Virus record (IMG/VR): IMGVR_UViG_2827231811_000003
Coordinates: 930 to 64,929 of that record
From: a virus
Taxonomy: Duplodnaviria > Caudoviricetes
Direction: 5' to 3' (one strand)
DNA: 64,000 nucleotides
Numbering within the stretch: position 1 is the stretch's first letter; each line of letters begins with the position of its first letter. Below the pieces are notes generated by a model. The model saw only the letters and a list, made by a program, of their open reading frames with translations. It did no database searches and was not told where the DNA came from. The translations under genes and the position numbers were made by a program. Below, piece after piece: positions 1-64,000 of the stretch.

Positions 1-213
1 GGCGACGGCACCGCGGTGTCGCCGGCCTACACCACCACCGGCGAGAAGACCATCACGTTCACCCCGGCCAACGGGGCAGAACCGGTCACCGCGACGTTCA
101 CGCCGACCCTGGGCGGGGCACAGTCGCTCTCCACCGCATCCGGGTCGACCAGCAGCACGTCCGGCACCTCCGGAACCTCCGGCACGTCCGACAGCGGTGA
201 CACGAGCGCGTGA
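1..213 (+). CDS. 3' end of probable major tail protein (partial)
   Basis: Frame 1 is open from base 1 to TGA 211-213, overlapping the next GTG; T/S/G-rich tail; lies before the head-tail adaptor. Confidence 0.55.
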   Translation, partial: GDGTAVSPAYTTTGEKTITFTPANGAEPVTATFTPTLGGAQSLSTASGSTSSTSGTSGTSGTSDSGDTSA

Positions 214-1103
214 CCACGCCGCAGGACGCCCAGTGGGTCTCCCTCGCTGACGACTCGTCCAGCGAGGGAGACCTGCCGCGTCCACTGGTCGACGTCGACG
301 GCACGTGGGCGCTGCCCGCATCCGGCGGTTCTGGTCCGTGCCGAACCTGGCCACTCGACCCGTCGTGCGGATGCCTGCCCGACGATCCGGCCTCGTGGGC
401 ACCTGAACACCAGCGCGTCGTCGAGGCGGCCAGCGAGATCCTGTGGCGCCTCACCGCTGGACGGTTCGGCCTCTGCCACGACACCGTGCGCCCGTGCCGA
501 CGGAACTGCCTGCCGGACGACTGCTACGCCCCGCCGGCGACGTCCGGCCTGCTGCTGGGGAGCCGGTGGGTCAACATGGGCTGCGCTCACCAGCAACGCC
601 CGTGCGGCTGCGGCCCGGTCTCCGAGATCGCTCTCCCCGGCCCGGTGCACGTCGACGACGAACACCCGGTCGCCGTCCGCGTCGACGGCGCCCAGCTCGA
701 CCCGACGGTGTTCCGCCTGGTTGACGGCAACCGGCTGATCCGCGTCGACGGGCAGAAGTGGCCCGACTGCCAGGACTTCACCGCCGACCTGGACGAGCCC
801 GGTGCGTTCGGCATCGACTACTGGCGCGGCAACCCGGTGCCGCCCGGCGGTCGCCGCGCCGTCGCACTGCTCGCCTGCGAGCTGTGGAAAGCCTGCAACG
901 GGCTCGAATGCCAGCTGCCGAACCGCGTCGAACAGGTGCAGCGCGAGGGCGTCACGATGACGATGGTCAACTCGCAGGAGTTCCTGGAGCGCGGCCGCGT
1001 CGGCATCACCGAGGCCGACATGTGGCTGTCGTCGGTGAACCCGAGCGGGCTGCGCCAGCCGCCCGCCGTGTACAGCCCGGACCTGCCATCCGTCCGGTGG
1101 TGA
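210..1103 (+). CDS. Head-to-tail adaptor (actinophage cluster-B-like)
   Basis: Cys-rich; AASEILWRLTAGRFG and ALLACELWKAC..LPNRVEQVQREGV motifs as I recall them for this family. Confidence 0.7.
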   Translation: MTTPQDAQWVSLADDSSSEGDLPRPLVDVDGTWALPASGGSGPCRTWPLDPSCGCLPDDPASWAPEHQRVVEAASEILWRLTAGRFGLCHDTVRPCRRNCLPDDCYAPPATSGLLLGSRWVNMGCAHQQRPCGCGPVSEIALPGPVHVDDEHPVAVRVDGAQLDPTVFRLVDGNRLIRVDGQKWPDCQDFTADLDEPGAFGIDYWRGNPVPPGGRRAVALLACELWKACNGLECQLPNRVEQVQREGVTMTMVNSQEFLERGRVGITEADMWLSSVNPSGLRQPPAVYSPDLPSVRW

Positions 1104-1110
1104 CCCGGCG

Positions 1111-1608
1111 ATGGCCTGCGACGACCTGATCCTGCCGCTGCTCGAGGAGCTGCGGACCTGCGCGGCGTCCCAGTTCGGACGCTGTCGCCGCCCCGTGTGC
1201 CGCTTCGACCTGTACTTCTCCGACCACCCCGCGCCGGCCGACGGCTGCGACTGCACGTGCGAACCCGACGGCCAGGGCGTGGCCTGGATCAGGCTCGTCG
1301 CGATCGAGCCCGACCCGAGCCCCGTCCCGTCGCCGTGCGCCGGCGGCTCGACGACCGCGGTCGTCGAGATCGGCGTGCACCGGTGCGCCCCGACCACCGA
1401 AAACCCGGATCAGCCGTGGGTGCCCGGCATGTACGACGACGTGCACGCGCTCCGCCGCACACCGCTGTGCTGCACAGCCCTCGAAGACACGAGGTGGCAG
1501 GTGCAGACCGTGCAACCGATCGGCCCGTCCGGCGGCTGCGTCGGCGCGGCCATCCAGCTAGGCATCCGGCTGATCGACTGCGGATGCCCCGAGGAGGCCG
1601 CGCTGTGA
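1111..1608 (+). CDS. Putative tail terminator / neck protein
   Basis: Cys-rich 165 aa ORF coupled to the adaptor; VEIGVHRCAP motif. Confidence 0.5.
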   Translation: MACDDLILPLLEELRTCAASQFGRCRRPVCRFDLYFSDHPAPADGCDCTCEPDGQGVAWIRLVAIEPDPSPVPSPCAGGSTTAVVEIGVHRCAPTTENPDQPWVPGMYDDVHALRRTPLCCTALEDTRWQVQTVQPIGPSGGCVGAAIQLGIRLIDCGCPEEAAL

Positions 1609-2093
1609 CAAGTGGGACGCATCGGCTGGTCACGCTGAAATCGCGGCTGCTCAGCCCGGACGGGACACCGGTGGTGGGGGAGCAGGTCACCGCCACGCTC
1701 ATGTCTCGCCCGTCGTGGATCGTGTCGCCGTCCCGCGGCCGCGCGATCGGCTCGGTCACCGTGCACAGCGACGTCAACGGCTACTGGCGCATGTCGCTGC
1801 TGCCGCACACCGAGTTCGAGATCGGCGAGTCCGGCCCGTACGTCTGGTACCAGGTCACCGAAGGCGACACCGTGACCTGGTCCGTGCGGTTCGACGACTC
1901 CGACACCGAGGTGTGGCTCAAAGACCGGCTGATCGACACTCCACGGCCGGATCCGCAGTGGACCGCGATCGACACGCTCGCCACGCTGCACGACGTCGCC
2001 CGCGAGGTCGCCGACGCACCCGACGGGTCCGTGCTGGTCAAACGTGACGGCGTCTGGACCGCCGAACCATTGAACGGCGGTGGTGCCTCGTGA
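1605..2093 (+). CDS. Putative virion protein
   Basis: GTGA overlap with the previous gene; beta-rich sequence; start reassigned from 1197. Confidence 0.5.
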   Translation: MTSGTHRLVTLKSRLLSPDGTPVVGEQVTATLMSRPSWIVSPSRGRAIGSVTVHSDVNGYWRMSLLPHTEFEIGESGPYVWYQVTEGDTVTWSVRFDDSDTEVWLKDRLIDTPRPDPQWTAIDTLATLHDVAREVADAPDGSVLVKRDGVWTAEPLNGGGAS

Positions 2094-2293
2094 TCGGCGA
2101 ACACCTGTCCCACGCCCGCCGGTTCGTGCTCGTGGCCGGACAGCACGCCGTCGCCGACGGCGTCGTGTTCCTGGACGGCATGACCGTCGTGTCCTCCCGC
2201 GAGCACTACGGCGTGACCATGTTCCCCGACGGCGTCCAGACCATCCCGACCAGCACCGGAACCGAGATCCACTACGTCGACCCGGAACGATAG
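2090..2293 (+). CDS. Hypothetical protein
   Basis: GTGA-coupled 67 aa ORF in operon. Confidence 0.5.
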   Translation: MIGEHLSHARRFVLVAGQHAVADGVVFLDGMTVVSSREHYGVTMFPDGVQTIPTSTGTEIHYVDPER

Positions 2294-2301
2294 GAGGACC
2301 C

Positions 2302-2592
2302 GTGTCCCACACGCCCGCGATCGCCGACGAGGTCATCTACCTGACTTTCCAGGGTGACCAGCGCCGCGCCGTCGTCATCGGCCTCAACGCCGTCGAGAGC
2401 GAACTGACCCTCGCCGTGCTGAAATCGTCGAATCCGGACCAGTTCGACTACGTCAGCATCTTCGCGCCGCACGACCCGTCCGGCGGCGACCGCGGCACCT
2501 GGCGGTATCCGAGCATCCCCGACCAGGAACCCGCGCCCGTCGACGAGCCGGTGGCCGCCGCTCCCCAGCAGCCTTCACCGGTGCCGCGATGA
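2302..2592 (+). CDS. Hypothetical phage protein (GTWRYP motif)
   Basis: AGGAGG Shine-Dalgarno before GTG 2302. Confidence 0.55.
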   Translation: MSHTPAIADEVIYLTFQGDQRRAVVIGLNAVESELTLAVLKSSNPDQFDYVSIFAPHDPSGGDRGTWRYPSIPDQEPAPVDEPVAAAPQQPSPVPR

Positions 2593-2906
2593 CCGCCCGC
2601 ATCACCATCAACGAAGCGCAGCTCAAACGGCTCGTGACCAGCTCCTCCGGGCCGATCGTGACGAAGGTCAACACGCTCACCCGGCGAACCGCGAACATGG
2701 CCCGCACGCTGTGCCCGGTCGACACCGGATTGCTGCGCGCGTCGATCAACGAGAACGTCGCTGTGCAGGGGCTGACCATCGTGGGAACAGTGTCTGCCGA
2801 GACGAACTACGCGACCTACGTCCACGAAGGGGTCCGTGGCCGCCGCGGTCGCCCGTTCCTCTCCGACGCGCTCAAACGGGTCTCGCCCTGGCCTGTGACC
2901 AGGTAA
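2589..2906 (+). CDS. HK97 gp10-like tail-completion protein
   Basis: CPVDTGLLRASI, YATYVHEG and GRPFLSDAL motifs. Confidence 0.75.
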   Translation: MTARITINEAQLKRLVTSSSGPIVTKVNTLTRRTANMARTLCPVDTGLLRASINENVAVQGLTIVGTVSAETNYATYVHEGVRGRRGRPFLSDALKRVSPWPVTR

Positions 2907-2946
2907 GAACTACCGCAGCGCCGCGGCCGGGTGTCACACTGGCCGC

Positions 2947-3261
2947 GTGCAGACCGAACGTGAGCTCACATCGAGCTGGCTGGGATGGCTCAGCCAGCGG
3001 TGTCGCACGCGCTTCGAGGGCAAGCAGATGCGGATCCGGCGCGGCGCCACCGTGCACCACGTCGACTGGATCGACGGGCTCGGCGGACTGCGGTTTCCCC
3101 AGCCTGGTTGTCACATCGGCACTGCTGGGTTCGACCTGGAGATCTACGTGCCGACCGACGAGCCCGTCACCTGCAACCGGTGCCTCCGCCGCAGCGGCGA
3201 GCGGAGTTCCCCACTGCACGCCGCGGAGATCCCCGGTCAACTCGCACTCGACCTGCCCTAA
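2947..3261 (+). CDS. Hypothetical protein, possible Zn-binding
   Basis: ORF with CH and CxxC (VTCNRC). Confidence 0.4.
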   Translation: MQTERELTSSWLGWLSQRCRTRFEGKQMRIRRGATVHHVDWIDGLGGLRFPQPGCHIGTAGFDLEIYVPTDEPVTCNRCLRRSGERSSPLHAAEIPGQLALDLP

Positions 3262-3280
3262 GGCTCGTCGGAGCCCCTGA

Positions 3281-3436
3281 TCAGAACGGCAAGTCGTGGT
3301 CTGGCTCGTGACGGTGGTCCCGCGCCGCTCGAGCCAGCCACTCAGCCGCGCGCACCCGTGCCTCCGGGTCCAGCACGCTGACCCGCTTCCACAAGTCCTT
3401 CATGACCTCGATCTCCAGGTCGCCCATGCTCGTCAC
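3281..3436 (-). CDS. Small hypothetical protein
   Basis: GGAGGG before GTG 3436; helical 51 aa product. Confidence 0.4.
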   Translation of the reverse strand: MTSMGDLEIEVMKDLWKRVSVLDPEARVRAAEWLARAARDHRHEPDHDLPF

Positions 3437-3508
3437 GCTGTCGCACCCCTCCAGTTGGGCGTTCGATGGTGAACCGACATTCGACGCAGGGCGTGCTGTG
3501 CTCCGGGC

Positions 3509-3727
3509 ATGTCCCTGCTGGTGCTCTGGCTCGTCGTCGGACTCGTAGCCGCCGTCCCGGCGTTCGTTACGGTAGCGCTGACCTGGCATGTGCACCGATG
3601 TCGACGGCAGGCCGCCACTCGATGGGAGCGCATCCATGCGCCACTGCCTGCGGGGCCGTTGCCGACGCTCTACACCAACCCCGACCTGCCGCACGATGAT
3701 CCGCGGAGCCTGCCCTTCTGGGGCTGA
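3509..3727 (+). CDS. Small membrane protein
   Basis: Hydrophobic N-terminus LLVLWLVVGLVAAVPAFVTVAL. Confidence 0.4.
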   Translation: MSLLVLWLVVGLVAAVPAFVTVALTWHVHRCRRQAATRWERIHAPLPAGPLPTLYTNPDLPHDDPRSLPFWG

Positions 3728-4090
3728 CTACGCACTCGGGTCATCGGCGGGACGCGGTTCCGCCTCGATTTCTCGTTCCGTCTGCTGCTCTTGGTCGAGC
3801 TGCTTGGCGACGCGACCTACCTCGCGGATCAGCGCCTCGTAGTGCTCCAGCTTCTGCTGGACGCTGTCGAGCTGTTCGGTCAGCTCCTCGTTGCGTTGCC
3901 GTAGCTCGTCGCGTTCGCGAAGGAGGCCGGACTCGGACAGGGCTTCGAGCTGTTCCGGCGGCACGATCGCCATCACGGCATCCCCCCGGTCGGTCAGGAC
4001 GAAGGACCCTCCGCGGATCACGTCGCGCTTCACGTCCGACCTGTTCGTCACGAACTCGGACAATGTCATTTCCGTTGCTGTCGTACGCAT
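3728..4090 (-). CDS. Phd/YefM-like DNA-binding domain plus coiled coil
   Basis: TLSEFVTNRSDVKRDVIRGGSFVLTDRGDAVMAIVPPEQLE matches the Phd pattern; heptad-rich C-terminus. Confidence 0.55.
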   Translation of the reverse strand: MRTTATEMTLSEFVTNRSDVKRDVIRGGSFVLTDRGDAVMAIVPPEQLEALSESGLLRERDELRQRNEELTEQLDSVQQKLEHYEALIREVGRVAKQLDQEQQTEREIEAEPRPADDPSA

Positions 4091-4196
4091 AGGTCAAGAA
4101 TAACGAATCGTTCGACACGATCAACCGAGTCGTGTGTATCGAACGGTAGGGCTGCTACAGTAAGAACATTGGATAAGGTGTCATATCCGATGGGAA

Positions 4197-5381
4197 ATGA
4201 TCTTGGGTGACTCGAATCAACCGGTAGTACTTACAGGCGAAGTCGTGTCGTTCGATACGAACGACACGAACGACGAGTCGGACGTCGTGACTCGACTCGT
4301 GCTCGGATGGCTCCAAACGTTCGAGACGGCCAAGACGCGCAACGCCTATGCGTCAGACATCGGTCTCGAACCTGATGCACGACGGTGGCCCGGCGCCCCG
4401 CGCAACCCGCGCCTGTCGCCGCTCGCGTTCCTGCCGTGGATGCGCGACCGCGGCATCGACCCGCTCACCGTGACGCGCATCGACCTGCTCGCGTGGCTGC
4501 ACGCCCAGTCCGCAGCCGGACGGCCCACTACCACCCGGTCCCGACAGTTCTACAGCGTGTGCAGCCTGTACCGGTTCCTCCGCGGCGAGGGCGTCACCAC
4601 CGTCAACCCGAACGACATGGTGAACACGAAGACGATGAAGCTCACCGGCAAGGGCGGCGCCGAGCGCACGACCCGGCCGCTGACGGTCGCCCAGATCAAG
4701 GCCATGTTCACCGCCGTACGTCTCGACGGCACCGCCCACCGGGAGCGCAACCTCGCGATCCTCGGCGTGCTGTCGGCGACCGGCTGCCGCGCCGCCGAGC
4801 TGGTCGGTCTGGACCTCGACCACTACTGGCGCGAATCACCAGCAGGACCAGGGAAACTGCGCCTGCACCGCAAGGGCGGCAAGTGGCACACGATCACCGT
4901 GCCCGCGTACGAGGCCGACCTGATCGACGCCTACCTGCGGGTGCGCATCGACCCGCAGCAGAGCAACGAGATCGCCCTGCGCGGCGACGTGTCGAACCAG
5001 ACGTCGCCGCGCAGGGCGATGTTCACCACCCGCCGCGGCCAGCGCATGTCGGCGGACGTCATCCAGCCGATGCTCAACCGCATCGCTGCCCTGCCGACCC
5101 CGGACCACTCGAAACAGCTCGTGCGCGAAGCCTTCCGAACGCTGTCGCCTCTCATCGGCTCGATCCACCCGCACCAGTTCCGCCACGCCTACGCCGTCAC
5201 CGCTGCGCGCAACGGCCAGTCCGTCACCCAGATCCAGGCCGACCTGGGCCACGAATCGCTCACCACGACACAGCGGTACCTGTCGCAGGCCGCCGAAGAG
5301 GACGGGTCGGCCGCGCCGACCGTGTCGGCGATCTACCACGCGGGTGAGGAGCTGACGCTCCTGCCGAACGAGCACCCCTGA
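4197..5381 (+). CDS. Tyrosine recombinase (XerC/D-like)
   Basis: TGCRAAEL, HRKGGK, HQFRH and LGH..TTQRY catalytic set; true start may be downstream. Confidence 0.9.
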   Translation: MILGDSNQPVVLTGEVVSFDTNDTNDESDVVTRLVLGWLQTFETAKTRNAYASDIGLEPDARRWPGAPRNPRLSPLAFLPWMRDRGIDPLTVTRIDLLAWLHAQSAAGRPTTTRSRQFYSVCSLYRFLRGEGVTTVNPNDMVNTKTMKLTGKGGAERTTRPLTVAQIKAMFTAVRLDGTAHRERNLAILGVLSATGCRAAELVGLDLDHYWRESPAGPGKLRLHRKGGKWHTITVPAYEADLIDAYLRVRIDPQQSNEIALRGDVSNQTSPRRAMFTTRRGQRMSADVIQPMLNRIAALPTPDHSKQLVREAFRTLSPLIGSIHPHQFRHAYAVTAARNGQSVTQIQADLGHESLTTTQRYLSQAAEEDGSAAPTVSAIYHAGEELTLLPNEHP

Positions 5382-5408
5382 CCTGTCACGATGTGACCTA
5401 CATCCCGG

Positions 5409-5741
5409 ATGACGATGGAGAAGATCATGGACGAGAGGGAACAGCGCCGCCGCCAACGGCGGCTCTTCCGATCCCTGGCCTACATCAGCGACCTTGGCGC
5501 TGAGGAACACCTGCCGATGCTGACCTGGGTAGTCCCTGGCAACGAGGACACGTTGTACGGCTTCCCGAGTTCCGACTGCGCGGCGGACGAGCGGGACAAG
5601 GTGTTCCGCGCCTGGCGAGATGCCCTCGAGGAGGAGTTCCACCCCTACGGGGAGCACACCGTCGACCAAGGCACGTGGCAGACACGACTCCACGGCGATC
5701 TCGTCTACATCGTCGTGCGGAACATGCAGGCGGGAGTATGA
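5409..5741 (+). CDS. Hypothetical protein
   Basis: ORF preceded by the CCCGGATG motif; coupled to the next gene. Confidence 0.55.
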   Translation: MTMEKIMDEREQRRRQRRLFRSLAYISDLGAEEHLPMLTWVVPGNEDTLYGFPSSDCAADERDKVFRAWRDALEEEFHPYGEHTVDQGTWQTRLHGDLVYIVVRNMQAGV

Positions 5742-6028
5742 GTAGCACCAGCAACAACGGCGAGTCCGACATCTGGCGAGAGCTGGCGCTCCAGCTGCGC
5801 ACCACGCTGAGTCACATGGGCGTGGACATGGACCCGTGCGGCCCCGGCGAGCCGTACGACTGCGGTGAATCGTTCGGAATGCACTGCCTGTCCTACCTCG
5901 CCGCGATTCAGGCGCGAGCTGAGAACCACATCCAGCACATTCACCACGGGGACCCCGATGGTGTGGAGCAGGCGAACAGGCTTCTCGACCACTGGCGCTC
6001 GGTGTTCGCCGAGGAAGACGACCACTGA
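5738..6028 (+). CDS. Hypothetical protein
   Basis: GGAG SD and ATGA overlap. Confidence 0.55.
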   Translation: MSSTSNNGESDIWRELALQLRTTLSHMGVDMDPCGPGEPYDCGESFGMHCLSYLAAIQARAENHIQHIHHGDPDGVEQANRLLDHWRSVFAEEDDH

Positions 6029-6215
6029 GCCGTCATCAGCAGTGGTCGACAGCCTGGCCGTCCGGTACTGTCGGCTCCAGTTCTCCACTTACGTGGAGGT
6101 GAGCCGAGTTGGACGAAGTGCTGACCGGCTTTGTTCCTCAGCTCTCCACAGTCGTGGAGGTGTGAAGGCCCCGGACGTATCGGACGTCCGGGGCCTCGCT
6201 GCTTTCGAGGACGGT

Positions 6216-6497
6216 TCAGGACGGAGGCGTCGGTTCGATGTTCGAGCGGCGACCATCCATCGCGAGCGCACGTTCGTAGTGGTGCGCCGCAGCATCCCGC
6301 AATGCCTCGGTGACCCACGTCGGCAGGCTGTCCTGCCAAGGGCCGTAGTCCTGACGGGCTGGGTGGAGCTGCTGGGCAAGGTCGTACCGGATCGCGATCT
6401 CGGCGTTCGGGTTCAACCCTTCCGACTGTTGCAGCGATTTCCGCAGGTAGTTGATCTGCCGTATCCACGCGTCCGGGGCGGCGAGTTCGTCACTCAT
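6216..6497 (-). CDS. Hypothetical protein
   Basis: 93 aa ORF with natural-looking composition. Confidence 0.45.
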   Translation of the reverse strand: MSDELAAPDAWIRQINYLRKSLQQSEGLNPNAEIAIRYDLAQQLHPARQDYGPWQDSLPTWVTEALRDAAAHHYERALAMDGRRSNIEPTPPS

Positions 6498-6601
6498 GCC
6501 CGCGCACCATAGTCCGGCCCTGATCGAACTCCTGGGGTAGACCTCCCGCGAAGGTGGGGGCGTTCTGCGACGATCGTCCTCACCAACGAACAGGGGTACC
6601 G

Positions 6602-7477
6602 ATGCTGCGGATCACGACCGCAAATCTGCGGGATATCTACGATCCCGATCGTCCGGACGAGGAGCGCTGGGCGCGCGTCGAGGCCATGCTCGACACGATT
6701 CAGCCCGATGTGCTGGCCGTGCAGGAACTGATCGCCCGCGAGCCGGACAAGCGCGACGGCGCTGCGGACGCGCTGCGGAAGCTCGGCTCGGCACTGGGAA
6801 TGTCGTGCGAGGTCGACGGTGAGCCCGTGGTCGCGGTCGGTGGCGGAATCCATCACGTCGCAGTCCTGTGGCGTAGCGATCGGATCAGTGCCGTGCCCGG
6901 CACGGTGCAGCGGCTGGAGCGGTCTCCGGCCGGCATGTGGCACTCCTGCGTGGCCGTCGATCTCGACGTCAACGGCCACGCGATCAGGATTGGCTCTACC
7001 CACCTGTCGCCGTTCGACGGGCTCTCGCGGGCACAGGACGCACGTCAGGTGCACCGGGCGATGGCCCGGACGGCGGGGCCGTGCGGCCTGGTCGGAGGCG
7101 ACTGGAACAGCCTCAGTAGCGACGTGCAGTTCGACCCGGATCCGTATGCGCCGGCGATCGAGGCTGGCAGAACATGGGATCCGGATTGGGCGTACCAGTA
7201 CCGCGCCGACGGTGAGCTGGATCGGGACGCAGCGCGGTGGCTCGAAGGGCCGGGCGGAATGCGGGACTGCGTCATGCTCGCCGGGGGCGATTGGGCGCCG
7301 ACGGTGGGGCACGTGCCGGACGCGCATCCTCCGCGCCGCATCGATCGCTGGCTCGCTACCCCGGCGATGCCCGCCGCGGCGATCACCGATGTGCAGGTCG
7401 CCCCGCTCGATCTCGTGGGCGACGCATCGGATCACCGGCCGGTCGTGGTCACTGTCGACGAGGCACGTCTGCCCTGA
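6602..7477 (+). CDS. Endonuclease/exonuclease/phosphatase (EEP) family protein
   Basis: TANL, PDVLAVQE, GGDWNS, RIDRWL and SDHRPV motifs. Confidence 0.85.
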   Translation: MLRITTANLRDIYDPDRPDEERWARVEAMLDTIQPDVLAVQELIAREPDKRDGAADALRKLGSALGMSCEVDGEPVVAVGGGIHHVAVLWRSDRISAVPGTVQRLERSPAGMWHSCVAVDLDVNGHAIRIGSTHLSPFDGLSRAQDARQVHRAMARTAGPCGLVGGDWNSLSSDVQFDPDPYAPAIEAGRTWDPDWAYQYRADGELDRDAARWLEGPGGMRDCVMLAGGDWAPTVGHVPDAHPPRRIDRWLATPAMPAAAITDVQVAPLDLVGDASDHRPVVVTVDEARLP

Positions 7478-7486
7478 CCACGGTAG

Positions 7487-7906
7487 TTAGTTGCTCTCGC
7501 CGAAGTGCGCGGAGATCCAGGCGTCGGACGGTCGGGCGAGCCCACCGGTGGGGTCCCACGCGTCGTGGGTAACCACGCATCCGAGTCGACTTGCGAACTC
7601 GTCGAGGTTGTTAGCCCAGGGTGAGGGTAAGGCGGTCCAGACGCTGCCGTCGTCGCGGCGGTCGCCGATGCCTGCGGTGGCCAGCCATTCGACGAGCATC
7701 CACGCGGCCCCGCTGCGCGGATCGCGCGAGCTCTGGCTGTCCTCGAGGTCGGCGACCGGTGAGGCCACCGTCACCCGCCACCATCGATCCCTGGAATAGG
7801 CCGGAATCCAGGCCGGTGGGCGGCCGTTGATCCAGCCGATCTGCTTGTCGAGCGCGCTGCGCAGCACGGACAGCAGATCCGCACCGGGCTCGTTGCGAGT
7901 GGTCAT
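7487..7906 (-). CDS. Hypothetical protein
   Basis: ATG 7906 overlaps the upstream stop; Trp-rich 139 aa. Confidence 0.5.
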   Translation of the reverse strand: MTTRNEPGADLLSVLRSALDKQIGWINGRPPAWIPAYSRDRWWRVTVASPVADLEDSQSSRDPRSGAAWMLVEWLATAGIGDRRDDGSVWTALPSPWANNLDEFASRLGCVVTHDAWDPTGGLARPSDAWISAHFGESN

Positions 7907-8118
7907 AGGTGCAGATCTCCCTGTACATCGCCGACGTGGGTCACCGACCCGACCGAGCCGGAAACGGTGGTGTGGAACGTGGGGTTGTCGAGGCCCCGCT
8001 GGATCAGGTGGAGCAGCGCCTCGTCGCGGGTCAGTTCGTGCTGGTCGGCCCACTGGTCGACGGCGGCCAGCAGGGCGGCGTCCGGATGGATCGTCACGGG
8101 CGTGGTGTCCTCGTTCAT
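7903..8118 (-). CDS. Putative ribbon-helix-helix DNA-binding protein
   Basis: VTIHPDAALLAAVDQWADQHELTRDEALLHLIQRGL fits the RHH pattern. Confidence 0.5.
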   Translation of the reverse strand: MNEDTTPVTIHPDAALLAAVDQWADQHELTRDEALLHLIQRGLDNPTFHTTVSGSVGSVTHVGDVQGDLHL

Positions 8119-8158
8119 GGCGGCATCGTCGCACGTCGCCCGGCGAGTTCGGGCGTCG

Positions 8159-8530
8159 CTACTGGCTGTCGATCCAGCGTTGCATCTCGCGGCCGGTGAC
8201 CGCGCGTCCACTCGGCAACGTCACGACGCTGTCGGGGTCGAACTCGCTGTTGGCCAGGATGCGCATGGCCACGGCGTCCGCGGTAGTGATCTCGTAGCCG
8301 TGCAGCGTGTCCTGCGGCGGCTCGACCAGCTCGGCGTCGGTCGCGTCGTCCGTATCTCTATCGCGCTCTCGTCTGCGGTGGGCGTCATCGGCATCGAGGA
8401 GGAGATCTCGGGTGACGGGGTTCGCGGTGGCGAGATTCCCACCGCCCGCGGTGAAGATCTCACTTGGTGACCGGGTACGAGATGAGGGATCGGCGGTTCG
8501 GCGGCGGAACATCCGCAGCGGATTGCGCAT
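8159..8530 (-). CDS. Hypothetical protein
   Basis: 123 aa ORF heading a three-gene leftward unit. Confidence 0.5.
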   Translation of the reverse strand: MRNPLRMFRRRTADPSSRTRSPSEIFTAGGGNLATANPVTRDLLLDADDAHRRRERDRDTDDATDAELVEPPQDTLHGYEITTADAVAMRILANSEFDPDSVVTLPSGRAVTGREMQRWIDSQ

Positions 8531-8571
8531 GGAACGTCCTTGCCGGTCGGCGACGTAGGTGTCATAGCTGG

Positions 8572-8621
8572 CCGGGGGCGCGGTTCAACATGTGATCATT
8601 ACGGAGGGACCGCGCCCCCGG
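8572..8621. terminator. Stem-loop downstream of the tail/lysis operon
   Basis: Perfect 13 bp IR CCGGGGGCGCGGT (8572-8584) / ACCGCGCCCCCGG (8609-8621). Confidence 0.5.
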
Positions 8622-8674
8622 TAGCCGTGATCGTCGCATGGCCTGCCGACCCCAACCACGAACACCACCCGAGT

Positions 8675-9151
8675 TCACTCCTCCCGGTTGGTGGTCTCGT
8701 CCTCACGGTCAGCGGTGGTAGTGGCTTGTTCGGCACGTCGAGCGGCTTCGTGCGCCGCGTCGGAACGCAGCATCGTCAGCACCGCCGTGACCCCGGTACC
8801 GGCGAGCACGATCACCCCGCCGAGCGCGGTCTTCACCAGCTCGATGGGTTCGGTCACCGTCACCAGCACCACCATGGCGCCAATGGAGATGGCGAACAGC
8901 CCGGCCACGATGAGTACGCCCGTGCGCTGCCGTGCGGAGTTTCTCCCGTCCTGGCGGGACGGTTTCATCGTGTTCAGCAGAGCGGCGATGCCGCTGGTCA
9001 CCAGGATGACGATGATGGACAGGACGACCGCGCTGCCGGGGCCGATCACCCCCACGCCGAGCAGGATCAGCGCGGTGGTGACCGCGGCGAAACACGTCCC
9101 GAGCAGCCCCAGGCCGCTGCGCTGCTTCGTGTTCTCGCTCATGCGAGGCAT
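8675..9151 (-). CDS. Multi-pass membrane protein
   Basis: About four hydrophobic segments; last gene of the tail/lysis block. Confidence 0.6.
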   Translation of the reverse strand: MPRMSENTKQRSGLGLLGTCFAAVTTALILLGVGVIGPGSAVVLSIIVILVTSGIAALLNTMKPSRQDGRNSARQRTGVLIVAGLFAISIGAMVVLVTVTEPIELVKTALGGVIVLAGTGVTAVLTMLRSDAAHEAARRAEQATTTADREDETTNREE

Positions 9152-9172
9152 GGATTCCGTTCTCCTCGCAGG

Positions 9173-11020
9173 TCAGATGGCGGGGGAGTAGGTGTCGAGC
9201 TGGTGGATGTGCAGCCGGAAGCGGCCGTCGTTGGAATCGCTGACGCGGATGTCGCGCTTGCCGATGTAGATGTAGCCGCCGCGGAGCTCCGGGTTCGGGT
9301 CGACGATGACCTCGGTGCTGTCGCTGCCGACGATGGAGGCTTTGGCGGCGCTCATGCGGACGCCGCGGCTGATGCGTTCGCCGACGGTGTGCGCGGGGAA
9401 CTGGTGCGTGCCGACGACGGTGAGTTCGGTGGCTGAGCGGATGCGGTACAGCGTGCCGAAGCCGTTGAACTCCTCCTGGTAGACGTATCCGATGGACTCG
9501 TCGTTGAGGTTGTCCCCGTCGCGGAAGTCGCCGTCGTGCGGCACGCCGAACGCGAACGACATGCGGGCGTTTGGCGAGATGTTGGTGCCGTCGAAGCTGA
9601 ACGTCCAGACGACCGAGTAGGAGTCGTCCGGACCGTTCCCTGCGATCGGGCACACCTGGCCGGGCAGGATGTACCACGAGTCGGTGGTCGCATCGCCCTG
9701 GAATTCGCGCCACGTGGCGTACAGCCCGAGTTGCAGGTACTCGCCGTCGTCGTTTTTGCCGTAGCCCCGGTAGCGCGGTCCGATCGCCTCGTAGGTGTCC
9801 ACGGCGGTCAGCTGCCCTGGGTTCATGATCGGCGAGTCGAGTTTCCAGGAGATCGCTCCGCCGCTGGTCGGGTCGGGTTTGTAGTCGTAGCCGGTGGTGG
9901 GGCCGTTGTAGTAGATCGGGTCGCCGGACAGTCCGCCGCGTAGGCCGAGCGTGGTGACGCGCTCGTGGTCCGAGTGGTACTTGGATCCCATCATCATGGT
10001 GTGCAGTCCGGCGGCGGTGTGTTCGTCGAACACGGTGTCCGGCTGGGTTTTCCGCACCAGGCTCCACGTGCCGCCGGCGGCCGCGACGTCGGCGGCGGTG
10101 GGCTGCTGAGCCATGTCCGGGTCGGAGTAGCCGCCGAGCGTGATGCCGGTCAGGTTGCTGAACGGCTCGACCAGTTCGAGCTGGCTGGACACGACGATGA
10201 CCGACTGGGCGAGGTTGAACCGGTTGATCACTCGCACCATGTCCTCGTAGTCGGCGCCGTTCTCGGTGTGCAGCACCATGACGATGCGGTTGCCGACGGC
10301 GGCGGCGACGTCGGAGAGGAACGTGCCGCCGTCCTGCGGGGTGGTGGACCAGCCGAAGTAGCCGACGGCCGGGTCAACGCCGGGGGAGGCGTTCAGGCCG
10401 TTCCACGTGTTCAGACCATCGGTGTTCTGCTGGTACTCGCTGGGCATCACGAGCATGTGCTGCCAGTCCCGCGTCGTCAGCTGAGCTGGCGTCACGCCGG
10501 ACAGGGTGCGGAACCTCGGTTTGGCCACGCCCTGCGTGAGCCGGTCGAGCGTGTCGTCCGGACACACCACGACCCGCCCGTCTCGCAGGCTTTTGACCGG
10601 CACATACGTCATGTCCAGCCCGTAGGTCACCGCCTCGCGGTACGAGGAGACGATGGTGTCGGCGGCGATCATGTAGCCGAATCCGTTGATGCCGCCGACG
10701 ACGTTCGTCTCGGGTAGTGAGGCCACGGACGCCCCGTAGGTCGGGGTGGGGGCCGGGTTCCCGTCGCCACCGCCTTCGGGAGCCCAGACCCCACCGTCCG
10801 ATCCCCACTGGATTGCGTTGCCGGCGTCGGCGGAGATCCTGGTGCGCAGCTCGTGCTGCGTTTCGTTCCACGCCAGGCCGTTGCCGAGGATGTCGTCCTG
10901 ACGTGGGTCGAAACGCACCACAGCCGGGTCATTCGCGCTACCCGATCCGCTGGTGGTGACGCCGTATCGGCCCTGAATGTTCGCGGTGGTCACGCCTCCG
11001 CATCCGCACCTGCCGGCCAC
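9173..11020 (-). CDS. Tail/receptor-binding protein with degenerate glycerophosphodiester phosphodiesterase (GDPD)-like domain
   Basis: SLRDGRVVVCPDDTLDRLT resembles GDPD TKDG..VV.HD.TLDRTT; tail-type N-terminus; beta-rich C-terminal domain. Confidence 0.65.
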   Translation of the reverse strand: MAGRCGCGGVTTANIQGRYGVTTSGSGSANDPAVVRFDPRQDDILGNGLAWNETQHELRTRISADAGNAIQWGSDGGVWAPEGGGDGNPAPTPTYGASVASLPETNVVGGINGFGYMIAADTIVSSYREAVTYGLDMTYVPVKSLRDGRVVVCPDDTLDRLTQGVAKPRFRTLSGVTPAQLTTRDWQHMLVMPSEYQQNTDGLNTWNGLNASPGVDPAVGYFGWSTTPQDGGTFLSDVAAAVGNRIVMVLHTENGADYEDMVRVINRFNLAQSVIVVSSQLELVEPFSNLTGITLGGYSDPDMAQQPTAADVAAAGGTWSLVRKTQPDTVFDEHTAAGLHTMMMGSKYHSDHERVTTLGLRGGLSGDPIYYNGPTTGYDYKPDPTSGGAISWKLDSPIMNPGQLTAVDTYEAIGPRYRGYGKNDDGEYLQLGLYATWREFQGDATTDSWYILPGQVCPIAGNGPDDSYSVVWTFSFDGTNISPNARMSFAFGVPHDGDFRDGDNLNDESIGYVYQEEFNGFGTLYRIRSATELTVVGTHQFPAHTVGERISRGVRMSAAKASIVGSDSTEVIVDPNPELRGGYIYIGKRDIRVSDSNDGRFRLHIHQLDTYSPAI

Positions 11021-11024
11021 TGGT

Positions 11025-11255
11025 TCACTCCTTCCTGGCCACAGACGGCGTCACAGCCGCGTTGTCGTTCTGTCCGACGCCACGCCCGGCGAGTGCCTTG
11101 AGCAGGGCTAGCACGGCAGCCCCTCCGCCCACGCCCAGCGCAGCGGTCCAGTCCACGGTCAGCACGTTCATGGCGTCCAGACCGAGCACGCTCAGCGCGC
11201 CCTGCGTGAACGACGACACGACGCGCTCGCCGAGATCCTTGAAGTAGTTGGTCAT
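11025..11255 (-). CDS. Holin (r1t-like)
   Basis: LGERVVSSFTQG..DWTAALGVGGGAAVLALLK; follows the endolysin. Confidence 0.75.
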   Translation of the reverse strand: MTNYFKDLGERVVSSFTQGALSVLGLDAMNVLTVDWTAALGVGGGAAVLALLKALAGRGVGQNDNAAVTPSVARKE

Positions 11256-11268
11256 GCGAGCGCTCCTG

Positions 11269-12225
11269 TCAGTAGTCGCGGCGGAACGAGGCGGTGGCGG
11301 TGTGGTTCTTCGCGCCGCGGCCGGCGAACGAGTACTCGATCAGCACCGACGTCTCACCGGGCTGCGCGTTCAGCCAATCGCCCTGCCACGGGTCTCCCGC
11401 GGGGACGGTCTTGGGGCCGGTCATCTTGAGCGGCCGCTTCTTGCCGTCGCCGGTCATGAAGGCGATCCGGTGGATCGTGAGCTTGGGCGGCGGTGTTCCG
11501 GCGGCTCCCGCGACCTGGATTTGCAGCGAGAGGCCGCGTTCGGGCACGCCGAGCGAGATGGTGCCGTGCGGGGTGGGCTTGAGTTCCATAGCAGCGTCCT
11601 CCAAGAGCGCCAGGGATGAGCGTTTCGGGGCGGCAGAACCGCCGAAGGGTGTGCGGCCGTTGCCGTGCATCGCCTTGCGCACGATGGAGCGGAAGGCGTT
11701 CATGTCGTAGGTGACGCCGTTGCCGCGGCCGGGGTCCCACTTGCCCGTTACCGAGGTTTCGGCGTGGGCCTTGGTGTGGGCGTCGTCCTTGTGGCCCAGG
11801 ACCTCGTTGATGACGGCGCTGAGTGTCGTCGCGGTGTGGTACTGGGCGTCGGTCATGGGCTCGGTGCCGGGGTAGGCGATCTCGTTGCCCAGCACGTACT
11901 TGTTGAACGAGCGCGTGACCGGCAGCGGCCGGGTGTTCCTGCCGCCGGATGCGCCGGCGTGGTTGGCCGGGAACGCGGCGATCACGCCGAGCGTGCCGTC
12001 CGCCCAGGTCGTGAAGTTGCACAACGGTCCCGGCAGGTCCGACCGGCCGTGGATGAGGATCGACAGGTTCGAGTTCGCGAACCCCGTGGCCGTGTGGTGC
12101 ACGATGTCCCCGGTGTAGGCCGGCGACATGCCGTTGCCGCGCCGCTCCCAGCCCGGTTCAAACACGACGCGGAACCCGCGTGCCTTCATGCGGTTCGCGA
12201 TCTCGCGAACCCGTGCCACGCTCAC
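11269..12225 (-). CDS. Endolysin, N-acetylmuramoyl-L-alanine amidase
   Basis: IVHHTA, GRSDLPGPLCN, ANHAG, GNEI, AHAE and KWDPG amidase_2 motifs. Confidence 0.85.
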   Translation of the reverse strand: MSVARVREIANRMKARGFRVVFEPGWERRGNGMSPAYTGDIVHHTATGFANSNLSILIHGRSDLPGPLCNFTTWADGTLGVIAAFPANHAGASGGRNTRPLPVTRSFNKYVLGNEIAYPGTEPMTDAQYHTATTLSAVINEVLGHKDDAHTKAHAETSVTGKWDPGRGNGVTYDMNAFRSIVRKAMHGNGRTPFGGSAAPKRSSLALLEDAAMELKPTPHGTISLGVPERGLSLQIQVAGAAGTPPPKLTIHRIAFMTGDGKKRPLKMTGPKTVPAGDPWQGDWLNAQPGETSVLIEYSFAGRGAKNHTATASFRRDY

Positions 12226-12554
12226 CGTTCTGCCTCCTCAGGTGTGGCGGCGATGCTGTGCTCGCCGTGGTCGCTGGGCACCGACAGCGGGTTGCCGGCG
12301 GCTTCCTGCTCCGGGTCGAAGTCGGTGCGCAGGTACACCGCCACCGGGTCGCGGTCGATCGAGCCGTGGACAAGCAGCTCGTCGCCGCGCTCCTCGACCC
12401 ACGTGTCAACCTCGGCCGCGTTGGTCTCTTCGTCGTCGTCCTCGGTGGTGATGACGGACAGGTGCGCCCGCACGTCCGCGCGGACCTCCTCGAGGAGGCT
12501 CGGATCGGCGGTGACGTCCGTGCGGGGCACTGCTCGGGAAAACCGTGTGCTCAT
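12222..12554 (-). CDS. Hypothetical protein
   Basis: AGGAGG SD; coupled to the endolysin. Confidence 0.55.
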   Translation of the reverse strand: MSTRFSRAVPRTDVTADPSLLEEVRADVRAHLSVITTEDDDEETNAAEVDTWVEERGDELLVHGSIDRDPVAVYLRTDFDPEQEAAGNPLSVPSDHGEHSIAATPEEAER

Positions 12555-12565
12555 CTCCTCGCCTC

Positions 12566-12781
12566 CTACGCCGCGACAACCGTCGTGGAACCCGTGCTGT
12601 CGTTGATCGCCACGAGCCGCCCGGAGTTGTCGGTAGCGAGGCGCCAGCCGGGGATCGACACGTTGCTGCCGCCGGTCGTGGTGAGTGCCTGGTGCAGATA
12701 CGCCGTCGTCCGCGCAGCAGCGCGGGCCTGCTCACGCGCAGGTCGCAGGCTGGCGGATGGTCCTCGGAACTTCATGCGCAC
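12566..12781 (-). CDS. Small hypothetical (tail-associated) protein
   Basis: AGGAG SD; in tail operon. Confidence 0.5.
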   Translation of the reverse strand: MRMKFRGPSASLRPAREQARAAARTTAYLHQALTTTGGSNVSIPGWRLATDNSGRLVAINDSTGSTTVVAA

Positions 12782-12785
12782 GCTC

Positions 12786-14000
12786 CTATTCGGTGTCGGA
12801 CAACGGAGAGCCCTCGTTGGCGAGGGAGACCTGCACGGACTCGTTCATGCGGTCGCTGGACACGTCAGCGGTGACCTCGACCTCGTTGATGACGAACCGC
12901 TGGGTGACGGGGGTGCAGTACGAACGGAGCGCGACGGTGACCGGATAGCCGGGCACCAGCTCGTCGATGGTCACGTTCGCGTCGGGGGACAGCTGCGCGT
13001 TGTTCGGCACGATGATGTCGACCGGCGGCGGGTTGCCGTACGACGCCATGAGCCGGGCCAACGACCGGGCGGCCTCGTTGGTCGTGGCCGTCTGCGACGA
13101 CGAGGAGCGGAAGATCGCCCCGTAGAACGGGTCGACCGGGTCGACCGGCGTCCACCCCTGACCGGGCACCCAGTACGGCCACACACCCACCGGGGTGGGC
13201 TGGCTCGCCGGGGGCTGTGTGCCGTTGTCCTGAACCTCGTTCTGCGGCTGGGAGCCGACGACGACGCCGAGCGTGGCCGCGTCCAGGCCGGCCTCGCGCA
13301 CCACGAGGTCGGCGAGGAAGTCGTCTTCGGTCAGCCGCAGCGGTTTCCACGTGCGCGTCGTGGCCGTGGGGTAGAAGCAGCAGTAGCGGCCGATGGTGAA
13401 CATGGCCAGACCTGCGTCGATGATGCTGCGCACGGCCTCGCCGAGGTTCTTCTGCCCGATCTGCAACGCCTGGAACGTCGTCCGTACGCCTGACTCGCCG
13501 GGGATGATCAGGTACGGCAGGAGGTTCGGGTCGAGCCGGTCGTCGTTGATGTCCGTGCCTCGCACGCCGAGCGCGCCGGCGATGACGTCGCCGACGATGA
13601 CCGCGCTGTCGGCCGGCCCCCATGCTCCGGGGTTTTCCCGCGTGCGTTCGGTCCAGTTGTACGGCTCGAGCGTGACCCGCCGATCGAACCAGCCGAGCAT
13701 GTCGCGCGCCTCGAACGTGAAGCCGCTGCGGGTCTCCTCCTTGTTAACGATCGGGCCTTGCCAGACGAACTGGTCGTTGCGGTAGATGCTGAGTTCGTGG
13801 CCCCACGTGTGCACGTGGCCCAGGCGGGAGCACACGTCGCTGGACGCCTCGGACTTGGCCACCGTGATCGACGCTTCGGAGTAGTCGTCGAGCTTGCGAC
13901 CCCAGGAGATGTTCGTCGCGCCGTTGACGTGGGTGAACACGCGGTCGCCGCCCTGCATGTGAATGACGGCCTGGTAGCTGTCTGCGATTCCGAGAACCAT
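12786..14000 (-). CDS. Minor tail protein (hub/Tal-like)
   Basis: ISWGRKLDDYSEASITV and FVWQGPI motifs; TGATG coupling at 14000. Confidence 0.75.
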   Translation of the reverse strand: MVLGIADSYQAVIHMQGGDRVFTHVNGATNISWGRKLDDYSEASITVAKSEASSDVCSRLGHVHTWGHELSIYRNDQFVWQGPIVNKEETRSGFTFEARDMLGWFDRRVTLEPYNWTERTRENPGAWGPADSAVIVGDVIAGALGVRGTDINDDRLDPNLLPYLIIPGESGVRTTFQALQIGQKNLGEAVRSIIDAGLAMFTIGRYCCFYPTATTRTWKPLRLTEDDFLADLVVREAGLDAATLGVVVGSQPQNEVQDNGTQPPASQPTPVGVWPYWVPGQGWTPVDPVDPFYGAIFRSSSSQTATTNEAARSLARLMASYGNPPPVDIIVPNNAQLSPDANVTIDELVPGYPVTVALRSYCTPVTQRFVINEVEVTADVSSDRMNESVQVSLANEGSPLSDTE

Positions 14001-15358
14001 CAGCACGCGTCCTGTCGTTCGGCGAGCGAGATGGTCAGGTCGAGCCCTTGGGAGACGCCGTAGCGGCCGTCGATGACCATTTCGAGGTACATGCCGGTGG
14101 AGCATTCGAGCGTCGGCCAGGTGTAGACCCCGCCGTTTTGGCCGAACAGGATCGGCTCAGCGGTGCGGCTTCCGGCGCAGTCGACGGTGGCGACCTGGCG
14201 GCGCGAGTCCACGTAGAGCGTCGCGTACGGCGGCAGGTAGGCAATCCACAGTTCGGCGCACACGCCGCACGGGTTCAAGTTGTCGGGGTGGGGTGGTAGT
14301 TCGGCCGGGTTCGAGTGCCAGCGCAGCATCAGCGACCGCATCTGACGGTCGCCGTTGGCGATCTCGAAGACCGGCGCCTTCTCCAGCCACGAGTCCGTCC
14401 TGCCCGCGGGGATGCGGTACAGCGTGCGCCACGCGTTGGGGTAGAAATCGCCCTTGTAGCAGGGGTCCTTCGGCGGCCGCGGCACGATCGGCGTGTCCAG
14501 CGGCGGGCAGTCGTAGTTCGCGTCCGGCGGCGGGGTCAGACACGAGTTGTCCTGCTCGACGCGCTCGCAGTCGGCGTAGATCTGCTGGGAGTCCCAGTTC
14601 AACGCGACGGCGGTCCAGTGGTCGTCGAGGTCGGTGTTCGACAGCGCCCACAGCACGGTCGGCCGGTGGTACCAGTACGGCACGCCAGCCTTGATGGTCC
14701 AGGTGACCTCCGCCGTCACCCCGCCCTGAATGCGGGTCATCGAGGCGATCTCGGGGCCTTCGAGGAGGCGGCAGCGGAACAGGGTGCGCTCCAGCTCGTC
14801 GCCCCGCGCTGCCGCGTCGAAGTCGACGGGCGCCGCGCGGGAGTACAGCGCTGTCGTGCACGGCTCCGACGGGGTCGCAGCCGGCGGCACCGGGGGCGCG
14901 GCGTAGACAACGAGCTGGTCGGCCTCGCCGGCGTCGTTGCACAGGTCGCCGCGCAGGGCGGACGCGAGCCACCCGAGCCCGTACGCCAGTGCGGCGCGGT
15001 CGGCGGCCACCAGGGTGGCGGTGAAGCCGACTTCGCGGGCGCCGCGGCGGATCGGCCCCGGCCGGGCGCCGTCGCTGAGCAGGTCCGTCCACGACGACGA
15101 ACCGGTGCCGCCGGCCCCGTCGATCGCGGAACCGACGACGCCGAGGAACTGCTTCGAGTCGGGGTTGAAGGCGTCGTACCAGGGAGCGTCGTCCTGGTCG
15201 GGGGAGCTGTAGGGCGCGTGGCCGAGCGATTCGGCCATCCACGGCCCGCCGGTGCAGTTGACGTTGATCCCGTAGGCGCGCGCATAGGCTGCGGCACGGG
15301 CGGAGTTGACGATCTCCATCCCGGAGTAACAGGCGAAACCTTCCCAGGCCACGGTCAT
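14000..15358 (-). CDS. Minor tail protein (distal-tail-like)
   Basis: Directly follows the tape measure; EIVNSARAAAY..PWYD motif. Confidence 0.7.
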   Translation of the reverse strand: MTVAWEGFACYSGMEIVNSARAAAYARAYGINVNCTGGPWMAESLGHAPYSSPDQDDAPWYDAFNPDSKQFLGVVGSAIDGAGGTGSSSWTDLLSDGARPGPIRRGAREVGFTATLVAADRAALAYGLGWLASALRGDLCNDAGEADQLVVYAAPPVPPAATPSEPCTTALYSRAAPVDFDAAARGDELERTLFRCRLLEGPEIASMTRIQGGVTAEVTWTIKAGVPYWYHRPTVLWALSNTDLDDHWTAVALNWDSQQIYADCERVEQDNSCLTPPPDANYDCPPLDTPIVPRPPKDPCYKGDFYPNAWRTLYRIPAGRTDSWLEKAPVFEIANGDRQMRSLMLRWHSNPAELPPHPDNLNPCGVCAELWIAYLPPYATLYVDSRRQVATVDCAGSRTAEPILFGQNGGVYTWPTLECSTGMYLEMVIDGRYGVSQGLDLTISLAERQDAC

Positions 15359-15364
15359 ACCTCC

Positions 15365-18013
15365 CTATGCCTGCGCGAGCGCGGTGACGCGGTGGTGGAT
15401 ACGGGCAGCGGCGATCTCCGGGTCCTGAGCGGCGCTCTGCATCGTGATCGGAGCGTTCACGGTGACCTGGCGTTGCATCGATCTGGTGATCTGGCTGTTC
15501 CTGGTCAGCGCGTGCACAGTGCGTTCGGCGTGCGCCATTTCCGGGGTGCGGCGGCCGCCGACCTGGCCGGCGGCGAGCAGGGCCGGCGACGGCACCGCGG
15601 GAACGTCCGCCGACACCGCCCCGGCAACCTTGCGGACGGCGCGCCGAACCTGCGGCACCCCGCGGGACATGCCCTTGGCGATGTTGCGGGAGATTGCCGC
15701 GCCCGAGTTCTCCGGCGCCCCACCACCAGAGAGCGGCCCCTCCTTGGCAGGGGAGAACGGCAGGAAGTCGCGGATCTTCCCGGCGACGTTGCCGATCGCG
15801 TCGCCGATGCTGCCGATCATCGACTTGATGCCGTCGATCAGCCCGCTGATGATGTTCTTCCCCGCCTGGAGCAGCCACGTGCCGGCGCCCGAGAAGAAGC
15901 CCATGATCTTGCCGGGCAGGCCGCGGATGAACCCGAGAACCGCGGAAATGCCGCGCTGCACGCCGCCCTTGATGCCGTTCCACGCGGTCGTCACGACCGA
16001 CTTCAACCCGTTCCAGGCAGAGGTCCAGACGCCCTTGATGGTGCTGAGCGCCCCGGAGATGACGCCGCGGATCGCGCTAAGCGCGCCCGTCACCACGCCC
16101 TTGATCGCGTTCCAGATGCCCGACGCGACGGTCTTGATGCCGTTCCACGCGGCGGTCCAGTTGCCGGTGATCACGCCGAGGACGGTCGAGATGATGCCGC
16201 GGATCACGGTCAGGGCGCCCTTCACGACGCTCTTGATCGCGTTCCATGCGCCGGAGATGACACCCTTGATGGCGGTCATCGCGCCGCGGATCACCGACAT
16301 CGCCGAGTTGAACGAGGCGCGGATAGCGGCGCCGATCACGGCAAGGACCCTGCGGATCACGCCGCCGATCCGGCTGTTCCAAAGGTTCGACCACCAGGCG
16401 GCGAGCTGGTTCCACCGCGCGGTGATCCAGTTCGCGACGGCGGTGAAGATGGGCAGCACGGTGGTCTGAAACCACGTCACGACCGCCGAGACGGCGCCCT
16501 TGATGCCGTTCCACAGGCCGATCCAGAACTCTCGGAACGCGGCGGACCGGTTCCACAAGGTGATGAACGCGGTGACGAGCAGGCCGATCGCGGTGATGAC
16601 CAGGCCGATGGGGTTGGCGCGCAGGATCGCGCCGAACGCCTTGAACGCCACCCCGGCGACCCGGATCGCCTTACCCATGGCCAGGACGCCCTTGCCGAGT
16701 TTGGCGAACATGCCGATCGCCCGGCCGACGCCGGATGTCATCGTGCCGAGCGCCCACGTGACCGGGCCGATCGCGGCGACGAGCGCGCCGATCGCGGTGA
16801 CGACCTTCATCGTCGTCGGCGACGCCTCGTTGAGCTTCGAGATCAGGCCGGTCAGGCCGGACACCATCGACGTCATGAAGTCGAGCAGCCCGGACTGCCC
16901 GATCGAGATCATCAGGCCCTCGAACGCAGACTTGAGCTGCTTCATGGACCCGTTGAAGCCCTCCATCTGCTTGCCCGCGATCTTCTCCGCGGTTCCGCCG
17001 GAGTTGTTGAGCTCCTTCGTCAGGTCCTTCAACGCGCTCGAACCCTGTCCGACCAGGGCGGACATGGCTGGGCCGGCTTCCTGGCCGAAGATCGTCATCA
17101 TGTCGGCGGTGGAGGCGCCGGACTTTTCGAGCTGGCCGACGATGCTGGTCAGGCTCTTGAGGTTGCCGCTCGAGTCGACGGCGGACACGCCGAGCTTCTT
17201 GAGAGTCTTCTGCGCCTGCGCGCTGGGGTTGAGCAGCATCGCGATCGAGCTGCGCAGCGCGGTGCCGGCCTCCGAGCCCTGGATACCGGCGTTACCGAGG
17301 AGACCGATCGCCGAGGAGACCTCGTTGAACTCCAGGCCAGCGCTCGAGGCGACGGGGGCGACCATCTTGAACGACTCGCCCAGCATCCGCATGTCGGTGT
17401 TCGTGCTGGTGAACGTCTTGGCCAGCGCGTCGTTGACCTTGCCCAGGTCAGCGGCTTGCATCCCGTAGCCGGACAGGACGTTCGAGGCGATGTCGGCCGC
17501 GTCCGCGAGGTTCAGCCCACCGGCCGCTGCGAGGTTCATCGTGTCCGGCAGGGCCTTCATGGTCTCGGAGGTGTCGAAACCGGCCATGCTCAGATACGTC
17601 ATGGCGTCGGCGGCTTCGCTCGCCGAGAACTGCGTGGTCGACCCCATCTGCTTGGCGAGGTCTTCCATCTTGGCCAGCTCGCCGCCGGTGGCGCCGGAGA
17701 TCGCGCTCACCTTGTTCATCGACGCCTGGAAGTCGCCGGACATCTTGAGTGCGGTGGCGCCGACGCCGGCCAGCGGCAGCGTCACCGACTTCGTCAGGGT
17801 CTGGCCCACTGCCTGCATCCGGCCGCCGGCGGATTGCAGCGAGTCGGACATGCCTTGCGACAGTGAGCGACCGGCCTGTTGCCCGGTCTCGGCCGCGGCG
17901 GACTGGGCCGCGTTGCCCGCCTGAGACATGGCGGAGCGGACTTCGCTGGAGACGTTGGATCCGTCAACGGTCAGCTCGACGACGGCCTGCGCGACGGCGC
18001 CTCCGGACGGCAT
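15365..18013 (-). CDS. Tape measure protein (TP901 family)
   Basis: FQASMNKVSAISGAT, TQFSASEAADAM and GIQGSEAGTALRS motifs; Trp-spaced helical repeats. Confidence 0.95.
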   Translation of the reverse strand: MPSGGAVAQAVVELTVDGSNVSSEVRSAMSQAGNAAQSAAAETGQQAGRSLSQGMSDSLQSAGGRMQAVGQTLTKSVTLPLAGVGATALKMSGDFQASMNKVSAISGATGGELAKMEDLAKQMGSTTQFSASEAADAMTYLSMAGFDTSETMKALPDTMNLAAAGGLNLADAADIASNVLSGYGMQAADLGKVNDALAKTFTSTNTDMRMLGESFKMVAPVASSAGLEFNEVSSAIGLLGNAGIQGSEAGTALRSSIAMLLNPSAQAQKTLKKLGVSAVDSSGNLKSLTSIVGQLEKSGASTADMMTIFGQEAGPAMSALVGQGSSALKDLTKELNNSGGTAEKIAGKQMEGFNGSMKQLKSAFEGLMISIGQSGLLDFMTSMVSGLTGLISKLNEASPTTMKVVTAIGALVAAIGPVTWALGTMTSGVGRAIGMFAKLGKGVLAMGKAIRVAGVAFKAFGAILRANPIGLVITAIGLLVTAFITLWNRSAAFREFWIGLWNGIKGAVSAVVTWFQTTVLPIFTAVANWITARWNQLAAWWSNLWNSRIGGVIRRVLAVIGAAIRASFNSAMSVIRGAMTAIKGVISGAWNAIKSVVKGALTVIRGIISTVLGVITGNWTAAWNGIKTVASGIWNAIKGVVTGALSAIRGVISGALSTIKGVWTSAWNGLKSVVTTAWNGIKGGVQRGISAVLGFIRGLPGKIMGFFSGAGTWLLQAGKNIISGLIDGIKSMIGSIGDAIGNVAGKIRDFLPFSPAKEGPLSGGGAPENSGAAISRNIAKGMSRGVPQVRRAVRKVAGAVSADVPAVPSPALLAAGQVGGRRTPEMAHAERTVHALTRNSQITRSMQRQVTVNAPITMQSAAQDPEIAAARIHHRVTALAQA

Positions 18014-18044
18014 CGGACCAACCCCTACGTACGAGTGGGGCGTC

Positions 18045-18062
18045 CGGCCACGATTTCGCCAG
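18045..18062 (-). promoter_or_regulatory. Late-gene motif CTGGCGAAATCGTGGCCG upstream of tape measure
   Basis: Exact 18-mer ending 32 nt before the start. Confidence 0.7.
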
Positions 18063-18113
18063 GCAACGCGCTGAGCTTGCAGTCAGGATAACGGTGTGGG
18101 TCTGGGGTGCAGG

Positions 18114-18704
18114 TCAGCCGCGCCCGATTTGCGCCATGGCCTGCATGAACGAGTTCGCTTCGACCTCGTCCGACCACGACGCCGGCGCGGGATCGCGGGG
18201 TTTGCCGGACATGGTTCGCGGCGGTGGCGGACCCCAGATTTCGTGATCCAGCCTGCCCAGTTCCGTGTCCTTGGTGCACAGGGAACGTCGCCAGTAGTAC
18301 GCCGCCGACAGCAGTCGGCCGATCGGCTGGGCGAGCGGGTCAACGCCGCGGGTGTAGGACCAGCCGTCGAAGATCATCCAGTTGCCGTACACCGACCCGG
18401 CGAGGCGTGTGGCGGCGTACAGGTCCATGCCGCACAGATCGCCCAGCACGGTCTCGGCGACGTTCTCCAGGTCGTCGAGGTCGAACGGGTCGTCCGGGTC
18501 ACGCAGGCGCAGCCACAGCCGCTCGGGGCCGTCGCCGTCGAGCTGAGTGGGAATGAGGTGCCACCAGCACCCCGGCGGGTCGAGGACGAGTGCGTCGAGG
18601 ATCGTGCGCGTGTCCAGCTCCGGCAGGGTGTAGGTGTCGTCGTCGACGGCGAACGTGATCGGCAGCTGCGCAGGTGGACCCAGCCGTCGGTCAGCTGCGC
18701 GCAC
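18114..18704 (-). CDS. Tail assembly chaperone-like protein
   Basis: Just upstream of TMP; RLRDPDDPFDLDDL motif; own AGGAG SD. Confidence 0.65.
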   Translation of the reverse strand: MRAADRRLGPPAQLPITFAVDDDTYTLPELDTRTILDALVLDPPGCWWHLIPTQLDGDGPERLWLRLRDPDDPFDLDDLENVAETVLGDLCGMDLYAATRLAGSVYGNWMIFDGWSYTRGVDPLAQPIGRLLSAAYYWRRSLCTKDTELGRLDHEIWGPPPPRTMSGKPRDPAPASWSDEVEANSFMQAMAQIGRG

Positions 18705-19377
18705 GGGCGCGGCGCTCCTGGCGGTTCAGACCAGGCTTCCACGCTTCGATGAGGTGCTTGACCATCTCGGCGACGTGGATCAGTTCCAGGTCGTCGTCGC
18801 GGCTTCGGAGCCTGCGGTTGATCATCCAGGCGTCCTGCTCGGTCAGCGCGGCGTCGAGGAACAGCGCGACGAGCCATGCCTGCTGGCCGGTGTTCGCGCC
18901 GGTGGCCAGGGAGGCGGAGGTGAACAGCAGGACGATGTCTTTCGGCGGGTAGGCCGTGAGCTGGATGTCGAGGTCGGGCAGCTCGACCGGGATTTCCCGG
19001 TCGGTCGGTGGTGTGTAGTCCGAAGTGACCACGACAGGATCGGGTTCGTAGTGCGGGTCGTCGTCGGGCCAGTTCGACCACCGCTGGACCAGGCCGGTGA
19101 GCATCGTCAGGCACGCGTCCAGGTTCACCGGGTCGTTGAACTCGCAGATGCGCTCGAAGAACCGTTGCCGGTCCTGCGGTTCGAGGGTGCCTTCGACGAA
19201 GTCGAGCACGGCCATCGCCTGGTCGGCCTCACCCACGGACTGGCCAGCGACCTGTTGAGCGAAAAACAGCACCGAGTCCTTCGGCCGCTGCACGGTGATG
19301 TGTTCGCCGCACAGGTCGACCTGTACGGGCATCGGCGTGCGTTTGGAGCGTGGGGTCTCGAACGTCAGCGTCTTCAT
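18691..19377 (-). CDS. Tail assembly chaperone with tandem duplicated domain
   Basis: PKDSVLFF / PKDIVLLF internal repeat; position before TMP. Confidence 0.6.
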   Translation of the reverse strand: MKTLTFETPRSKRTPMPVQVDLCGEHITVQRPKDSVLFFAQQVAGQSVGEADQAMAVLDFVEGTLEPQDRQRFFERICEFNDPVNLDACLTMLTGLVQRWSNWPDDDPHYEPDPVVVTSDYTPPTDREIPVELPDLDIQLTAYPPKDIVLLFTSASLATGANTGQQAWLVALFLDAALTEQDAWMINRRLRSRDDDLELIHVAEMVKHLIEAWKPGLNRQERRARARS

Positions 19378-19412
19378 CCGGGAGCCTCCAGGTCAGGGTG
19401 GATGGTTCCCGG

Positions 19413-19430
19413 CGGCCACGATTTCGCCAG
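19413..19430 (-). promoter_or_regulatory. Late-gene motif upstream of tail chaperone
   Basis: Exact 18-mer ending 36 nt before ATG 19377. Confidence 0.7.
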
Positions 19431-19467
19431 TCCCGGCAGTCGCCAGCGTACGCGGATCGAGGGCATG

Positions 19468-19502
19468 AAAAAGCCCGCCCCGGGATTGCTCACGGGGCGG
19501 GC
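19468..19502 (-). terminator. Intrinsic terminator
   Basis: 10 bp GC stem GCCCGCCCCG/CGGGGCGGGC followed by TTTTT on the minus strand. Confidence 0.65.
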
Positions 19503-19662
19503 GTGACGCTCACAGCCCAGATGCCCATCAGGGGAAGTGCGCGCGAGAACCAGATTACGTCGCTGTGAGCGTTGGGGTCGACTCGCGATGCCGCACTGTG
19601 GGATCAGTAACGGGTAACACACATTTCCGCAGGTCAGAGGCCACTTTTCGTCAAGTAATCAT

Positions 19663-19682
19663 GTTAAGATGATTGCAATAAC
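19663..19682 (+). promoter_or_regulatory. Early promoter/operator box, copy 1
   Basis: GTTAAGATGATTGCAATAAC upstream of the ERF gene. Confidence 0.65.
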
Positions 19683-19765
19683 CAAATAAGACACCAAGAA
19701 GAAGCGGCGCCCGCACGACCTGGCAGTTGAACAGGCGCCGCCACCCGACAGAACAGGAGTCCGAC

Positions 19766-20617
19766 GTGTCCATAGCGTACGACACGCCACCGACAACCAG
19801 CGACAACAACGTCCACGCCGCGCTCATGGCCGTGATGCAGGACGTCCGCGCCGTCGGCAAGGACGGGTTCAACGGACAGTCCGGATACAACTTCCGCGGC
19901 ATCGATGGCGTGGTCAACGCGGTCGGACCGGCGCTGCGTCGGCACGGTGTGATGGTGCGGCCGGAACTGCTGCACTACGAGTCCGAGCAGGTCGAGGTCG
20001 GCAAGAACCGCACACTGAGCCAGTTCGTCACGGTGCAGGTGCGGTACACCTTCACCGGCCCAGCCGGCGACGAGACGTCGGCCGTGGTGCCGGGATCGGC
20101 GATGGACACCGGCGACAAGGCCGTGGCCAAGGCGATGAGCGTCGCGTTCCGCATCTGCCTGCTCCAGGCGCTCACGTTGCCGACCGAGGAGCCCGACCCG
20201 GACGAGACCACCTACGAACGGTCCCCGGCCGCGCCTGCGGTCAACATCGACTGGACGTCGGACCTCGAGGCGATGCGCGGCAACGTCGACGGGCTGTTGA
20301 TGCTGCATCGGCACGCCAAGGCCGCTGGCGCCGACGAGGCCACGCTCGGCGAGATCGTGGAAGCGGGGAAGGCCGCGCGGGCGGCGTCGCAGCAGCGGGC
20401 GCAGCAGGACGTCGTGGCCGAACAGCCCCAGCCTGGCGGCCAGGAGCTGTGTGAGGGGTCGGGCGAGTCGCCCGAGAGCTCGTTCGCGATATCGCCGCGA
20501 GGCAGCGTCGAGTACGGCATGTGCCCGTCCTGCATGGCGTATATCCCGCTGGACGGCGGCACCGTCCTGGCCCAGCACGTGCGGCAGGACGCCGCGGCCG
20601 CCGAGGGGGTGCGCTGA
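19766..20617 (+). CDS. ERF-family ssDNA-annealing recombinase
   Basis: YNFRGIDGVVNAVGPAL and GSAMDTGDKAVAKAMS motifs; AGGAG SD. Confidence 0.85.
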   Translation: MSIAYDTPPTTSDNNVHAALMAVMQDVRAVGKDGFNGQSGYNFRGIDGVVNAVGPALRRHGVMVRPELLHYESEQVEVGKNRTLSQFVTVQVRYTFTGPAGDETSAVVPGSAMDTGDKAVAKAMSVAFRICLLQALTLPTEEPDPDETTYERSPAAPAVNIDWTSDLEAMRGNVDGLLMLHRHAKAAGADEATLGEIVEAGKAARAASQQRAQQDVVAEQPQPGGQELCEGSGESPESSFAISPRGSVEYGMCPSCMAYIPLDGGTVLAQHVRQDAAAAEGVR

Positions 20618-21723
20618 TGACGTCGATCAAGGAGAACGGCGGGTTCGTCGCCACGCCGATGCCGCTGGCCGAGGAGATCGTGCTCTCGCACCTGGACCTC
20701 GACCACATCGACGGCCCGGTGCGCCTGCTCGAACCGTCCGCCGGAACCGGGAACCTCATCGAGGCGATGATCCGCTGGCACCCGCAGGCACGAATCACGG
20801 CGGTGGAGCCGAACGGGCACCACCGGCAGGAGATCCCCAACCACGACGAGGTGAGGATCATGCCGTGCGACTTCGAGGCCGCGTGGGGCCGGATGGTCGA
20901 CGACCCGAACATGCGGTTCGACGGGTGCGTGATGAACCCGCCGTTCGCACTGCCGCACAAGCCGACGGTGTGGATCGACCACGTCGACGCGGCGATGGAC
21001 CTGATGAACGTCGGCGGCGTGCTCGTGGCCATCGTCCCGGCCGGGTTCATGTTCCGCACCGACAAGAAGCACCGCTACATCCGGGAGCGGATGGACAAGT
21101 GGGACGTGCAGGCATACCCGCTGGAACCAGGAGCGTTCGAGGGCACGAACGTGCGCACCTGCGTGCTCGTGGCGACCAAGCCGGGCGAGGACGTCGTCGA
21201 GCCGGCGAAGCCGTCGTGGAAGCAGATGAGCCGCGAAGAGAAGATCGCAGCGAAGAAGGCCCGCATGGCGGCCGACCGGAAGCTCCGGCAGGCCGCGGAT
21301 CTCGCACTTGAGGACGAGGAGTTCTCGACCGAGCTGGAGCAGGTAGTGCACCGCATCCCGGCGGACGCCAAGCTGCGCACCTACAGCCCGCGGAATCAGG
21401 CTCTGGTGCTGATCCAGGCGGCGAGCCAGGGCATCACACTGACCGGCGACCTCCGCACGTTCGCCGCCTGGCGCCGCGAAGGCAGGGCGATCGTGAAGGG
21501 CTCGCAGGCCCTGCGGATCGTCGCGCCGATGGGCGACTGGGCCGACAAGCAGTCGTCCGGCCAGCCGGCCAACGAAGGCCCAGCGGCGGCCGGTGTGCCG
21601 ACTGCCGCCCGTGGGGCGCCGTCAGGACCAGCCGAGTCCGACGGCGACGACGGACAGTCGACGCCGCGGTTCACGATGCAGACGGTGTTCGACAGCGCGC
21701 AGACCCAGGAGGTCGGGTCATGA
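20617..21723 (+). CDS. Amino-methyltransferase fused to ArdC-like N-terminal ssDNA-binding domain
   Basis: LLEPSAGTG and VMNPPF; then YSPRNQALVLIQ..TFAAWRREGRAIVKGSQALRIVAP..VFDSAQT. Confidence 0.75.
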   Translation: MTSIKENGGFVATPMPLAEEIVLSHLDLDHIDGPVRLLEPSAGTGNLIEAMIRWHPQARITAVEPNGHHRQEIPNHDEVRIMPCDFEAAWGRMVDDPNMRFDGCVMNPPFALPHKPTVWIDHVDAAMDLMNVGGVLVAIVPAGFMFRTDKKHRYIRERMDKWDVQAYPLEPGAFEGTNVRTCVLVATKPGEDVVEPAKPSWKQMSREEKIAAKKARMAADRKLRQAADLALEDEEFSTELEQVVHRIPADAKLRTYSPRNQALVLIQAASQGITLTGDLRTFAAWRREGRAIVKGSQALRIVAPMGDWADKQSSGQPANEGPAAAGVPTAARGAPSGPAESDGDDGQSTPRFTMQTVFDSAQTQEVGS

Positions 21724-21947
21724 ACGCGCCCACCCTGACCAGTGCCCGCGAGTTCTGGCACAGCCGCTCCCGCACCAGCGTCGACGCCGATGCCGAGTTC
21801 CTCGAGGCCGCCCGGCGCGGCCGCTACGGGCCTCGGGTGGCGGACCTGGCCGCCGAGCTGTGCACCACCGCCGACGCCTTCCCGATCGACGACGACCCGG
21901 CACACCTTGCCGACCAGCTCGTCTCACACGCCAACCAGGAGGAGTGA
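21720..21947 (+). CDS. Hypothetical protein
   Basis: ATGA-coupled ORF. Confidence 0.55.
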   Translation: MNAPTLTSAREFWHSRSRTSVDADAEFLEAARRGRYGPRVADLAAELCTTADAFPIDDDPAHLADQLVSHANQEE

Positions 21948-21950
21948 CCG

Positions 21951-22211
21951 TTGCAGCACATCATCACCACAGACGTGCTCGTGCCGATGACCTGGGACGA
22001 CACCGCTGGAAAGTGGCGACTCGCGCCCGCTGCGCTCGACGGGTCGGAGCTGGACGTCCCCGAACCGCCGGAGCACTGCTCGACAGACAAGTGCGAGTGC
22101 GACGAGCAGGACGAGTGCGACGCCGTGTCTTCCCGCGCCGTCTGGGGACACATTCCGTCCGGCCGCGAGCTGGCCGAGATGATCAAAACCGCCACCGCCA
22201 ACCACTCCTGA
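21951..22211 (+). CDS. Cys-containing paralogue family member 1
   Basis: Similar to 23674-23952 and 24660-24959; GGAGGAG SD. Confidence 0.6.
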   Translation: MQHIITTDVLVPMTWDDTAGKWRLAPAALDGSELDVPEPPEHCSTDKCECDEQDECDAVSSRAVWGHIPSGRELAEMIKTATANHS

Positions 22212-22279
22212 CCTGCGAAAACAGCAGTCCATAATCATATCTCGCAGATCACAAAACGCACCACAAGAGCTCAAAACAG

Positions 22280-22298
22280 GTTAAGATAATTATATAAC
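22280..22298 (+). promoter_or_regulatory. Early promoter/operator box, copy 2
   Basis: GTTAAGATAATTATATAAC. Confidence 0.7.
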
Positions 22299-22330
22299 AA
22301 AGAAACAACCCGGATGAATCGGAGACCGAC

Positions 22331-22642
22331 ATGGACGTCATCGAGCTGGCCAGCAAGACCCTGACCGACATCTTCGGCACCGACCGCGACGGATTCGACC
22401 TCAACGACCCGATGCAGCGCATGGTCGTCAAGTACGCCGAGGACTACGCCGATGCCCGCCTCGAGGTGCAGGCCATCGCCCGCCGGATCAGCAAGGAGTT
22501 CCAGCTGGTAGCCGACGCTGACATCGAGATCACCCCGAGTCAGCCGTCCGACCTGCACCAGCGCTACATGCAGGAACGCACCCGGCTCGACGGGCTTGCG
22601 CGGACGCTCCGCAGCTTCGCTGGCATCTACAACCAGAAGTGA
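22331..22642 (+). CDS. Hypothetical protein
   Basis: GGAG SD after the early box and CCCGGATG. Confidence 0.6.
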   Translation: MDVIELASKTLTDIFGTDRDGFDLNDPMQRMVVKYAEDYADARLEVQAIARRISKEFQLVADADIEITPSQPSDLHQRYMQERTRLDGLARTLRSFAGIYNQK

Positions 22643-22716
22643 CCACCGAGGAGGGCGCGCCGGACCGCGCGCCCTCCTCCCCGTCACCACCGACGACACG
22701 ACACAAGGAGACCGCC

Positions 22717-22980
22717 ATGCACGACTTCATGCTGATCGCCTACGGCGACACCGGCAGCACGTCCCTGACCATCACCTACGCCAACTGGCTCGTCGTCGAC
22801 GAGACGTGCGAGCTGGACCTGATCAACGCCGACGAGCTGGCACCGGAGGAGGCGGCGGAGGTGCGCGACGTCGTTGGCGCCATTCGCCTGTCGGACGAGG
22901 CCACCCGGACCGAGCTGCTGCACGTGCTCAAGGTGGCCGCCGGGTCCGAGCAGGGCCTGGTCATTCTTCCGGCCGCCTGA
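22717..22980 (+). CDS. Hypothetical protein
   Basis: AAGGAG SD before ATG 22717. Confidence 0.55.
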   Translation: MHDFMLIAYGDTGSTSLTITYANWLVVDETCELDLINADELAPEEAAEVRDVVGAIRLSDEATRTELLHVLKVAAGSEQGLVILPAA

Positions 22981-23037
22981 CCAGGGAAAACACCATATCC
23001 CGCAGATCACATTCCCTACCGCCAGAGCTCAAAACAG

Positions 23038-23056
23038 GTTAAGATAATTATATAAC
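23038..23056 (+). promoter_or_regulatory. Early promoter/operator box, copy 3
   Basis: GTTAAGATAATTATATAAC, inside a 35 bp direct repeat of 22266-22300. Confidence 0.7.
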
Positions 23057-23087
23057 AACGAAAGATACACAGTAGCAGGAGGAAGTC

Positions 23088-23315
23088 ATGCAGGTCATCG
23101 AGATCACCGCCCAGGAAGCCGCAGCCCTCAAGGCCACGCTCCGCACGACGGACTCGGTGGCCATCGCCGACGGCACGGCCACGTTCGACATGACCGCCGG
23201 CAAGGCCCGCGCCACGGTCACCAAGGCCATCGGCAATGCCGAGACCTTCCGCGGCCACTTCCGGAGCCACCTCGTCGCCGACCTCTTCGCCGTTGCCCGC
23301 AAGCTCGCCGCCTGA
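23088..23315 (+). CDS. Hypothetical protein
   Basis: AGGAGG SD. Confidence 0.6.
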   Translation: MQVIEITAQEAAALKATLRTTDSVAIADGTATFDMTAGKARATVTKAIGNAETFRGHFRSHLVADLFAVARKLAA

Positions 23316-23357
23316 TCAGCCCCAGCACACCGAGAGGACCAGGAAGGAGCGCCAACC

Positions 23358-23648
23358 ATGAGCTGCCACTTCTCCGACGTGCACACGCACTACCGCGAGG
23401 ACCCGCGTGCAGCGGGTGAGCTGTCCTCGTACGTGATCGAGCGGCACGATCCGACTACCGGCGCCCGCTGGTCGATCGGCCGCGTGAACGGGTTCCGCGG
23501 CGACTGGGTCGCCCTCGGACTCGGCCACAACGCGTGGACGCCGTACTTCCCGTCCCGCGATTCCGCGGTGAAAGCGCTGCTCATGGCGCGCGGCGACTTC
23601 CGCGGCGTGTTTGCCCGTCAGCCGCGCGTGCCCGCCTGGCACCCCTGA
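23358..23648 (+). CDS. Hypothetical protein
   Basis: AAGGAG SD. Confidence 0.55.
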   Translation: MSCHFSDVHTHYREDPRAAGELSSYVIERHDPTTGARWSIGRVNGFRGDWVALGLGHNAWTPYFPSRDSAVKALLMARGDFRGVFARQPRVPAWHP

Positions 23649-23673
23649 ATCCACGCTCAGATTGGAGACGCCC

Positions 23674-23952
23674 ATGGACCACAAGATCGAAGGCTCCGTG
23701 ACCGTGCACCTGAAATGGTGCGACGAACGCGGCTGGTACGTCTCGCCGCTCAACCTCGACGGCTATCCGCTCACCGGCACGGAGGTATCCGGAACCGCCT
23801 GCGCGTGCAGCGAGTTCGATTGCGCCACCCAGCTCGACCGAGCCGCGGAGACGGACTACCCGAGGGGGCACCAGCTCCTGACGCTGTTGGCCGACGCCGT
23901 CGCCGAGCAGGCATACAACGCCTCCGAGTATCGAACGGGAGCGCGGTCGTGA
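23674..23952 (+). CDS. Cys-containing paralogue family member 2
   Basis: GGAG SD; LDG..CAC..C..PRGHQL pattern. Confidence 0.6.
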   Translation: MDHKIEGSVTVHLKWCDERGWYVSPLNLDGYPLTGTEVSGTACACSEFDCATQLDRAAETDYPRGHQLLTLLADAVAEQAYNASEYRTGARS

Positions 23953-24149
23953 GGTACACGCCCTGCTCAGGAACAACAGCCGAGCCGAGCAGCACGCGCC
24001 GGGTGTCGGCCGCCGGCCTCGGCTACAAGTTCTCGCATCTGCACGGAGCGGTGTTCGGCACCTGCCCCACATGCAGGCGAGACCTCCGCGTCACCAACAC
24101 CGGCCGCATCCCCCGCCACAAGGCCGCCCCCGACCACCCTGATCAGTGA
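23949..24149 (+). CDS. Small Zn-ribbon-like protein
   Basis: GTCPTCRR..IPRH motif; GTGA overlap. Confidence 0.45.
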   Translation: MRYTPCSGTTAEPSSTRRVSAAGLGYKFSHLHGAVFGTCPTCRRDLRVTNTGRIPRHKAAPDHPDQ

Positions 24150-24161
24150 GGATCACCCCGA

Positions 24162-24629
24162 ATGACGACGTTCGCGACCTGCTCGTACTACGAATTCCGG
24201 CGCGAGATGGGCATCCCCGTGCGCTCCAGCCTCGGATTCCCGAAGTTCACGCTGAAATACCCGCTGGTCCACGCCATGCCCGACACCTACCCGAAGCGAC
24301 AGTGGCTCCGCGGAGTCGACAAGCGCGAGTTCGTCGACCTGTACCGCACGATGATCGAAACGAAGGGCGTGGAGCGGCTGCGCGAGCAGGCCGCCGAGAT
24401 CCGCGCTCAGGAGCAGGCGTTGCGTGCTGACGCGGCCGACCTGCCGGTGGTGCTGCTGTGCTTCGAGCGCTGGGACAACCCGAAGAAGCAGCCCGAGTAT
24501 TGCCACCGGCACGTGTTCGCCGCGGTGTGGCGCGACCTGACCGGCGAAGACGTGCCGGAGTTCGGCGCCATGCCGCGGCCGGAGACGAAAGCGCAGGAGC
24601 GCGCGGCCGATCAGTTCGGCCTGTTCTGA
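24162..24629 (+). CDS. DUF488-family protein
   Basis: VVLLCFE..YCHRHVFA motif. Confidence 0.7.
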   Translation: MTTFATCSYYEFRREMGIPVRSSLGFPKFTLKYPLVHAMPDTYPKRQWLRGVDKREFVDLYRTMIETKGVERLREQAAEIRAQEQALRADAADLPVVLLCFERWDNPKKQPEYCHRHVFAAVWRDLTGEDVPEFGAMPRPETKAQERAADQFGLF

Positions 24630-24659
24630 CACCTCACCCCAGCTGAAGGAGGGACCGGC

Positions 24660-24959
24660 ATGACACCGGAGGAGAACGGAGGTCACCACCTCGTGGAAGA
24701 CGCCGTGGTGGTGTACCTCAAGTACGACTTCGACGCTGACGACTGGATCGTGGACCGCGCCGCGGTCGACGGCGGGGCGCTGTTCTCGCAGTTCAGCGAC
24801 TACAAGGGGGTCGAGGCGCCGCTGACCGAGGAGTGCGTGTGCGATGACCCGACGGCCTGTGAGCAGGCACGGCTGCACGCGGCGAGAACGTCGCTGCCCA
24901 CCGGTGAGGAGCTGATGCACAGGATCCGGGACGCGGTCGAGGCCGAGGGGAGGGCGTGA
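24660..24959 (+). CDS. Cys-containing paralogue family member 3
   Basis: GGAGG SD; VDG..CVC..C..PTGEEL pattern. Confidence 0.6.
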   Translation: MTPEENGGHHLVEDAVVVYLKYDFDADDWIVDRAAVDGGALFSQFSDYKGVEAPLTEECVCDDPTACEQARLHAARTSLPTGEELMHRIRDAVEAEGRA

Positions 24960-25225
24960 TGCGGTGCGAGGTGGTGCTCTACACCACGGAGGACGAGGGC
25001 ACGTTCGAGGCGGTGTTCGTGGATGGCGTGCGGGTCGACGCCGAGGTCACCCATCTCGATCCCGGACGTGGCGGCTGGGAGCTCCGCGAGTGGCGCAAGG
25101 AACGTGAGGCTGATGCTCAGGCCGCCAGCGTCGCGGCGGCCGCGGTGATCCGACAGTGGGCAGCGGACGCCGAGTCCTCTCGCTACATCAGCCGAGACCC
25201 CTCATCTGAGGTCGCAAATCTATAA
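24956..25225 (+). CDS. Hypothetical protein
   Basis: GTGA overlap. Confidence 0.55.
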   Translation: MMRCEVVLYTTEDEGTFEAVFVDGVRVDAEVTHLDPGRGGWELREWRKEREADAQAASVAAAAVIRQWAADAESSRYISRDPSSEVANL

Positions 25226-25246
25226 GTGCCCCAGCGTTTCCGCTGG

Positions 25247-25300
25247 TCAACACACGTCGATCCCCTCGCTCACGTTGGCGAGGGGATCGACGTGTGTTGA
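25247..25300. terminator. Bidirectional terminator-like 23 bp perfect hairpin
   Basis: TCAACACACGTCGATCCCCTCGC (25247-25269) and its reverse complement (25278-25300) between convergent genes. Confidence 0.65.
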
Positions 25301-25303
25301 GCG

Positions 25304-26203
25304 TCAGCGGACGTTCATCCAGTCCGCGATCATCTTGTCGAGCAGCTGCCATGGCTTGCCGGCCTCGATCTCTCCGGAGTCGGTGGCGGTCTTGAGGGCC
25401 TTCGTCATGGCCGCTGCTGTGGTCGCTGGGACGGTCCGAGAGCCGAAGACCACCTCCAACCCGACGTGGCCTTGATGCAGCGGCTCCGCCGATTCTGGGG
25501 ATAGGTAGCCCTCTTGCAGGTCGGTCAGGTGGTTCTCCGTCAGCGCGATCAGCACGCCGAGCGCGGTGGCGACGTTGCCGATGTTGTGCGAGCTGTGCGC
25601 TGCGGCGAGTGCGTCGAGCATCGGGTTGTAGTCCCGGTAGGCGGCCAGCCAGGTCTCGTCGACGGCCTTGCTCAGCGATTCCAGGGCGTCGCGGGCGGCG
25701 TCGGCCTCCGGCGGCAGGAACGTCAACTGCACGGTGTGGAAATCGAGGTTGGCCTCGGACAGGCTCTCCAGGTCGACCTTGTCCAGCAGTTCCAGGGTCT
25801 TGTCGTCGAGCCCGGCGTAGCCGCGGTAGTCGATGTCCTCGATGGATTCGTAGAGCTGCTTGAGGATCGCGATGTCGTCCTCGCCCTCGATGGCGTTGTG
25901 CGACAGCTGGAGCGCGACCTGGCGGGCTTTCGGCAGGTTCTGGGTGATGAGTTTGCAGTCGGCCTCGACAATGCCGGCGTCCACGGCAGCTTGCACGCGG
26001 TGGTTGCCGGACAGGATCAGCTCTCGGCCCTCGTCATACTCGCCGCCGGAGTAGATCAGCGGCGTGGAGGTCAGCTCCCCGTCCTCGCGCAGGTTCTCGA
26101 CCAGCCGCTGGTAGGTCTCCTGCCGCATGTAGCGGGCGTTCGTGTCCAGCGGGGTCAGGTCGGCCAGCGTGCGGCGGACGATGGTGGTGTCGAGCTTCGT
26201 CAT
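25304..26203 (-). CDS. ParB/Sulfiredoxin-like N-terminal domain protein
   Basis: NARYM, ILSGNHRVQAA and LSHNAIEGEDD motifs. Confidence 0.85.
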   Translation of the reverse strand: MTKLDTTIVRRTLADLTPLDTNARYMRQETYQRLVENLREDGELTSTPLIYSGGEYDEGRELILSGNHRVQAAVDAGIVEADCKLITQNLPKARQVALQLSHNAIEGEDDIAILKQLYESIEDIDYRGYAGLDDKTLELLDKVDLESLSEANLDFHTVQLTFLPPEADAARDALESLSKAVDETWLAAYRDYNPMLDALAAAHSSHNIGNVATALGVLIALTENHLTDLQEGYLSPESAEPLHQGHVGLEVVFGSRTVPATTAAAMTKALKTATDSGEIEAGKPWQLLDKMIADWMNVR

Positions 26204-26790
26204 GTGCGCACTCCTGCGTACTCGTCGTGGAGGGTGTCGCCGGTCCACAGCGCCAGTTCGAGCGCGAGCACGAGGTCGTCGTGACCGGATGCGGCCTCGT
26301 GCTTGTGGTAGCCGGATCGGGTCGGTCGGCGGGCGAACCTGCGCAGCTGGTCCATCGTGGCCACGCCGCCGTCGCTGTCGGGCAGGGAGATGCCGGACTG
26401 TTCGAGCGCGACTTGGAGCGTTTCGGTCAGCCGGTGTTTGCCGACGGTGTAGTCGTGCTCGTCCGTGCGGGCGAGGGTGCGGGAGCTGCCGATGGTGATC
26501 GCGCAGATGTGCAGGCCGGGCCGGTTCCGGCGGGCCATTTCGACCACGGCCGCTCCGATGCCGGTGGCGTCGATCGACAGCACGGTCTGGTGCCCGGCGG
26601 CGTGGAACGCGCCCGCGAGGCTGGTCGCCATCTTCGCCAGGTCCAGGTACTCGGTGCCGAGTTCGATGTTGCCGATCTCCAGCACGGACCAGTGCGGGCG
26701 GTGGCTGTTCGGCCGCGGGTCGCCGGAGTGCAGCACGCCGAGGGCGGCGGGGTCGTGTTCGCGGCCGACGTCGAGCCCGATGGAGATCAT
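26200..26790 (-). CDS. Stand-alone terminase large-subunit nuclease (RNase H fold) domain
   Basis: IGLDVGREHD, IDATGIG and GHDDLVLAL acidic triad motifs; no ATPase domain. Confidence 0.75.
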   Translation of the reverse strand: MISIGLDVGREHDPAALGVLHSGDPRPNSHRPHWSVLEIGNIELGTEYLDLAKMATSLAGAFHAAGHQTVLSIDATGIGAAVVEMARRNRPGLHICAITIGSSRTLARTDEHDYTVGKHRLTETLQVALEQSGISLPDSDGGVATMDQLRRFARRPTRSGYHKHEAASGHDDLVLALELALWTGDTLHDEYAGVRT

Positions 26791-28118
26791 GCCGCCACCT
26801 GTGCGTGCTTGGCCTTCCACATTTCCAGCGCCTCGGCGAGTGTCCATTGGCCGAGCGGTCCGCCGTATTGCAGCTGGTAGGCGTAGTGCTCGTCGTCGCA
26901 GGGCTTGCGCGAGTGCAGCTTGATGCCGGGTACGCCGCGGCCGTATTTGCCGGACGTGGGGTTGTTGGTGAATGCCGTGGTCGACCAGGTCGTGACCCGC
27001 TTCGACAGGGCGCGCTGAACTAGGGTCTGCGCCTCCGACGAGATGGCGGCCATGACGATCAACTTCGACAGGCGTTTGTAGCTGGTCGGCGCGACGGAGA
27101 AGTCCGACATGAGGTACGCGTCGAGGCCGAACTTCGGCGGCAAGTACCCGAACGCACCGATGATGCGGCCGCCGGAGGACACGGCACACGAGAACAACGG
27201 CTGACCAGGTGCGATCCCTCTCGCCAGGTACGCCGAGCGCAGCGAGTTGAACTGGCCGCCGCTGAGGGGGTGGAGGGTGAGGTCGTCGCCGATCTCTTCA
27301 CCGGGGCCGAGCCTGGGCATGAGCACCGGCTCGACCTTCTGCCGCGGGCCGACCCACCGGTGCCGTCCCGGCTGGGCGTAGACCCAGAACGGGCGCGCTC
27401 GCGGCCCGACCTGGACGTAGCCGACCCGGTGTTCTTCCAGCTCCGGGGCCTCGTTCAGCAGCCCGAGAATCCAGTTCGGCCGGTCGGTGATCAGCGAGAT
27501 CATCTCGTCGCGGCCGTCCTCGCCGAACTCCTCGTAGACGGGCGTGGGCCAGTCGAAGTGGTTGGTGATGCCGGCGAACATGGCCTCGTAGCCGCCGGCG
27601 TCGAACGGCGGGAAGCTCGCGAACGGCGCTTCGCGCGGCACGTCGTCGCGTAGGTAGTCCAGCACGTCGCCCGCGGTGAAGCTGGCCAGCTGCAACGTGG
27701 TGGCCTCGATCTTGGCGACGGTGTCGGCGTGCATCCGGTCGAACTGGTCGCGATGGGCCTGAACCATGCGCTGGTGGTAGCGGCCGGTCTTGCCGACGAA
27801 CTGGAGGAACCGGGTGCCGATCATCAGCGTGGCGAGGGTGCCGGCGCCGTCGTCGAGGTACTGGTCCAGCCAGTCCAGCTCGTCGCGGGAGTCGTCGGCC
27901 ACGCGGAACGGCAACGGCTGGCCGGAGTAGTACCAGCCCAACGCGCAGGAGTAGGCGTTGACGTCGTTGGAGTGGAGCCGGAATCGGCCCTGAGCGGCGA
28001 GGGTGCGTTCGATGGTGAGGTTTCCGGAGCAGCCGATGTAGACGTCGCCGTCGGGCCACGAGCGGGCGTGTTCGGCCACGATGGACCGCATTTCGGCAGG
28101 GATCGTGCCCTGGAACAT
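26787..28118 (-). CDS. Putative DNA-modifying enzyme: methyltransferase-like N-terminus plus GNAT/Mom-like C-terminus
   Basis: VYIGCSGN, HSNDV and FPPF; C-terminal GRIIGAFGY..YLMSDF..RLSKLI..TTAFT; GGAGAAGG SD. Confidence 0.6.
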   Translation of the reverse strand: MFQGTIPAEMRSIVAEHARSWPDGDVYIGCSGNLTIERTLAAQGRFRLHSNDVNAYSCALGWYYSGQPLPFRVADDSRDELDWLDQYLDDGAGTLATLMIGTRFLQFVGKTGRYHQRMVQAHRDQFDRMHADTVAKIEATTLQLASFTAGDVLDYLRDDVPREAPFASFPPFDAGGYEAMFAGITNHFDWPTPVYEEFGEDGRDEMISLITDRPNWILGLLNEAPELEEHRVGYVQVGPRARPFWVYAQPGRHRWVGPRQKVEPVLMPRLGPGEEIGDDLTLHPLSGGQFNSLRSAYLARGIAPGQPLFSCAVSSGGRIIGAFGYLPPKFGLDAYLMSDFSVAPTSYKRLSKLIVMAAISSEAQTLVQRALSKRVTTWSTTAFTNNPTSGKYGRGVPGIKLHSRKPCDDEHYAYQLQYGGPLGQWTLAEALEMWKAKHAQVAA

Positions 28119-28151
28119 CGAATGCTCACCTTCTCCCGGTAGGTGAGCGTC

Positions 28152-28169
28152 CGGCCACGATTTCGCCAG
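28152..28169 (-). promoter_or_regulatory. Late-gene motif upstream of the modification operon
   Basis: Exact 18-mer ending 34 nt before ATG 28118. Confidence 0.7.
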
Positions 28170-28182
28170 TCGACGCCAATCG

Positions 28183-28254
28183 AGCGCCGGGCCGGAATCG
28201 AACCAGGTAGCTCCCCACCGGGAGTGGGGTGTGTTGCCGTTACACCACCAGCGC
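28183..28254 (-). tRNA. tRNA-Gly (anticodon CCC), no encoded CCA
   Basis: Manual cloverleaf: GCGCTGG/CCGGCGC acceptor, GTGT/ACAC D-stem, CCCCA-CTCCCGG-TGGGG anticodon arm, GGTTCGATTCC T-loop, U73; one C49-C65 mismatch. Confidence 0.75.
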
Positions 28255-28318
28255 ACGTCGAACGGGTCGGAGAGTAACACCCGACGCCGACATGGTCTTA
28301 CACTCGCTGGCACCGGGT

Positions 28319-28335
28319 CTGGCGGATCGTGGCCG
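28319..28335 (+). promoter_or_regulatory. Late-gene motif upstream of small terminase
   Basis: CTGGCGGATCGTGGCCG, 41 nt before the start. Confidence 0.65.
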
Positions 28336-28375
28336 CCGGTAGCACTGCACATGCGCGCTACCGGGAGGCCGCTCG

Positions 28376-28921
28376 ATGCCGTATCGCCGTGATCCTGAGC
28401 GGGATGCGTGGGACCGCCAGCCTGGCGAACCTGCTGAACAGTTCGACTGGTTCACCCACTACCGCAACGAGGGCCACCGTCGGAGTTACCAGCGCACGGC
28501 CGACAAGTTCGAGGTCACGCTGGCCCGTGTCCGGGGCGCGGCACAGCGCTACGAGTGGCCGCTGCGGCTCGCCGAGTTCAAGTCGGACCAGTCCCGGCAG
28601 ATCCGCGAGCGGTTCGACGATGTGATCGAGCAGGGATTGGCCCCGTTCGCGCAGGCGTTCGCCCGGCTGTCGGCGTTGGCGGTGCAGAACCCTGGTGAGT
28701 CCGTGCCGCCGGATCGGGCGTTGCAGGCCGCCACGTCGGCGCTGCGGGTGGCTCGTGAGCCTGAGGTGCAGGCGCTGATCCGCACGCACGGCGATTCGCA
28801 GGACCAGTACCTGATCGGCGACACGATCCTGACCGCCCTCAACGCCCACCCGGAGGCGAAGGCGGCCGCGCTCGAAGCGCTCGAAGCGCTGGACCAGCGC
28901 ACCCACGGCGGAGGCGAGTGA
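28376..28921 (+). CDS. Terminase small subunit-like protein
   Basis: WDRQPGE..FTHYRNEGHRRS..W pattern; precedes the ATPase. Confidence 0.6.
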   Translation: MPYRRDPERDAWDRQPGEPAEQFDWFTHYRNEGHRRSYQRTADKFEVTLARVRGAAQRYEWPLRLAEFKSDQSRQIRERFDDVIEQGLAPFAQAFARLSALAVQNPGESVPPDRALQAATSALRVAREPEVQALIRTHGDSQDQYLIGDTILTALNAHPEAKAAALEALEALDQRTHGGGE

Positions 28922-28924
28922 GCC

Positions 28925-29728
28925 GTGCGGATCGTCTCCAAGCTGCTGATCGAGCATCACCCGCCGCTGGTGATGGCTCGTTCCGGGCTGTCGCCGGACG
29001 TGTGGCAGTCCCGCCTGCTGCACGACCGGCCACATCGGGCGATCGTCGTGTGCTCCCGGCAGGCCGGCAAGAGCACCGTGTGCGCGGGCAAGGCGCTGCA
29101 CCGGGCATTCACCGACCCGAACGCCGAGATCGTGGTCGTGTCACCGACGCAGCGGCAGTCCACGCTGCTGGTCAGCAAGGTGCGAAGGTTCGCCGAAGCG
29201 CTCGGGATCGAGCTGACCCGGGACGCGGCGACGTTCCTGCGCTTGACCAACGGGTCGACGATCTACGCGCTGCCCGGCCACGCCGACACGGTGCGCGGCT
29301 ACTCGCCCGAGCTGCTGATCATCGATGAGGCTGCCTACACCGCCGAGGACCTGTACACCGCGTGCCTGCCGATGTTGGCCGCGACCGGCGGCGATCTGGT
29401 GGCGATCTCCACACCGCGAGGCCGGGACGGGTGGTTCTGGCACGAGTGGAACGGCGAGGGCGCCGACGGGTGGGAGCGCATCGAAGTGCCGTACACCGAG
29501 ATCTCGCGGATCTCCGAGGAGTTCATCACCCAGCAGAAGGCGTCGATGTCGGCCGAACGGTTCGCCGCCGAGTATGAGTGCAGCTTCAACAGCTCGACGT
29601 TCGGCCTGTTCAACGCCGCCGACATCGCGGCCGCCGGCCCCCGCCCGTTGCCGGACGAGGGCGGGCTGCCAGACCCGTGGCAGATCATGGCCCGTAACCG
29701 GGCTCCGTTCCAGGCGGCCGCGTCATGA
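28925..29728 (+). CDS. Terminase large subunit, ATPase domain only
   Basis: SRQAGKST Walker A, LLIIDEAA Walker B, ISTPRG coupling motif; only 267 aa. Confidence 0.85.
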   Translation: MRIVSKLLIEHHPPLVMARSGLSPDVWQSRLLHDRPHRAIVVCSRQAGKSTVCAGKALHRAFTDPNAEIVVVSPTQRQSTLLVSKVRRFAEALGIELTRDAATFLRLTNGSTIYALPGHADTVRGYSPELLIIDEAAYTAEDLYTACLPMLAATGGDLVAISTPRGRDGWFWHEWNGEGADGWERIEVPYTEISRISEEFITQQKASMSAERFAAEYECSFNSSTFGLFNAADIAAAGPRPLPDEGGLPDPWQIMARNRAPFQAAAS

Positions 29729-30537
29729 CCCGCGAAGTCCGCACCGATGCGCCCGACGCGCCGGACGCGCGCGTGCTGGCGCTCGATGTCGGCGCCTACG
29801 GCCACAAGGGCTCGATCTCGGCGATGTTCTGGTACCGCCAGGGCGGCCACCTGCACGCCCACGCCTCGGACCTGTTGCCGCCGGAGGCGACGGTGCGCGA
29901 CCAGCTCGACGTCCTTGAGGGGCTGGCCGAGTCCTACCCGGAGTACTGGCGGGTCTCGCCCGTGGTGGTGATCGGGGTGACCGTGCTGTCGGGAGAGGGT
30001 CGTCGCGAGGTCCGTCAGCACCTGGCCGACTGGTACAACCCTCCGACCCGGCGACGGCTGGTCGCGGTCGGCGACTACGCCGGCGAACAGTCCGGCGGCC
30101 GCGGTCTGGTCCCGCGGAAGAAGCTGCGCGACATGATCGCCCAGCGGCTCACGGCGCACACCCTGCATCTGACCAGCACGCAGCAGGAGGCGGTGTCGCT
30201 CTACAGCGGGCGGCGAGCCCGGCCGGTGCATGACGCGGACATCGACGGGTGGCGCCACGACGACACCGACGCGATCGCGTTGCCGGTGGCGCTGTCGTGC
30301 CTGGCGGCCCGGTCGTTGCTGCCGCCGCCGATGCCGACCGCGGAGCAGCGGTGGCGGCAGAAGGACCGGCTGGTGCGGGCTTGGCAGATCGAGATGGGCC
30401 TGTCCGAGCAGGAGGCCCACGAGCAGGCCCACCGGCACGGCCATCCGCGCGCGTTCCAGGCCACGACGACGAGCGTGTCGATGGCCATGCCCTCCCCTGA
30501 CGTTCCTGCTCTGAACCTGCCTGTGAAAGGGGCGTGA
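29725..30537 (+). CDS. Degenerate terminase-nuclease-like protein
   Basis: LALDVG and HDDTDAIAL retained; IDATG replaced by IGVTV; ATGA-coupled to the ATPase. Confidence 0.55.
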   Translation: MTREVRTDAPDAPDARVLALDVGAYGHKGSISAMFWYRQGGHLHAHASDLLPPEATVRDQLDVLEGLAESYPEYWRVSPVVVIGVTVLSGEGRREVRQHLADWYNPPTRRRLVAVGDYAGEQSGGRGLVPRKKLRDMIAQRLTAHTLHLTSTQQEAVSLYSGRRARPVHDADIDGWRHDDTDAIALPVALSCLAARSLLPPPMPTAEQRWRQKDRLVRAWQIEMGLSEQEAHEQAHRHGHPRAFQATTTSVSMAMPSPDVPALNLPVKGA

Positions 30538-32012
30538 CCGTGGCGAACATGGTGGACCGCATCGCGGGGTTTCTGGCCCCGACACCGCACGAACCGGGCG
30601 TGGAGGACTGGGTGCCGCCGGCATTGTCGGCGGCCGCGACGACGCCGCCGCAACCGACCACGCCGAAGAAGGCACGGTCCACCCCGCAGTCGCAGGACTG
30701 GCAGGAACGGGCGTGGGCGTTCTACCGCGCCAAAGGGCCGGCACGGCAGGCGGTCGACTGGCTGGCGAATGGCATCTCCCGAATGCACCTGTACATCGGG
30801 CAGATCAAGACCGACGGCGTGGGCGATCCCGAACCCGTCCCCGACCCCGGACTGGCCGGGGAAATCCTGGCCGAGCTGCACGAGGGCCGGCTGGGGCAGC
30901 GAGACATGCTGCACCGGCTCGCGGTGCACCTGCTCGTGCCGGGCGAAAGCTGGCTGATCGGCTACCCGCGGCCGCCCCAGCCCGGCGAGAAGAAGGACCA
31001 GACCACCGATCGGGGCACCGCGTGGCAGGTGTGCTCGCGCAAGGAGTGGGAGCTGGGCTCGGTCGGCGATGACACGGTCACCGTCAAGATCCCCCGACAT
31101 CCGAAGGCGGACGATGACGGCTGGGTCGAGTTCCCGTCCGCTGACGTGGTGGTCGTGCCGATCTACCAACCCGACCCGCAGGACGCGACGCGATCGACGT
31201 CGCGGTTCGAGTCCGCGATGGACGACCTGGCCGAGCTGGACGGCCTGTCCCGACGCACCGCGGCCGACATCAAGTCCCGCCTGGCCGGTGCTGGCCTGTT
31301 GCTGTTGCCCGAGTCGGCGACCGTGCCGAACCCCGGCATGTCCGAAGGCGGCGGTGTGGCCCCGATCCACGGCGATCCGCTGGTCGCGGCGCTCACCGCC
31401 GCGGCGAGCACAGCCATCCAGGACCCGGACTCGCCGTCGGCGACCGTGCCGATCACCGCGACCATCGCCGACGAAGCGATCGCGAAGATGCAGCACCTGA
31501 ACTTCTTCTCGGAGTTCGATTCGCAGGTCCCGACGTTGCGCGACGGCGCCCGCAATGCCGTCGCGGTGGCGCTCGACGTGCCGGCCACCGTGGTGCAGGG
31601 CATCGAGGACCTGAACCACTGGTCAGCCTGGTCGGTGCAGGAAGACGCCATCCGCACCCACCTCGGCCCGTTGGTGTCGCTGATCTGCGTCACCCTGACC
31701 CGCGAAGTGCTGTGGCCGGCGCTGCGCGCAGCCGGTCAGGGCGACGTGGAGAACATCGTGATCTGGTGGGACGCCTCGGAGATCGAGCTGCGCCCGGACC
31801 GGTCGCACACCGCGATCGAGGCGTTCAAGCACCGCATCATCGGCGGCGAGGCCACCCGTCGCGAACTCGGGTTCGACGAGGACGACGCGCCCGCTCCCGG
31901 CGAAATGCCGCCGCAGTTCGCCGACCCGCCCGGTGGCGGTGTCGGCCAGTCCGGGCCGCCGGATGCGCAGGAGTCCGACCAGCGCGTTCGTCAGCAGATG
32001 AACTCCGCGTAG
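30534..32012 (+). CDS. Portal protein (cluster-B-like)
   Basis: WQERAWAFY, SRLAGAGLLLLP and NHWSAW motifs; follows terminase. Confidence 0.8.
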   Translation: MTVANMVDRIAGFLAPTPHEPGVEDWVPPALSAAATTPPQPTTPKKARSTPQSQDWQERAWAFYRAKGPARQAVDWLANGISRMHLYIGQIKTDGVGDPEPVPDPGLAGEILAELHEGRLGQRDMLHRLAVHLLVPGESWLIGYPRPPQPGEKKDQTTDRGTAWQVCSRKEWELGSVGDDTVTVKIPRHPKADDDGWVEFPSADVVVVPIYQPDPQDATRSTSRFESAMDDLAELDGLSRRTAADIKSRLAGAGLLLLPESATVPNPGMSEGGGVAPIHGDPLVAALTAAASTAIQDPDSPSATVPITATIADEAIAKMQHLNFFSEFDSQVPTLRDGARNAVAVALDVPATVVQGIEDLNHWSAWSVQEDAIRTHLGPLVSLICVTLTREVLWPALRAAGQGDVENIVIWWDASEIELRPDRSHTAIEAFKHRIIGGEATRRELGFDEDDAPAPGEMPPQFADPPGGGVGQSGPPDAQESDQRVRQQMNSA

Positions 32013-32153
32013 CTCTCGCCCTCTCGCCCCGGCCGGGTTCCGGTCGGGGCTCTCGTTCGTCTTTCACGGCTCGCGTGATGAGTGCTTATCCGACCCGCTG
32101 AATGCCTATTAATCGAGGTACCTCGCATGAAACCCGAACCAAGGAGGAGACGA

Positions 32154-32483
32154 GTGACGAACACCGACGAGATCAGCGACGGCTTTCACACGTTCGGCGA
32201 GCTGTACGAGTACCGGATGCTGTACCACGCGCACGCCGTCCGAGCGTGGGTCCAGCTCGGTTGGCCGGTCTCGAAGTCGTGGCGCCATCACGACGGTGAG
32301 CTGTGCTTCGGTGGCGGCTGGTTCATCGTCGCTGCGCAGTTGCCAGCGGGGCAGGTGTCGAATCACTACCCGGCAGATGATTGGGAGCTGTTCGACTGTC
32401 CCGAGGTTGAGGTGTCTCCGCTGTGGGATGGGCACACGCCGTCGGAGGCGGCGGAGCGGCTGAGGAGTCAGCTCGGCTCATGA
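32154..32483 (+). CDS. WDGH-domain phage protein
   Basis: SDGFHTFGELYEYR, GWFIV, GQVSNHY and WDGHT motifs; AGGAGG SD. Confidence 0.75.
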   Translation: MTNTDEISDGFHTFGELYEYRMLYHAHAVRAWVQLGWPVSKSWRHHDGELCFGGGWFIVAAQLPAGQVSNHYPADDWELFDCPEVEVSPLWDGHTPSEAAERLRSQLGS

Positions 32484-32665
32484 AATACACCCCAGAAGAC
32501 ACGCGCCCCGACGGCCACATGTGGTTCAAGAAGTTCGCTGACGCCATCGGCCAGGCCGACCGGCGTGCTGCGCTGACCCGGTACCGCTACCGCGTCTACT
32601 ACGACCCGGCGAATCGCTGGTGGAACATCCGCGCGACGCACCGGCCCGTGGAAATCGATGACTGA
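32480..32665 (+). CDS. Small hypothetical protein
   Basis: ATGA overlap. Confidence 0.5.
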   Translation: MKYTPEDTRPDGHMWFKKFADAIGQADRRAALTRYRYRVYYDPANRWWNIRATHRPVEIDD

Positions 32666-34034
32666 GAACCGTCCGCACCGCCTGGCGGTGCTTCGTGAGC
32701 GCGTCGCTGAGCTCTCGTTCCCGTCGACGCCGTCGTCCGAGGTGTCGGCGTTGCTCGGGGAGTGGTTGGGCGAGGTGTACGCCAGGTCGGTGGCGACGGG
32801 CGATACGTACTGCTCGCATCTGGGTGCGCTGCTGGGTTGGTGTGCGGCCGAGGCGGTGGATCCGGTGTTGTTGGATCGGCGGGCATCGGCTCGGCTGGTG
32901 GATTGGTTGGCGTCGGCGCCGTCGCCGTCGACGGGCCGGGTGCGGACGCCGTCGGCGATCAACGGCGTGCTGTCGGCTGGTGTTCGGTGGCTGAGGTATT
33001 GCGAGGCGGCCGGGCAGCGGCCGGAGGGTCCGATTCCCCTGTCGAAGGTGGATCGGCCGTCAGTGAGTCGCTCAGGGCGCAGCGCGCGGTTGCGGCGGGA
33101 TGACGTGCACCGGCTGGTGTTGGCGGCGCGTGAGGATCACGTGCTGGGTGGGGTGCAGGCCAAGGCCATCTTGGCGACGTTGGCGCTGGTCGGGGTGCGT
33201 CCGACGGACCTGTGCCGCCTCGACCTTCACGATGTACACGATGCCGACGGCGGGACGTATGCGCTGGACCTGACGGGCAAGGGTGACAAGAAGCTGGTGC
33301 GCTGGGTGCCGCGTGTGGTGGCGGCGGACTGGTACGCCTACCTGTCGCGGGCGCGTGTCGAACCGGCGTCGGGTGAGGCGCTGCTGGTGCATCCGAGGCT
33401 GTACCGACGAGTGAACCGTGACGACGTGTTGGCGTTGGTCAAGCGGGCGGCGAGGCGGGCGGACGTGGCGGACCCGTGGCGGTTGACCGCTCGCGACTTC
33501 CGGCACTACTTCGCGACGGCGACCCGTTCGGTGTCGGATCTCCAGTCCCGCCAGCGGGCGCTCGGTCACTCCAGTCCGGCGACAACGGAGCTGTACGACG
33601 ACACGGCGTGGTCGATGGAGCTGGACCCGGCGATCCGCCTGGCCGCGGTGCACGACGACTACCCGGCTGAGGAGCTGACGCGCCCGTTGGCGCACGCCAT
33701 GCCGGCCACGCCGGTGGCGTCCGGGAAGCACGAGTGCGACTGCACGCCGCAGTGGAAGAACGCGCGCGTGTGGGCCGAGGCCGTCGGTGTCGACGAGTGG
33801 TGTCGCATCGAGATCACCGAGGCGTACGGGCCGGGTGTGCTGGCGGCGCTGCCGAATCCGGTGTGTGCGACGTGTTCGGCGACCTATCTCGGACCGTTCC
33901 GACTGCGGGCGGACCGGTCGTTCGATGCGCAGGCTGCGGAGATGGTCGACGAGCAGCTGCGCGAGTGGGACCGGTATCCGGAGGCGATGCAGCGGTCCGC
34001 GGAGCGTCGCCGCGACGTCGGGGACGAGTCGTGA
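32658..34034 (+). CDS. Second tyrosine recombinase with Cys-rich C-terminal extension
   Basis: GVRPTDL, GKGDK, RDFRH and LGHSS..TELY; CDC and CATC downstream. Confidence 0.8.
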   Translation: MTENRPHRLAVLRERVAELSFPSTPSSEVSALLGEWLGEVYARSVATGDTYCSHLGALLGWCAAEAVDPVLLDRRASARLVDWLASAPSPSTGRVRTPSAINGVLSAGVRWLRYCEAAGQRPEGPIPLSKVDRPSVSRSGRSARLRRDDVHRLVLAAREDHVLGGVQAKAILATLALVGVRPTDLCRLDLHDVHDADGGTYALDLTGKGDKKLVRWVPRVVAADWYAYLSRARVEPASGEALLVHPRLYRRVNRDDVLALVKRAARRADVADPWRLTARDFRHYFATATRSVSDLQSRQRALGHSSPATTELYDDTAWSMELDPAIRLAAVHDDYPAEELTRPLAHAMPATPVASGKHECDCTPQWKNARVWAEAVGVDEWCRIEITEAYGPGVLAALPNPVCATCSATYLGPFRLRADRSFDAQAAEMVDEQLREWDRYPEAMQRSAERRRDVGDES

Positions 34035-34089
34035 GCGCGTGACCTGCGAATTCACCCGCCCGCACCACTTCCCCATCCTTGAATATCGT

Positions 34090-34109
34090 GTTATGATGAT
34101 TATATCAAC
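34090..34109 (+). promoter_or_regulatory. Early promoter/operator box, copy 4
   Basis: GTTATGATGATTATATCAAC. Confidence 0.7.
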
Positions 34110-34142
34110 AGGAACTGTTGACCCGGATGAATGGAGATACAC

Positions 34143-34613
34143 ATGAGCTTCGACCTGGTTCTGCGTGGCGAAGCTGGCCGCGGCCCCAACGGCAGCGACC
34201 TGCACTGGAACAACCGCGGGTTCGCCGTGGTCGTCGACGACCTCCTACGCCTGGGCATGGCCTTCGACCTGCCCCACGGGGTCGCGTTCCCCAGCCTTCC
34301 CGGTTCCTACGACGACCACATCGGCGTCGACGAGAACGGCGACGAGTACGGCATCACCAGCGAAGGCCAGGCATGGCTGGAAGAACACGAGAAGCTGCTG
34401 CGCTGGCACGGCGACGACGATGACCGCGCCGGTATCCCGCTGCACAAGCTCAGCTCGAACGACGGCTGGGTGGTTACCGGCTGGGAAGCCGCAACCGCCA
34501 TCGGCTGCTACTGGATCGCCCGCGCGCAGGGCTACGAGCACCCCGAGTCGTTCGACTCGCTGATCCCGTTCCTCGAGCGGGCCGCAGCCGGAGATGGATT
34601 CGAGGTGCACTGA
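34143..34613 (+). CDS. Hypothetical protein
   Basis: GGAG SD after the early box. Confidence 0.6.
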   Translation: MSFDLVLRGEAGRGPNGSDLHWNNRGFAVVVDDLLRLGMAFDLPHGVAFPSLPGSYDDHIGVDENGDEYGITSEGQAWLEEHEKLLRWHGDDDDRAGIPLHKLSSNDGWVVTGWEAATAIGCYWIARAQGYEHPESFDSLIPFLERAAAGDGFEVH

Positions 34614-34615
34614 CC

Positions 34616-34846
34616 ATGCGACACCCGCGCACTCAGATCGTGGTCTGTGCCTGCGGCGCGGAATCGGAACCGTCCGAAGACGACAACTGGCTGACCATGT
34701 GGGAAGGCGACCACACCCAGTTCGAATGCACCGCGGTCGTCGGATGGCGATGGGAACCCCGGCTCAAGAGCTGGCTGCCGCCGTCGCTGCCGGCCATGAC
34801 CCGCTACGACGTCGACCCCGCCGCATACCTGGGGAGGTCGGCATGA
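34616..34846 (+). CDS. Hypothetical protein
   Basis: In operon; Cys/Trp-rich. Confidence 0.5.
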   Translation: MRHPRTQIVVCACGAESEPSEDDNWLTMWEGDHTQFECTAVVGWRWEPRLKSWLPPSLPAMTRYDVDPAAYLGRSA

Positions 34847-35268
34847 ACCGCACACCGCCCCCTCCCCTACTCGATGGGCCGCGGTGCCCGCTGTGCTTCG
34901 ACGGCACCGTGTACGACGGATACGGCCACCTGTGCCCCTCGTGCGAAGCCTGGTGGGAAACGCGGACCGCTGACGGCCAGTGGTGCGAACCAGACGCGCC
35001 GCGGTGCACGGCGACGTGCCAGCCGTACCGGCACGCCATGGTCACGATCGGCGACGCGCTCCGCCCGTCGATCAGAGCACTGACGTGGCGCTGCGACCTC
35101 CGCAGCGAGCACGGCGAATGGCACCGCACGCTCCACCTGCCCGGCCTCGCCTGGGACGACGACGGGCACGCGCACACAACCCTGCCGGACGTTCCGCCGC
35201 TCGACACCACCACCGGTGTCCCCTGCGGCTGCCGTCGGCCCGAACTTGCAGAAGAGGTGTACGAATGA
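34843..35268 (+). CDS. Cys-rich putative Zn-binding protein
   Basis: CPLC, CPSC and CDLRSEH motifs; GGAGG SD. Confidence 0.55.
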   Translation: MNRTPPPPLLDGPRCPLCFDGTVYDGYGHLCPSCEAWWETRTADGQWCEPDAPRCTATCQPYRHAMVTIGDALRPSIRALTWRCDLRSEHGEWHRTLHLPGLAWDDDGHAHTTLPDVPPLDTTTGVPCGCRRPELAEEVYE

Positions 35269-35510
35269 CCGTCCACCACGCGACACGACTGCGGACGTAC
35301 GAGCAGGACACGTCGATCTACGTCCTCGGCACCACCACGATCACCGAAGCATTGGCGGCCTTGCCGGACGACGTGACCCACTGGGCCGGAACGTTCCCCG
35401 GCCAGTACGTCCGCCGCCAGGGTCAGCTACGTGGTGCCAGCGACCTGCACCCGCCGAAGGACGCGCGGCCCGGTGTCGCGTTCCTCGGAGTCAAGCGAGG
35501 CCGCGAATGA
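35265..35510 (+). CDS. Hypothetical protein
   Basis: ATGA overlaps on both sides. Confidence 0.55.
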   Translation: MTVHHATRLRTYEQDTSIYVLGTTTITEALAALPDDVTHWAGTFPGQYVRRQGQLRGASDLHPPKDARPGVAFLGVKRGRE

Positions 35511-35707
35511 GCCTCGACTACATCCGCAGGCACTACGGCGTGCCCGCCAAGCGCGGCGGCCGCATCCGCGATTACCAGGGCCGCTCCGGCGTCATCACGG
35601 GCGCGGCTGACGCGTCCTTGACTGTCCGTCTCGACGGCGAACGCCGTTCCGTGCGCTACCACCCCACATGGCAAATCACGTACGACGAGGAAGAACGGAA
35701 CCCATGA
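35507..35707 (+). CDS. Small conserved phage protein
   Basis: YIRRHYGVPAKRGGR..HPTW pattern. Confidence 0.6.
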   Translation: MSLDYIRRHYGVPAKRGGRIRDYQGRSGVITGAADASLTVRLDGERRSVRYHPTWQITYDEEERNP

Positions 35708-36426
35708 GTAGACGACCCCTCATCGGACCGAAGCCGGACTACGTCGGCGCGGTGAGTCGCAGCAGCAACTACCTCACCGGCGACGCGGAACCGCTCGTGG
35801 GCGTCAGCGACTCCCTGCCGGATTCAGTGCGCGGGGCTGTGCTCGACGCTGCGGAGAAGGTCCTCGCCGAGCACGGCGACGACGAGCCGCTGTTGCCGAC
35901 GCCGTGGGAACAGAAGGGCGGCACCGTTGTCGATGCCAACGGGCGGCACGTGCTCACCGTCGGAACGATGGCCAACGACGTGGAGCGCGCCAGTGTCGCC
36001 TCGACCGTCGCCGCCATCGTGAACGAAGCCGTCGAGTCCAGTTCGGCGAAAGACGCTCGGGCTTCGGTGGGGACCGAGCGCGACGAGTGGCGCCGCGCCG
36101 CTGAACACTCCCGGCAGGTCCACCGCGATCTCGTGGCCACTGTGCGTGGGATCAGCGAGAACCTGGCTCGGGCTCTCGCGTGGCACGACCCGGACGACAC
36201 GCCTGACGTCGAGCCCGTCGACGACCAGCGGTACGTCTACCTGCGTCTCGGCGGTGTCGACGAGCCGTTCTACTACTACCGCTGGAGCGGTGCCGGACCG
36301 GTCGAACAGCTCGTCGAACTCGATGGCAATTGGCGGCAGACCGGCCGCAGGCACCCCGCTGACATGCCTGGTGGCGTCCGCATCATCCGCGGCGACGAGC
36401 TGCCCGAGCCCGACGCCGAGTCGTGA
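35704..36426 (+). CDS. Hypothetical protein
   Basis: ATGA overlap; 240 aa. Confidence 0.6.
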   Translation: MSRRPLIGPKPDYVGAVSRSSNYLTGDAEPLVGVSDSLPDSVRGAVLDAAEKVLAEHGDDEPLLPTPWEQKGGTVVDANGRHVLTVGTMANDVERASVASTVAAIVNEAVESSSAKDARASVGTERDEWRRAAEHSRQVHRDLVATVRGISENLARALAWHDPDDTPDVEPVDDQRYVYLRLGGVDEPFYYYRWSGAGPVEQLVELDGNWRQTGRRHPADMPGGVRIIRGDELPEPDAES

Positions 36427-36511
36427 GCTGAGAGGACAACCCGCACACGCCTCGCTGTGTGGGCTGTCTGCCCAGCTCACGACTGGGTTCCCGGATGAAC
36501 AGGAGAGACCG

Positions 36512-36751
36512 ATGAACGTTGCGGATCTGGCCGCTGACATTGCTGACAAGACCGACGTGCTCTGGGTCAACGTCAACAGCGATGGAACGTGGGTTGGGCT
36601 GTACCCCGACGAGGACGGCGTCGACGGGCTCGATCTCGAGACCGCGTGGCAGGTCGACGAGGTGCTGACCGACGACGTGTTGGACGAGCTTGTCGATGGC
36701 CACGGTGTGCGGGTCGTGGACTTCGACACCGGACATGCGTGGGAGGTGTGA
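36512..36751 (+). CDS. Acidic hypothetical protein
   Basis: CCCGGATGAACAGGAG before ATG. Confidence 0.6.
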   Translation: MNVADLAADIADKTDVLWVNVNSDGTWVGLYPDEDGVDGLDLETAWQVDEVLTDDVLDELVDGHGVRVVDFDTGHAWEV

Positions 36752-36754
36752 CCG

Positions 36755-36913
36755 GTGGGCCGCCCGTGCCGTGGCGGACCCCGTTGCGCGGAGCAGCGGG
36801 CCGGGCAGTGCTTGGCCGGGCTCGTGGCGTTGGCGGTGGTCGCAGCGCTGGTTGGCGGGTTGGTGTCGGTCATGGTGGTGCTGGTCGCCGAGGTCTTCGG
36901 AGGTGCGTGGTGA
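36755..36913 (+). CDS. Small membrane protein (not in ORF track)
   Basis: MGRPCRGGPRCAEQRAGQCLAGLVALAVVAALVGGLVSVMVVLVAEVFGGAW; overlaps the next GTG. Confidence 0.45.
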   Translation: MGRPCRGGPRCAEQRAGQCLAGLVALAVVAALVGGLVSVMVVLVAEVFGGAW

Positions 36914-37311
36914 GCCTGAACTTCGAGGAGGCATACGAGCGTGCCCGTCCTGTCTCCCCGTTCGCGAACGGGGACGAGTGGGAAGAGTGGTCCGAGAGCT
37001 GGTGTGGCACGTGTCTGCGTGACGCGCCGCATCGCCGCATGGGGTCCGGTTCGGACTGTCCGCTGGTGATGGTGGCGTTCTCGGAACGGACGCCGGCGGA
37101 GTGGTTGGACGGGCCTCGCGATGAGCAGGGCCGGTACCGGATGTCGGAGCAGTACGTGTGTGTCGAGTATCGGCGTCCGGGTGGCGGTGGTGGTGAGCCG
37201 CGGCCGCAGCCGGAGCCGCTGGACATGGAGGGGCTGTTTCCGCGGCCGGAGCGGGCGGTTCGGATGCCGGTCTTGCCTGAGACGGCGGCTGTTGTGGGGA
37301 GGTCAGCGTGA
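36910..37311 (+). CDS. Cys-containing hypothetical protein
   Basis: PFANGDEW..WCGTC..CP motif; GGAGG SD. Confidence 0.55.
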   Translation: MSLNFEEAYERARPVSPFANGDEWEEWSESWCGTCLRDAPHRRMGSGSDCPLVMVAFSERTPAEWLDGPRDEQGRYRMSEQYVCVEYRRPGGGGGEPRPQPEPLDMEGLFPRPERAVRMPVLPETAAVVGRSA

Positions 37312-37610
37312 GTGACGACGAACGTCCCGTGCACGACGTCGCGGTGACGGTGTTCGCCCGCTGCGAGGGCGTGGACTACGGGGAAGCCGCCAACCTCGCC
37401 ATGGCGGCGGTGAGGTCTCTGTTCCGGCAGCACGGTACGACGCAGGACGACGGAAGCCGCCGGCTAGTGCTGCACATGCGGGATGAGGACGTACCGGTCG
37501 ACGTGCACTACGTCACGGAAGCTGGTCAGGCCGTCCGCAGCGGCTACTTGTGGCTCCATCCGACCAAGCAGGCGTACCCGAGGGCGGATGAGAGCCAGCT
37601 CCCGAGGTGA
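37308..37610 (+). CDS. Hypothetical protein
   Basis: GGAGG SD, GTGA overlap. Confidence 0.55.
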   Translation: MSDDERPVHDVAVTVFARCEGVDYGEAANLAMAAVRSLFRQHGTTQDDGSRRLVLHMRDEDVPVDVHYVTEAGQAVRSGYLWLHPTKQAYPRADESQLPR

Positions 37611-37615
37611 GGCGA

Positions 37616-37660
37616 ACTGAAAGGCCCTGGTCAGCAACCCTCTGACCAGGGCCTTTCAGT
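37616..37660. terminator. Terminator hairpin
   Basis: Perfect 19 bp IR ACTGAAAGGCCCTGGTCAG / CTGACCAGGGCCTTTCAGT. Confidence 0.7.
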
Positions 37661-37701
37661 GTTCCCCAGAGCACAACACCCTTCCACGTGGCCGATATCA
37701 T

Positions 37702-37720
37702 GTTATGATGATTATATAAG
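37702..37720 (+). promoter_or_regulatory. Early promoter/operator box, copy 5
   Basis: GTTATGATGATTATATAAG. Confidence 0.7.
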
Positions 37721-37751
37721 AAAGAAAGATAACACAGACCCGGAGGACGAC

Positions 37752-38075
37752 ATGCTGGACGCCATCACCGCCCGCGACATCTTCACCACCGACACGGTCC
37801 TGGCTCAGGCTGACGTTCAGGTCACCCGCAAGCGCCGCATGGACGACGACCGCGACTGGTTCATCGGACTGGCCAACACGAACCGCACGATCACCATTCG
37901 CAGCCTGACCACGACGCTCTCCTCGATCTTCTCCGGCACCACGAAGGTGTCCGAGCAGGCGGTCGAGGCGCTGGCCATGCTGGTGGACAAGAAGGACGCG
38001 TCGCAGGTCACCGACGAGATCGCGGCCGAGGTTGTTGCTGGCCTGGCGTTCGGCGAGATGAAGTCGGGCTGGTGA
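37752..38075 (+). CDS. Hypothetical protein
   Basis: GGAGG SD after the early box. Confidence 0.6.
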   Translation: MLDAITARDIFTTDTVLAQADVQVTRKRRMDDDRDWFIGLANTNRTITIRSLTTTLSSIFSGTTKVSEQAVEALAMLVDKKDASQVTDEIAAEVVAGLAFGEMKSGW

Positions 38076-38103
38076 TTCGCCTCTCCACTTTCCCGAAAAA
38101 CAA

Positions 38104-38122
38104 GTTAAGATAATCATATAAC
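38104..38122 (+). promoter_or_regulatory. Early promoter/operator box, copy 6
   Basis: GTTAAGATAATCATATAAC. Confidence 0.7.
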
Positions 38123-38164
38123 AAGGACAAACTCCCGGATGCCCATACTGGAGAAGGAGACACC

Positions 38165-38917
38165 GTGACCGAGAACAAGGTTCTGGAGCGCGTTCGGCGC
38201 CTGCTCGACAAGGCGGCCCACCCGAACACGCCGCCGGCCGAGGCGGAGCTGGCCCAGCAGCGCGCGATCGAGATCGCCGAGAGGCACGGCATCGACACGG
38301 CACTGCTCGAGGACGGCCACGTCACCGGCAGCGACGTCGAGACCCGCGAGATCGCGATCGAGCCGTCCTACGCGCAGGAGAAGTCGATGCTGCTGCACGT
38401 GATCGCGCAGACGTCGAACTGCCGGATGGTGGCGTACCCGCGCGACTGGCGTTACGGCAAGGGCCGCAACCGCGACGGCAGCCGCCGGACGGTGTTCCAC
38501 TACGGCAAGGGCGTGGACGCGAAGGTCTACGGCTTTCCCAGTGATCTTGAGCGCGTGGAGCTGCTGTTCACGCTGCTGATGATGCAGGCCACGAAGGACA
38601 TGATGCGGTCGATGCCGAAGCCGGGCGAGGACCCCGGCGCCCACCGACGCAGCTTCCTGTTCGGGTTCTGCGACTCGGTCGGCGCGCGGATGCAGGAGAT
38701 GCGCCAGCGTGCTGAGCGTGAGGCGAACGCCGAGTCCGACGGGCGGTCGACAGCGCTGGTGCTGCGTGATCGGCAGGCGCTGGTCGAGGAGTTCTTCCAG
38801 TCGAAGAACCCGAACGCGCAGGCCCGCACCGCCTCCACGTCGTCCCGCGCGGGATACCAGGCCGGCTACGCCGCAGGCGAGCAGGCCGACCTGGGCCAGA
38901 CCGCGGTCAGCGCCTGA
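38165..38917 (+). CDS. DUF2786-domain protein
   Basis: VLERVRRLLDKAAHPNTPPAEAE..HGID N-terminus; SFLFGF motif. Confidence 0.75.
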   Translation: MTENKVLERVRRLLDKAAHPNTPPAEAELAQQRAIEIAERHGIDTALLEDGHVTGSDVETREIAIEPSYAQEKSMLLHVIAQTSNCRMVAYPRDWRYGKGRNRDGSRRTVFHYGKGVDAKVYGFPSDLERVELLFTLLMMQATKDMMRSMPKPGEDPGAHRRSFLFGFCDSVGARMQEMRQRAEREANAESDGRSTALVLRDRQALVEEFFQSKNPNAQARTASTSSRAGYQAGYAAGEQADLGQTAVSA

Positions 38918-38935
38918 CGAGAAGGGGGACCAGCG

Positions 38936-39112
38936 ATGATCGTCAAGACGCGCCGCTACTGCTTCTACTGCCACGAGGAGATCGAACACCTGGACGGCGT
39001 CGGTTGGGTCGAGGTCGGCGACGACGGGCACTACGACATCTGCCCTGACAGTCCGGCTGCGCTCCGGGAGCCGATCGACGATGACGAGATGAAGCACCGA
39101 CCCATGTGGTGA
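38936..39112 (+). CDS. Small Cys-containing protein (not in ORF track)
   Basis: MIVKTRRYCFYCHEEI..DICPD; AAGGGGG SD. Confidence 0.45.
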   Translation: MIVKTRRYCFYCHEEIEHLDGVGWVEVGDDGHYDICPDSPAALREPIDDDEMKHRPMW

Positions 39113-39212
39113 CCTGCTGCTTCTCGCCGACCGGCGGGGCCTCGGCTACCTGCTGAGGCCCCGCCGATGTCGTGGCACAATCGAAACTGCGTTCGATACT
39201 GAAAGGCGTGCG

Positions 39213-39494
39213 TTGCGGCCGGTGGAGCCGCCGCGCCCTGTCGTGGTCGAGCTGCGGCACCTGTGGCCGCCTGAGCGCGGTGTTCGCTGGGCGAGGGATA
39301 CGCCCATCTGGGTTCGCGCGTCTGGCGTCGACCTGCACGAGGACGTCGAGGGAACGCTGACGCACTGGCTGCTGACCTGCGCGGGCGATTGGCTCGGTGT
39401 TGTCGAGGGGTTGCAGCTCGGGTCGCAGAACAACGAGCTGTCGCTGCCGTTGGGTCCGCAGGTGGTGAGGGCGTCGACGATCCGCCCTCGCTAG
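39213..39494 (+). CDS. Hypothetical protein
   Basis: GAAAGG SD; 93 aa. Confidence 0.5.
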   Translation: MRPVEPPRPVVVELRHLWPPERGVRWARDTPIWVRASGVDLHEDVEGTLTHWLLTCAGDWLGVVEGLQLGSQNNELSLPLGPQVVRASTIRPR

Positions 39495-39572
39495 GACGCG
39501 CGTCGACACGGCGTTTCTGCTGGTCGGGACTGTTTCGCAGGGCACACTCTTGCCCCTTATCGCTGTTATCGT

Positions 39573-39591
39573 GTTAAGATGATTATATAAC
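39573..39591 (+). promoter_or_regulatory. Early promoter/operator box, copy 7
   Basis: GTTAAGATGATTATATAAC. Confidence 0.7.
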
Positions 39592-39611
39592 CCGGATGAG
39601 TTGGAGTTGAG

Positions 39612-40118
39612 ATGACGATCGAGCACCCCCGATACGCCGAGGCCGTGGACACGGTCGCGGCTGACCCCGCGGTCCAGCGCATGGCCGCTGAGCTGCGCCT
39701 CGACAACATGCCGCGCGAGACGTTCACCCACGCCTCCAACACCCCGACCATGCCGTTCATGGAGCGCGCCAACGACGCCTACCAGCGCTACGGCGGCAGT
39801 GCGTACGGCCTGTTCCTCGGCACCGTGGCCAACGCGGTGCTTCGCCTGGCCTACGACTCCCCGCTCCGCCGCTACGAGGTGCGCACGGGTAGCACGGGCG
39901 GCGACACCGTGGGCGTCGGCATTCCCCCGCTGGTCACGTTCGAGGTCATCAACGACGCCGAGCTGGGGCTGCGCATCGCCGACCTGGTCCGCAACGCGCA
40001 CAACCTGGACCGCGAGCAGGTCGTCGTGGAGCTCTACACCAGCGTGGCCGAGGCCCGCCGCGAGGACACGGGCGAGCGGCTGGAGTCCTTCGCCGTGGAC
40101 GAGGTGATCGGGCGATGA
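39612..40118 (+). CDS. Hypothetical protein
   Basis: GGAG SD after the early box. Confidence 0.6.
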   Translation: MTIEHPRYAEAVDTVAADPAVQRMAAELRLDNMPRETFTHASNTPTMPFMERANDAYQRYGGSAYGLFLGTVANAVLRLAYDSPLRRYEVRTGSTGGDTVGVGIPPLVTFEVINDAELGLRIADLVRNAHNLDREQVVVELYTSVAEARREDTGERLESFAVDEVIGR

Positions 40119-41602
40119 GCGGGTTCACCCCGACCGATGAGCAGGTCGCCATCATCGACGCGTGCGCCGCGGGCCGGAACCTCGTGATTGAGGCCGGCGC
40201 CGGGGCGGGCAAGACGTCGGTGCTCAAGTTGGCGGCCGAGAAGATGAAGGGCCGCGGGCTGTACGGCGCATTCAACAAGGCGATCGCGGACGAGGCCGCT
40301 GCCAAGTTCCCGAAGCACGTGACCTGCAAGACGATCCACTCGTTGGCGTTCGGTCAGGTGGGCACGCGGTACAAGGGCCGGCTGAACGGGCCGCGGCAGC
40401 CGGCGCGGCAGGTCGCGCACCTGCTCGGCATCCGCGAGCCCGTGACGATCAGCGACGTCGAGCTGTATCCGGCCACGATCGCTCGCCTGGCGGTCGATGC
40501 CGTGGAGCGGTTCTGCAACTCCGCCGACGACGAGATCGGCTGGTCACACGTGCCGCAGATCAACGGTCTGACCGTGGAGGACGACCCGGAGGCCAGTGCC
40601 GCGGTGAAGCGGCTCGTCATGCCGCACGCTCAAGCGATCTGGGCCGACCTCCAGCACACGGACGCCGACGGTGGCGGCCTGTTCCGGTTCACGCACAGCC
40701 ACTACCGCAAGATCTACGCGCTGCGGAAGCCGCGGCTGCCGTTCGACTTCATCCTGCTCGACGAGTGCCAGGACACGTCGCCGGTCGTGGCGGAGATGCT
40801 GATGGCCCAAACGCACGCCCAGCTGATCGCGGTGGGCGACGCGGCGCAGGCGATCTACGGCTGGGCCGGTGGGTCGATGGAGACGCTGGACCGGTGGCCT
40901 GCCGAGGAGCGGCTGCGGCTGACGCAGTCGTTCCGGTTCGGCCAGCAGATCGCGGCCGAAGGCAACAAGTGGCTGACACTGCTGGGAACGGACATGCGGA
41001 TCAGCGGCACCGGCACGTCGGTGGTCGGCCCGGTGGTGCGGCCGAACGCGGTGCTGTGCCGCACGAACGGCGGCGCGGCGCAGGAGGTGCTGCGGGCGCA
41101 GAAGGCCGGCACCAGGGTGGCGCTGGTCGGCGGCGGTGCGGCGATCAAGAACCTCGCCGAGGCGTGCGAGGACTTGCGCGCTGGTCGGGCGACGTCGCAC
41201 CCGGAGCTGGTGGCGTTCCGCGACTGGGGTGAGGTGCAGGACTACGCCACCCACGAGTCGTCCGGCTCGGACCTGCGGGCGTTCGTCACGCTGATCGACA
41301 ACCACGGGTCGGACGTGGTGATCGAGGCGATGGAGCGGCTGTCGCCGGAGAGTCGTGCCCAGGTCACGGTGTCGACCGCGCACAAGGCCAAGGGGCGTGA
41401 GTGGCCGACGGTGCGGATCGGTGGTGACTTTCAGGAGCCGGAGAGCGCGGACGGCGAGCCGGTCGACCCGGAGGCGGAAGAGGTGCGTCTGGCGTACGTG
41501 GCGGTGACCCGCGCTCAGAACTGCTTGGACGTCGGCGGGCTTGAGTGGATCGACGACCACGTCGACCAGCCCGAGAAGACCGTGAAGGAGGTGACCCAGT
41601 GA
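40115..41602 (+). CDS. UvrD/Rep-like superfamily 1 helicase
   Basis: AGAGAGKT, LLDECQD, VGDAAQAIYG, LTQSFRF, STAHKAKGREW and YVAVTRA motifs. Confidence 0.9.
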   Translation: MSGFTPTDEQVAIIDACAAGRNLVIEAGAGAGKTSVLKLAAEKMKGRGLYGAFNKAIADEAAAKFPKHVTCKTIHSLAFGQVGTRYKGRLNGPRQPARQVAHLLGIREPVTISDVELYPATIARLAVDAVERFCNSADDEIGWSHVPQINGLTVEDDPEASAAVKRLVMPHAQAIWADLQHTDADGGGLFRFTHSHYRKIYALRKPRLPFDFILLDECQDTSPVVAEMLMAQTHAQLIAVGDAAQAIYGWAGGSMETLDRWPAEERLRLTQSFRFGQQIAAEGNKWLTLLGTDMRISGTGTSVVGPVVRPNAVLCRTNGGAAQEVLRAQKAGTRVALVGGGAAIKNLAEACEDLRAGRATSHPELVAFRDWGEVQDYATHESSGSDLRAFVTLIDNHGSDVVIEAMERLSPESRAQVTVSTAHKAKGREWPTVRIGGDFQEPESADGEPVDPEAEEVRLAYVAVTRAQNCLDVGGLEWIDDHVDQPEKTVKEVTQ

Positions 41603-42279
41603 CCGCAGCCGTGCGCAGCATCCAGCCCCGTCGTATATCGTCGCCTGAAAATGATCATAACCAGAAGGGGCGGCGACGGATGGGGCACGAGCCTCTGAGG
41701 GCGAAGTACACGAAGCCGGACGGGCGGCCGGCGGTGCGGGTGGAGGCTCCGCGGTACCTGAGCGAGGAGCAGGCCGCGCGGATGTTGGCGTGCCTGTACG
41801 CCGGTGGCGGCACGGTGATGACGGGTGAGATGCAGCTGCGGCACGGGCTGCACCACGCGGTGCAGATGCAGTACCAGCGCGAGTTGCCGCACGAGCCCGA
41901 CCCGAACCTGGTCGACGGGTACAAGGCTGCGCTTGAGCGGCATCGGGCGAAGTTCTTCCGGTTCGCGTGGGTGGAGAACGTCGGCAAGTTCTCGTCGGTG
42001 AAGCGCCTCGGGCTGGACCCGGAGCAGGCCACGCATTGCCGGATCGACGAGTCGGTCACGTTCGATTTCGACGAGGCGCGCCGGGCGTTGGCGCTGGTCT
42101 ATGGCGAGATGCCGACCGGTGTGCGCGTGGGCCTGTCGACCTGCACGAATGGGCTGTTGCGGGCCGCTCGTGAGCGCGTGTTGGATTCGGGACGTCAGCC
42201 GGACCCGGAGGCGGTGGCCGCGTTCGGTGAGCTACTAGCCGAACACGTCGAGGGATTCCCCGGTGAGGAGACGTCATGA
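41599..42279 (+). CDS. Hypothetical protein
   Basis: GTGA overlap; alternative start ATG 41680. Confidence 0.55.
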   Translation: MTAAVRSIQPRRISSPENDHNQKGRRRMGHEPLRAKYTKPDGRPAVRVEAPRYLSEEQAARMLACLYAGGGTVMTGEMQLRHGLHHAVQMQYQRELPHEPDPNLVDGYKAALERHRAKFFRFAWVENVGKFSSVKRLGLDPEQATHCRIDESVTFDFDEARRALALVYGEMPTGVRVGLSTCTNGLLRAARERVLDSGRQPDPEAVAAFGELLAEHVEGFPGEETS

Positions 42280-42542
42280 GCCCTGATCAGTACTTCGACG
42301 ATGCGGTTCGCCGCAGCGTGACGAGCGTGCGGGAGAACGACAGGCACCCGCTTGGGGTGTGGTCCACGGGCGAGAAATTGCTGGTCGCGCTGGTGTTGAT
42401 GGACCGCGAGTACCTTGCCGACGAGGGTTACAGCTACGACGAGGCGATGACGCGTGTGGCCGGCGGGATCGGCGTCGACCGTGGCCAGTTGCCGGAGTGG
42501 CTGGATCGGGTGCGGCAAGAGGTCGAGCGGCAGACGCCGTGA
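42276..42542 (+). CDS. Hypothetical protein
   Basis: GAGGAG SD, ATGA overlap. Confidence 0.55.
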   Translation: MSPDQYFDDAVRRSVTSVRENDRHPLGVWSTGEKLLVALVLMDREYLADEGYSYDEAMTRVAGGIGVDRGQLPEWLDRVRQEVERQTP

Positions 42543-42602
42543 CCGGGAAGGGGCTGACCTGGGTTTTCACCCGGTCGGCCCCTTCCTTCGCCGCATTATC
42601 CG

Positions 42603-42622
42603 GTTATGATGATTATATGAAC
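42603..42622 (+). promoter_or_regulatory. Early promoter/operator box, copy 8
   Basis: GTTATGATGATTATATGAAC. Confidence 0.7.
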
Positions 42623-42643
42623 TCGACTACGGAGGGAGTTGGC

Positions 42644-43063
42644 ATGGAGTCCACGACGCTCGCGCTGTGCACCACGACCGCCGGAACACGAGCCCGAGTC
42701 CGCGTGCGCATGAGCTACGACGCGACCGACCCGTTCGCCGTGACCTGGGCGTTCCAGACCAGGCCGTCCGAGGTGCAGTGGGTCATCGGCCGGGAGCTGC
42801 TGCTCGACGGCATCACCAGCCGAACGCCAGTCGGCGACGGCGACGTGCAGCTGCACCGCGGCGACCACGGCGAACTCGAGGTGCGCCTCTCGTCCCCCAC
42901 CGGCGACGCCACGTTCACGATGCCCGGCAGCGACGTCGCCGAGTTCCTGGTCGACACGCTCGCCGAGGTGCCGGAGGGCTTCGAGGTGTTGGGCACCGAT
43001 GACGTAGCGACGCTGCTCACGGGTCACACGCACACGTCGGAGAGCCGCGTCGACCAGCGATAA
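42644..43063 (+). CDS. SsgA-like (SALP) sporulation/cell-division protein
   Basis: YDATDPFAV, WVIGRELLLDG, GDGDV, LSSPTGDA and FLVDTLAEVPEG motifs. Confidence 0.85.
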   Translation: MESTTLALCTTTAGTRARVRVRMSYDATDPFAVTWAFQTRPSEVQWVIGRELLLDGITSRTPVGDGDVQLHRGDHGELEVRLSSPTGDATFTMPGSDVAEFLVDTLAEVPEGFEVLGTDDVATLLTGHTHTSESRVDQR

Positions 43064-43109
43064 CCAGACAGGCAGGCCAACAGATCACCGGATGAAGGAG
43101 AAGCACGCG

Positions 43110-43352
43110 ATGTTCGAAACGGTCAGCCAGGACACCGTCGACAAGCTCGCGACCGAGATCGCCGAGACCGAAGACGAGATCGTCGTCGAGGACGCCGGCG
43201 ACGGCTGGTGGGAGGTCTGGATCAGGGACTACGGGTCCGACCGTGGCGCGTACTGGGGCGTCGTCCCCGGCGAGGTCCTTGTAGCACTGAACGACTCCCC
43301 CGACGAGTACGCCGTCGACATCTACAACCCCGACGGCAGCGACTGGGAATAG
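43110..43352 (+). CDS. Acidic hypothetical protein
   Basis: CCGGATGAAGGAG before ATG. Confidence 0.6.
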   Translation: MFETVSQDTVDKLATEIAETEDEIVVEDAGDGWWEVWIRDYGSDRGAYWGVVPGEVLVALNDSPDEYAVDIYNPDGSDWE

Positions 43353-43395
43353 CCAGCGACCAACGATCAACCCCACTCGAAAGGGAGTACCGCCA

Positions 43396-43644
43396 GTGCC
43401 TACTACCCGTGAACCGCTCGACCACGTCGCCGTCACTCGTGTTCGCGAGCTGCGGAACGGAGACCAGCTCACCAAGGCCGAGCTGCGCTGTGCCGTGGCC
43501 AGGCTCTATGCCGACGGCTACCCCGTCGACGCCATCGCTCGACAGCTCGACGTCAAGAGTCGAAATGTGCGGCGCGACCTGCGTAAATGCCAGGGGGTGA
43601 AACCGCAGGTCCACCCTGTTTCCGTGCCCAATATCGTGTTATGA
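43396..43644 (+). CDS. Small HTH DNA-binding protein
   Basis: GYPVDAIARQLDVKSRNVRRDL HTH pattern. Confidence 0.6.
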   Translation: MPTTREPLDHVAVTRVRELRNGDQLTKAELRCAVARLYADGYPVDAIARQLDVKSRNVRRDLRKCQGVKPQVHPVSVPNIVL

Positions 43645-43657
43645 TGATTGTAGTAAC
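43638..43657 (+). promoter_or_regulatory. Early promoter/operator box, copy 9
   Basis: GTTATGATGATTGTAGTAAC upstream of whiB. Confidence 0.65.
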
Positions 43658-43673
43658 TTGATCATGAGGTGGT

Positions 43674-44000
43674 GTGACGAACGTGTATTGGCGAGACCGC
43701 GCCGCATGTCGCAATGAGGACCCGGACCTGTTCTTCCCGGACGGGACGAAGGACGCGATGAGCAAGTGGCAGCTGGCCACGGCGAAATCCGTGTGCGCCC
43801 GCTGCCCGGTCGCGAACGAATGCCTGGCCGACGCGATCACGCACCCCAAGCACTGGGGCGTGTTCGGCGGACTGGATGCAGACGAGCGCCGGGCCATGGT
43901 CCGCGCCCACGAGCGCACGCTGACGAACACCGACTCGGACGGCGGGCAGCCCCGAATGCCGGCCGGTCCGCGGCTCGCCGGGGTTTCCCCGAGCACCTGA
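43674..44000 (+). CDS. whiB: WhiB-family transcription factor
   Basis: WRDRAAC, DLFFP, CARCPV..C and GVFGG motifs (four Cys). Confidence 0.92.
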   Translation: MTNVYWRDRAACRNEDPDLFFPDGTKDAMSKWQLATAKSVCARCPVANECLADAITHPKHWGVFGGLDADERRAMVRAHERTLTNTDSDGGQPRMPAGPRLAGVSPST

Positions 44001-44139
44001 CGAGCCCCTTCGTCCACGACGCCTCCCCTATCCCCCGGCCGTCGTGGGCGTTGGGGCTCGTCAGGTGACGGCACCGTCCCCCTGAACGAGACCCTGCGAC
44101 CAGCACGCACATCAGAGACGAACGTGCTGGTCGCAGGGT
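43996..44139. repeat. Two long hairpins between whiB and rep
   Basis: 13 bp IR 43996-44008/44053-44065; 17 bp IR 44091-44107/44123-44139. Confidence 0.7.
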
Positions 44140-44494
44140 TGATCTCCGGATGAATAGGAGTCGCCGCCCATGTTATCGGGCTGGACGAAGTGCCCGTTCT
44201 CCTCGTGTCACAGCGCAGGAAGTCGTGCACTGTCCGATACGATCCGGGCTATCTCTGATGGGGGATGCCTAGGCAAAGGAAAAGCCCCCCGGCACCACCC
44301 AGGGGGCTTGAAGGCCTTTGCCCGGCCGTTTCCTCATCAGAGTCACGAGAAAGTCAACACCTGCCAGTGGGAGCTCTCGTGACCGTGCGGACTCACCATC
44401 CGCACAGTGGCCACTATAGCGGTTTGCTGCTACAGAGCGACAGCACCGTTCGTGCCCGTGTCACAGAGGTCTCCTTAGAAGAGGAGAAACGTAC

Positions 44495-45484
44495 GTGAGC
44501 ACGGAAGATTTCGACACCAGCGCACTCGAGGACTTCGAGGCAGAAGACGACTTCGAGTCGGACTTCGTCTGGCCCTGGGGACAGACCCAGCACTGGGTGG
44601 TGTTCGGCGACGCGACGGCCGATGAGCTGGGCGTTTACTCATTCATCATGGCCCACGTCAATCCGCACACCGGCAAGCTCACGGCGCGGTTCGGTCGCAA
44701 ACGCATCGCTGAGCGCTTCGGTAAGTCGCTGGACTGGGTGGATAAGAGGCTGAAGGCGCTCGCCGAGAAGGACGCCATGCAGAAGAAGCCCATGTACTGG
44801 CGCGACGCCAAGGACCACAGCAGGGGTCGGTCGGTGAATCCGACCGACAGCTACGGCAACAAGCGCGCGCAGGCACCCAACCGCTATCGCGTTCGCATCG
44901 CGCCGCCGAAGGGCCAGTCGCATCCCGGCCCGATCTCCGTCGGCGAGTTCTACAAGCCGTCCAAGATGGCGGCACGTTTGGAGTCGCAACGACGCTCCGA
45001 CGATGAGAGCGAAACCCCAGGTGAAGGGGGGGCCGCAAATCAGCGGCCGGGGTCTGACCAGGAAGAACTCAGCGCGGACGAATCGACCGAGGCCCCTGAG
45101 GAGGAGCCTGCCCCTGACCAGGGCGAGTCCGGCGAAACTCCTGGTGAACAGGGGGGCCGCCACACAGCGGCCCCCGGGGGCCGCCACACAACGGCGGAGG
45201 GGGGGCCGCCACACAGCGGCCCGAAATACAACGGGGCTGGACGAACAACCACGAGTGGAACAACCACGGGTGTATCTACTACCGCGAACGTCTCGCTTCG
45301 CTCCGACGTTCTTGCTAACGACACAGCTGGTCGCTCTGCTCAGTCCAACACTGATCAAAGCAACCAGGTAAGTAACCACCCACACGCGCGCGAGGACGAC
45401 CGCGGTTCAGCTGGGCCGAAGAGCGCTCGGGAAGAAGCAATGGATCACATGCGATCGGTCCTCGGCCGTCGCCAGCCGGTGTAG
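44495..45484 (+). CDS. Putative replication initiator (N-terminal HTH, lambda-O-like layout)
   Basis: LGVYSFIMAH..FGRKRIAERFGKSLDWVDKRLKAL wHTH; internal iteron array; GAGGAG SD. Confidence 0.65.
   Translation: MSTEDFDTSALEDFEAEDDFESDFVWPWGQTQHWVVFGDATADELGVYSFIMAHVNPHTGKLTARFGRKRIAERFGKSLDWVDKRLKALAEKDAMQKKPMYWRDAKDHSRGRSVNPTDSYGNKRAQAPNRYRVRIAPPKGQSHPGPISVGEFYKPSKMAARLESQRRSDDESETPGEGGAANQRPGSDQEELSADESTEAPEEEPAPDQGESGETPGEQGGRHTAAPGGRHTTAEGGPPHSGPKYNGAGRTTTSGTTTGVSTTANVSLRSDVLANDTAGRSAQSNTDQSNQVSNHPHAREDDRGSAGPKSAREEAMDHMRSVLGRRQPV
45028..45220 (+). repeat. Iteron array (putative origin) inside rep
   Basis: GGGGGCCGCCACACARCGGC at 45152, 45176 and 45201, plus a variant at 45028. Confidence 0.7.
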
Positions 45485-45706
45485 GCAACAAGATCGACGC
45501 GGCCAGTTCCGGCCTGCCCACGTGGCCGTGTGCGCTACGGGGCGCCTCGCCGACCCCCGATACACCGGGCGGCACTGATCGAAGGCGCACAGGCCATCTC
45601 AGCCGGTCTTGTCGATCAGGGCCTACCCCGCTCGGCGTGACCGGCTGGACACAGCCCGTGGAGCTGAGACAATGAGCAGACCCGGATGACCAAGGAGAAA
45701 CCCACC

Positions 45707-45895
45707 ATGAGCAGCATCGATATCCCAGACGAGGCCCTGACCATCGCCACGAGCGCGGCTCGCGAGCAGGGTATGGACGTGAAGGGCTGGCTCATGGCGG
45801 CAATCAGCCAGCATGCCGCGGAGCAGGAGCCCATCAGCGAGATCCCGGTCGACGACTGCGGTTTCCCCGCCTCCCCCGCCCCTGCCGCGGCCTGA
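45707..45895 (+). CDS. Small RHH/CopG-like protein
   Basis: IDIPDEALTIATSAAREQGMDVKGWLMAAI; AAGGAG SD. Confidence 0.45.
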   Translation: MSSIDIPDEALTIATSAAREQGMDVKGWLMAAISQHAAEQEPISEIPVDDCGFPASPAPAAA

Positions 45896-45906
45896 ACCTG
45901 CACCAG

Positions 45907-45951
45907 ACACGAAGAAGCCCCCCAGGATCTTCCTGGGGGGCTTCTTCGTGT
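45907..45951. terminator. Bidirectional terminator
   Basis: Perfect 21 bp IR ACACGAAGAAGCCCCCCAGGA between convergent genes. Confidence 0.7.
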
Positions 45952-45959
45952 TCGCCCGG

Positions 45960-46610
45960 CTAATCACCCTCGGCCAGCTCCAAGCGACGCTCACGCGCCG
46001 CATCAGGCTGGTCTCCACCATCGCCCGTGATCCTTTCGGCATGTGCCTGCCGGGGCTGCCGGGAAAAGCCGGCAGGCGCCGCGGCGAACGCGTGCGACGG
46101 GTTCTCCACCTCCGCCAACAGCCGCTGCCGGTAGCCCTGCGCCGCCTTCAACTCGGCCTCCGCCTCATCGATCGCCGGGTCAGCCTCACGCTGCACCCGC
46201 ATCCGCTGGAACACCGCACCGGCCGACCCCGCCAACAGCGCGACCGCGAACGTCGGCACCCACCACGGCACCGACACCGTCAGCGCCACGAGCACCCCGA
46301 CCATGCCGACGACGCCGGCGCCCTTGGCCGCGTTCAGCCACTGCTGTGCGACCGCCTCGGCCTCGTTGATGAGCTTTGCCTGCCGCGACCGTGCCTGGGT
46401 CACCGCCTCCTCGGCCTTCTCGAGTTGCGGTCCCATCGACTCCCGCCGCTGCTTCCGCATCTGCGTCTCGATGAGCGTGTCGGTCAGCGTGTTGATCTGC
46501 TCCTGGAAGTAGCTCGCCCGCGGAGAGTCCTCGTCCTCTTGAGCCTCACGCAGCCCGTGCAGCTCGTTGATCCGCCGCTCCAGCTCCTGGATGTCGTCGT
46601 CGTAGCTCAT
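45960..46610 (-). CDS. Coiled-coil, two-TM protein downstream of traB
   Basis: Heptad repeats flanking two hydrophobic helices; start reassigned to 46610. Confidence 0.6.
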   Translation of the reverse strand: MSYDDDIQELERRINELHGLREAQEDEDSPRASYFQEQINTLTDTLIETQMRKQRRESMGPQLEKAEEAVTQARSRQAKLINEAEAVAQQWLNAAKGAGVVGMVGVLVALTVSVPWWVPTFAVALLAGSAGAVFQRMRVQREADPAIDEAEAELKAAQGYRQRLLAEVENPSHAFAAAPAGFSRQPRQAHAERITGDGGDQPDAARERRLELAEGD

Positions 46611-46635
46611 GTTCGTGTGCTCACTTTCTGTATCG

Positions 46636-46733
46636 AAACAAGCAAACAAACAAGCACCGTTGACCCGCTCTCGCGCGCGCATTATGCGCGCGGGCGCGCG
46701 CGAGGCGCCGCCTGTTTGTTTGTTGTGTTTGTT
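46636..46733. other. Candidate clt (cis-acting locus of transfer)
   Basis: Inverted AAAC/GTTT arrays around a (CG)n palindrome immediately after the traB stop. Confidence 0.45.
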
Positions 46734-46735
46734 CA

Positions 46736-48862
46736 TCAACTCTGCGTAATCAAAGCGGCGGTGGAGCGGTACGCGCTGCCACGACCGGCGACCTGCTCCA
46801 ACCGGCCCGAATCCTTGAGTCGGCGAAGCTCAACTTGCAGCGATGCGTCCGTCACCGACTCGTCCCCCAGCTGGAACAGACCGGCGAGGATCTGGGCCTT
46901 CGTCATGCCCTCCGGCGCCTCGTCGAGGAGCTGGAAGATCCGCGCGGCACGCGTAGCGGCGCCGCTCGACTGCGGCTCCCGAACCGTCGGCGTCGCCGCG
47001 CCGGCCGACCCCACCGACGTCGCCGACGGCACCGGCGCCGGAGCGGACTCGGCGGCCGCCGGCTGCTCACTGCTCCACCCCGCGGCGGCGATGATCGCGT
47101 CGACCTCGGACATCACCTGGGCCTTCGCCTCGGCCTGTTCCGGCGACTCCGACGGCGTCTCCTCACCGTCCGCGTTCCGCAGGTACGCCACGTACTCCTC
47201 GGTGGCGTAGTGCGTCATCCCCGCCCAGTACGGACCCAGGAACTTCGCCGATCCGGCGTCGAGGTCGTAGTCGTTGCCCATCCGCGCCCTGGCGACGTCC
47301 TCCACGGTCAATCCGTCGTGCAGCTTCGCCCGCTTCGGGTCCATCTCCTGGATGTAGGGCGCCTTGACCTTGACCGGCTCGGCGTCGTCGGTGTCGAACC
47401 AGAACTCGCCCTTGTGGCGCGGCATCGGGAGCTGCTGGTCGCCGAACGCTCGGTAGAGCTCGCCCTGGTCCTTGGTGCGGAACAGGGTCTGACCTGCGAT
47501 GTTGGCGTTGATATTGCCCCCCGCGTCCCCCCAGTTGTCGTTGGTGCCGCGCTGGGCCGCCAGGTGCAGGTGGATGCCCGCGCTCCCGGCGCCCTTGGTG
47601 ATCATGTCCGCGAGCTGGGACATGGTGTAGTTCCGGCCGTCGAACTCGGCCTTCGTGGTCTTGATCTGGAGACCGAAGCTGGCCTCGTCGTACTCGATGA
47701 TCACGGTCTTGAAGTCGCCCCGTGCCGAGTACGGCTGCGACTGCCGCCACCGGGCCAGCTTCATCATCTGCGCGAGCAGGTCGGCGGTGTCCTGCGCGCC
47801 CCGCACCGCGCGGATCGGCATCTTGTAGCTCGTGCCGACGAACGGCTCAATCCACCCGCCGACCGCGTCGTAGACCTTCTCGGTGCCGCACGCGATGACC
47901 AGCGCCGACGTCCAGCACCGGGTGAGATAGGCGATCTTCACGTGCACCAGCGACGACTTGCCCGAGCGGGACTTGCCGACGTCGGCCCAGTGAATGTCGA
48001 ACCGCGCGTAGATCGGCGACCCGTCGATCTGGTATCCGACCAGACCAGCGGTTTCGATGTGCGCCAGCGACGGGTCGTCCACATACGGAATGACCGCGGC
48101 CATGACGTCCTCGGTCATCACGGTCACCGTGTACGTGCCCGCACCGGCCAACTTGTTGATGTGCACCCAGTCGGTTTCGAGCGGCTGGCCCAGCTCCTCG
48201 GAGAACGCGATCGCGATCGGCTCGATATCCGAGCTGGACAGGCCGACCTTGCCCTCGCCCTTGTCGCCGTTGGCCTCTTGCTTCGCTCGCTGCTTGGCGG
48301 CCATCTTCGACGGAACGCGCACGTCGAACCGCACTCCGACGGCTTTGTCGCCGCGGGATACGGACTCCCACTTCATCACCGTCAGCCAGCCGTGGCCGGA
48401 GCGCTTGAACGCGTTGTTCGCGATCTGGATCGTCGGGTCCCACTGCGCCGGCTGCGGCGCGGCCTCCACCTCGGACGCCTGCCGCTTCTCCAGCTTCGGC
48501 TTCACCTTGTAGAGCACGTACTCCTGATAGCGCGCGAACCCGTACTCGACGACTGCCAGCACCACCCCGCACGCGAGCCACAGCAGCCATAGACCGGGCG
48601 AGACCAGCACGAACACCGCCAACGCGAGGTTCGCGAGCACGGCACAGGTCAGCAGGTTCTTGATCCGGTCGCGGTCCTCGATCGACAGCGTCTCGAACGC
48701 CTCGTCGACAGCCTTCCGCGAACCGAGCGCCACCACCCCGGCCAGGACGATCACCAGCGGAAACGCCAGCAGTCCCGGAACGTGCAGCAGCGCCAACAGC
48801 AGCGACACCGCCAACGTCACCAGCGCACCCAGCGCGGCGAAGAACGTCTTGTACGGAATCAC
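46736..48862 (-). CDS. traB: FtsK/SpoIIIE-family conjugative DNA translocase (TraB-like)
   Basis: N-terminal TM helices; GKSRSGKS Walker A; IIEYDEA Walker B; LAAQR; C-terminal wHTH. Confidence 0.8.
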   Translation of the reverse strand: MIPYKTFFAALGALVTLAVSLLLALLHVPGLLAFPLVIVLAGVVALGSRKAVDEAFETLSIEDRDRIKNLLTCAVLANLALAVFVLVSPGLWLLWLACGVVLAVVEYGFARYQEYVLYKVKPKLEKRQASEVEAAPQPAQWDPTIQIANNAFKRSGHGWLTVMKWESVSRGDKAVGVRFDVRVPSKMAAKQRAKQEANGDKGEGKVGLSSSDIEPIAIAFSEELGQPLETDWVHINKLAGAGTYTVTVMTEDVMAAVIPYVDDPSLAHIETAGLVGYQIDGSPIYARFDIHWADVGKSRSGKSSLVHVKIAYLTRCWTSALVIACGTEKVYDAVGGWIEPFVGTSYKMPIRAVRGAQDTADLLAQMMKLARWRQSQPYSARGDFKTVIIEYDEASFGLQIKTTKAEFDGRNYTMSQLADMITKGAGSAGIHLHLAAQRGTNDNWGDAGGNINANIAGQTLFRTKDQGELYRAFGDQQLPMPRHKGEFWFDTDDAEPVKVKAPYIQEMDPKRAKLHDGLTVEDVARARMGNDYDLDAGSAKFLGPYWAGMTHYATEEYVAYLRNADGEETPSESPEQAEAKAQVMSEVDAIIAAAGWSSEQPAAAESAPAPVPSATSVGSAGAATPTVREPQSSGAATRAARIFQLLDEAPEGMTKAQILAGLFQLGDESVTDASLQVELRRLKDSGRLEQVAGRGSAYRSTAALITQS

Positions 48863-48943
48863 GAAAGCCCTCCAAGGTGGGGTGCTGGTCCGGCCCCGGG
48901 CCGGGCAAGAAACGGGGCCGGACCAGCGGAAATGCCAGTCGGA

Positions 48944-51052
48944 TCAGAGAGTGATCGAGTCGGCCTTGGCCTGGTAGCCGGAGGCCATGCCGCGGTGCTC
49001 CTGAGCCTCGGTCTCGGCCTTCTCCGCAGCGCGCAGCAGCTGCTCGCGCTTGCCGGCCATGCCCTTGTTGCCTTCGAGCCCGGCCGCCTCGGCACGGAGG
49101 CTGTCGGCCTGCTCCTGGTACTGGACCGCCTGCGAGCTGGCCTCGTCGGATGCCTCACGCAGCGACGTCCTCATCGTCTCCGGCGTCGTCGGGTCCAGGT
49201 TTGCGCTGTACACAGCGGTGTCAGCCATGGTGTTTCCCTTCTTCTTCGTGGTGTGTTCCTGCGATCCCCGGTCCTCCACAGGCGGGGGCGGGGAGTTCAT
49301 GAAGTCCTCGTCGGACACCGGCGCCGACTTCTTGGCCTTGTCCGACTTCGTGCTCGGTGCCGTCTCGGCCGGCACCATCGGGAACCCGTTCTCGTCGAGG
49401 TCGGCGACGTCCTCGTCCTTCACCGAGGCGCCTTCCGACCGCGACGAGGTCGTGGTCTCGTCCTTCGTCTTCTTGCTGGTCGGAGCCGCCGTCCGCGTCG
49501 GCATCCCGGCCTCGTCGATGCCGAGTTCGTCGATCGTGCGGTCGATCTCGCGCCGACGTGCCTTGTCCTTGCGCCGCTGATTGCGCGACTTCCGCGGCTG
49601 ATCCGTGACGGCCTGCTGCTGATTGGCGGTGGTCGTCTCCTCAGTAGCGGCGGCGTCACCACCGCCACGGCGGCGCCCGCGGCGGCGACGCTTCTTGTCT
49701 CCGTCACCGTTCTGCTGATCAGGGCCAGATTCGGCCTGGTTGCCCTGCTCATCCGACTTCGAGTCGGCCTTCTGATCCGCGCCCTTGTTCCGTCGCCACG
49801 GCCGCTTCGCCTTGTCCGCTACCGCGGCCCCGGCACCGCCCGACTGGCCACCGCCACGACCGTCCTGGCCATTGCCGCGCGACTGGGAACCGTTCTGTTT
49901 GCGCTGGTCGCCGCCGCGGCGCCACCTGCTTCCACCGGAACCGCTGCCCGACCCGCCGGCCGAACCGCCACGACCCTTCCCGGAAGCACCGCCCGCACCA
50001 GCACCAGCACCGGCGCCAGTACCGGCGCCGCTGCCGCCTCGGCCTCGTCCTCCGGAACCGCTGCCACCCGAGCCGCTGCCCGTGTGATGGCTCGCCGACG
50101 AGCGTTTCGACGTCGACGACCCCGAACCACTGCCCGAACCAGCCTTGAACGGGTTCCGCGACTGCTTGTGCGCATTGCTGCTCCCCGCCGCTCCGGACTG
50201 GCCGCCACGGGCACGACCGGCGCCACCAGTCGCGCCGCCGGTCGTGCCCGTCGTACGCGTTGACGTGGTCGACGTCTTCGACGCCTGACCACCAGAACCG
50301 CCAGCCGTGGACTTCGAACCCCGCTTGAATGGGTTCCGCGAACCACCGGACGTACCGCTTCCCGTGGTCGACGCCTTCGACGAGGTGCCCGTCGAAGAAC
50401 CGTTGCCGGTCGAACGAGCAGCCCGCGCCGCGCCTGCCTTGCCACGACCGATCGATCCCGTTGGCCGGTTCGGTGACGCCTTGCCGTGCCCGATCTTCCC
50501 GCCGGTGGGGCCGCGACCTGCGGAACCACCGCCGCCGAAGCGGCTACGGAGACCGCCACTGCTTCCAGGCCCACCGGACCCGCGTCGACCAGCGCCACCG
50601 CCCCAGTTCCGCGGGTTCAGCCGCGAACCGCCACGATGGTTACTGCCGACACCGCGCGAGGCGCCCGGCGCCGCCGCTGCCTTCGATTTCGATCCGCCCT
50701 TGCCCTTGAGCAGGTAGTGCAGGCCCATCCCGGCCAGCACGAGGAACACCAGACCGAACATCACAGCAGCGGCGACCGGAGACTGCTGATACATCGCCAC
50801 TCCTGCCACCAGGGCCGCCGTCGGCACCGCCACCATCAGCAGCTTCGCCTTCGGCACCCCGGACTGCGTCTTGTCGTTTCCGCTGGTCGTGCCCGTCGAC
50901 TCCGACTTCGACTTCGACGAGCTGGTCTTGTCGCCGTCCTCGGACGGCGCCTTGTCCTGCTTGGCCGGCGGCTGCGTGGTGTGCTCCGCACGACGCGCGA
51001 ACACGTCCGGCTGTGTCTGCGGTGCCTGTCCACCAGTGGCGCTATCGGCCAT
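48944..51052 (-). CDS. Membrane-anchored Gly/Ser-rich transfer accessory protein (Spd/TraA-like)
   Basis: Two TM helices then a long low-complexity tract; directly upstream of traB; probable nested start at 49228. Confidence 0.5.
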   Translation of the reverse strand: MADSATGGQAPQTQPDVFARRAEHTTQPPAKQDKAPSEDGDKTSSSKSKSESTGTTSGNDKTQSGVPKAKLLMVAVPTAALVAGVAMYQQSPVAAAVMFGLVFLVLAGMGLHYLLKGKGGSKSKAAAAPGASRGVGSNHRGGSRLNPRNWGGGAGRRGSGGPGSSGGLRSRFGGGGSAGRGPTGGKIGHGKASPNRPTGSIGRGKAGAARAARSTGNGSSTGTSSKASTTGSGTSGGSRNPFKRGSKSTAGGSGGQASKTSTTSTRTTGTTGGATGGAGRARGGQSGAAGSSNAHKQSRNPFKAGSGSGSGSSTSKRSSASHHTGSGSGGSGSGGRGRGGSGAGTGAGAGAGAGGASGKGRGGSAGGSGSGSGGSRWRRGGDQRKQNGSQSRGNGQDGRGGGQSGGAGAAVADKAKRPWRRNKGADQKADSKSDEQGNQAESGPDQQNGDGDKKRRRRGRRRGGGDAAATEETTTANQQQAVTDQPRKSRNQRRKDKARRREIDRTIDELGIDEAGMPTRTAAPTSKKTKDETTTSSRSEGASVKDEDVADLDENGFPMVPAETAPSTKSDKAKKSAPVSDEDFMNSPPPPVEDRGSQEHTTKKKGNTMADTAVYSANLDPTTPETMRTSLREASDEASSQAVQYQEQADSLRAEAAGLEGNKGMAGKREQLLRAAEKAETEAQEHRGMASGYQAKADSITL

Positions 51053-51089
51053 GACCGGCCCTCCTTCCCAATGAGTGCATTAGTGCAGG

Positions 51090-51272
51090 TCAGAACGAGT
51101 TCGCGATGCTGATGACGCCGTTCCAGAGCGTCGTGAAGAACGTGACGATCGCGCGGGCGACGGTGACGAAGAACTGCGCGACCGGCTCGGGGTTCTGGAT
51201 CAAGAACCACGCGATGACGCAGAAGATGATCGCCATGAGGATGAACTTGGCGTAGCCAAGGATCGTTGCCAT
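51090..51272 (-). CDS. Small hydrophobic Spd-like protein
   Basis: 60 aa, hydrophobic throughout. Confidence 0.55.
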   Translation of the reverse strand: MATILGYAKFILMAIIFCVIAWFLIQNPEPVAQFFVTVARAIVTFFTTLWNGVISIANSF

Positions 51273-51275
51273 GAG

Positions 51276-52376
51276 TCATTCACCCCCTTTCCGCTGGTCA
51301 GAGAGGATGTCGACGGCGCACTGGGCGGTGAGCTTGCCCTTCGAGTAGCGCCGCATGATCGTGCGAGTCGACGGCAGCCCGTCCTCGCCCAGCGGCAGAT
51401 CTCCCTTGGCCATGTCCGCCTCGATGACCGGGAGGAGCTGCAACGCTCCGGTCGCGGCCTTGCGTGGCGTGTCCTCGTCGACCGGGCCATCCAGCCGCAG
51501 CTCGGCGATGGTCGTGCCGACGACGTGCGCCAGCACGTACTGCAACGACACCGCGATCAGGACCAGCAGCGGAGCGATCAGGGACGCGGCGAACAACGCC
51601 GGCGCGTTCGTGCCGCCGATCTGCGTGGCACCGGCCGCGGCCAGACCGGTCGACCCGAACAGCAGGCCGATCTCGATCCACCCGATGCCCGTGATCTGGC
51701 GCGACCCGTCTTCGCTGGTCCGGGCCGGTGCGACCATGTGCAGGCGGCCGTGCTGCGCGGCGAACGACTGCAACAACACGATGATCATCAGCGGCACCGA
51801 GAACAGCGGCTCGACCGCGTAGAACAGCGGGTTCGGGTTCTCCCCGCCCAGTCCGTGCGCGACGGCGTAGGACGTGAACCCGATCCCGGCCGCGGCGACC
51901 AGGGCCAGTACCGCCGAATACGTGCGCCACCGGCGGTAGGCCGACGCCAGCGCCGCGTTCGGGTTCGTCAGACGCCGACGCCGACGCAGCGCTTTGCGCT
52001 GGTCCAGCGCCTCCTTGTCGTCCAGGGCGTCCATCTGGGCGTTCTGCTTGGCGGCCCGCTCCCGGCGTTCGGCCTCGGCGAGCCCGAGCGCTAGGCGAGC
52101 CTTGCGTTCCCGAGCGCGGATCGTTCGATTGACGCCGTGCTCGGCCTGGCGCTCGTCCGGGTCGACCACGTTGGCGAACAGCTCAGCATTCTCGGTCTCA
52201 AGCCGGTTGATCTCGCGCTTGCGCGCGGCCTCTGCACGGAGCTTCCGGACCTCGATGTCCTGTTCGGGTTCGACGTTGTCGCTGGTCTCGGCCGTTTTCG
52301 CGAGCTTGGCGCCAAACCTGGCCACGACGCCCTTGTCGAGGTCGTGGCCGTTGGTCGGCGCCTGCGTTGCGGTCAC
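51276..52376 (-). CDS. SpdB-like spread protein (coiled coil, four TM, C-terminal HTH)
   Basis: TM cluster and LPSTRTIMRRYSKGKLTAQ tail; first gene of the tra operon. Confidence 0.55.
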   Translation of the reverse strand: MTATQAPTNGHDLDKGVVARFGAKLAKTAETSDNVEPEQDIEVRKLRAEAARKREINRLETENAELFANVVDPDERQAEHGVNRTIRARERKARLALGLAEAERRERAAKQNAQMDALDDKEALDQRKALRRRRRLTNPNAALASAYRRWRTYSAVLALVAAAGIGFTSYAVAHGLGGENPNPLFYAVEPLFSVPLMIIVLLQSFAAQHGRLHMVAPARTSEDGSRQITGIGWIEIGLLFGSTGLAAAGATQIGGTNAPALFAASLIAPLLVLIAVSLQYVLAHVVGTTIAELRLDGPVDEDTPRKAATGALQLLPVIEADMAKGDLPLGEDGLPSTRTIMRRYSKGKLTAQCAVDILSDQRKGGE

Positions 52377-52399
52377 TGGCTCTGCTCCCTCCTGCCGTC

Positions 52400-52478
52400 A
52401 ATCCCCCTGTCGTCAAGGGGGATTTACAATGACTGAGAGCGACAGTATGGTTACCCCCATTGCACTGTCAAGGGGGGT
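52400..52478. promoter_or_regulatory. Divergent tra/regulator promoter with two operator-like IRs
   Basis: ATCCCCCT..AGGGGGAT (52401-52423) and ACCCCC..GGGGGT (52453-52478), both containing GTCAAGGGGG. Confidence 0.5.
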
Positions 52479-52512
52479 TGCAGATGAGTTGGATGGGATG
52501 GAGGATCGCTAC

Positions 52513-53367
52513 ATGCGAGACGAAATCGCCGATCTAGCTGCCATCGAAGACCGGTGGGTGCAGGCACGCCGGGCACATGCCCTGGTAGGAGACCTGAACG
52601 ACGAGCTCACCGAAGTGGCACGGATTCGGCGCGAAGCGATCGAAGACCTCACCCAGAGGCCGAAGGTCAAGCCCAGTGACGTAGCGAGAGAGCTGGAAAT
52701 CTCGCGGCAGCGCGTCCTCCAGATCACCCGGAGCGGACCGCGCCCGTCCAGGCGCTTCCTCGGGTCCGGCAACCACCTGACCATGATCGTCGGCGGAAAG
52801 CAGGAGGCGAACCCGAGCGTTCCCGGACCCGTCGTGTCTGCCGACGACCTGCGCGGATACCAACTACTGGTCGAGGTCGGGAAGGACCTCGGTTTCGAGG
52901 TGTCCTACGAGGTCGTCCAGCCGCCCGGCTTCCTGAACTTGAGCAGGGACAACTTGTTCGTCTGCTGCGGCCCGCGACTGTCACCGCTGATCGAGCAGAG
53001 CCTGTCCAGCGACTCGGCGATCCGGTTCGATCAGGACGACCAGGGCTGGTACCTGCACGATCGCGTCCAGGACCAGGTGTACCGCTCCCCCATGGACGAG
53101 GGCGAGAACGTCGACTACGGCTACGTCGCCAGGTTGCCCAGGATCGACGGCAACGGTGTGTATCTCTACAGCGCAGGCATCCACGCACCCGGCGTGACCG
53201 GCGGTGTGTCCTACGTGCTCTCCAACCTCGACGAGCTGTACCAGTCCGTGCGCATGGACCGGTTCTCGTGCCTCGTGCGCTGCGAATTCGACCCGGAGAC
53301 CCGCGTGATCACAAGTTCCGAGCGCATCACCGACCTCTACCGCCCCGACCAGGGGGTGGAGGCGTGA
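52513..53367 (+). CDS. HTH regulator divergent from tra (Kor-like)
   Basis: KPSDVARELEISRQRVLQI HTH; GGAGG SD before ATG 52513. Confidence 0.65.
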   Translation: MRDEIADLAAIEDRWVQARRAHALVGDLNDELTEVARIRREAIEDLTQRPKVKPSDVARELEISRQRVLQITRSGPRPSRRFLGSGNHLTMIVGGKQEANPSVPGPVVSADDLRGYQLLVEVGKDLGFEVSYEVVQPPGFLNLSRDNLFVCCGPRLSPLIEQSLSSDSAIRFDQDDQGWYLHDRVQDQVYRSPMDEGENVDYGYVARLPRIDGNGVYLYSAGIHAPGVTGGVSYVLSNLDELYQSVRMDRFSCLVRCEFDPETRVITSSERITDLYRPDQGVEA

Positions 53368-54431
53368 CCACAACAGCCATGGCCACCCGCCCCGGCAACC
53401 CGGACCGCGACAACGAGGACTGGACCGACTCCGACCCCGACAACGGTGTCGCCGTCGTGCTCGACGGCGTCTCCGCGCCCGTCGACACCGGCTGCGAACA
53501 CGGCGTCGCCTGGTACGTGAACCAGCTCGGACCAGCACTGATGCAGAGCGCCGCCGACCCCGGAACGAGCCTCGCCACGGCACTGGCCGACGCCATCGAC
53601 CACGTCGCCGACCTCCACCCCGGCTGCCAGCTCGACAACCCGGCCACCCCCGCGGCCGCCGTCGGCATCGCCCGCCAACGCGGCAACTGGCTCGACTGGC
53701 TCGTGCTCGCCGACATCACCCTCGTGCTGCACCGCACCGACCGGGTCGACGTCGTCTCCGACCACCGCGTGGACCACGCGCTCGATCCGAACCTGCTCAA
53801 CGCCGCCCTGGCGGCCACGCTCGGCACCGACGAGCACGCCGCCGCGGTGGCAGACATGGCCTCCGACCAGCTCAAACGCCGCAACGTCCACGGTGGCTAC
53901 TGGGTCGCCAGCTCCGACCGCACCGTCGCGCGCTACGCCCTCACCGGCCGCGTCCGCGCCGACCAGGTCCACAGCGCGACCCTCATGAGCGACGGCGCCA
54001 GCTGCCTGGTGAACACCTACAACGCCGCCACCTGGGACGACGTCGTGACGATCGTGGAACGCGACGGGCCTGACGCCCTGATCAACCACGTTCGCGACGT
54101 CGAGGCCGCCGACCCGGACGGAACACGGTGGCCCAGATTCAAGCCCAGCGACGACGCCGCGGTGAACTGCCTGCGACCCCACGACACGGAGGACGACGTG
54201 ACCAGCGACTGCATACCGACCCCGCGCACGCACTGGAAGGCGTTCGCCTACGAGATCGAGCCCGGCATCCGAGTGCGGTCCCGCGGCAGCGACAGGCTCG
54301 TGGCCAGCGCCGCGACCAGCGACGACGGGAACATCGAAGTGCTGTTCGCTGACGACGGACCGCCCCGCGTGCTCCGGCGCAACCAGATGGTGAGCGTGGT
54401 CGTCGACGGCGGAGCTCCGAACCGCGACTGA
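53364..54431 (+). CDS. PP2C-like phosphatase family protein with C-terminal extension
   Basis: NED, VVLDG, LMSDG and KPSDDA motifs; possible nested start at 54198. Confidence 0.7.
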   Translation: MTTTAMATRPGNPDRDNEDWTDSDPDNGVAVVLDGVSAPVDTGCEHGVAWYVNQLGPALMQSAADPGTSLATALADAIDHVADLHPGCQLDNPATPAAAVGIARQRGNWLDWLVLADITLVLHRTDRVDVVSDHRVDHALDPNLLNAALAATLGTDEHAAAVADMASDQLKRRNVHGGYWVASSDRTVARYALTGRVRADQVHSATLMSDGASCLVNTYNAATWDDVVTIVERDGPDALINHVRDVEAADPDGTRWPRFKPSDDAAVNCLRPHDTEDDVTSDCIPTPRTHWKAFAYEIEPGIRVRSRGSDRLVASAATSDDGNIEVLFADDGPPRVLRRNQMVSVVVDGGAPNRD

Positions 54432-54517
54432 CCCAGACGAAAAAGGCCCCGTGAGGCTTCCACGGCCAAGCGAACACCTCACGGGGCACTACTCCCGGAT
54501 GAAGGAGAGCAGTACCA

Positions 54518-54799
54518 GTGTCCCCCATGCACAGGGCCGACGTCTGCCGTCGGTGCGGCAGACGTTTCACGAATCACCATCGACACCACGGCCGCGGCCT
54601 CGACAACGCCTGTTGGACAGCCGCCGTCGCACGTGGCGAACTCGACCAATATCCGCAGGTCCGGCGCCGAATCGACCCCGACGAGCTGGACAAACTTGAG
54701 TCCCAGCAGCTCGACACAGCGACGATCGCGCTCCGCCTCGGCTTCACCACCACGGCGATCCGTCAGCGCCGCTCCAGGAGGCGCAGGGCCAGCCAATGA
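54518..54799 (+). CDS. Small HTH/Zn protein
   Basis: CRRC..H..C and TATIALRLGFTTTAIRQRR; CCCGGATGAAGGAG upstream. Confidence 0.55.
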   Translation: MSPMHRADVCRRCGRRFTNHHRHHGRGLDNACWTAAVARGELDQYPQVRRRIDPDELDKLESQQLDTATIALRLGFTTTAIRQRRSRRRRASQ

Positions 54800-55563
54800 T
54801 GGGCAGCAACCACGCGCTGTCCGGACTCGCCGCAGGGCTCGCCCTCGCCCCCGCCGTCGGGCTCACCGAGCCGACGCAGGTCATCCCGTTCTCGCTGAAC
54901 GTCGCCGGCTACGCCGTGTTCCCCGATCTCGACCACCCATCGTCTTCGGCCACACGCGTGCTCGGCTGGGTCGGCGAGAAGGTCTCGAACACGCTCCGCG
55001 CCACCTCCGCGTGGGTCTACGAGCGCACGAAGGGCAGCCGCGATGAACCCACTGGGGTTCACCGGCACCTGTCGCACACCTGGATATTTGCGCTGGTCGT
55101 GGGCGGAATCGCCACCGGACTCACGTTCATCACGCCGTGGGCCGCGCTCGCCGTATACCTCGTCGGCGCGATCCTGGCCGCCGACCGGCTCGGCGACTGG
55201 GTCGCCGTCCCCGCGGCCGGCGGCGCCGCGGCCGCCGGCATGGTGATGCTGGACGACCCGACCGCGCTCAGCTGGCAACTCGGCGCCGCCGTCGCCGCGG
55301 GGTGCATCGTGCACACGCTCGGCGATGCGCTCACCGTCTCCGGCTGCCCATTCCTGTTCGGCCTGCTGCCGTTCGAGATCCGCGGCGAGACCTGGTGGGA
55401 GATCCGCCTGCTCGGCCCGCTGTCGTTCCGCACGAACTCCCCGACCGAGCATCGCGTGGTGCGCCCGTTGCTGCTGGTCGCGACCGTCGTAGCGGCCTGG
55501 CCGGTCCTGCTCTCCCCGTTCCTCTCCCCCGTCCTCCAGGCATTCACGGAGATGTCCGCATGA
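54796..55563 (+). CDS. YdjM-like membrane metal-dependent hydrolase
   Basis: MGSNHALSG, PDLDH, HRHLSHT and HTLGDALT motifs. Confidence 0.8.
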   Translation: MMGSNHALSGLAAGLALAPAVGLTEPTQVIPFSLNVAGYAVFPDLDHPSSSATRVLGWVGEKVSNTLRATSAWVYERTKGSRDEPTGVHRHLSHTWIFALVVGGIATGLTFITPWAALAVYLVGAILAADRLGDWVAVPAAGGAAAAGMVMLDDPTALSWQLGAAVAAGCIVHTLGDALTVSGCPFLFGLLPFEIRGETWWEIRLLGPLSFRTNSPTEHRVVRPLLLVATVVAAWPVLLSPFLSPVLQAFTEMSA

Positions 55564-55802
55564 ACGACCACAGCTGGCGCACCCTCGCCGACCCGATGCC
55601 CGAGGTGTACAGCCCAGAACAGCGGGCCGCGATCGTGCAGGAGCTCCGCACCATCGCTATCGCCGCCCGCGAGGAAGCGAACCTGTACCGGGTCGCGCTC
55701 GACACCAGGGCGCTGCTGCTCATCACGGAGCTGAGCGAGTTCGCCGACCGGCTCATGCGGCGAGCCGCATGGTATGAACACCACATACCGACATATGAAT
55801 AA
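55560..55802 (+). CDS. Hypothetical protein
   Basis: ATGA overlap; GGAG SD. Confidence 0.5.
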   Translation: MNDHSWRTLADPMPEVYSPEQRAAIVQELRTIAIAAREEANLYRVALDTRALLLITELSEFADRLMRRAAWYEHHIPTYE

Positions 55803-55814
55803 CGCCATATACAC

Positions 55815-55870
55815 AGATGCCCAGAACAGCGCATGTCGGGATCACTCCCGATCGCGTGTTCTGGGCATCT
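55815..55870. repeat. Inverted repeat downstream of par operon (terminator and/or centromere)
   Basis: AGATGCCCAGAACA / TGTTCTGGGCATCT perfect 14 bp IR. Confidence 0.55.
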
Positions 55871-55946
55871 TGTGGTGCTGAAAGCTTCGGATGACGAAGC
55901 CGCTATATCTGGTAACCGTTCGGTCTGGTGATCTGGCTTGTGCAGG

Positions 55947-56363
55947 TCAGAGCAGTCGGCCGTCCTTGAGCATGGCGTCGTACTCCTCCTGGGTCTGCGG
56001 CACGGTGACACCCTCGCCGTCGAAGAAGTTCACCAGCGCTTGAGCGACTACGTCCTGGATGTCCATGTCGTTCTGCGCTGCGTAGGTGCGCACGATCCGC
56101 TTGAGCACGACGGGCATGTTGCAGTTGAACGAGCGCCACTCGAACGGATCGAGCTTCTTGTTCGTGCGCTTCCGGCGCCGCGGGAACCGCAGGACGTTCT
56201 CAGCGTCGCCGCTGGTCGGGGGCTGCTCTGCCGGTTCGGGTTCCTGCTGTGCCTGCTGGGCAGGAGCTGGTTCCGGCAGGGGAGCGGTGGCAGGTGTTTC
56301 CGGGTCGTCGCGCCAGGACCGGCCGGTGGCCAGCGGGCTCGGTTTCCGGTCGGCAGCCATCAA
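55947..56363 (-). CDS. ParA partner, ParG-like RHH centromere-binding protein
   Basis: Flexible N-terminus; C-terminal FNCNMPVVLKRIVRTYAAQNDMDIQDVVAQAL. Confidence 0.7.
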   Translation of the reverse strand: MMAADRKPSPLATGRSWRDDPETPATAPLPEPAPAQQAQQEPEPAEQPPTSGDAENVLRFPRRRKRTNKKLDPFEWRSFNCNMPVVLKRIVRTYAAQNDMDIQDVVAQALVNFFDGEGVTVPQTQEEYDAMLKDGRLL

Positions 56364-57196
56364 AGCGTCACCTCCGAGCGGGCCATGATGCGGTCGATGG
56401 CCCAGCCGTAGACCTCACCGGCCAGCACGCGCAGGCGAGCGTCCTTCGACTCGTCCAGCCCGACACCCGCGTTGATCTCCGTCTTGATCTTGTTCCACAA
56501 CGGCACCACCTTCGAGGTGTCCTCGGCCGACGCCCACACCTCGGCGTCCGGGAAGTGGCCGGCGATGTCGCCGAGCTTGTCCCTCTCGTCGCTGGTGCCG
56601 CGCCACTTCGAGATCAGCACGCCGGACCAGGCCAGCGACTTGTTGTTGTAGGAGCGGACCTGTTCGACCGTGTCCCGCAGCAGGGCCAGGCCCTGGGTGG
56701 ACCACCTGTCGGCCTCCATCACCACGAGGACCTGTTCGTCATCGTGCGCAGCCAGCGCGTTGACCAGCAGATATCCCAACGCCGGGGCGTTGTCGATCAG
56801 GATCAGGTCGAAGTCGGCGATCACGGGGGCCAGTGCCTCGCGCAGGCGGTACTCGCGGCCGTGCTGGGCGGCGCCGATGCGGTTCTGCGCGGTGATGAGC
56901 GTGTTCTCGTTGGTCACCGGGGCAAGCCACGTCCGGTCCCAGATCGTGTCGACGATGACGTCCTCGATGGAGATCGCGCCCTCCGGCACGATCGTGTCCG
57001 CGATCGAGACGGACGTGGGGGAGAGCGTTTCGACGCTGAGCGCGTCGGTGGTGTTGGCCTGCGGGTCCAGGTCTACGACCAGCGTTTTCAGGCCCTTAAC
57101 GGCCGCTGCGCGGGCGAGGTTGATGATGCTCGTGGTTTTGCCGACGCCGCCCTTCTGCATGGCGGCCGCGACGACGCGTGCCTGATTTTCAGGCAT
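56360..57196 (-). CDS. parA: ParA partition ATPase (type Ib)
   Basis: QKGGVGKTT, DLDPQAN and LILIDNAP motifs; no N-terminal HTH. Confidence 0.92.
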   Translation of the reverse strand: MPENQARVVAAAMQKGGVGKTTSIINLARAAAVKGLKTLVVDLDPQANTTDALSVETLSPTSVSIADTIVPEGAISIEDVIVDTIWDRTWLAPVTNENTLITAQNRIGAAQHGREYRLREALAPVIADFDLILIDNAPALGYLLVNALAAHDDEQVLVVMEADRWSTQGLALLRDTVEQVRSYNNKSLAWSGVLISKWRGTSDERDKLGDIAGHFPDAEVWASAEDTSKVVPLWNKIKTEINAGVGLDESKDARLRVLAGEVYGWAIDRIMARSEVTL

Positions 57197-57223
57197 GGCA
57201 GGTCACTTCCCTTCTTGAGTTGG

Positions 57224-57412
57224 TGGGCATCTGGTGTGCGTCTCATCTTGCCGTCTGGCGGCCGTGATCACGAGATGACCCCTGTGCGTAGAACCCCAGA
57301 TGTTGAATGTTCACCACTTCGGCCTATGGCGAGAAATGCTCATCTTTCGATACGAATGCCGTGACCTGCACGTAAGTACCAATATGAAAATCTTGTCATC
57401 TTGCTATCTGGT
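57224..57412. repeat. ATCTKG repeat cluster upstream of parA (parS candidate)
   Basis: GGGCATCTGG, CATCTTG, AATCTTG and TATCTGG copies. Confidence 0.4.
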
Positions 57413-57519
57413 TACTGCTGGTCAGCTCGCGGGGAAGAGGTTCACACGATCCGGCGGCGCGCCGGTGCGAACACCCAATCGGGTGGTTTAGCGGTTCTAG
57501 TGTGGCGTTCGTGGACGAG

Positions 57520-57876
57520 ATGACATGGATGACGTTGGTGCTCGCGGTCGGCACGGCCGCGCGCATCACGAGGCTGATCACCACCGACACGATCACCGAG
57601 AGCCTGCGTCATGCCGTCCTGTTCAGTCGGCAGCAGCGCACCGCGCTCGCCGCCGGTCAGCCCGCGCCACCCGCGGCACGGCCGCGAGTCGCGAAGGTTC
57701 GAGCCATGCTCTACAAGCTCGTGACCTGCGACTGGTGCGCCGGGTTCTGGGTCAGCGTGGCCGTCGCACCACTCGTGCTCTACGCCGACACGTCGTCGCC
57801 GTGGTTCATCATCCCGGCGACCGCGCTGACCCTCAGCTACGCCGTCGGGCTGCTCGCCAGTACCGAAGCCACGTAG
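57520..57876 (+). CDS. DUF1360-family membrane protein
   Basis: ARITRLITTDTI..LVTCDWCAGFW motif. Confidence 0.7.
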   Translation: MTWMTLVLAVGTAARITRLITTDTITESLRHAVLFSRQQRTALAAGQPAPPAARPRVAKVRAMLYKLVTCDWCAGFWVSVAVAPLVLYADTSSPWFIIPATALTLSYAVGLLASTEAT

Positions 57877-58009
57877 CCCACCTGCTGATCTGCGGGTTGG
57901 CCGTAACTCACCCCTTCTGGACGGCCAGCCCGCAGCTCAGTAGCTCTCCAGCCCCCTGCACGTGCACGAAGCGCGACAAGGGGGAGACCCGCACAGCGAA
58001 AGGCACGCA

Positions 58010-58384
58010 ATGACCGTTACCTCATCACCAGCCAACGAACACGAGTCGACGATCTACCTGGCCGACCTCGCCGCGGTAATCGCGCTCGACTCCATCGGCC
58101 GGTCGCTGACCCGGACGTTGCCACGGTCGGAACGGCACCCGATGTCGCGTGTGCGCTGCACCGACACGTGGGATCGACACCGACTGTTCAACGTGCCCGA
58201 GGAGCAGGTGGACCGGCTGCTGGAGACATCAGTTCGGCCGCTGGACCACGTGATGCCGCCCGATCACTGCCTCCGCACGTCCGTCGAGGAGTACGTCCGC
58301 ACCCTGGTGCGGACCAGACGGAGACACCAGCGCAGCGACCTCGTCGAACACCTCACCCGGTCTGGCTGTCTCGCCGACGAGTGA
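58010..58384 (+). CDS. Hypothetical protein
   Basis: GAAAGG SD. Confidence 0.5.
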   Translation: MTVTSSPANEHESTIYLADLAAVIALDSIGRSLTRTLPRSERHPMSRVRCTDTWDRHRLFNVPEEQVDRLLETSVRPLDHVMPPDHCLRTSVEEYVRTLVRTRRRHQRSDLVEHLTRSGCLADE

Positions 58385-58424
58385 ATCACCGCTACGATCG
58401 GCCGCGACGCGTTGAACGTGCCGT

Positions 58425-58441
58425 CTGGCGGATCGTGGCCG
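58425..58441 (+). promoter_or_regulatory. Late-gene motif upstream of MuF/protease
   Basis: CTGGCGGATCGTGGCCG, 29 nt before the start. Confidence 0.65.
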
Positions 58442-58469
58442 GGCACCCCTGGACCCCCGGTGGTGTGCT

Positions 58470-60287
58470 GTGCCCGATCAGGCCGACGATCCGTGGCTGC
58501 CGAAGCGGCGCCGCGGCCGTATGCGGCTGATCCGCGCTGAACAGGCCATGAGCAGGGCCGCGCGGGCGGCGATGTCGAAGTTCCTCGACGCCGCCCGCGC
58601 GGCCATCCTCGGCGACACCACCCGCGCCGACGCCGGACCCGCCGACCTGCCCCCGAACGTCGACGTGTGGCCCGACCAGGCCGTGTGGAACGACGCGCTC
58701 GCGACGTGGATCGTCCCGGCCTCCGGCCAGATCTACTCCGACGGCTACTGGCAGGCCATGCCCGACGGCGCCCGCGACGAGCCGCGGCTGTCCGACCAGG
58801 ACTACGTCGACGCGCACATGCGCGACACCACCGAACGTCTCACCGGCGCAACGTGGCCCGACGAGGTGTACGAAGCCGTGCGCCGCGAAGTCGCCGACGG
58901 CCGCGACCAGCGCGAATCCATCCCCGAAGTCCGCAAACGCATCGCGAAGGTGCTGACGCTGCGGCACTGGGCCGGCTCCGCTGAGGTGATCTCGCGAACG
59001 GAGTCCATCGCCGCGCTCAACGCCGGCCACCACCAGGCCGGCAAACGTCGCCAGGAGGTGTTCGGCGAACGCCTCTTCAAGCAGTGGATCGCCACGAGCG
59101 ACGGCCGCACCCGCGACACCCACCGGGCCGCGAACGGCACCGTCGTGGCCTCCGACGACCTGTTCGTCATCGGCTCGTCCCGGCTGCGCTACCCACACGA
59201 CCCTCGAGGCCCGGCCTCCGAAACCGTCCAGTGCCGCTGCGTCCTGAACTGGGTCGACGAAACCGAGGTCGACCCCGAACAGATCCGCGACCAGCAGTTC
59301 GACCCGATCCAGACCGACAACCAGGGGAGGCCCGTCGTGGACACCACCGACGACCTGACCGCCACCGCCGCGCCCGAAGAAGTCGCCGACACCGCGGCCG
59401 CGGCGGACACGAGCACACCGGACGACCAGCCCGTAGTCGCCGACGGCGGACCGGGATGGGCCGACGCCGTCATCGCGTCCACCCCCGAACTGCCGCCAGG
59501 GGAGTGGTTCACCGACCCTGGACTGGACCAGTACGTCCGCGGCATCCGCATCACCGACGAGGGCCGGGTGTTCGGCCACATCGCCCCGTGGGACGTCGAC
59601 CACGAGTCCATGCCCGGCATCACCGCGCCCCGCCACGGCACCGCCGCCGCCTACGCCAAGTTCCACCGGCACCCGGTGATGACCGCCGACGGCGGCCGCG
59701 TGCTGACCGGGCCGCTCGCCACCGCCCGCCTCGGCGAACCCAAGGGGCATGCCGAGCTGACCGTGACGCTCCCCGACGTCATGGACCACTACGACGACCC
59801 GAGCTTCGTCGCCGCCGACGTCGTGGCCGGCGAAGACGAACACGGCATCTGGTGTGCCGGCGCGCTCCGCCCCGGCGTGACGCCGTTTCAGGTGCACATG
59901 CTGTCCCGCTACTCGATCTCCGGTGACTGGCGGAACGGCGAGCTGGTCGCGGCCTGCTCGGTCACGACGCCCGGCTTCAACAAGCCGAGCGCCGAGGCGA
60001 TCGCGGCCGCGGCCGCGGGCGACCCGTCAGGCGTGGGACAGCGCACCGCGCTGCCGTTCGAGGACCGGCCGCGGGCACAAGTCGCCGCCGACGGTCACGT
60101 GTCCGCGCTGGTCGCGGCCGGAATCGGCCACCCCGGCGACCCCGCACCGCCACCGGTCGACGGGTGGCGGCTGTACCGCGAGTTCCGGGCGGCCGAAGCC
60201 GCCGACAAGCGCATCACTGCCGCCCGACGGCGGTTGTCCAACCCCAGAGCTCTCGCCGCAGCCGCGCGAGTGAGGAAGGAGCAGTAA
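58470..60287 (+). CDS. MuF-like head morphogenesis / capsid maturation protease fusion
   Basis: KQWIATSDGRTRDTH and PHDP..ETVQCRC; C-terminal GRVFGHIAPW and GEDEHGIW. Confidence 0.8.
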   Translation: MPDQADDPWLPKRRRGRMRLIRAEQAMSRAARAAMSKFLDAARAAILGDTTRADAGPADLPPNVDVWPDQAVWNDALATWIVPASGQIYSDGYWQAMPDGARDEPRLSDQDYVDAHMRDTTERLTGATWPDEVYEAVRREVADGRDQRESIPEVRKRIAKVLTLRHWAGSAEVISRTESIAALNAGHHQAGKRRQEVFGERLFKQWIATSDGRTRDTHRAANGTVVASDDLFVIGSSRLRYPHDPRGPASETVQCRCVLNWVDETEVDPEQIRDQQFDPIQTDNQGRPVVDTTDDLTATAAPEEVADTAAAADTSTPDDQPVVADGGPGWADAVIASTPELPPGEWFTDPGLDQYVRGIRITDEGRVFGHIAPWDVDHESMPGITAPRHGTAAAYAKFHRHPVMTADGGRVLTGPLATARLGEPKGHAELTVTLPDVMDHYDDPSFVAADVVAGEDEHGIWCAGALRPGVTPFQVHMLSRYSISGDWRNGELVAACSVTTPGFNKPSAEAIAAAAAGDPSGVGQRTALPFEDRPRAQVAADGHVSALVAAGIGHPGDPAPPPVDGWRLYREFRAAEAADKRITAARRRLSNPRALAAAARVRKEQ

Positions 60288-60290
60288 GCC

Positions 60291-60494
60291 ATGGCCTGCA
60301 AGAACTGCGGAGGCAAGAAGTCCGGGGCGTCCCGCCCGCCCGCGATGACCGGCGCGGCCACCGCCCAGACCAGCGCCGACGGCCCGACCTACCGCGTCGT
60401 GCTCGCCAACGGCGCGACGATCACCGCCCGCTCCCACTGGGACGCGGTGCAGAAGCAAGCGATGTACGGCGGAGCTATCGAAGAGGTCAAGTGA
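60291..60494 (+). CDS. Small head-operon protein (MACxxCG)
   Basis: AAGGAG SD. Confidence 0.6.
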   Translation: MACKNCGGKKSGASRPPAMTGAATAQTSADGPTYRVVLANGATITARSHWDAVQKQAMYGGAIEEVK

Positions 60495-60589
60495 GCCGCC
60501 GATCCCAGAACGTCCCGCAAGGACGGCTCCGCACGCTGATCGGTCAGCGAGTCCGCGGAGCAATCACCCAGTTGAGAGAGAGGAACCCC

Positions 60590-60823
60590 ATGACCGCTCC
60601 CGCCCCGCAGAAGTACGAGGTCAGCGACATCAACGGCGAGACCTACGTGTGGTCCGGTGTGGATCCGTCGACGGTCCCGTTCGGCGTGTTCACGTGGGGC
60701 GACGGCCGCACCGGCACCGACATCGTGTGGCTGCACTGCGACGACCACTCGTTCGTCAACAGCTCGCAGGTGGTGTCTCTCAAGCCCATCAGCGACGACG
60801 ACGCCCAGCAGACCCAGCAGTAG
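60590..60823 (+). CDS. Hypothetical protein
   Basis: GAGAGG SD before ATG 60590. Confidence 0.55.
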   Translation: MTAPAPQKYEVSDINGETYVWSGVDPSTVPFGVFTWGDGRTGTDIVWLHCDDHSFVNSSQVVSLKPISDDDAQQTQQ

Positions 60824-60945
60824 ACGACCGAACGCCGACACGAGCGGAATCCCCATCTGCACAGAGTCGGCTCGCTGAGATACCCTCTCGACAAGCGTTG
60901 CCTCTGCCCAGGCATGAGGGCGAGCGACGTAGTTCAGTAGCACGT

Positions 60946-60962
60946 CTGGCGAATCGTGGCCG
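60946..60962 (+). promoter_or_regulatory. Late-gene motif upstream of major capsid
   Basis: CTGGCGAATCGTGGCCG, 35 nt before GTG 60997. Confidence 0.65.
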
Positions 60963-60996
60963 GTGCACAACCGCTCGTGTTGTGTGGAGGCCCACG

Positions 60997-63048
60997 GTGG
61001 ATCACCTGACAGACCTGCTCAATCACGCCACCAGCGCGGAATCCGACGCCGGGCAGCAGCGCGTCCAAGAACTCATCGCGAAACTGCGCGAGATCCAGGA
61101 CGTCGACCTGTCCGAGCTGGAAACCGCGGCCACTGGCCGTTTCGAGGAGCTGTACGCCGAGGGCGAGTACGCGCCCGACCAGGTCAGCACCCTCGAAGCG
61201 TTGGCGGACGTGACCGACGCCGTACGCACGCTCGATCAGGAGCGAAAGCAGGCACGGGACGAGCAGGACCGTCGGGTGGGTGCGCTCGCAGACCGCGTGC
61301 GCACCACCACCGATGAGGCCGAGTCCGAACAGGACACCACCAACGCTGAGAGCACCGACGACGACGGCGCTGCCCCGACTGAGGAGGGAGGCGCCGCCGC
61401 ACCACCGGCCCAGCCGACCCTCGACAGCACGCAGCAGGACGCCGACAGCGGCACCGACGGGACCGAGGGCACCACACCTCAGATCCCCGAACAGACCGCC
61501 CGCGAGACGAGCACAGAGTCGGACAATCAGCCGATCGCGGCGTCCGACTCGACGCAGCGACCGAGCACGGCTTCGGCACTCAACTCAGCTCGCAGCAACA
61601 GCCCGGCCAAACAGGAGAAGAAGACGATGCTCACCTACAGCATCACCGCTGCCGCTGAGGTCCCGGACATGCCTTTCGGGAAGGCGCTCACCACGTCGGA
61701 GATGGCCGAAGCCGCGCTCGCTCGTTACGCAACGTTCCCCGAGGGGCAGCCGACGAACGGGCCGATCAAGGCGAACGTCGCCCGCATCACCCGCACCTTC
61801 TCGGCCGACGCGTCCACGACCGGGTCGGAAATGGCCGACGCGCAGATCATCGACAAGCTCGCCGACGAGACACGCCTGCCCGGCGGTTCGCTCGTCGCGG
61901 CCGCCAACACGGCACTGACCGCCGCCGACCAGGCCCCGAGCGTCGTCAACGACATCTGGTGCAGTCCATCCGAAGTGGACTGGAATTTGTGCCCGCAGAT
62001 GGCCACCACCGCCGGCATCCTGGACCTGCCCACCGCAGGTCTGCCCCGCCGCGGCGGCATCCGCTACCCGATCTGGGACCAGTACCCCGAGCAGCCCGAC
62101 GCGTGGCGCGGCACCGTCATCGACTACCCGGAGGCCGACCCCGCGCCGGACAACTCGATCGCGAACCCGAACTACTTCCACTCGGACGGCCCCGGCGGCA
62201 CGGCCAACCTCAAAACCTGTATCTCCGGGCCGTGCGTCAGCTGGGCAGAAGAGCGCATGTCGCTGGCCTACCTGTGCGTGACCAGCGACATTCTGCGCGA
62301 CCGCACGTTCCCAGAGCTCACCGAACGGTTCATCTCGGACGTGCTGATCCACCACCAGCACTACCTGAACTCGCACTGGATTCAGCGGATCTACAACCGC
62401 TCCGACGAGCTGCCCGCGTTCGACGTCGCCAACGCCCTCGGCTCGTCCGCCGAGGCCGTGCTCGACCGCATTCCGCTGCTGGTCACCTGGTTCCGCAACG
62501 CCTACCGCATGTCCGACACCCAGACGCTCGAGATCGTCGCGCCGGTGTGGTTCCGCGAATTCCTCAAGCGCGACATCGAGCGCAAGAGCAACCGGCCGCA
62601 CGGATCGGTGTCCAACGCCGAGGTGCAGGCCCTGTTCGCCGGGTACGCCTCGCGCGTGCAGTGGGTCTACGACTGGCAGGACCTCCCCAGCACCGCCGGC
62701 GCGGGCAACGCATCCGGCAAGGTCATGCCGGACTGGTCCGCCGACACGGGCAACGGCGGCTGGCCGAACGGCGTCGAGATGATCGCCTACCCAGCCGGGT
62801 CGTGGGTGCTGTTCCAGGGCAACATCCTGAACCTGGGCGTGCAGTACGACTACACGCTGCTCCGCGAGAACCGCTACTCGGCGATGTTCAGCGAGGACGC
62901 GTGGATGCTGCTGAACCGCTGCAACCGCTCGTTCCGACTGCGCCTGACCAACCTCTGCGCGAACGGCTCTGTCGGCCCGTCCCTGGCCGCCTGCCCGCCC
63001 GCCACGACCGAGCCCGCGCCCGCAGGCGACGGCTCGACCACGGGCTGA
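60997..63048 (+). CDS. Major capsid (hexamer-type) protein with N-terminal scaffold-like region
   Basis: Coiled-coil/acidic N-terminus; WCSPSE, LPRRGGI and VQWVYDWQ core; GGAGG SD. Confidence 0.75.
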   Translation: MDHLTDLLNHATSAESDAGQQRVQELIAKLREIQDVDLSELETAATGRFEELYAEGEYAPDQVSTLEALADVTDAVRTLDQERKQARDEQDRRVGALADRVRTTTDEAESEQDTTNAESTDDDGAAPTEEGGAAAPPAQPTLDSTQQDADSGTDGTEGTTPQIPEQTARETSTESDNQPIAASDSTQRPSTASALNSARSNSPAKQEKKTMLTYSITAAAEVPDMPFGKALTTSEMAEAALARYATFPEGQPTNGPIKANVARITRTFSADASTTGSEMADAQIIDKLADETRLPGGSLVAAANTALTAADQAPSVVNDIWCSPSEVDWNLCPQMATTAGILDLPTAGLPRRGGIRYPIWDQYPEQPDAWRGTVIDYPEADPAPDNSIANPNYFHSDGPGGTANLKTCISGPCVSWAEERMSLAYLCVTSDILRDRTFPELTERFISDVLIHHQHYLNSHWIQRIYNRSDELPAFDVANALGSSAEAVLDRIPLLVTWFRNAYRMSDTQTLEIVAPVWFREFLKRDIERKSNRPHGSVSNAEVQALFAGYASRVQWVYDWQDLPSTAGAGNASGKVMPDWSADTGNGGWPNGVEMIAYPAGSWVLFQGNILNLGVQYDYTLLRENRYSAMFSEDAWMLLNRCNRSFRLRLTNLCANGSVGPSLAACPPATTEPAPAGDGSTTG

Positions 63049-63097
63049 CGACGGGACTGATGACCGGTTGGGCGAGACCAGCAGAGAGGGGTGAACG

Positions 63098-64000
63098 TTG
63101 ACAGCGCCAGCGCCCGCGATCGTCCCGCGAATGCTGGTCCCGTCGCCGGAGGCGCCGGTTCCGCAGCGCTTCGGACTGCTCAGCACCGCCAGCGTCGTCG
63201 AAGGTGTCGACACGCACGAGCTGAACGGGATCGAGTACCTGGCGGTGTGCTCGACCCAGGTCGACCCGTACCCGGTAGGGCCGTGCCCACCGGAAACACG
63301 GCCGACCAAGCAGCCAGGGCAGACCATCAGCGGGTTCGCCGCCAGCCCGTTCGGCCTGTACGCCGCCGACGAGTGCACCCTCGGCCGCGACGAAACCGAG
63401 GCCCGTGGACAGCTGCGGCAGCGGCTCCTGCTCGGCGAGCAGGCAGCCGTGGAGCGCGTCATCTACGACGGCCGGTTCGGCGGCACCGGCGATGTCGTCG
63501 TGTCGCCGAACCTGCGTCAGCAGGCGCACGTCATCGAAACGCCCGCCGCTGGCGCGGATCCGGCCGACGCCGTGGGAGCTCTCGAGCACTGGCTGGCCAG
63601 CACCTACGGCGGAGCGGGCGTGATCCACGCGCCGCGGTGGATGGCGCCGCAGCTGCACAAGGCGGGCGCTGTCACCTCGGTGAGCGGGCCGCGCGCCACC
63701 ACGCTGCTCGGCTCGTCGGTCGTGTTCGGCACCGGCTACGACGGCTCCCCACCCGTGCAAGAGCCGGCGTTGGACGACACGCACCCGTGGCTGTACATCA
63801 CGCCGCCCATCACGATCCGCCGGTCGAACATCATCGAGCCCGCCTCGTGGACCACCGGCGCGTTCGACCGTCAGCAGAACCGCGGCCTTCTACTCGCTGA
63901 GCGCATCTACGTCGTGGACTGGCCGTGCAGCGTGGCCGCGGTCAAGACCAACTCGACGATGTTCGAACCGACCGCCCAAATCGAGGAGGCGCCGCTGTGA
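63098..64000 (+). CDS. Capsid pentamer-type protein
   Basis: RFGLLS, GEQAAVER, GVIHAPR, VVFGTGY and AERIYVV pattern; follows the major capsid gene. Confidence 0.65.
   Translation: MTAPAPAIVPRMLVPSPEAPVPQRFGLLSTASVVEGVDTHELNGIEYLAVCSTQVDPYPVGPCPPETRPTKQPGQTISGFAASPFGLYAADECTLGRDETEARGQLRQRLLLGEQAAVERVIYDGRFGGTGDVVVSPNLRQQAHVIETPAAGADPADAVGALEHWLASTYGGAGVIHAPRWMAPQLHKAGAVTSVSGPRATTLLGSSVVFGTGYDGSPPVQEPALDDTHPWLYITPPITIRRSNIIEPASWTTGAFDRQQNRGLLLAERIYVVDWPCSVAAVKTNSTMFEPTAQIEEAPL

Follow-up and report, generated by a model that had tools for sequence, protein, structure and literature searches.

Tailed-phage, partition and transfer-type genes on one circular molecule that resembles the Streptomyces plasmid-phage pZL12

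Introduction

[quoted passage not shown] Of the two elements, only pZL12 has, in these accounts, been shown to transfer and to form plaques. Judging by the annotation and the secondary citation, pZL12.71c-73c are presumably the experimentally defined tra genes. The korA-tra-spdA-spdB-kilB region of pIJ101 (NC_001387), a plasmid without phage genes, encodes, as does our element, a membrane-associated FtsK-like pump, small membrane proteins transcribed along with it and a divergent regulator, and the clt of pIJ101 comprises an inverted repeat and G(C/A)AAC direct repeats (PMC3583192). The cluster A parABS mycobacteriophages are temperate actinophages with partitioned extrachromosomal prophages (PMC7157519). 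The same state is proposed below for our element. To our knowledge, these mycobacteriophages lack a transfer module and infect non-mycelial hosts.

Like pZL12, the element is circular and contains tailed-phage, par and recombinase genes, and both possess a leftward operon with a multi-pass membrane protein, a Gly/Ser-rich membrane protein of 700-770 aa and an FtsK-like protein of 708-725 aa that has no Pfam match, together with a divergent regulator. The pZL12 gene order 73c-72c-71c is the same as in the element, and pZL12.72c is designed like the protein termed P0002 below. However, BLAST matches between the two were confined to the lysin, WhiB and the ParA P-loop, the sizes differ (90 kb for pZL12, 65 kb for the element), the virion genes are different, the ParA partner is a classical ParB in pZL12 but an RHH-like protein in the element, and the regulator is of the GntR type only in pZL12.

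Results and Discussion

The window, by which we mean the whole analysed stretch of 64,000 nt, covers nearly all of a 64.9-kb circle. When contig end and start are joined, a ribosome-binding site and start codon (GAGGAG-N8-GTG) are formed, the GTG overlapping the upstream TGA, and the resulting open 380-aa frame (GC3 0.93) encodes the major tail protein; this coherent gene start supports circularity, and in sequencing run X1 one contig reaches 1573 nt beyond the contig end. It had to be considered that the contig is chimeric, or that 32-58 kb represents a separate AICE or plasmid, delimited by att sites of its own, that has integrated into a prophage, as this segment has an integrase gene at its left edge, the segment separates the portal gene from the MuF gene, which are neighbours in relatives, and IMG/VR classifies the record as linear and 53% complete. 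This explanation is very improbable and has been largely refuted: the longest exact words common to both junctions have 11-14 nt, which is chance level, and neither direct repeats longer than chance around 32-58 kb nor att-like repeats around the transfer block were found; a second X1 contig crosses the right junction with even depth and spans ParA, MuF and the capsid gene; and run X3, which stems from a second, independent study, contains pieces of the capsid, ParA and pump genes and of the Rep candidate that are at least 99% identical, with similar low depth for plasmid, transfer and capsid genes, so that the segment and the remainder are equally covered. Moreover, nine AT-rich early boxes (GTTAWGATRATTATAT; 19663..43653, all on the + strand; 9 matches versus 0.01 expected), which head rightward operons on either side of the packaging block, occur both within and outside the segment. 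The element is a closed circular, non-chimeric molecule that holds phage, partition and transfer-type modules, and at the level of predicted genes the earlier observation of a phage-plasmid with a transfer block is confirmed. With tailed-phage genes, partition genes and a pump operon together, it may be able to spread both as virus particles and independently of them.

The partition locus (55860..57412, - strand) encodes ParA (56360-57160, -; AAA_31, E 5e-35) and a 138-aa partner (55947-56363, -), and NATCT[GT]G repeats flank it at 55866-55930 and 57228-57405. The proposed pairing of ParA with an RHH protein is therefore firm for ParA, whereas the ribbon-helix-helix pattern of the partner was recognized by eye, the sole database support being a non-significant CopG match (E 1.3). 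A type-Ib-like system, with a small ParA, an RHH-like centromere binder and flanking short repeats, appears to be the best explanation of this arrangement. The weakest part of the earlier reading was a Rep gene with iterons. The repeats are real, as the candidate initiator gene (44495..45484, +) contains four internal hairpin repeats, one at about 45030 and the other three, of 24 bp each, at 45152-45222, and a 15-bp repeat comes next at 45243-45272, but Rep is a candidate identity, since the product had no match in Pfam, PHROG, NCBIfam or PDB and resembles HTH_36 proteins in ESM-Atlas as its sole lead.

The claimed virion and lysis genes are present, with Pfam and PHROG matches as given below. 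The major tail protein gene, which starts at the junction GTG and whose 3' part occupies 1..213 (+; phrog_792, E 2e-58), is followed by a head-tail adaptor (210..1103, +; phrog_783, E 2e-72) and tyrosine recombinase 1 (4197..5381, +; PF00589, E 3e-18; phrog_1), located where the head-connector genes meet the tail block. On the - strand follow a GDPD-like protein (9173-11020), a holin-like 76-aa membrane protein (11025-11255), an amidase lysin (11269-12225) and the tail block (12786..19377; phrog_837, phrog_838, PF10145 with E 7e-49, PF23781), which contains minor tail proteins, the tape measure protein (15365-18013) and tail assembly chaperones. The packaging block (28376..32012, +; phrog_6299, PF03237 with E 1e-17, phrog_776 with E 6e-106) encodes TerS (28376-28921), TerL (28925-29728), a 270-aa protein and the portal (30534-32012), and tyrosine recombinase 2 (32658..34034, +; PF00589, E 7e-14; phrog_1) lies directly 3' of this displaced block. 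The head block (58470..64000, +; PF04233; phrog_777, E 3e-95; phrog_779, E 5e-51) comprises a MuF-like protein (58470-60287), the capsid hexamer protein (60982-63048), whose phage matches are annotated as 'major capsid hexamer protein', and a conserved phrog_779 gene that ends at the contig end (63131-64000).

Gordonia phage Clown and two IMG/VR contigs (G003 and G016) have the same virion type, with homologous capsid hexamer protein, phrog_779 gene, major tail protein, adaptor, portal, MuF and tail genes. In these relatives, a membrane protein, the portal, a small gene and MuF follow each other, and heads and tails are co-directional, whereas in the element the tail block runs opposite to the head genes, the TerS-TerL-portal block lies 26 kb away from MuF, and each break adjoins a tyrosine recombinase gene. 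In addition, the terminase is split, as the large subunit ends after its ATPase domain and nuclease-like pieces are separate genes. One could thus regard the element as a conjugative or partitioned plasmid with a decaying, rearranged prophage that forms no particles, leaving only the plasmid and transfer routes real. We consider this quite unlikely, as every virion gene examined is open and has kept a high GC3, three exact copies of a 17-bp motif head the leftward virion and packaging-linked operons, which suggests that co-regulation has been retained, and a copy of the element was present in the second study.

The leftward block at 45960-52376 indeed consists of five genes around a TraB-like FtsK protein, as had been described, and all five have predicted membrane helices. 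The putative TraB-like dsDNA translocase P0001 (708 aa; 46736..48862, -) has the TraB architecture that had been ascribed to it, with a membrane anchor, an FtsK-fold motor that bears Walker A and B motifs and, at the C-terminus, a winged helix (helix-helix-helix-strand-strand) in the AlphaFold model (pLDDT 81). Its top fold match is the FtsK motor (Foldseek E 2e-14), followed by the TcpA coupling protein and EccC, and the pump profile aligns the FtsK Walker A and 'AGxHLxLAxQR' motifs. P0001 matched no Pfam model, PF01580 included, and none of the NCBIfam models, and the designation 'Streptomyces-type' can therefore be kept for architecture and remote homology, but not for close membership. With hhalign, P0001 aligns to pZL12.71c with a probability of 96% (E 3.9e-9), and direct alignment to pIJ101 Tra is weak (53%). 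The pump family comprises 1087 cluster representatives; nine of 28 distant members match PF01580, and the comparison of distant members with pIJ101 Tra gave E 3.8e-15. These profile comparisons support a remote homology of the pump to pZL12.71c and, by way of the distant members, to pIJ101 Tra. The family also occurs in other actinomycete (pro)phages, including integrating prophages, and is therefore not tied to plasmid life.

Upstream of the pump, the operon encodes the multi-pass membrane protein P0003 (366 aa; 51276-52376, -) and a two-helix protein of 60 aa (51090-51272, -), a pair of genes with an ESM-Atlas lead as the only link to DUF2637- and SpdB-like clusters, and then P0002 (702 aa; 48944..51052, -), the conserved upstream partner of the pump, which has two membrane helices, a low-complexity part of about 400 aa rich in Gly, Ser and Arg, and a conserved C-terminus of coiled-coil type. 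Such Gly/Ser-rich membrane proteins of 520-770 aa directly precede the pump in phage, prophage and plasmid loci. The last gene (45960..46739, -; likely start ATG 46610) encodes a coiled-coil protein with a central membrane segment, and a homologue follows the pump gene in the related locus L009. No significant similarity of the partner proteins to pZL12.72c/73c or Spd proteins was found. The pump gene is the fourth of its operon, while it is the first in pIJ101. It is immediately followed at its 3' end by a GC-rich hairpin between inverted (CAAAC)n/(GTTTG)n arrays (46636..46733), and the exact CAAACAAAC occurs nowhere else in the window. These arrays, which resemble the pIJ101 clt repeats, are a candidate clt-like cis site or bidirectional terminator; their arms are kept in L008 and L009, whose pumps are only 34-38% identical, and the candidate site is conserved in only two of about 24 related loci. 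On the other side of the operon, a divergent promoter region with GTCAAGGGGG-type repeats precedes an HTH-like protein (52377..53367, +; probable start ATG 52513). The divergent orientation and an HTH-like stretch agree with the regulator that had been postulated, but the protein has only a weak sigma-factor match (E 0.05), and the GntR type of Streptomyces tra loci, to which the pIJ101 regulator belongs, was ruled out. A YdjM-type membrane-bound metal-dependent hydrolase (54796..55563, +; PF04307, E 4e-16) is encoded nearby, and such a gene adjoins the pump in the relatives L001, L009, L023 and L037.

Pumps of the same family, with 28-37% identity, are encoded by Kutzneria buriramensis pKutB-C3 (NZ_CP144378) and the Actinoalloteichus 'plasmid' pGBA129-24a (NZ_CP016078), in both cases with the Gly/Ser-rich partner directly upstream, as in the element. 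On pKutB-C3, a true plasmid without phage structural domains, the pump occurs alongside Prim-Pol, ParA/ParB and relaxase/MobC. The genome of pGBA129-24a is that of a canonical siphovirus; it encodes a serine integrase, no ParA is annotated in it, and the YdjM hydrolase also adjoins the pump there. No match to the element's pump was found in the GenBank phage collection. Clown has no pump, whereas G003 and G016 have one of the element's family, and their combination of pump and capsid type weakens the suggestion that this pairing is novel; neither contig had a match to the element's ParA. The pump is sporadic in this capsid lineage (one of 23 records).

This accessory distribution would also fit a role inside the host, in which the FtsK-like block moves DNA of the element through vegetative or sporulation septa and thus secures a copy for every compartment or spore, or serves at the membrane in superinfection exclusion or defence. 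The best fold match of the pump, FtsK, and the septation-acting SsgA-like and WhiB proteins of the element point in the same direction, as do the FtsK/SpoIIIE-like genes of lytic Streptomyces phages, which have been discussed in relation to host development (PMC13587820). We nevertheless consider an intracellular role unlikely, because the pump family is present on a true plasmid with mobilisation genes, the pump shares homology with pZL12.71c and, through distant family members, with pIJ101 Tra, and it travels with conserved membrane partners like those of tra-spd loci.

With slightly better than even confidence, we favour a circular phage-plasmid that combines a siphovirus virion and lysis set with type-Ib-like partition and a pZL12-type transfer operon; the computed basis of this reading is gene content, protein fold and architecture, remote homology, operon conservation and the circular, non-chimeric structure. 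In such a phage-plasmid, the membrane-anchored FtsK-fold ATPase would assemble into a ring, its C-terminal winged helix would dock at a cis site, for which the inverted (CAAAC)n arrays are the candidate, and the ring would move unprocessed dsDNA of the element through hyphal contacts or septal cross-walls, with the four co-transcribed membrane proteins as a Spd-like spreading complex. The element would then be maintained as a partitioned plasmid, pass from hypha to hypha without capsids, and exit the host as particles, provided that the rearranged packaging genes still function. We infer all three proposed lifestyles, namely plasmid maintenance, hyphal conjugation and lytic spread, from such predicted functions.

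The named hosts of the pump family are all mycelial genera or close relatives, and the host of the element, a filamentous actinomycete, probably belongs to the Pseudonocardiaceae or a neighbouring group.

Structural integrity and completeness of the molecule

That virion, plasmid and transfer modules occur together on this DNA, as observed in the sequence-only reading, is confirmed by the gene content and by a molecule that is non-chimeric and probably closed. The record has 64,929 bp, of which the window covers bases 930-64929 at a GC content of ~68%; genes were called by third-position GC and named with Pfam, PHROGs and NCBIfam. In IMG/VR, the record is labelled linear, with a completeness of 53% (CheckV); we consider this figure an underestimate, probably because the relatives are larger, capsid homologues being present on contigs as long as 120 kb. 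The last base of the final gene is the contig end, and joining the end to the start generates GAGGAG, 8 bases and a GTG that overlaps the upstream stop codon, followed by an open 380-aa frame (GC3 0.93) that encodes the major tail protein (phrog_792, E 2e-58). In the public sequencing run X1, one matching contig runs 1573 nt past the contig end, a second one of 7568 nt spans the ParA, MuF and capsid genes, and the depth is even across 44-64 kb. The coherent gene start at the junction, a bridging X1 contig and the even depth contradict a chimeric contig. Run X3, which comes from a different study with a different organism label, contains pieces at least 99% identical to the candidate initiator, pump, ParA and capsid genes, with similar low depth, and it is the only independent run, because X1 and a further run, X2, may represent the source sample. 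Host flanks are absent from the record. As a permuted, terminally redundant virion genome would give the same assembly as a circle, the circular plasmid state of the element is likely rather than proven. Megablast searches with the 38-58 kb region gave zero matches among phages and a single 44-nt match, in ParA, among plasmids.

Virion genes and module order

Virion and lysis genes had been claimed for this DNA, and every class was detected with Pfam and PHROG. The head and packaging genes comprise TerS, a TerL ATPase domain, portal, MuF, a 688-aa capsid protein and a conserved phrog_779 gene; the tail genes comprise the major tail protein, an adaptor, two tail assembly chaperones, the tape measure protein and minor tail proteins; and lysis is represented by an amidase lysin and a holin-like protein. 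With 'major capsid hexamer' proteins of Gordonia and Microbacterium phages, the capsid protein shares 24-29% identity; with unnamed metagenome proteins and one Amycolatopsis protein, it shares 36-61%. In two IMG/VR contigs with the same virion type, G003 and G016 (the latter with a 127-bp terminal repeat), and in Gordonia phage Clown, the genes follow one another as membrane protein–portal–small gene–MuF–capsid–tail protein–adaptor–chaperones–tape measure, without a change of direction. In the window, by contrast, the tail block is inverted, and the TerS–TerL–portal block lies 26 kb away from MuF, displaced from between a DUF1360 membrane-protein gene (57502-57876) and the small gene that precedes MuF (58010-58384). 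The rearranged regions, 3281-9191 and 28376-34034, were compared with loci L087-L089 of G016, L010-L012 of G003 and L090 of Clown, and a tyrosine recombinase gene adjoins each rearrangement break (4197-5381 and 32658-34034). The large terminase is split into pieces: an ATPase-only gene (28925-29728, plus strand) terminates after the ATPase domain, a 270-aa gene that gave no family match is coupled to it (29725-30537, plus strand), and a separate 196-aa gene (26200-26790, minus strand; phrog_27743) has a weak Terminase_6C match (E 0.004). With TerL ending after its ATPase domain and the modules rearranged, the gene set may or may not yield particles.

Partition and replication genes

Among the plasmid functions, ParA is clear (AAA_31, E 5e-35), whereas the ribbon-helix-helix nature assigned to its 138-aa partner follows from a C-terminal strand-helix-helix pattern read by eye; the sole database support is a non-significant CopG match to the same residues. 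Of the 38 NATCT[GT]G words on the plus strand of the window, 8 lie within ~300 nt either side of the par operon. The assignment of Rep with iterons stood for the repeats, as ORF 44495-45484 (plus strand) contains a hairpin repeat four times and a 15-bp repeat twice; the encoded protein, however, gave no match in Pfam, PHROGs, NCBIfam or the PDB, and a resemblance to HTH_36 proteins in the ESM Atlas is the sole lead. The 'Rep' call is the weakest of the plasmid-part assignments.

The predicted DNA pump and its family

The 708-aa pump P0001 (46736-48862, minus strand) had been described as a TraB-like FtsK ATPase with a C-terminal winged helix, and our analyses bear out this architecture. It contains the Walker motifs GKSRSGKS (Walker A) and IIEYDEA (Walker B), and in a profile of 20 homologues, Walker A and an 'AGxHLxLAxQR' motif align to FtsK. 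In Foldseek searches with the AlphaFold model (pLDDT 81), the FtsK motor was the top match (E 2e-14), followed by the TcpA coupling protein and EccC. Residues 638-700 are modeled as helix-helix-helix-strand-strand with a pLDDT of ~90, the C-terminus matches the RPA32 winged helix at profile level (E 0.014), and NCBI annotates one homologue as an AbiEi-domain protein. Hydrophobic segments within residues 1-111, together with long N-terminal helices in the model, point to a membrane anchor.

[quoted passage not shown] The family nevertheless comprises 1087 cluster representatives at E <= 0.001, and PF01580 matches 9 of 28 distant members. A profile of close members matches pZL12.71c with E 3.9e-9 and a probability of 96%, with motifs beyond the P-loop aligned, and we infer that pZL12.71c is the proven tra gene (operon 71c-73c). 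A profile of distant members matches pIJ101 Tra with E 3.8e-15 over 304 columns; the direct comparison of P0001 with pIJ101 Tra is weak (probability 53%).

The family occurs in nine IMG/VR contigs, in a Glycomyces tenuis prophage with a tape measure gene 12 kb off, in the circular 59-kb pGBA129-24a (NZ_CP016078.1), in which the pump follows the lysis genes and adjoins a YdjM hydrolase, in contigs of Micromonospora, Salinispora, Actinoplanes, Stackebrandtia, Amycolatopsis and Nocardioides, and in the Kutzneria plasmid pKutB-C3. In a Pfam census, the last of these was found to encode Prim-Pol, ParA, ParB, relaxase, MobC and NikA and to be free of phage structural domains. Within the capsid lineage of the window the pump is rare, being present in 1 of 23 records. 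From this distribution, we therefore regard the pump genes as a mobile accessory cassette common to plasmids and phages of mycelial actinomycetes; a role in DNA transfer agrees better with this than one confined to phages.

Two side observations concern individual family members and the model. Although deposited as a 'plasmid' for Actinoalloteichus sp. GBA129-24, pGBA129-24a (loci L023 and L024) represents a complete siphovirus genome. Besides the pump cassette, it carries serine recombinase/integrase, terminase, portal, capsid, tape measure, lysin and holin genes. In the BFVD, the best structural match to the P0001 model was UniProt I4AZH4, an unnamed protein of 853 aa (E 5e-26, 777 columns, 16% identity) that had been missed by the sequence search; judged from the model, some phage in UniProt may encode a full-length analogue of P0001.

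Partners and regulation of the pump operon

All five genes of the leftward operon (52376 to 45960) encode predicted membrane helices. In pZL12, the order is the same as in the window: 73c (398 aa, membrane), 72c (766 aa, with membrane helices and a Gly/Ser-rich stretch) and 71c (725 aa, FtsK-like); a regulator transcribed divergently lies beyond them. At eight related loci—those at which a simple ORF walk worked—the immediate upstream neighbour of the pump gene codes for a product of 520-770 aa that has 1-2 membrane segments and 36-45% Gly/Ser/Arg/Thr/Asn. The gene before this one often encodes a membrane protein, either small with two helices or larger and multi-pass. The C-terminus of P0002, the 702-aa membrane partner in the window, is detectably conserved at five loci. 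A frameshift in its gene (48944-51052, minus strand) had been suspected from a GC peak at another codon position and was rejected, as the Gly/Ser/Arg codon composition accounts for the peak. P0002 and the 366-aa multi-pass membrane protein P0003 (51276-52376) gave no match in Pfam, PHROG or NCBIfam and no significant BLASTP match to pZL12.72c/73c; the homologue search with P0003 returned one relative, too few for a profile, and its ESM Atlas neighbours, automatically named DUF2637 with SpdB_N lower down, are a lead only.

The divergent gene starting probably at ATG 52513 had been proposed as an HTH regulator. It has only a weak sigma-like HTH stretch, and a GntR-type repressor such as KorA/TraR was not recognized, the gene being unmatched in Pfam, PHROG and NCBIfam; PDB sequence searches with this gene product and with the ParA partner gave nothing significant. 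Its HTH-like 284-aa product is followed (52513-54431 region) by a 350-aa protein outside the known families (no match in Pfam, PHROG or NCBIfam), whose N-terminus, NEDW...VVLDGVSAP, resembles a PP2C phosphatase motif by eye. On a Micromonospora contig (L036), a 40%-identical homologue is encoded close to a ParA homologue, upstream of the pump by ~8 kb.

A candidate cis site

The pump stop codon is immediately followed by AACAAACACAACAAACAAACA and its inverted counterpart, which enclose a GC-rich hairpin; the exact CAAACAAAC is unique in the window. The arms are kept, with a differing centre, at L008 and L009, two loci whose pumps are only 34-38% identical, and these are the only ones with arrays of the strict (NAAAC)x3 pattern; pZL12 and pSLE1 have none by this pattern, and most relatives are without arrays. 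The clt site of pIJ101 consists of an inverted repeat and G(C/A)AAC direct repeats (PMC3583192), and by analogy the inverted (CAAAC)n arrays are a candidate clt-like cis site. A bidirectional terminator would explain the structure equally well.

An insert or an integrative element?

We considered whether the 32-58 kb segment is a separate insert or the transfer block an element with its own att sites. The longest exact words shared between the segment borders, or between the integrase flanks and the rest of the window, have 11-14 nt, as expected by chance (11.0-13.4 nt). Furthermore, nine AT-rich early boxes (expected 0.01), all on the plus strand, precede rightward operons at 19.7-23.0 kb and 34.1-43.6 kb and thus flank the packaging block on either side. 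A separate insert was rejected on these grounds, and the search gives own att sites of the transfer block no support beyond chance-length words. [quoted passage not shown] None of these three Rep types was found among the window proteins scanned, att-like repeats are lacking, and the block sits within a 65-kb circle having phage genes; identity as an AICE was therefore rejected as well.

Relation to pZL12 and significance

The element belongs to the pZL12 kind as a new, distant member, and the original interpretation has partial support; Rep remains a candidate, the regulator is not of the GntR type, and PF01580 does not match the pump. As had been stated, the concept is not new: pZL12 is a precedent, with pSLE1 (PMC4487206) and PhiNon1 (PMC5431353) as related published cases. 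pZL12 itself was described as a singleton without close relatives (PMC7157519).

This element and its relatives reveal a TraB-type pump operon as a recurrent feature of the phages and plasmids found in mycelial actinomycetes, one that is missed by standard domain models. To our knowledge, surveys generally treat phage-plasmids as being without conjugation machinery. We tentatively put forward, while holding it somewhat more doubtful than probable, that the Pfam-invisible pump family (>1000 clusters) and its Gly/Ser-rich partner constitute a distinct, widespread actinomycete branch of dsDNA transfer that is exchanged between plasmids and temperate phages, and that it would here work as a capsid-free hyphal route beside partitioned inheritance and lytic release, with the inverted (CAAAC)n arrays as docking site. 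If the operon works, such phages could spread without particles, which would alter the modelling of host range, lysogeny and gene flow in antibiotic-producing actinomycetes. It would also offer a compact system for studying how a DNA pump made of a single protein locates its cargo.

Further genes and motifs

Three exact copies of GGCCACGATTTCGCCAG (expected 0.29) are found at 18046, 19414 and 28153, each just before a leftward operon; the operons behind them encode the tape measure, the tail chaperones and the DAM-like/GNAT–nuclease–ParB-like proteins. Upstream of the rightward head or packaging blocks, no copy on the reverse strand was detected. The last of these operons contains a DAM-like domain fused to a phage GNAT-like domain (26787-28118, minus strand; PF22555 E 4e-91, PF22559 E 4e-52) and a ParB-like nuclease-type protein (25304-26203, minus strand; phrog_7405), and a tRNA-Gly(CCC) gene (28182-28254, minus strand) lies between this DNA-modification operon and TerS. 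A Phd/YefM-antitoxin-like gene (3728-4063, minus strand; E 1e-6, just under the Pfam cut-off) adjoins the first tyrosine recombinase gene, beside which no toxin partner was identified. Behind an early box, the window encodes an SsgA-like protein (42644-43063; PF04686, E 6e-23) and, likewise behind an early box, a WhiB protein (43674-44000; PF02467, E 2e-23), members of families that act in septation and sporulation of mycelial actinomycetes.

Follow-up and report, generated by a model that had tools for sequence, protein, structure and literature searches.

How might six blocks of virion, packaging and modification genes, scattered over both strands of a phage genome, be expressed together? 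Little is known of how phages of Actinobacteria control their late genes, and most of these phages have no defined late activator or antiterminator. The window, that is, the whole stretch of 64,000 nucleotides analyzed here (virus record IMGVR_UViG_2827231811_000003; Duplodnaviria, Caudoviricetes), gives the question a concrete form: a motif of 17-18 bases stands at the head of each of the six blocks, and an earlier note had taken it for a late promoter or for an activator site.

Distribution of the motif

Three identical 18-mers (CTGGCGAAATCGTGGCCG; 18045, 19413 and 28152) are on the minus strand and three 17-mers (28319, 58425 and 60946) on the plus strand, in all six cases on the coding strand of the gene downstream. 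A search with the 18-mer that allowed up to three mismatches returned the three identical copies and a fourth match, with three mismatches, at 30856; 0.37 matches were expected from shuffled sequences, and four were reached in none of 100 shuffles. Exactly six copies were recovered when all 64.9 kb of the record were searched with a pattern, with none for the reversed control, and the same six were retrieved by two covariance models, R1 (44-48 bits) and R2 (34-42 bits); the next-best matches scored 15 and 21 bits, the latter within a coding region.

The genes downstream encode the tape measure protein (PF10145), the tail assembly chaperone (PF23781), the small terminase (phrog_6299), the MuF protein (PF04233) and the major head protein (phrog_777), and the third copy precedes a minus-strand operon that starts with a Dam-like+GNAT gene and includes a ParB-like gene. 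These assignments and the six positions are those of the earlier note, and the genome-wide scan that it proposed yields these six only. The motif does end shortly before the start codon, although we measured 28-40 nt rather than the 29-41 nt claimed. A weak copy suspected before the DUF1360 gene (57503-57517) has to be dropped: it is missed by both covariance models, lacks a stem and shares bases with the start codon of DUF1360. The impression that early genes do not carry the motif was borne out, the hairpin described below being absent at nine early-type -10 boxes of this phage, and so was the view of the motif as a mark of a dispersed, presumably late set of virion, packaging and modification blocks. 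The proposed tie between the Dam-like/ParB operon and the packaging genes is likewise upheld, the divergent pair of hairpins before the Dam-like and small terminase genes being kept in three phages.

Base pairing around the motif

Judged by its pairing, the motif is the conserved apex of a small RNA hairpin, H1, and very probably not a promoter or activator box. The predicted H1 consists of a 5-bp basal stem of free sequence (P1), a G-N-C bulge, a UGGC/GCCG stem and a loop of 5-10 nt whose first base is G and whose last bases are UG. The sequence of P1 differs between the copies while its pairing is kept: H1 of the tape measure leader lies at 18040..18069 (minus strand, core 18045-18062), where P1 is GCGUU/GACGC; P1 is CCGG/CCGG in the tail assembly chaperone leader (19408..19437, minus, core 19413-19430), GCGUC/GACGC ahead of the operon of Dam-like/GNAT, nuclease-like and ParB-like genes (28147..28176, minus, core 28152-28169), ACCGG/CCGGU ahead of the small terminase, TerL and portal genes (28312..28340, plus, core 28319-28335), GUGCC/GGCAC in the MuF leader (58418..58446, plus, core 58425-58441) and GCAC/GUGC in the major capsid leader (60939..60967, plus, core 60946-60962).

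In 30 copies from 7 phages, which stand for perhaps 6-8 independent stem types, given the similarity of stems among orthologous leaders, 95.6% of the cells are paired compared to 75.5% in shuffles, and the covariation score is 0.533 compared to 0.143, a value matched by none of 500 shuffles; slid controls have 26-45% paired cells. Compensatory changes occur at all five P1 pairs and at the closing P2 pair, so that H1 keeps its pairing through compensatory change in the way that marks a structured leader. A strand signal is also present, in the form of an invariant U.G pair and of 10 G.U versus 4 A.C cells among the other pairs. Searches against Rfam, run at gathering thresholds and at E <= 1, gave no match for the hairpins, the tRNA being the sole match.

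Upstream -10 boxes and probable transcription of H1

TANNNT boxes, which are found in only 1-2% of random 26-nt windows, lie upstream of all 17 copies that were analyzed first, and the further 13 copies show the same behaviour. Since such a box is present upstream of every copy, H1 is apparently transcribed; it probably lies in the sense-strand 5' leader, with the transcription starts positioned as we infer them from sequence. The -10 boxes of the late leaders have no -35 element. Among the first 17 copies, the gap between box and stem is 7-19 nt in nine and 35-53 nt in six, and the two most distant boxes belong to copy K7 (76 nt) and to the Dam-like operon, where the box lies beyond a tRNA gene; the overall range is from 7 to about 95 nt.

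In the window, the box ends 7 nt before the H1 stem in the tail assembly chaperone leader (TACGCT, 19445..19450, minus) and in the small terminase leader (TACACT, 28299..28304, plus), and boxes also lie upstream of H1 in the tape measure leader (TATCCT, 18085..18090, minus) and the MuF leader (TACGAT, 58393..58398, plus). The capsid leader has its box (TACCCT, 60881..60886, plus) 52 nt before H1, and the capsid leaders of close relatives have similarly long spacing, 41-61 nt. The box of the Dam-like operon (TACTCT, 28271..28276, minus) is about 20 nt upstream of a gene for tRNA-Gly(CCC) (28182..28254, minus), and H1 starts 6 nt past the tRNA 3' end, so that this box would drive the tRNA, H1 and the Dam-like operon; a tRNA-like gene is found at the corresponding place in the relative G003.

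These observations make it very unlikely that the motif acts as duplex DNA, that is, as a late promoter or as the site of a DNA-binding activator or repressor. Such a site could account for the near-identical sequence of the six copies in one phage and for the way they keep a fixed orientation and a rough position with respect to the genes; in addition, a small HTH protein and WhiB are encoded nearby. However, covariation of the flanks is meaningless for duplex DNA, the conserved halves are up to 5 nt further apart in some copies than in others, the -10 box is 7 to about 95 nt away, with a tRNA gene intervening at one site, no sigma gene was found in the phage, nor an RNA polymerase gene by a search whose control was likewise negative, the hosts lack sigma-54, and the suggested factors are not conserved along with the motif.

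Two specific promoter types were considered and rejected. Taken as the -35 and -10 elements of a sigma-70 promoter, the halves would be 5-10 nt apart, depending on the copy, and a consensus scan found no sigma-70 pair at the motif; for a sigma-54 promoter (GG-N10-GC), the rigid spacing is violated, and Sigma54_DBD was detected in none of three host genomes, whereas control genomes were positive.

A second predicted hairpin at the ribosome-binding site

H1 is followed by a second predicted hairpin, H2, the 5' arm of which reuses the 3' basal arm of H1. On its other side, H2 extends up to or into the Shine-Dalgarno (SD) sequence, where its 3' arm ends. H2 and the SD together span 18014..18044 (minus) in the tape measure leader, where H2 shares the 3' arm of H1; 19378..19412 (minus; CCGGGA...UCCCGG, with the SD inside) in the tail assembly chaperone leader; 28119..28151 (minus; GCUCACC...GGUGAGC) in the Dam-like leader; 28336..28375 (plus; CCGGUAGC...GCUACCGG-GAGG) in the small terminase leader; and 58442..58469 (plus; GGCAC...GUGCC region, with an SD-like GGUGGUG in the 3' arm) in the MuF leader. 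The SD falls within the 3' arm of H2 in most non-capsid leaders. In the capsid leader, H2 (CACAAC...GUUGUG) is followed by a free GGAGG (60963..60996, plus), and in most capsid leaders the overlap between H1 and H2 is weak and the SD is free in either state.

In a swap test, native 3' arms combined with their own downstream leaders gave -195.4 kcal/mol compared to -121.8 +/- 11.1 kcal/mol for swapped combinations (z = -6.6; none of 20,000 permutations was as strong). Within the noise of energy models on short GC-rich leaders, the free fold is predicted to favour H2 by about 11 kcal/mol, and predicted SD accessibility rises from 0.34 to 0.48 once H1 is enforced (p = 2e-4). Strong overlap is limited to 12 of the 30 leaders. 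The models present H1 and H2 as mutually exclusive in many leaders.

H2 has no U tract. This pair of hairpins could be thought of as a nut/put-like RNA in which H1, with or without H2, brings a factor to RNA polymerase or itself modifies the enzyme, for read-through of terminators in the long late operons. The location right after a promoter, the two-hairpin leader and the invariant apex recall lambda boxB and HK022 put, and a canonical terminator lies directly upstream of the tail assembly chaperone promoter. Nevertheless, processive antitermination appears unlikely, given that coding-strand canonical terminators within the late operons are at or below the shuffle expectation, that antitermination has no need for the link between H2 and the SD, that the phage records yielded no NusG paralogue, and that copies only 1.4 and 2.5 kb apart each have their own promoter.

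Conservation and rearrangement in related phages

H1 is conserved across a clade of uncharacterized actinobacterial phages that includes IMG/VR relatives and a prophage of the cultured strain Kutzneria viridogrisea DSM 43850. It precedes the MuF, capsid, tape measure, Dam-like and small terminase genes in the window phage, the Kutzneria prophage and G003, the tail chaperone gene in the window phage and G003, and the MuF and capsid genes in G004-G006. The bulge, the apical stem and the loop ends are invariant across phages whose capsid proteins are 39-56% identical. The comparisons identify H1 as a base-paired, strand-specific and apparently transcribed element that related phages have kept ahead of the same genes.

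This invariance weighs on the reading in which the leader acts in cis only, with H1 as a 5' stabilizer or processing landmark and H1/H2 setting a fixed, gene-specific level of translation without any trans-factor; late timing would then depend on the promoters, which might, for instance, be of a -10-only kind that responds to an activator of the WhiB type. Several -10 boxes end 7-10 nt before the stem, which would place H1 at the extreme 5' end, tRNA processing would leave it near the 5' end in the window phage and G003, and the promoters lack a -35 element in a phage that encodes WhiB. We consider this quite unlikely, however, because the invariant features exceed the needs of a passive stabilizer, many leaders would have 8-50 unpaired nucleotides before H1, and WhiB was not found in G003 or the Kutzneria element. 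Among leaders, the stretch predicted to be unpaired 5' of H1 is anywhere between about 0 and >40 nt long, and is so variable that a uniform role in 5'-end protection is unlikely.

The H1-headed blocks are arranged differently in the relatives (in G003, the tail chaperone and tape measure blocks are unlinked and opposed), and two integrase paralogues are located at block borders. Along with the near-identity of the copies within the window phage, this could suggest that the hairpins are crossover points at which late blocks are moved or inverted, by homologous exchange (as for the T4 PeSL cassettes) or by two tyrosine recombinases. Such a role is extremely improbable: the SD link and the presence of -10 boxes upstream indicate a role in gene expression, the sequence of the central loop differs among the relatives' copies, which would block site-specific strand exchange, and the rearrangement may be a by-product of self-sufficient cassettes.

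A link between the clade and Pseudonocardiaceae as hosts comes from a CRISPR spacer that targets the hairpin of the MuF leader.

A putative leader switch and known systems

The most likely role of H1 is that of a factor-stabilized leader switch for translation or mRNA fate. We assign roughly even chances to a model in which every one of the six late blocks is equipped with a promoter of its own and an H1/H2 leader switch that is clamped by a trans-acting RNA-binding factor. In each block, a host-type, -10-only promoter, TA(C/T)NCT, would give rise to a leader carrying H1; the factor would bind the invariant apex and bulge and clamp the basal stem; and the clamped H1 would weaken H2 and open the ribosome-binding site, the bound factor possibly also shielding the mRNA 5' end. 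All late cassettes could thereby be turned on together, post-transcriptionally, in the manner of Com-mom or of RAT/antiterminator proteins. The late timing of the six blocks and the existence of the factor are presumed in this scheme. Somewhat more tentatively, a dedicated late RNA-binding regulator, encoded by the phage or hijacked from the host, may flip H1/H2 and so license the translation, and perhaps the stability, of at least six separately promoted late cassettes, in which case the blocks would be self-sufficient and free to move or invert, and the leaders would form a new class of actinophage cis-regulatory RNA.

A promoter and leader for each block would explain how the virion genes can be divided among blocks that differ in orientation and can be relocated. 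Being a 30-nt RNA hairpin with a clear consensus, H1 offers a conserved, testable handle that can be used as bait for regulator pull-down and as a reporter element, and it supplies a further candidate family of cis-regulatory RNAs.

In the Com-mom system of phage Mu, a phage protein binds a small leader hairpin beside an inhibitory hairpin that covers the SD, and the late gene is translated. H1 and H2 are similarly a leader hairpin adjoining a second hairpin at the SD, but Com acts on a single gene whereas H1 is common to at least six operons, and there is no sequence resemblance. In the RAT/BglG-SacY-LicT and ANTAR systems, a conserved, bulged hairpin shares sequence with the 5' arm of a downstream hairpin of greater stability and is itself stabilized by a protein; H1 and H2 would be related in the same way, except that the competitor in those systems is a terminator, whereas H2 abuts the SD, and that the apex of H1 has no sequence relation to theirs. 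Lambda boxB and HK022 put are short hairpins with a conserved apex that occur just after phage promoters and are present more than once in a genome, as is H1, but they serve early operons via terminator read-through, in contrast to late blocks with no evident terminators and an SD-coupled H2.

Among actinobacteriophages, SAS and ESAS are, like H1, repeated, oriented elements upstream of a subset of genes. SAS of Cluster K phages reportedly lie 3-8 bp before start codons. Unlike these elements, H1 heads structural and packaging genes, at the 28-40 nt from the start codon given above, and combines a conserved apex with a free, covarying base. SAS is a 13-bp GGGATAGGAGCCC-type repeat with an SD that is found in Cluster K mycobacteriophages before non-structural genes only, ESAS are sequence-conserved 17-bp inverted repeats, and both are conserved by gene family across related phages (PMC3203893); with sequence, distance, gene class and covarying arms all different, assignment of H1 to SAS/ESAS was rejected.

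Candidates for the trans-acting factor

None of the three factors that the earlier note had proposed tracks the hairpin among the relatives. WhiB was found in the window phage and G004 only, with a sub-threshold match in G005, and a homologue search found none in G003 or the Kutzneria element; the HTH protein at 43396 has a detectable homologue in none of the relatives; and for the 41545-42279 protein a homologue was detected in G005 alone, apart from a marginal match in G003. Searches for phage sigma and NusG-type genes found none, the NusG family having no match in four phage records, and a search for T7-type RNA polymerase gave no match in the phage, nor in its RNA polymerase control.

A loading site of the ops/RfaH-LoaP type (GGCGGTAGnnTG-type) was rejected given that the relatives lose the middle bases and no NusG paralogue was detected; by hand alignment to the ops consensus, the window core agrees at 9 of 12 positions.

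No Com-like zinc-finger protein was identified, and none of the candidate proteins has a recognizable RNA-binding domain. The factor could be either a host protein or an early phage protein. Both g35 and g52 are conserved among the relatives, and the only conserved non-structural candidates are g35 (24162-24629) and a DUF2786/DUF7168 protein (38165-38917).

A base-paired hairpin in the leaders of the late genes

The six copies of the repeated motif described in the earlier note are all present: three identical 18-mers on the minus strand (18045-18062, 19413-19430 and 28152-28169) and three 17-mers on the plus strand (28319-28335, 58425-58441 and 60946-60962). A search of the window for the 18-mer with up to three mismatches yielded four matches, compared with 0.37 expected from shuffled sequences, and a motif scan of the whole 64,929-base IMG/VR virus record, of which the window covers bases 930-64929, returned the same six sites, with none in the reversed control. 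The genes downstream are those originally named, that is, the genes for the tape measure protein, the tail assembly chaperone, a Dam-like protein with a GNAT domain, the small terminase (TerS), a MuF protein and the major head protein, and the distance from the end of the motif to the start codon is 28-40 nt. The Dam-like/GNAT gene heads an operon that includes a ParB-like gene, and TerS is followed by the TerL-ATPase and portal genes. Neither covariance model detects the weak seventh copy proposed at 57503.

The bases flanking the core of the motif pair with each other although their sequence varies by copy (GCGUC/GACGC, GUGCC/GGCAC, ACCGG/CCGGU and others), so that the motif forms the apex of a hairpin, hereinafter H1, with the consensus N5, G-N-C, UGGC, a loop of 5-10 nt (first base G, last bases UG), GCCG and N5'. 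With a covariance model trained on the six copies, these sites score 44-48 bits, and no other site in the window exceeds 15 bits. Among the 30 copies collected from the window phage and its relatives (set A5), standard pairs occupy 95.6% of the cells, compared with 75.5% after column shuffling and 26-45% with a slid partner column; the covariation score is 0.533 versus 0.143, and none of 500 shuffles scored as high. Compensatory changes are seen at all five basal pairs and at the pair that closes the apical stem (C-G replaced by A-U and U-A); the independent changes behind the covariation number perhaps 6-8 rather than 50, since stems stay similar among orthologous leaders. Within the window phage the 17-18-mers are nearly identical, a local feature given that the loops of the relatives differ between copies. 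H1 is a new and well-supported candidate for a cis-regulatory hairpin in the leaders of actinophage late genes. No Rfam family matches it, and we found no direct description in the literature on actinophage late-leader hairpins; the nearest described repeated start-associated motifs, SAS and ESAS of the Cluster K mycobacteriophages (PMC3203893), are unlike H1 in sequence, in position, in the class of gene that they precede and in how they are conserved.

Conservation of H1 among relatives

Named phages and plasmids encode no capsid protein above about 29% identity to that of the window phage, and a large protein database contains relatives at 45-61% identity, the closest being P0002 (61%). The loci of the relatives were drawn from JGI metagenomes, GTDB genomes and IMG/VR with a capsid alignment (A3) as the query; a single-query search retrieved only relatives at no more than 32% identity, which lack the hairpin, whereas the alignment query reached closer ones. 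H1 was found in every one of these closer relatives. The prophage of Kutzneria viridogrisea DSM 43850 (G002 contig 5, about 469-581 kb) carries seven copies, and the top match of the entire 10.2 Mb genome falls inside it; the 91 kb provirus G003 has six copies, the partial records G004, G005 and G006 have two to four each, and the loci L209 and L211 have one each, ahead of the capsid gene. At the level of protein synteny, H1 precedes the orthologous MuF, capsid, tape measure, Dam-like and TerS genes, and in G003 the chaperone gene as well; the divergent Dam/TerS pair of hairpins is conserved in three phages. The six-copy covariance model gave no matches in 80 loci of distant capsid relatives. 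A scan of IMG/VR with an exact 16-base pattern yielded 118 or more contigs with single matches, the chance level for a GC-rich pattern, and the one partial match in G001 (118 kb), which appeared in both the motif and the capsid match lists, is likewise attributable to chance.

In G003, the closest of the long relatives, the tape-measure/tail block (37070-40002, plus strand; L384) and the chaperone block (48626-49456, minus strand; L385) are unlinked and oppositely oriented, and both have a -10 box and an H1 of their own; their counterparts in the window adjoin. In G006, a tandem H1 pair precedes the capsid gene (L395:19325-19405), and the 5' basal arm of the second copy is defective.

When 151 genomes of the Kutzneria family were scanned, with covariance-model E-values that are over-optimistic, a cluster of H1 matches was found only in Kutzneria; the singletons are mostly chance matches in coding frames, and two unpublished genomes that appeared in the scan, G130 and G011, are excluded from every claim. 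Of the singletons, the one in G063 is a CRISPR spacer (L430:10276-10311) that matches the H1 of the window MuF leader at 29 of 32 positions and belongs to an array of 11 repeats of 37 nt (L430:9580-10364; contig 1, about 2,393,580-2,394,364). Therefore, a genome of the family Pseudonocardiaceae carries immunity against a close relative of the window phage, which ties the hairpin clade to this family. In another genome, G153, a tandem H1 pair, one member of which is the exact 18-mer of the window, lies on contig 25 (21953-22035; L429:9953-10035) within the 2.2 kb of non-coding DNA that separates a GntR/UTRA gene from dnaB, in a plasmid- or AICE-like locus that also encodes ParA/ParB, DUF2637 and an IS605-type OrfB (TnpB) protein. 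About 90 nt downstream of the pair there is a terminator-like hairpin, and Kutzneria contig 11 contains a similar short stretch. No capsid gene of this clade was detected in the G153 genome; the pair may be a remnant or a satellite, or may serve as a decoy RNA.

Promoter context

A TANNNT box, which occurs in 1-2% of random 26-nt windows in these genomes, lies upstream of all of the first 17 copies of H1 analyzed: at 7-19 nt from the stem in nine cases and at 35-53 nt in six, with the remaining two beyond a tRNA gene (the Dam-like operon of the window) and 76 nt away (the Kutzneria copy K7). The later copies follow the same pattern. In the capsid leaders, the window phage and its closer relatives have a spacing of 41-61 nt, and the more distant L211 one of 8 nt. 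Ahead of the Dam-like operon of the window, the box (TACTCT) is upstream of a tRNA-Gly gene, and 6 nt separate the 3' end of that gene from H1. The place of this tRNA-Gly(CCC) is taken in G003 by a tRNA-like gene (67930-68002, minus strand; L386:7930-8002) that lies 13 nt ahead of the Dam-leader H1; its anticodon loop is aberrant, and ARAGORN calls it 'tRNA-???'.

There are 74 TANNNT boxes on both strands of the window; the intergenic ones comprise six TA(C/T)NCT boxes in a GC context, with H1, versus nine early boxes (GTTAAGAT-ATTATATAAC) without it. The early boxes are AT-rich, conform to GTTA(A/T)GAT(G/A)ATTATATAAC, lie on the plus strand at 19665, 22282, 23040, 34092, 37704, 38106, 39575, 42605 and 43640, each 29-94 nt ahead of a rightward non-structural gene, and constitute a second, separate promoter/operator class. 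The motif, then, does mark a regulon, as had been suggested. The accompanying proposal, and the rival to an RNA element, is that it acts as a DNA site, either a promoter or an activator site. This was not borne out: the motif sits in the leader, its distance from the -10 box is not constant, and it cannot be the promoter. No conserved -35 or other element is visible upstream of the H1-associated boxes, and, judging from these predicted boxes, the H1 leaders appear to be transcribed from ordinary promoters. A sigma-54 promoter was rejected on two counts: the conserved halves are not evenly spaced across the copies, and sigma-54 is absent from the hosts. Searches for a phage-encoded sigma factor found none; a search for a T7-type RNA polymerase gave no match, but neither did its positive control.

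A second hairpin and a predicted switch

In every leader, a second hairpin (H2) lies between H1 and the start codon; its 5' arm reuses the 3' arm of the H1 basal stem, and its 3' arm reaches the Shine-Dalgarno (SD) sequence. In most of the MuF, tape measure, chaperone, Dam and TerS leaders, this arm contains the SD; in the capsid leaders, the SD is free, directly after H2. The overlap of H1 and H2 is specific: in a swap test on 30 leaders, also run on the first 17, the summed energy with each leader's own arm is -195.4 kcal/mol versus -121.8 +/- 11.1 for arms from other copies (z = -6.6; 0 of 20,000 permutations), and the overlap is strong in 12 of the 30. Free folding favors H2 and other pairings by about 11 kcal/mol, and the predicted accessibility of the SD rises from 0.34 to 0.48 when H1 is enforced (p = 2e-4). 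As modeled, this would be the layout of a factor-stabilized switch, the energies of such short GC-rich leaders being only indicative. Pairing of the H1 apex with the start region was rejected as non-specific (-14.3 versus -13.3 +/- 3.7 kcal/mol for 67 control genes; p = 0.24).

The most likely role of H1, to which we assign roughly even chances, is that of a factor-dependent switch of translation or mRNA fate. A leader that functions in cis only is a rival to such a switch. Antitermination, another possible role for a leader element, has become less probable in our estimate: canonical terminators are not enriched within the late operons. An ops/RfaH-type site was rejected on the grounds that conservation does not extend to the middle bases and that a search of the phage records revealed no NusG paralogue.

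Candidate factors

None of the three candidates named in the earlier note as the cognate factor is conserved alongside the hairpin. The WhiB gene (43674-44000) is confirmed, and among the phages compared WhiB was found only in the window phage and G004, the match in G005 being weak; the small HTH protein (43396) has no detectable homologue in any relative; and the 41545-42279 protein has a homologue only in G005, with a marginal match in G003. The only non-structural early proteins common to the window phage, G003 and the Kutzneria element are g35 (24162-24629) and the DUF2786/DUF7168 protein g52 (38165-38917); neither the literature nor the Atlas gives a function for DUF2786/DUF7168. A host-encoded factor is as likely as a phage-encoded one.

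Other features of the genome

Two proteins of 708 and 702 aa (46736-48862 and 48944-51052, minus strand) have no Pfam or PHROG match, and the genes for SsgA-like (42704-43063) and ParA-like (56360-57160) proteins are confirmed, along with that for WhiB. Across the ends of the record (window 63131-64000 and 1-1103), a phrog_779 gene is followed by a head-tail adaptor gene, as in G003 and Kutzneria, with a spacing of 2284 nt versus 2269 nt in G003. On this evidence, the 64.9 kb record probably represents a whole genome in permuted form, and the CheckV estimate of 53% is probably too low. Two tyrosine-integrase paralogues (4245-5381 and 32658-34034, both on the plus strand) lie at late-block borders; the Kutzneria element has both, and G003, G005 and G006 each have at least one. 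The large terminase gene (28925-29728, plus strand) encodes an ATPase domain only (267 aa), and the gene that follows it (29725-30537, plus strand) has no family match. A 196-aa protein (26200-26790, minus strand) encoded in the H1-headed Dam-like operon shows a weak match to the Terminase_6C nuclease (E = 0.004). Each of these three proteins has a counterpart at 60-65% identity in both G003 and Kutzneria.

Follow-up and report, generated by a model that had tools for sequence, protein, structure and literature searches.

The stretch of DNA analysed here, referred to as the window, comprises 64,000 nucleotides (positions 930–64,929) of the IMG/VR virus record IMGVR_UViG_2827231811_000003, a record of 64.9 kb that is only ~53% complete and derives from an actinobacterial phage. 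On the plus strand, the small terminase gene TerS (28376–28921; PHROG 6299 'terminase small subunit', E = 1.1e-15) is followed by a gene for an ATPase-only large terminase (TerL) subunit of 267 residues (28925–29728), a gene for a protein of 270 residues, termed Nuc270 (29725–30537), and the portal protein gene (30534–32012; PHROG 776 'portal protein', E = 5.8e-106). The Nuc270 gene overlaps both of its neighbours, with ATGA at the stop of the ATPase gene and GTGA at the portal gene. In all related loci TerS precedes the ATPase gene and the portal gene comes directly after Nuc270.

The divergent genes are encoded on the minus strand. A DAM-like/phage GNAT-like fusion, a putative DNA-modification enzyme (26787–28121; PF22555, E = 3.8e-91; PF22559, E = 4.3e-52), precedes a nuclease of 196 residues, termed Nuc196 (26200–26790), which is followed by a ParB-like nuclease-domain protein (25304–26204; PHROG 7405, E = 4.6e-63, and ParB-like PHROGs). 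The Nuc196 gene is ~2.1 kb from the ATPase gene and has ATGA overlaps at both ends (the DAM-GNAT stop over the Nuc196 start and the ParB-like start over the Nuc196 stop); the ParB-like gene likely starts with the ATG at 26204, within the second of these overlaps. A tRNA-Gly(CCC) gene, identified using ARAGORN, lies on the minus strand in the divergent intergenic region (28182–28254), upstream of the DAM-GNAT gene, and a tRNA-Gly is located at the matching position in L015, L016, L017 and Mycobacterium phage Argie. A scan of 25000–32700 gave no sigma-70-type promoters and no more terminator-like sites than expected by chance, and the repeats in the gap 28122–28375 were only short and unremarkable.

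The product of 28925–29728 matched Terminase_6N (E = 1.2e-17, 64.7 bits; curated cut-off 22), the sole such match across the 64.9-kb record, and PHROG 7579 'terminase large subunit' (E = 1.8e-46). Because positions 2–228 of the 239-position PHROG 7579 profile were covered, this profile represents a family of short ATPase-only TerLs. The Walker-type P-loop is conserved in the ATPase family, with G48, K49, D134 and E135 among the invariant residues of 56 sequences. A preliminary description of this DNA, made from its letters and reading frames, had proposed that the TerL gene stops after the ATPase domain and that two nuclease-like genes accompany it, one downstream and one on the opposite strand. 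All three open reading frames were recovered at the positions given above, and 28925–29728 contained no nuclease part.

The split itself was found to be genuine. An assembly error at 29725, which had been raised as a possible cause, was ruled out by the presence of the same arrangement in at least eight other independent assemblies; a contig from an independent study spans 29688–29857 with zero differences. The junction varies among the assemblies: the ATPase and Nuc270 genes overlap by 4 or 14 nt or are separated by 47 nt. A programmed frameshift at 29725 was ruled out by a TAA in the Nuc270 frame ten codons before the ATG and by the absence of a slippery heptamer. Low-depth contigs of one run show single-base deletions at 27359, 27812 and 28593, which probably reflect errors of that run; none of them is at the junction.

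Nuc196 contains the motifs IGLDVG, IDATGIG and HDDLVLAL. In an alignment of 41 family members D7, D13, D74, D171 and D172 were invariant and H170 nearly so. The family profile (HMMER) matched the nuclease of G20c TerL (E = 4.2e-10), with D7/D13/D74/H170/D171/D172 paired with D294/D300/D347/H427/D428/D429 of G20c, and the G20c and P74-26 nucleases were matched together at E values of ~1e-9 to 4e-10. As a single sequence, Nuc196 scored 17.4 bits (E = 0.0044) against PF17289 (Terminase_6C), below the curated cut-off of 22.6; several homologues carry PF17289. The AlphaFold (AF2) model of Nuc196 (pLDDT 90.7) gave the G20c nuclease as the best Foldseek match (TM 0.69, E = 4e-8), with VIA Z 17.6 and an rmsd of 1.9 over 153 residues, and the top 34 entries were all terminases. 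RuvC, which the preliminary description had named as a possible better match, scored below every terminase entry (Z 10.8). Nuc196 is thus a canonical terminase nuclease with all six active-site residues, as had been proposed. In G20c TerL, the essential residues are D294, D347 and D429, with important contributions from H427 and D428 (PMC5389553). Nuc196 is not joined covalently to the ATPase domain and stands alone in all relatives of the lineage. Family searches of the record for RuvC, for RusA and for any further terminase ATPase or nuclease matched only the known ATPase gene, and these blanks are weak since the PF17289 search also missed Nuc196 itself.

Sequence relatives of Nuc270 are limited to ~40 close homologues. 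No Pfam or PHROG match was obtained, tblastn against 50,697 phage records returned zero matches, the family profile gave nothing relevant among PDB sequences, BLASTP detected no similarity to the TerL of the Thermus phage Riverbug, and a HMMER profile search over 1.84 billion representatives recovered only its own cluster and one repetitive spurious match. An ESM Atlas feature search with Nuc270 led to clusters of stand-alone proteins of ~230–250 residues, in one of which 13% of the members are Terminase_6C; this serves as a lead only. The AF2 model of Nuc270 (pLDDT 89.1) aligned with the G20c TerL nuclease with VIA Z 15.2 and an rmsd of 2.8 over 151 residues. Terminases filled the top 32 places of the VIA ranking, with FtsA, NTPDase and RuvC next at Z ~9–10 (RuvC ~9.1), and the named BFVD matches were mostly TerLs. 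The confident model thus predicts a terminase-type RNase H-like fold for Nuc270, in line with the preliminary description. The superposition on G20c starts at residue 275, so that the linker is included, and that of Nuc196 starts at residue 288. Beyond the nuclease fold, Nuc270 has a helical C-terminal extension of ~70 residues, with A219, W220, G239, H240 and P241 conserved.

The motifs of Nuc270 are LALDVG (residues 18–23), IGVTV (83–87) and RHDDTDA (177–183). Among 40 family members D21, H27, E65, E73, G84, T86, E121, R131, D136, D179 and D182 were invariant. When mapped onto G20c from secondary structure and a MAFFT alignment rather than from coordinates, the strand-4 metal-B position, that of G20c D347, is occupied by G84/V85/T86, and H27 is found where G20c has D300; in G20c, the D347N mutation eliminates nuclease activity (PMC5389553). 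The catalytic triad is therefore incomplete: the strand-1 Asp and the last-helix Asp are present and the strand-4 Asp/Glu is missing. The acids of the last helix are D179/[DE]180/D182, and the basic residues R131/K132/K133 are kept. The preliminary description had called this copy degenerate, which holds for the lost metal-B Asp; judged by its residue pattern, Nuc270 does not appear to be a fully vestigial domain, because D21, D179 and D182 are invariant and the three basic residues are retained, and 'degenerate' would be an overstatement. The invariance of D21, D179, D182, E121, D136, E65 and E73 is also hard to explain for a purely structural protein. D59/Q60, where helix 1 begins, or E121, past strand 5, might stand in for the missing metal-B ligand, in the way that a Glu serves in RNase H.

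The D179-x-x-D182 spacing is closer to that of RuvC (D138/D141 in Escherichia coli RuvC) than to the terminase HDD motif. It was therefore considered whether one of the paralogues, more likely Nuc270, is a RuvC-like junction resolvase that debranches DNA before packaging, outside the motor. Fold matches of the models include RuvC and poxvirus resolvases, a Kutzneria homologue of Nuc270 is named 'RuvC-like resolvase' in one source, and the record gave no match in the RuvC and RusA family searches, whereas RusA is encoded by both Riverbug and Gordonia phage Sting. We regard this explanation as very improbable. Terminases rank clearly above RuvC for both models (Z 15.2 versus ~9 for Nuc270 and 17.6 versus 10.8 for Nuc196), Nuc270 lacks the strand-4 acidic residue that RuvC also needs, and its gene lies between the ATPase and portal genes at every locus. 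Neither paralogue combines the RuvC D-E-D-D tetrad with a best match to RuvC, and the Pfam RuvC search of the record was blank; as the record is ~53% complete, a resolvase may lie outside it.

The kinship of Nuc270 and Nuc196 rests on their predicted structures, the best matches of both AlphaFold models being terminase nucleases. The preliminary description had paired VGKHRL with VPRKKL by eye; hhalign and MAFFT chose the same register, but the similarity between the two families lacks statistical significance (hhalign E = 0.23). The sequences do not reveal whether Nuc270 arose by duplication or was acquired. For the other two proteins the ancestry is clearer. Residues 4–243 of the fused 417-residue Riverbug TerL share 45% identity with the ATPase and residues 253–401 align with Nuc196 (E = 3e-10), so that the ATPase and Nuc196 correspond to two complementary halves of a fused TerL. 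At the outgroup loci L009, L011, L019 and L020, a Nuc196-like gene directly follows an ATPase-only gene, and the best outgroup match of either protein comes from L019, at 51% identity for the ATPase and 34% (E = 2e-22) for Nuc196. Because the ATPase and Nuc196 fit the two Riverbug halves and the outgroups place a Nuc196-like gene after the ATPase gene, Nuc196 is the cognate nuclease half of TerL and Nuc270 is the odd extra.

This orthology argues against the possibility that the terminase relies on Nuc270, with its active site remodelled, for its nuclease function and that Nuc196 was recruited to a task in the modification cassette, such as cleaving host or competitor DNA that lacks the modification or processing DNA that is to be modified. 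Such an arrangement would account for the canonical location of the Nuc270 gene, flanked by and translationally coupled to those of the ATPase and portal, and for the coupling of Nuc196 to the DAM-GNAT and ParB genes in the window. The nearest fused and split TerL nuclease halves are, however, orthologous to Nuc196 and not to Nuc270, and the location of Nuc196 in a DNA-modification operon, which the preliminary description had stressed, proved to be variable. The DAM-like/GNAT and ParB-like partners are indeed present. In L018, however, the cassette, including DAM-GNAT, is absent and Nuc196 is kept directly divergent from TerS; in L006 Nuc196 follows ParB, unlike the order in the window; and in Gordonia phage Sting and Mycobacterium phage Argie the DAM-GNAT and ParB-like genes are adjacent with no nuclease gene, the cassette thus functioning without one in these phages. 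The link between Nuc196 and the cassette is secondary for these reasons, and we consider a remodelled Nuc270 as the working nuclease improbable. The coupling in the window would nevertheless also fit a non-packaging task for Nuc196.

All nine of the related elements examined have TerS, the ATPase, Nuc270 and the portal, with a divergent Nuc196 gene nearby. Identities to the window were 52–66% and 56–61% for the two nuclease-fold families and 58–69% for the ATPase, so that both nuclease-fold families are about as well conserved as the ATPase, and the two experience comparable purifying selection. Similar selection on the two families is what would be expected if both proteins were active and the cutting were divided between them, with TerS-directed initiation assigned to one and the headful termination cut to the other, or with one-strand nicks made by a heterodimer. 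The invariant D21, D179, D182, E121 and D136 of Nuc270 and its basic R131/K132/K133 are in keeping with such a division, as is the general knowledge of TerL that one nuclease site must act twice or pair for a double-strand cut (discussed in PMC5389553). Set against this, the equivalent of G20c D347 is missing in 40 of 40 Nuc270 sequences, and D347N ranks with the least active of the G20c nuclease mutants (PMC5389553); simple-split and fused relatives also manage with one nuclease domain. On balance, two active nucleases seem rather unlikely.

The interpretation that we favour, with a probability approaching but not reaching an even chance, is that the large terminase consists of three polypeptides, with Nuc270 as a structural or portal-docking subunit and Nuc196 cutting in trans. 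The ATPase subunit (28925–29728) would form the translocating ring. Nuc270, translated by coupling with the ATPase and portal genes on either side of it, would fill the place of the TerL C-terminal domain, a placement favoured by the superposition on G20c from residue 275, the conserved C-terminal region and the overlap of its gene with that of the portal. It appears to keep the nuclease fold, the interdomain-linker strand, the DNA-facing basic residues and the metal-A ligands; because the metal-B Asp has been lost and a helical C-terminal extension gained, it would most likely be a DNA-binding, portal-docking structural subunit that is incapable of two-metal cleavage alone. We infer that Nuc196 is the original nuclease half of TerL, moved to the divergent operon, from which it would supply the concatemer cuts in trans during packaging. 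More broadly, the C-terminal roles of TerL may have been split between a motor-resident, portal-docking pseudo-nuclease and a free catalytic nuclease encoded in a modification/ParB operon, a formulation that we advance only tentatively. If it is true, control of genome cutting would lie in the supply of a separate subunit, possibly tied to DNA modification, and not in a conformational change of a single TerL chain. Defences that sense TerL, such as Avs, might also be less effective against a split protein.

The field has yet to settle how terminase nuclease activity is suppressed during translocation and restricted to the initiation and headful-termination cuts, and what mechanical share the nuclease domain has in the motor. 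These roles have been separable only by mutation, because one polypeptide carries them in every studied system. The present lineage seems to place the fold and the chemistry on two conserved proteins and could serve as a natural system in which the structural role is told apart from the cutting role. As a prophage of the lineage is carried by a culturable host, Kutzneria viridogrisea DSM 43850, each role would be open to deletion and reconstitution. For annotation, a matchless gene between an ATPase-only TerL gene and a portal gene can encode a terminase-nuclease fold, and the 'real' nuclease half may be located elsewhere.

A literature search for split or duplicated TerL nuclease genes returned no description, and a 2026 review of packaging motors is silent on split or paralogous forms. 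Several known systems share parts of the arrangement. RuvC and the poxvirus Holliday-junction resolvases belong to the same RNase H-like superfamily and RuvC resembles Nuc270 in the D-x-x-D spacing of the last helix, but their structural scores (Z ~9–11) are lower than those of terminases (15–18) and neither protein has a Pfam RuvC match. In work attributed to Kala et al. in 2014, HNH proteins of HK97-type phages, encoded beside the terminase genes, reportedly take part in genome cutting; these HNH-fold accessory proteins are said to act with a TerL whose own nuclease domain remains active, whereas here the accessory protein has the terminase nuclease fold itself. The role proposed for Nuc270 is that of the C-terminal 'vestigial nuclease' of phi29 gp16, an RNase H-like domain of terminase-nuclease origin that has ceased to cut and still binds DNA in the motor (PMC7672431). 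The phi29 domain is, however, fused to the ATPase and has lost all of its catalytic residues, whereas Nuc270 is separate and retains both the strand-1 Asp and the acids of the helix; phi29 has unit-length, protein-primed genomes and hence needs no nuclease, whereas the phage encoding Nuc270 retains an intact nuclease beside it. Simple-split TerLs, which are widespread in metagenomic relatives, share the ATPase-only gene (240–300 residues) and a separate Terminase_6C-like nuclease (~190–220 residues). Their loci have one nuclease-fold protein, canonical and downstream, whereas here the downstream slot is filled by the paralogue that lacks the metal-B Asp, the canonical copy being located in the divergent operon. 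In sequence, the ATPase and Nuc196 are most closely related to the fused TerLs of Thermus and Meiothermus phages (G20c and P74-26, PDB entries 5m1f and 5tge; Riverbug; MMP17), at 45% and 28% identity, respectively, and Nuc196 shares with them the fold and the six active-site residues. A fused TerL is one chain of ~415 residues, whereas here its halves are separate genes on opposite strands, ~2 kb apart, and the slot of the C-terminal half is occupied by a third, divergent nuclease-fold gene.

The packaging genes of the window lie close together on the plus strand of a 64.9 kb IMG/VR virus record with a G+C content of approximately 68%. The genes encoding TerS (28376–28921; PHROG 6299), an ATPase-only large terminase (TerL) of 267 residues (28925–29728; hereafter the ATPase), a 270-residue protein, Nuc270 (29725–30537; no Pfam or PHROG match), and the portal (30534–32012; PHROG 776) are joined by a 3 nt gap or by ATGA/GTGA overlaps. 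The ATPase was identified by Terminase_6N (64.7 bits) and by PHROG 7579 (E = 1.8e-46), and its match covers the 239 positions of the latter profile almost end to end. Minus-strand genes are transcribed divergently from a 254 bp gap upstream of TerS. This strand carries a tRNA-Gly (28182–28254), a DAM-like/GNAT-like fusion (28121–26787; PF22555 and PF22559), the gene for the 196-residue protein Nuc196 (26790–26200) and a ParB-like gene (26204–25304), the last three being linked by successive ATGA overlaps. All coordinates and motifs quoted for these genes in the preliminary description were found in the window.

An assembly or frameshift error at position 29725 was ruled out as the source of the split. 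In relatives the ATPase/Nuc270 junction varies (a 4 nt overlap, a 14 nt overlap or a 47 nt gap), a stop closes the Nuc270 frame ten codons upstream of its ATG, no slippery site was found at the junction, and a contig from an independent study spans it with zero differences. The split, for which a check of the reads had been proposed, is genuine. Searches of the 64.9 kb record located no further terminase gene.

Approximately 40 homologues were gathered for each of Nuc270 and Nuc196, and each protein was folded with its own alignment (pLDDT 89.1 and 90.7, respectively). The Nuc196 model matches the TerL nuclease of the Thermus phage G20c with a Foldseek TM score of 0.69 and a VIA Z-score of 17.6 (r.m.s.d. 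of 1.9 over 153 residues); 34 terminase entries rank above RuvC (Z = 10.8), and the family profile also matches the G20c and P74-26 nucleases by sequence (E of about 4e-10). A resolvase role is considered very unlikely; in its favour, searches for the RuvC and RusA families gave no match in the record, but the record is only approximately half complete. Residues 1–202 of Nuc270 match G20c-type terminase nuclease structures (Z = 15.2, r.m.s.d. of 2.8 over 151 residues), with 32 terminase entries ranked above FtsA, NTPDase and RuvC (Z of about 9–10), and its named matches in a viral structure library are mostly TerLs. By sequence, no relatives of Nuc270 were detected outside its own cluster, even when a profile was run against 1.84 billion representatives. 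Both proteins are thus predicted terminase-nuclease folds. Since terminase entries outrank RuvC for both models, neither a closer match of Nuc196 to RuvC nor an absence of the RNase H fold from Nuc270, the two outcomes named beforehand as counting against this assignment, was found.

In G20c TerL, Asp294, Asp347 and Asp429 are indispensable, His427 and Asp428 contribute, and Asp300 is conserved yet dispensable (PMC5389553). Residues of the two proteins were mapped onto these by matching secondary-structure elements and with MAFFT rather than from model coordinates. Asp7, Asp74, Asp172, His170, Asp171 and Asp13 of Nuc196 align with Asp294, Asp347, Asp429, His427, Asp428 and Asp300, respectively, and are invariant or nearly so among homologues. 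Strand 4 of Nuc270 terminates in I-G-V-T-V with Gly84 and Thr86 invariant, and therefore the metal-B position lacks a carboxylate; the alteration of the central catalytic position claimed in the preliminary description is borne out. His27 occupies the Asp300-equivalent position. Nuc270 retains Asp21 in strand 1, Asp179, Asp/Glu180 and Asp182 in the last helix, and the basic residues Arg131, Lys132 and Lys133, which face Lys118 of Nuc196 in the alignment. Because several invariant acidic residues persist, Nuc270 may still be active, and some weight is placed on a division of labour in which both proteins cut, a reading that we regard as rather unlikely.

Outside the catalytic core, the N-terminus of the Nuc270 model overlays the interdomain linker of G20c, starting at residue 275, whereas Nuc196 begins directly at strand 1, equivalent to G20c residue 288. 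At its other end Nuc270 carries a helical extension of approximately 70 residues (given as 203–250), which is conserved and is absent from fused relatives.

The fused TerL of the Thermus phage Riverbug (417 residues) was compared with all three proteins. Its residues 4–243 are 45% identical to the ATPase and residues 253–401 align with Nuc196 (E = 3e-10); no alignment was obtained with Nuc270. Many relatives of the ATPase are ATPase-only (240–300 residues), mingled with fused forms (415–450 residues). In four outgroup loci (L009, L011, L019 and L020) a Nuc196-like nuclease gene lies immediately downstream of the ATPase gene, and L019 gives the best outgroup match for both the ATPase (51%) and Nuc196 (34%, E = 2e-22). 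Given the complementary Riverbug alignments, this gene order and the shared best match, the ATPase and Nuc196 are the two halves of one ancestral TerL. Nuc270 is an additional nuclease-fold protein now occupying the slot downstream of the ATPase; its sequence does not discriminate between duplication followed by rapid divergence and acquisition from another phage together with the portal module. In the closest simple-split loci, a TerS-sized or TerS-like gene (DUF5681 in L009, 181 residues in L019 and 183 residues in L020) precedes the ATPase and nuclease genes, with a primase in L009 and an integrase in L019. No recognisable portal or capsid genes were found near these split-TerL genes, and the three may be satellite-like elements with their own split terminase.

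Nine distinct related elements were compared: the window, a Kutzneria viridogrisea prophage, a 200 kb Saccharothrix replicon and six contigs from metagenomes or viromes. In all nine, the genes for TerS, ATPase, Nuc270, portal and a tyrosine recombinase share one strand, and Nuc196 lies on the opposite strand at most 2.5 kb away. The three terminase proteins show similar identities to the window: 58–69% (ATPase), 52–66% (Nuc270) and 56–61% (Nuc196). The placement of Nuc196 inside a divergent DNA-modification operon holds in the window, with its ATGA overlaps, but not as a constant link: L018 lacks the modification cassette and has Nuc196 directly divergent from TerS, L006 has Nuc196 after ParB rather than before it, and DAM-GNAT adjoins ParB with no nuclease gene in between in two phages, Mycobacterium phage Argie and Gordonia phage Sting. 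As the cassette is an inconstant partner, Nuc196 is primarily tied to the terminase genes and its place in the operon looks secondary. That Nuc270 is the sole packaging nuclease and Nuc196 works with the modification or ParB genes is considered improbable.

A tRNA-Gly lies directly upstream of the DAM-like/GNAT-like gene in the window and also in Argie; beyond the window, the positions of this tRNA-Gly are L015:8363–8435, L016:8408–8482, L017:6353–6427 and L003:7050–7121. Together with DAM-GNAT and ParB, the tRNA-Gly gene resembles a single mobile cassette, and a GNAT fold beside tRNA-Gly raises the idea of a putative aminoacyl-tRNA-dependent (Fem/LF-transferase-like) DNA base modification.

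The tyrosine recombinase of the window has 458 residues (32658–34034, plus strand; Phage_integrase, E = 7e-14). Since its gene comes after the portal gene in all related loci (28–52% identity), it belongs to the conserved packaging island. In the window this island includes a 133-residue gene of unknown function between the portal and recombinase genes (32082–32483, plus strand; PHROG 3392, E = 4.5e-29). A second integrase lies at 4197–5381. The genes for virion components are dispersed: those for terminase and portal occupy 28–32 kb (28376–32012), the major head protein gene lies with a MuF-like gene and a PHROG 779 gene of unknown function at 58–64 kb (58470–64000), a head-tail adaptor is at 0.2–1.1 kb (210–1103) and tail genes are on the opposite strand at 8.7–19.4 kb (8675–19377, minus strand), with ParA, a UvrD-like helicase and ERF interspersed; the minus-strand segments 46736–48862 and 56360–57196 belong to the same pattern. 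Such an arrangement is unusual, and the element may be a phage-plasmid or may combine a phage with a conjugative element. In L015 (10882–13374) the portal match is split by an in-frame insertion of approximately 1.2 kb between portal residues 364 and 364, and another relative has a portal of 818 residues versus 492 in the window; these are likely to be inteins or inserted domains.

We tentatively favour a three-part large terminase, close to the hetero-oligomeric motor proposed in the preliminary description. Nuc270 would be synthesised alongside the ATPase and would serve as the motor-resident, non-cutting C-terminal domain, supplying the linker and a DNA-facing surface, and its extension would probably dock the portal. 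Two-metal cleavage would be beyond its capability, and cutting would be performed in trans by Nuc196. The interest of such a lineage is mainly that what the terminase nuclease domain does structurally could be tested apart from its catalytic role.

Among metagenomic sequences, split TerLs are common. Our literature searches yielded no account of a lineage in which a catalytically incomplete nuclease paralogue sits in place and an intact one is displaced, and split or paralogous forms of this kind go unmentioned in a 2026 review. An inactive terminase-derived domain is already known: the C-terminal domain of phi29 gp16 has a nuclease-derived fold that has lost catalysis and is kept for DNA binding (PMC7672431), and this nuclease fold without cutting is a precedent for the role proposed for Nuc270.
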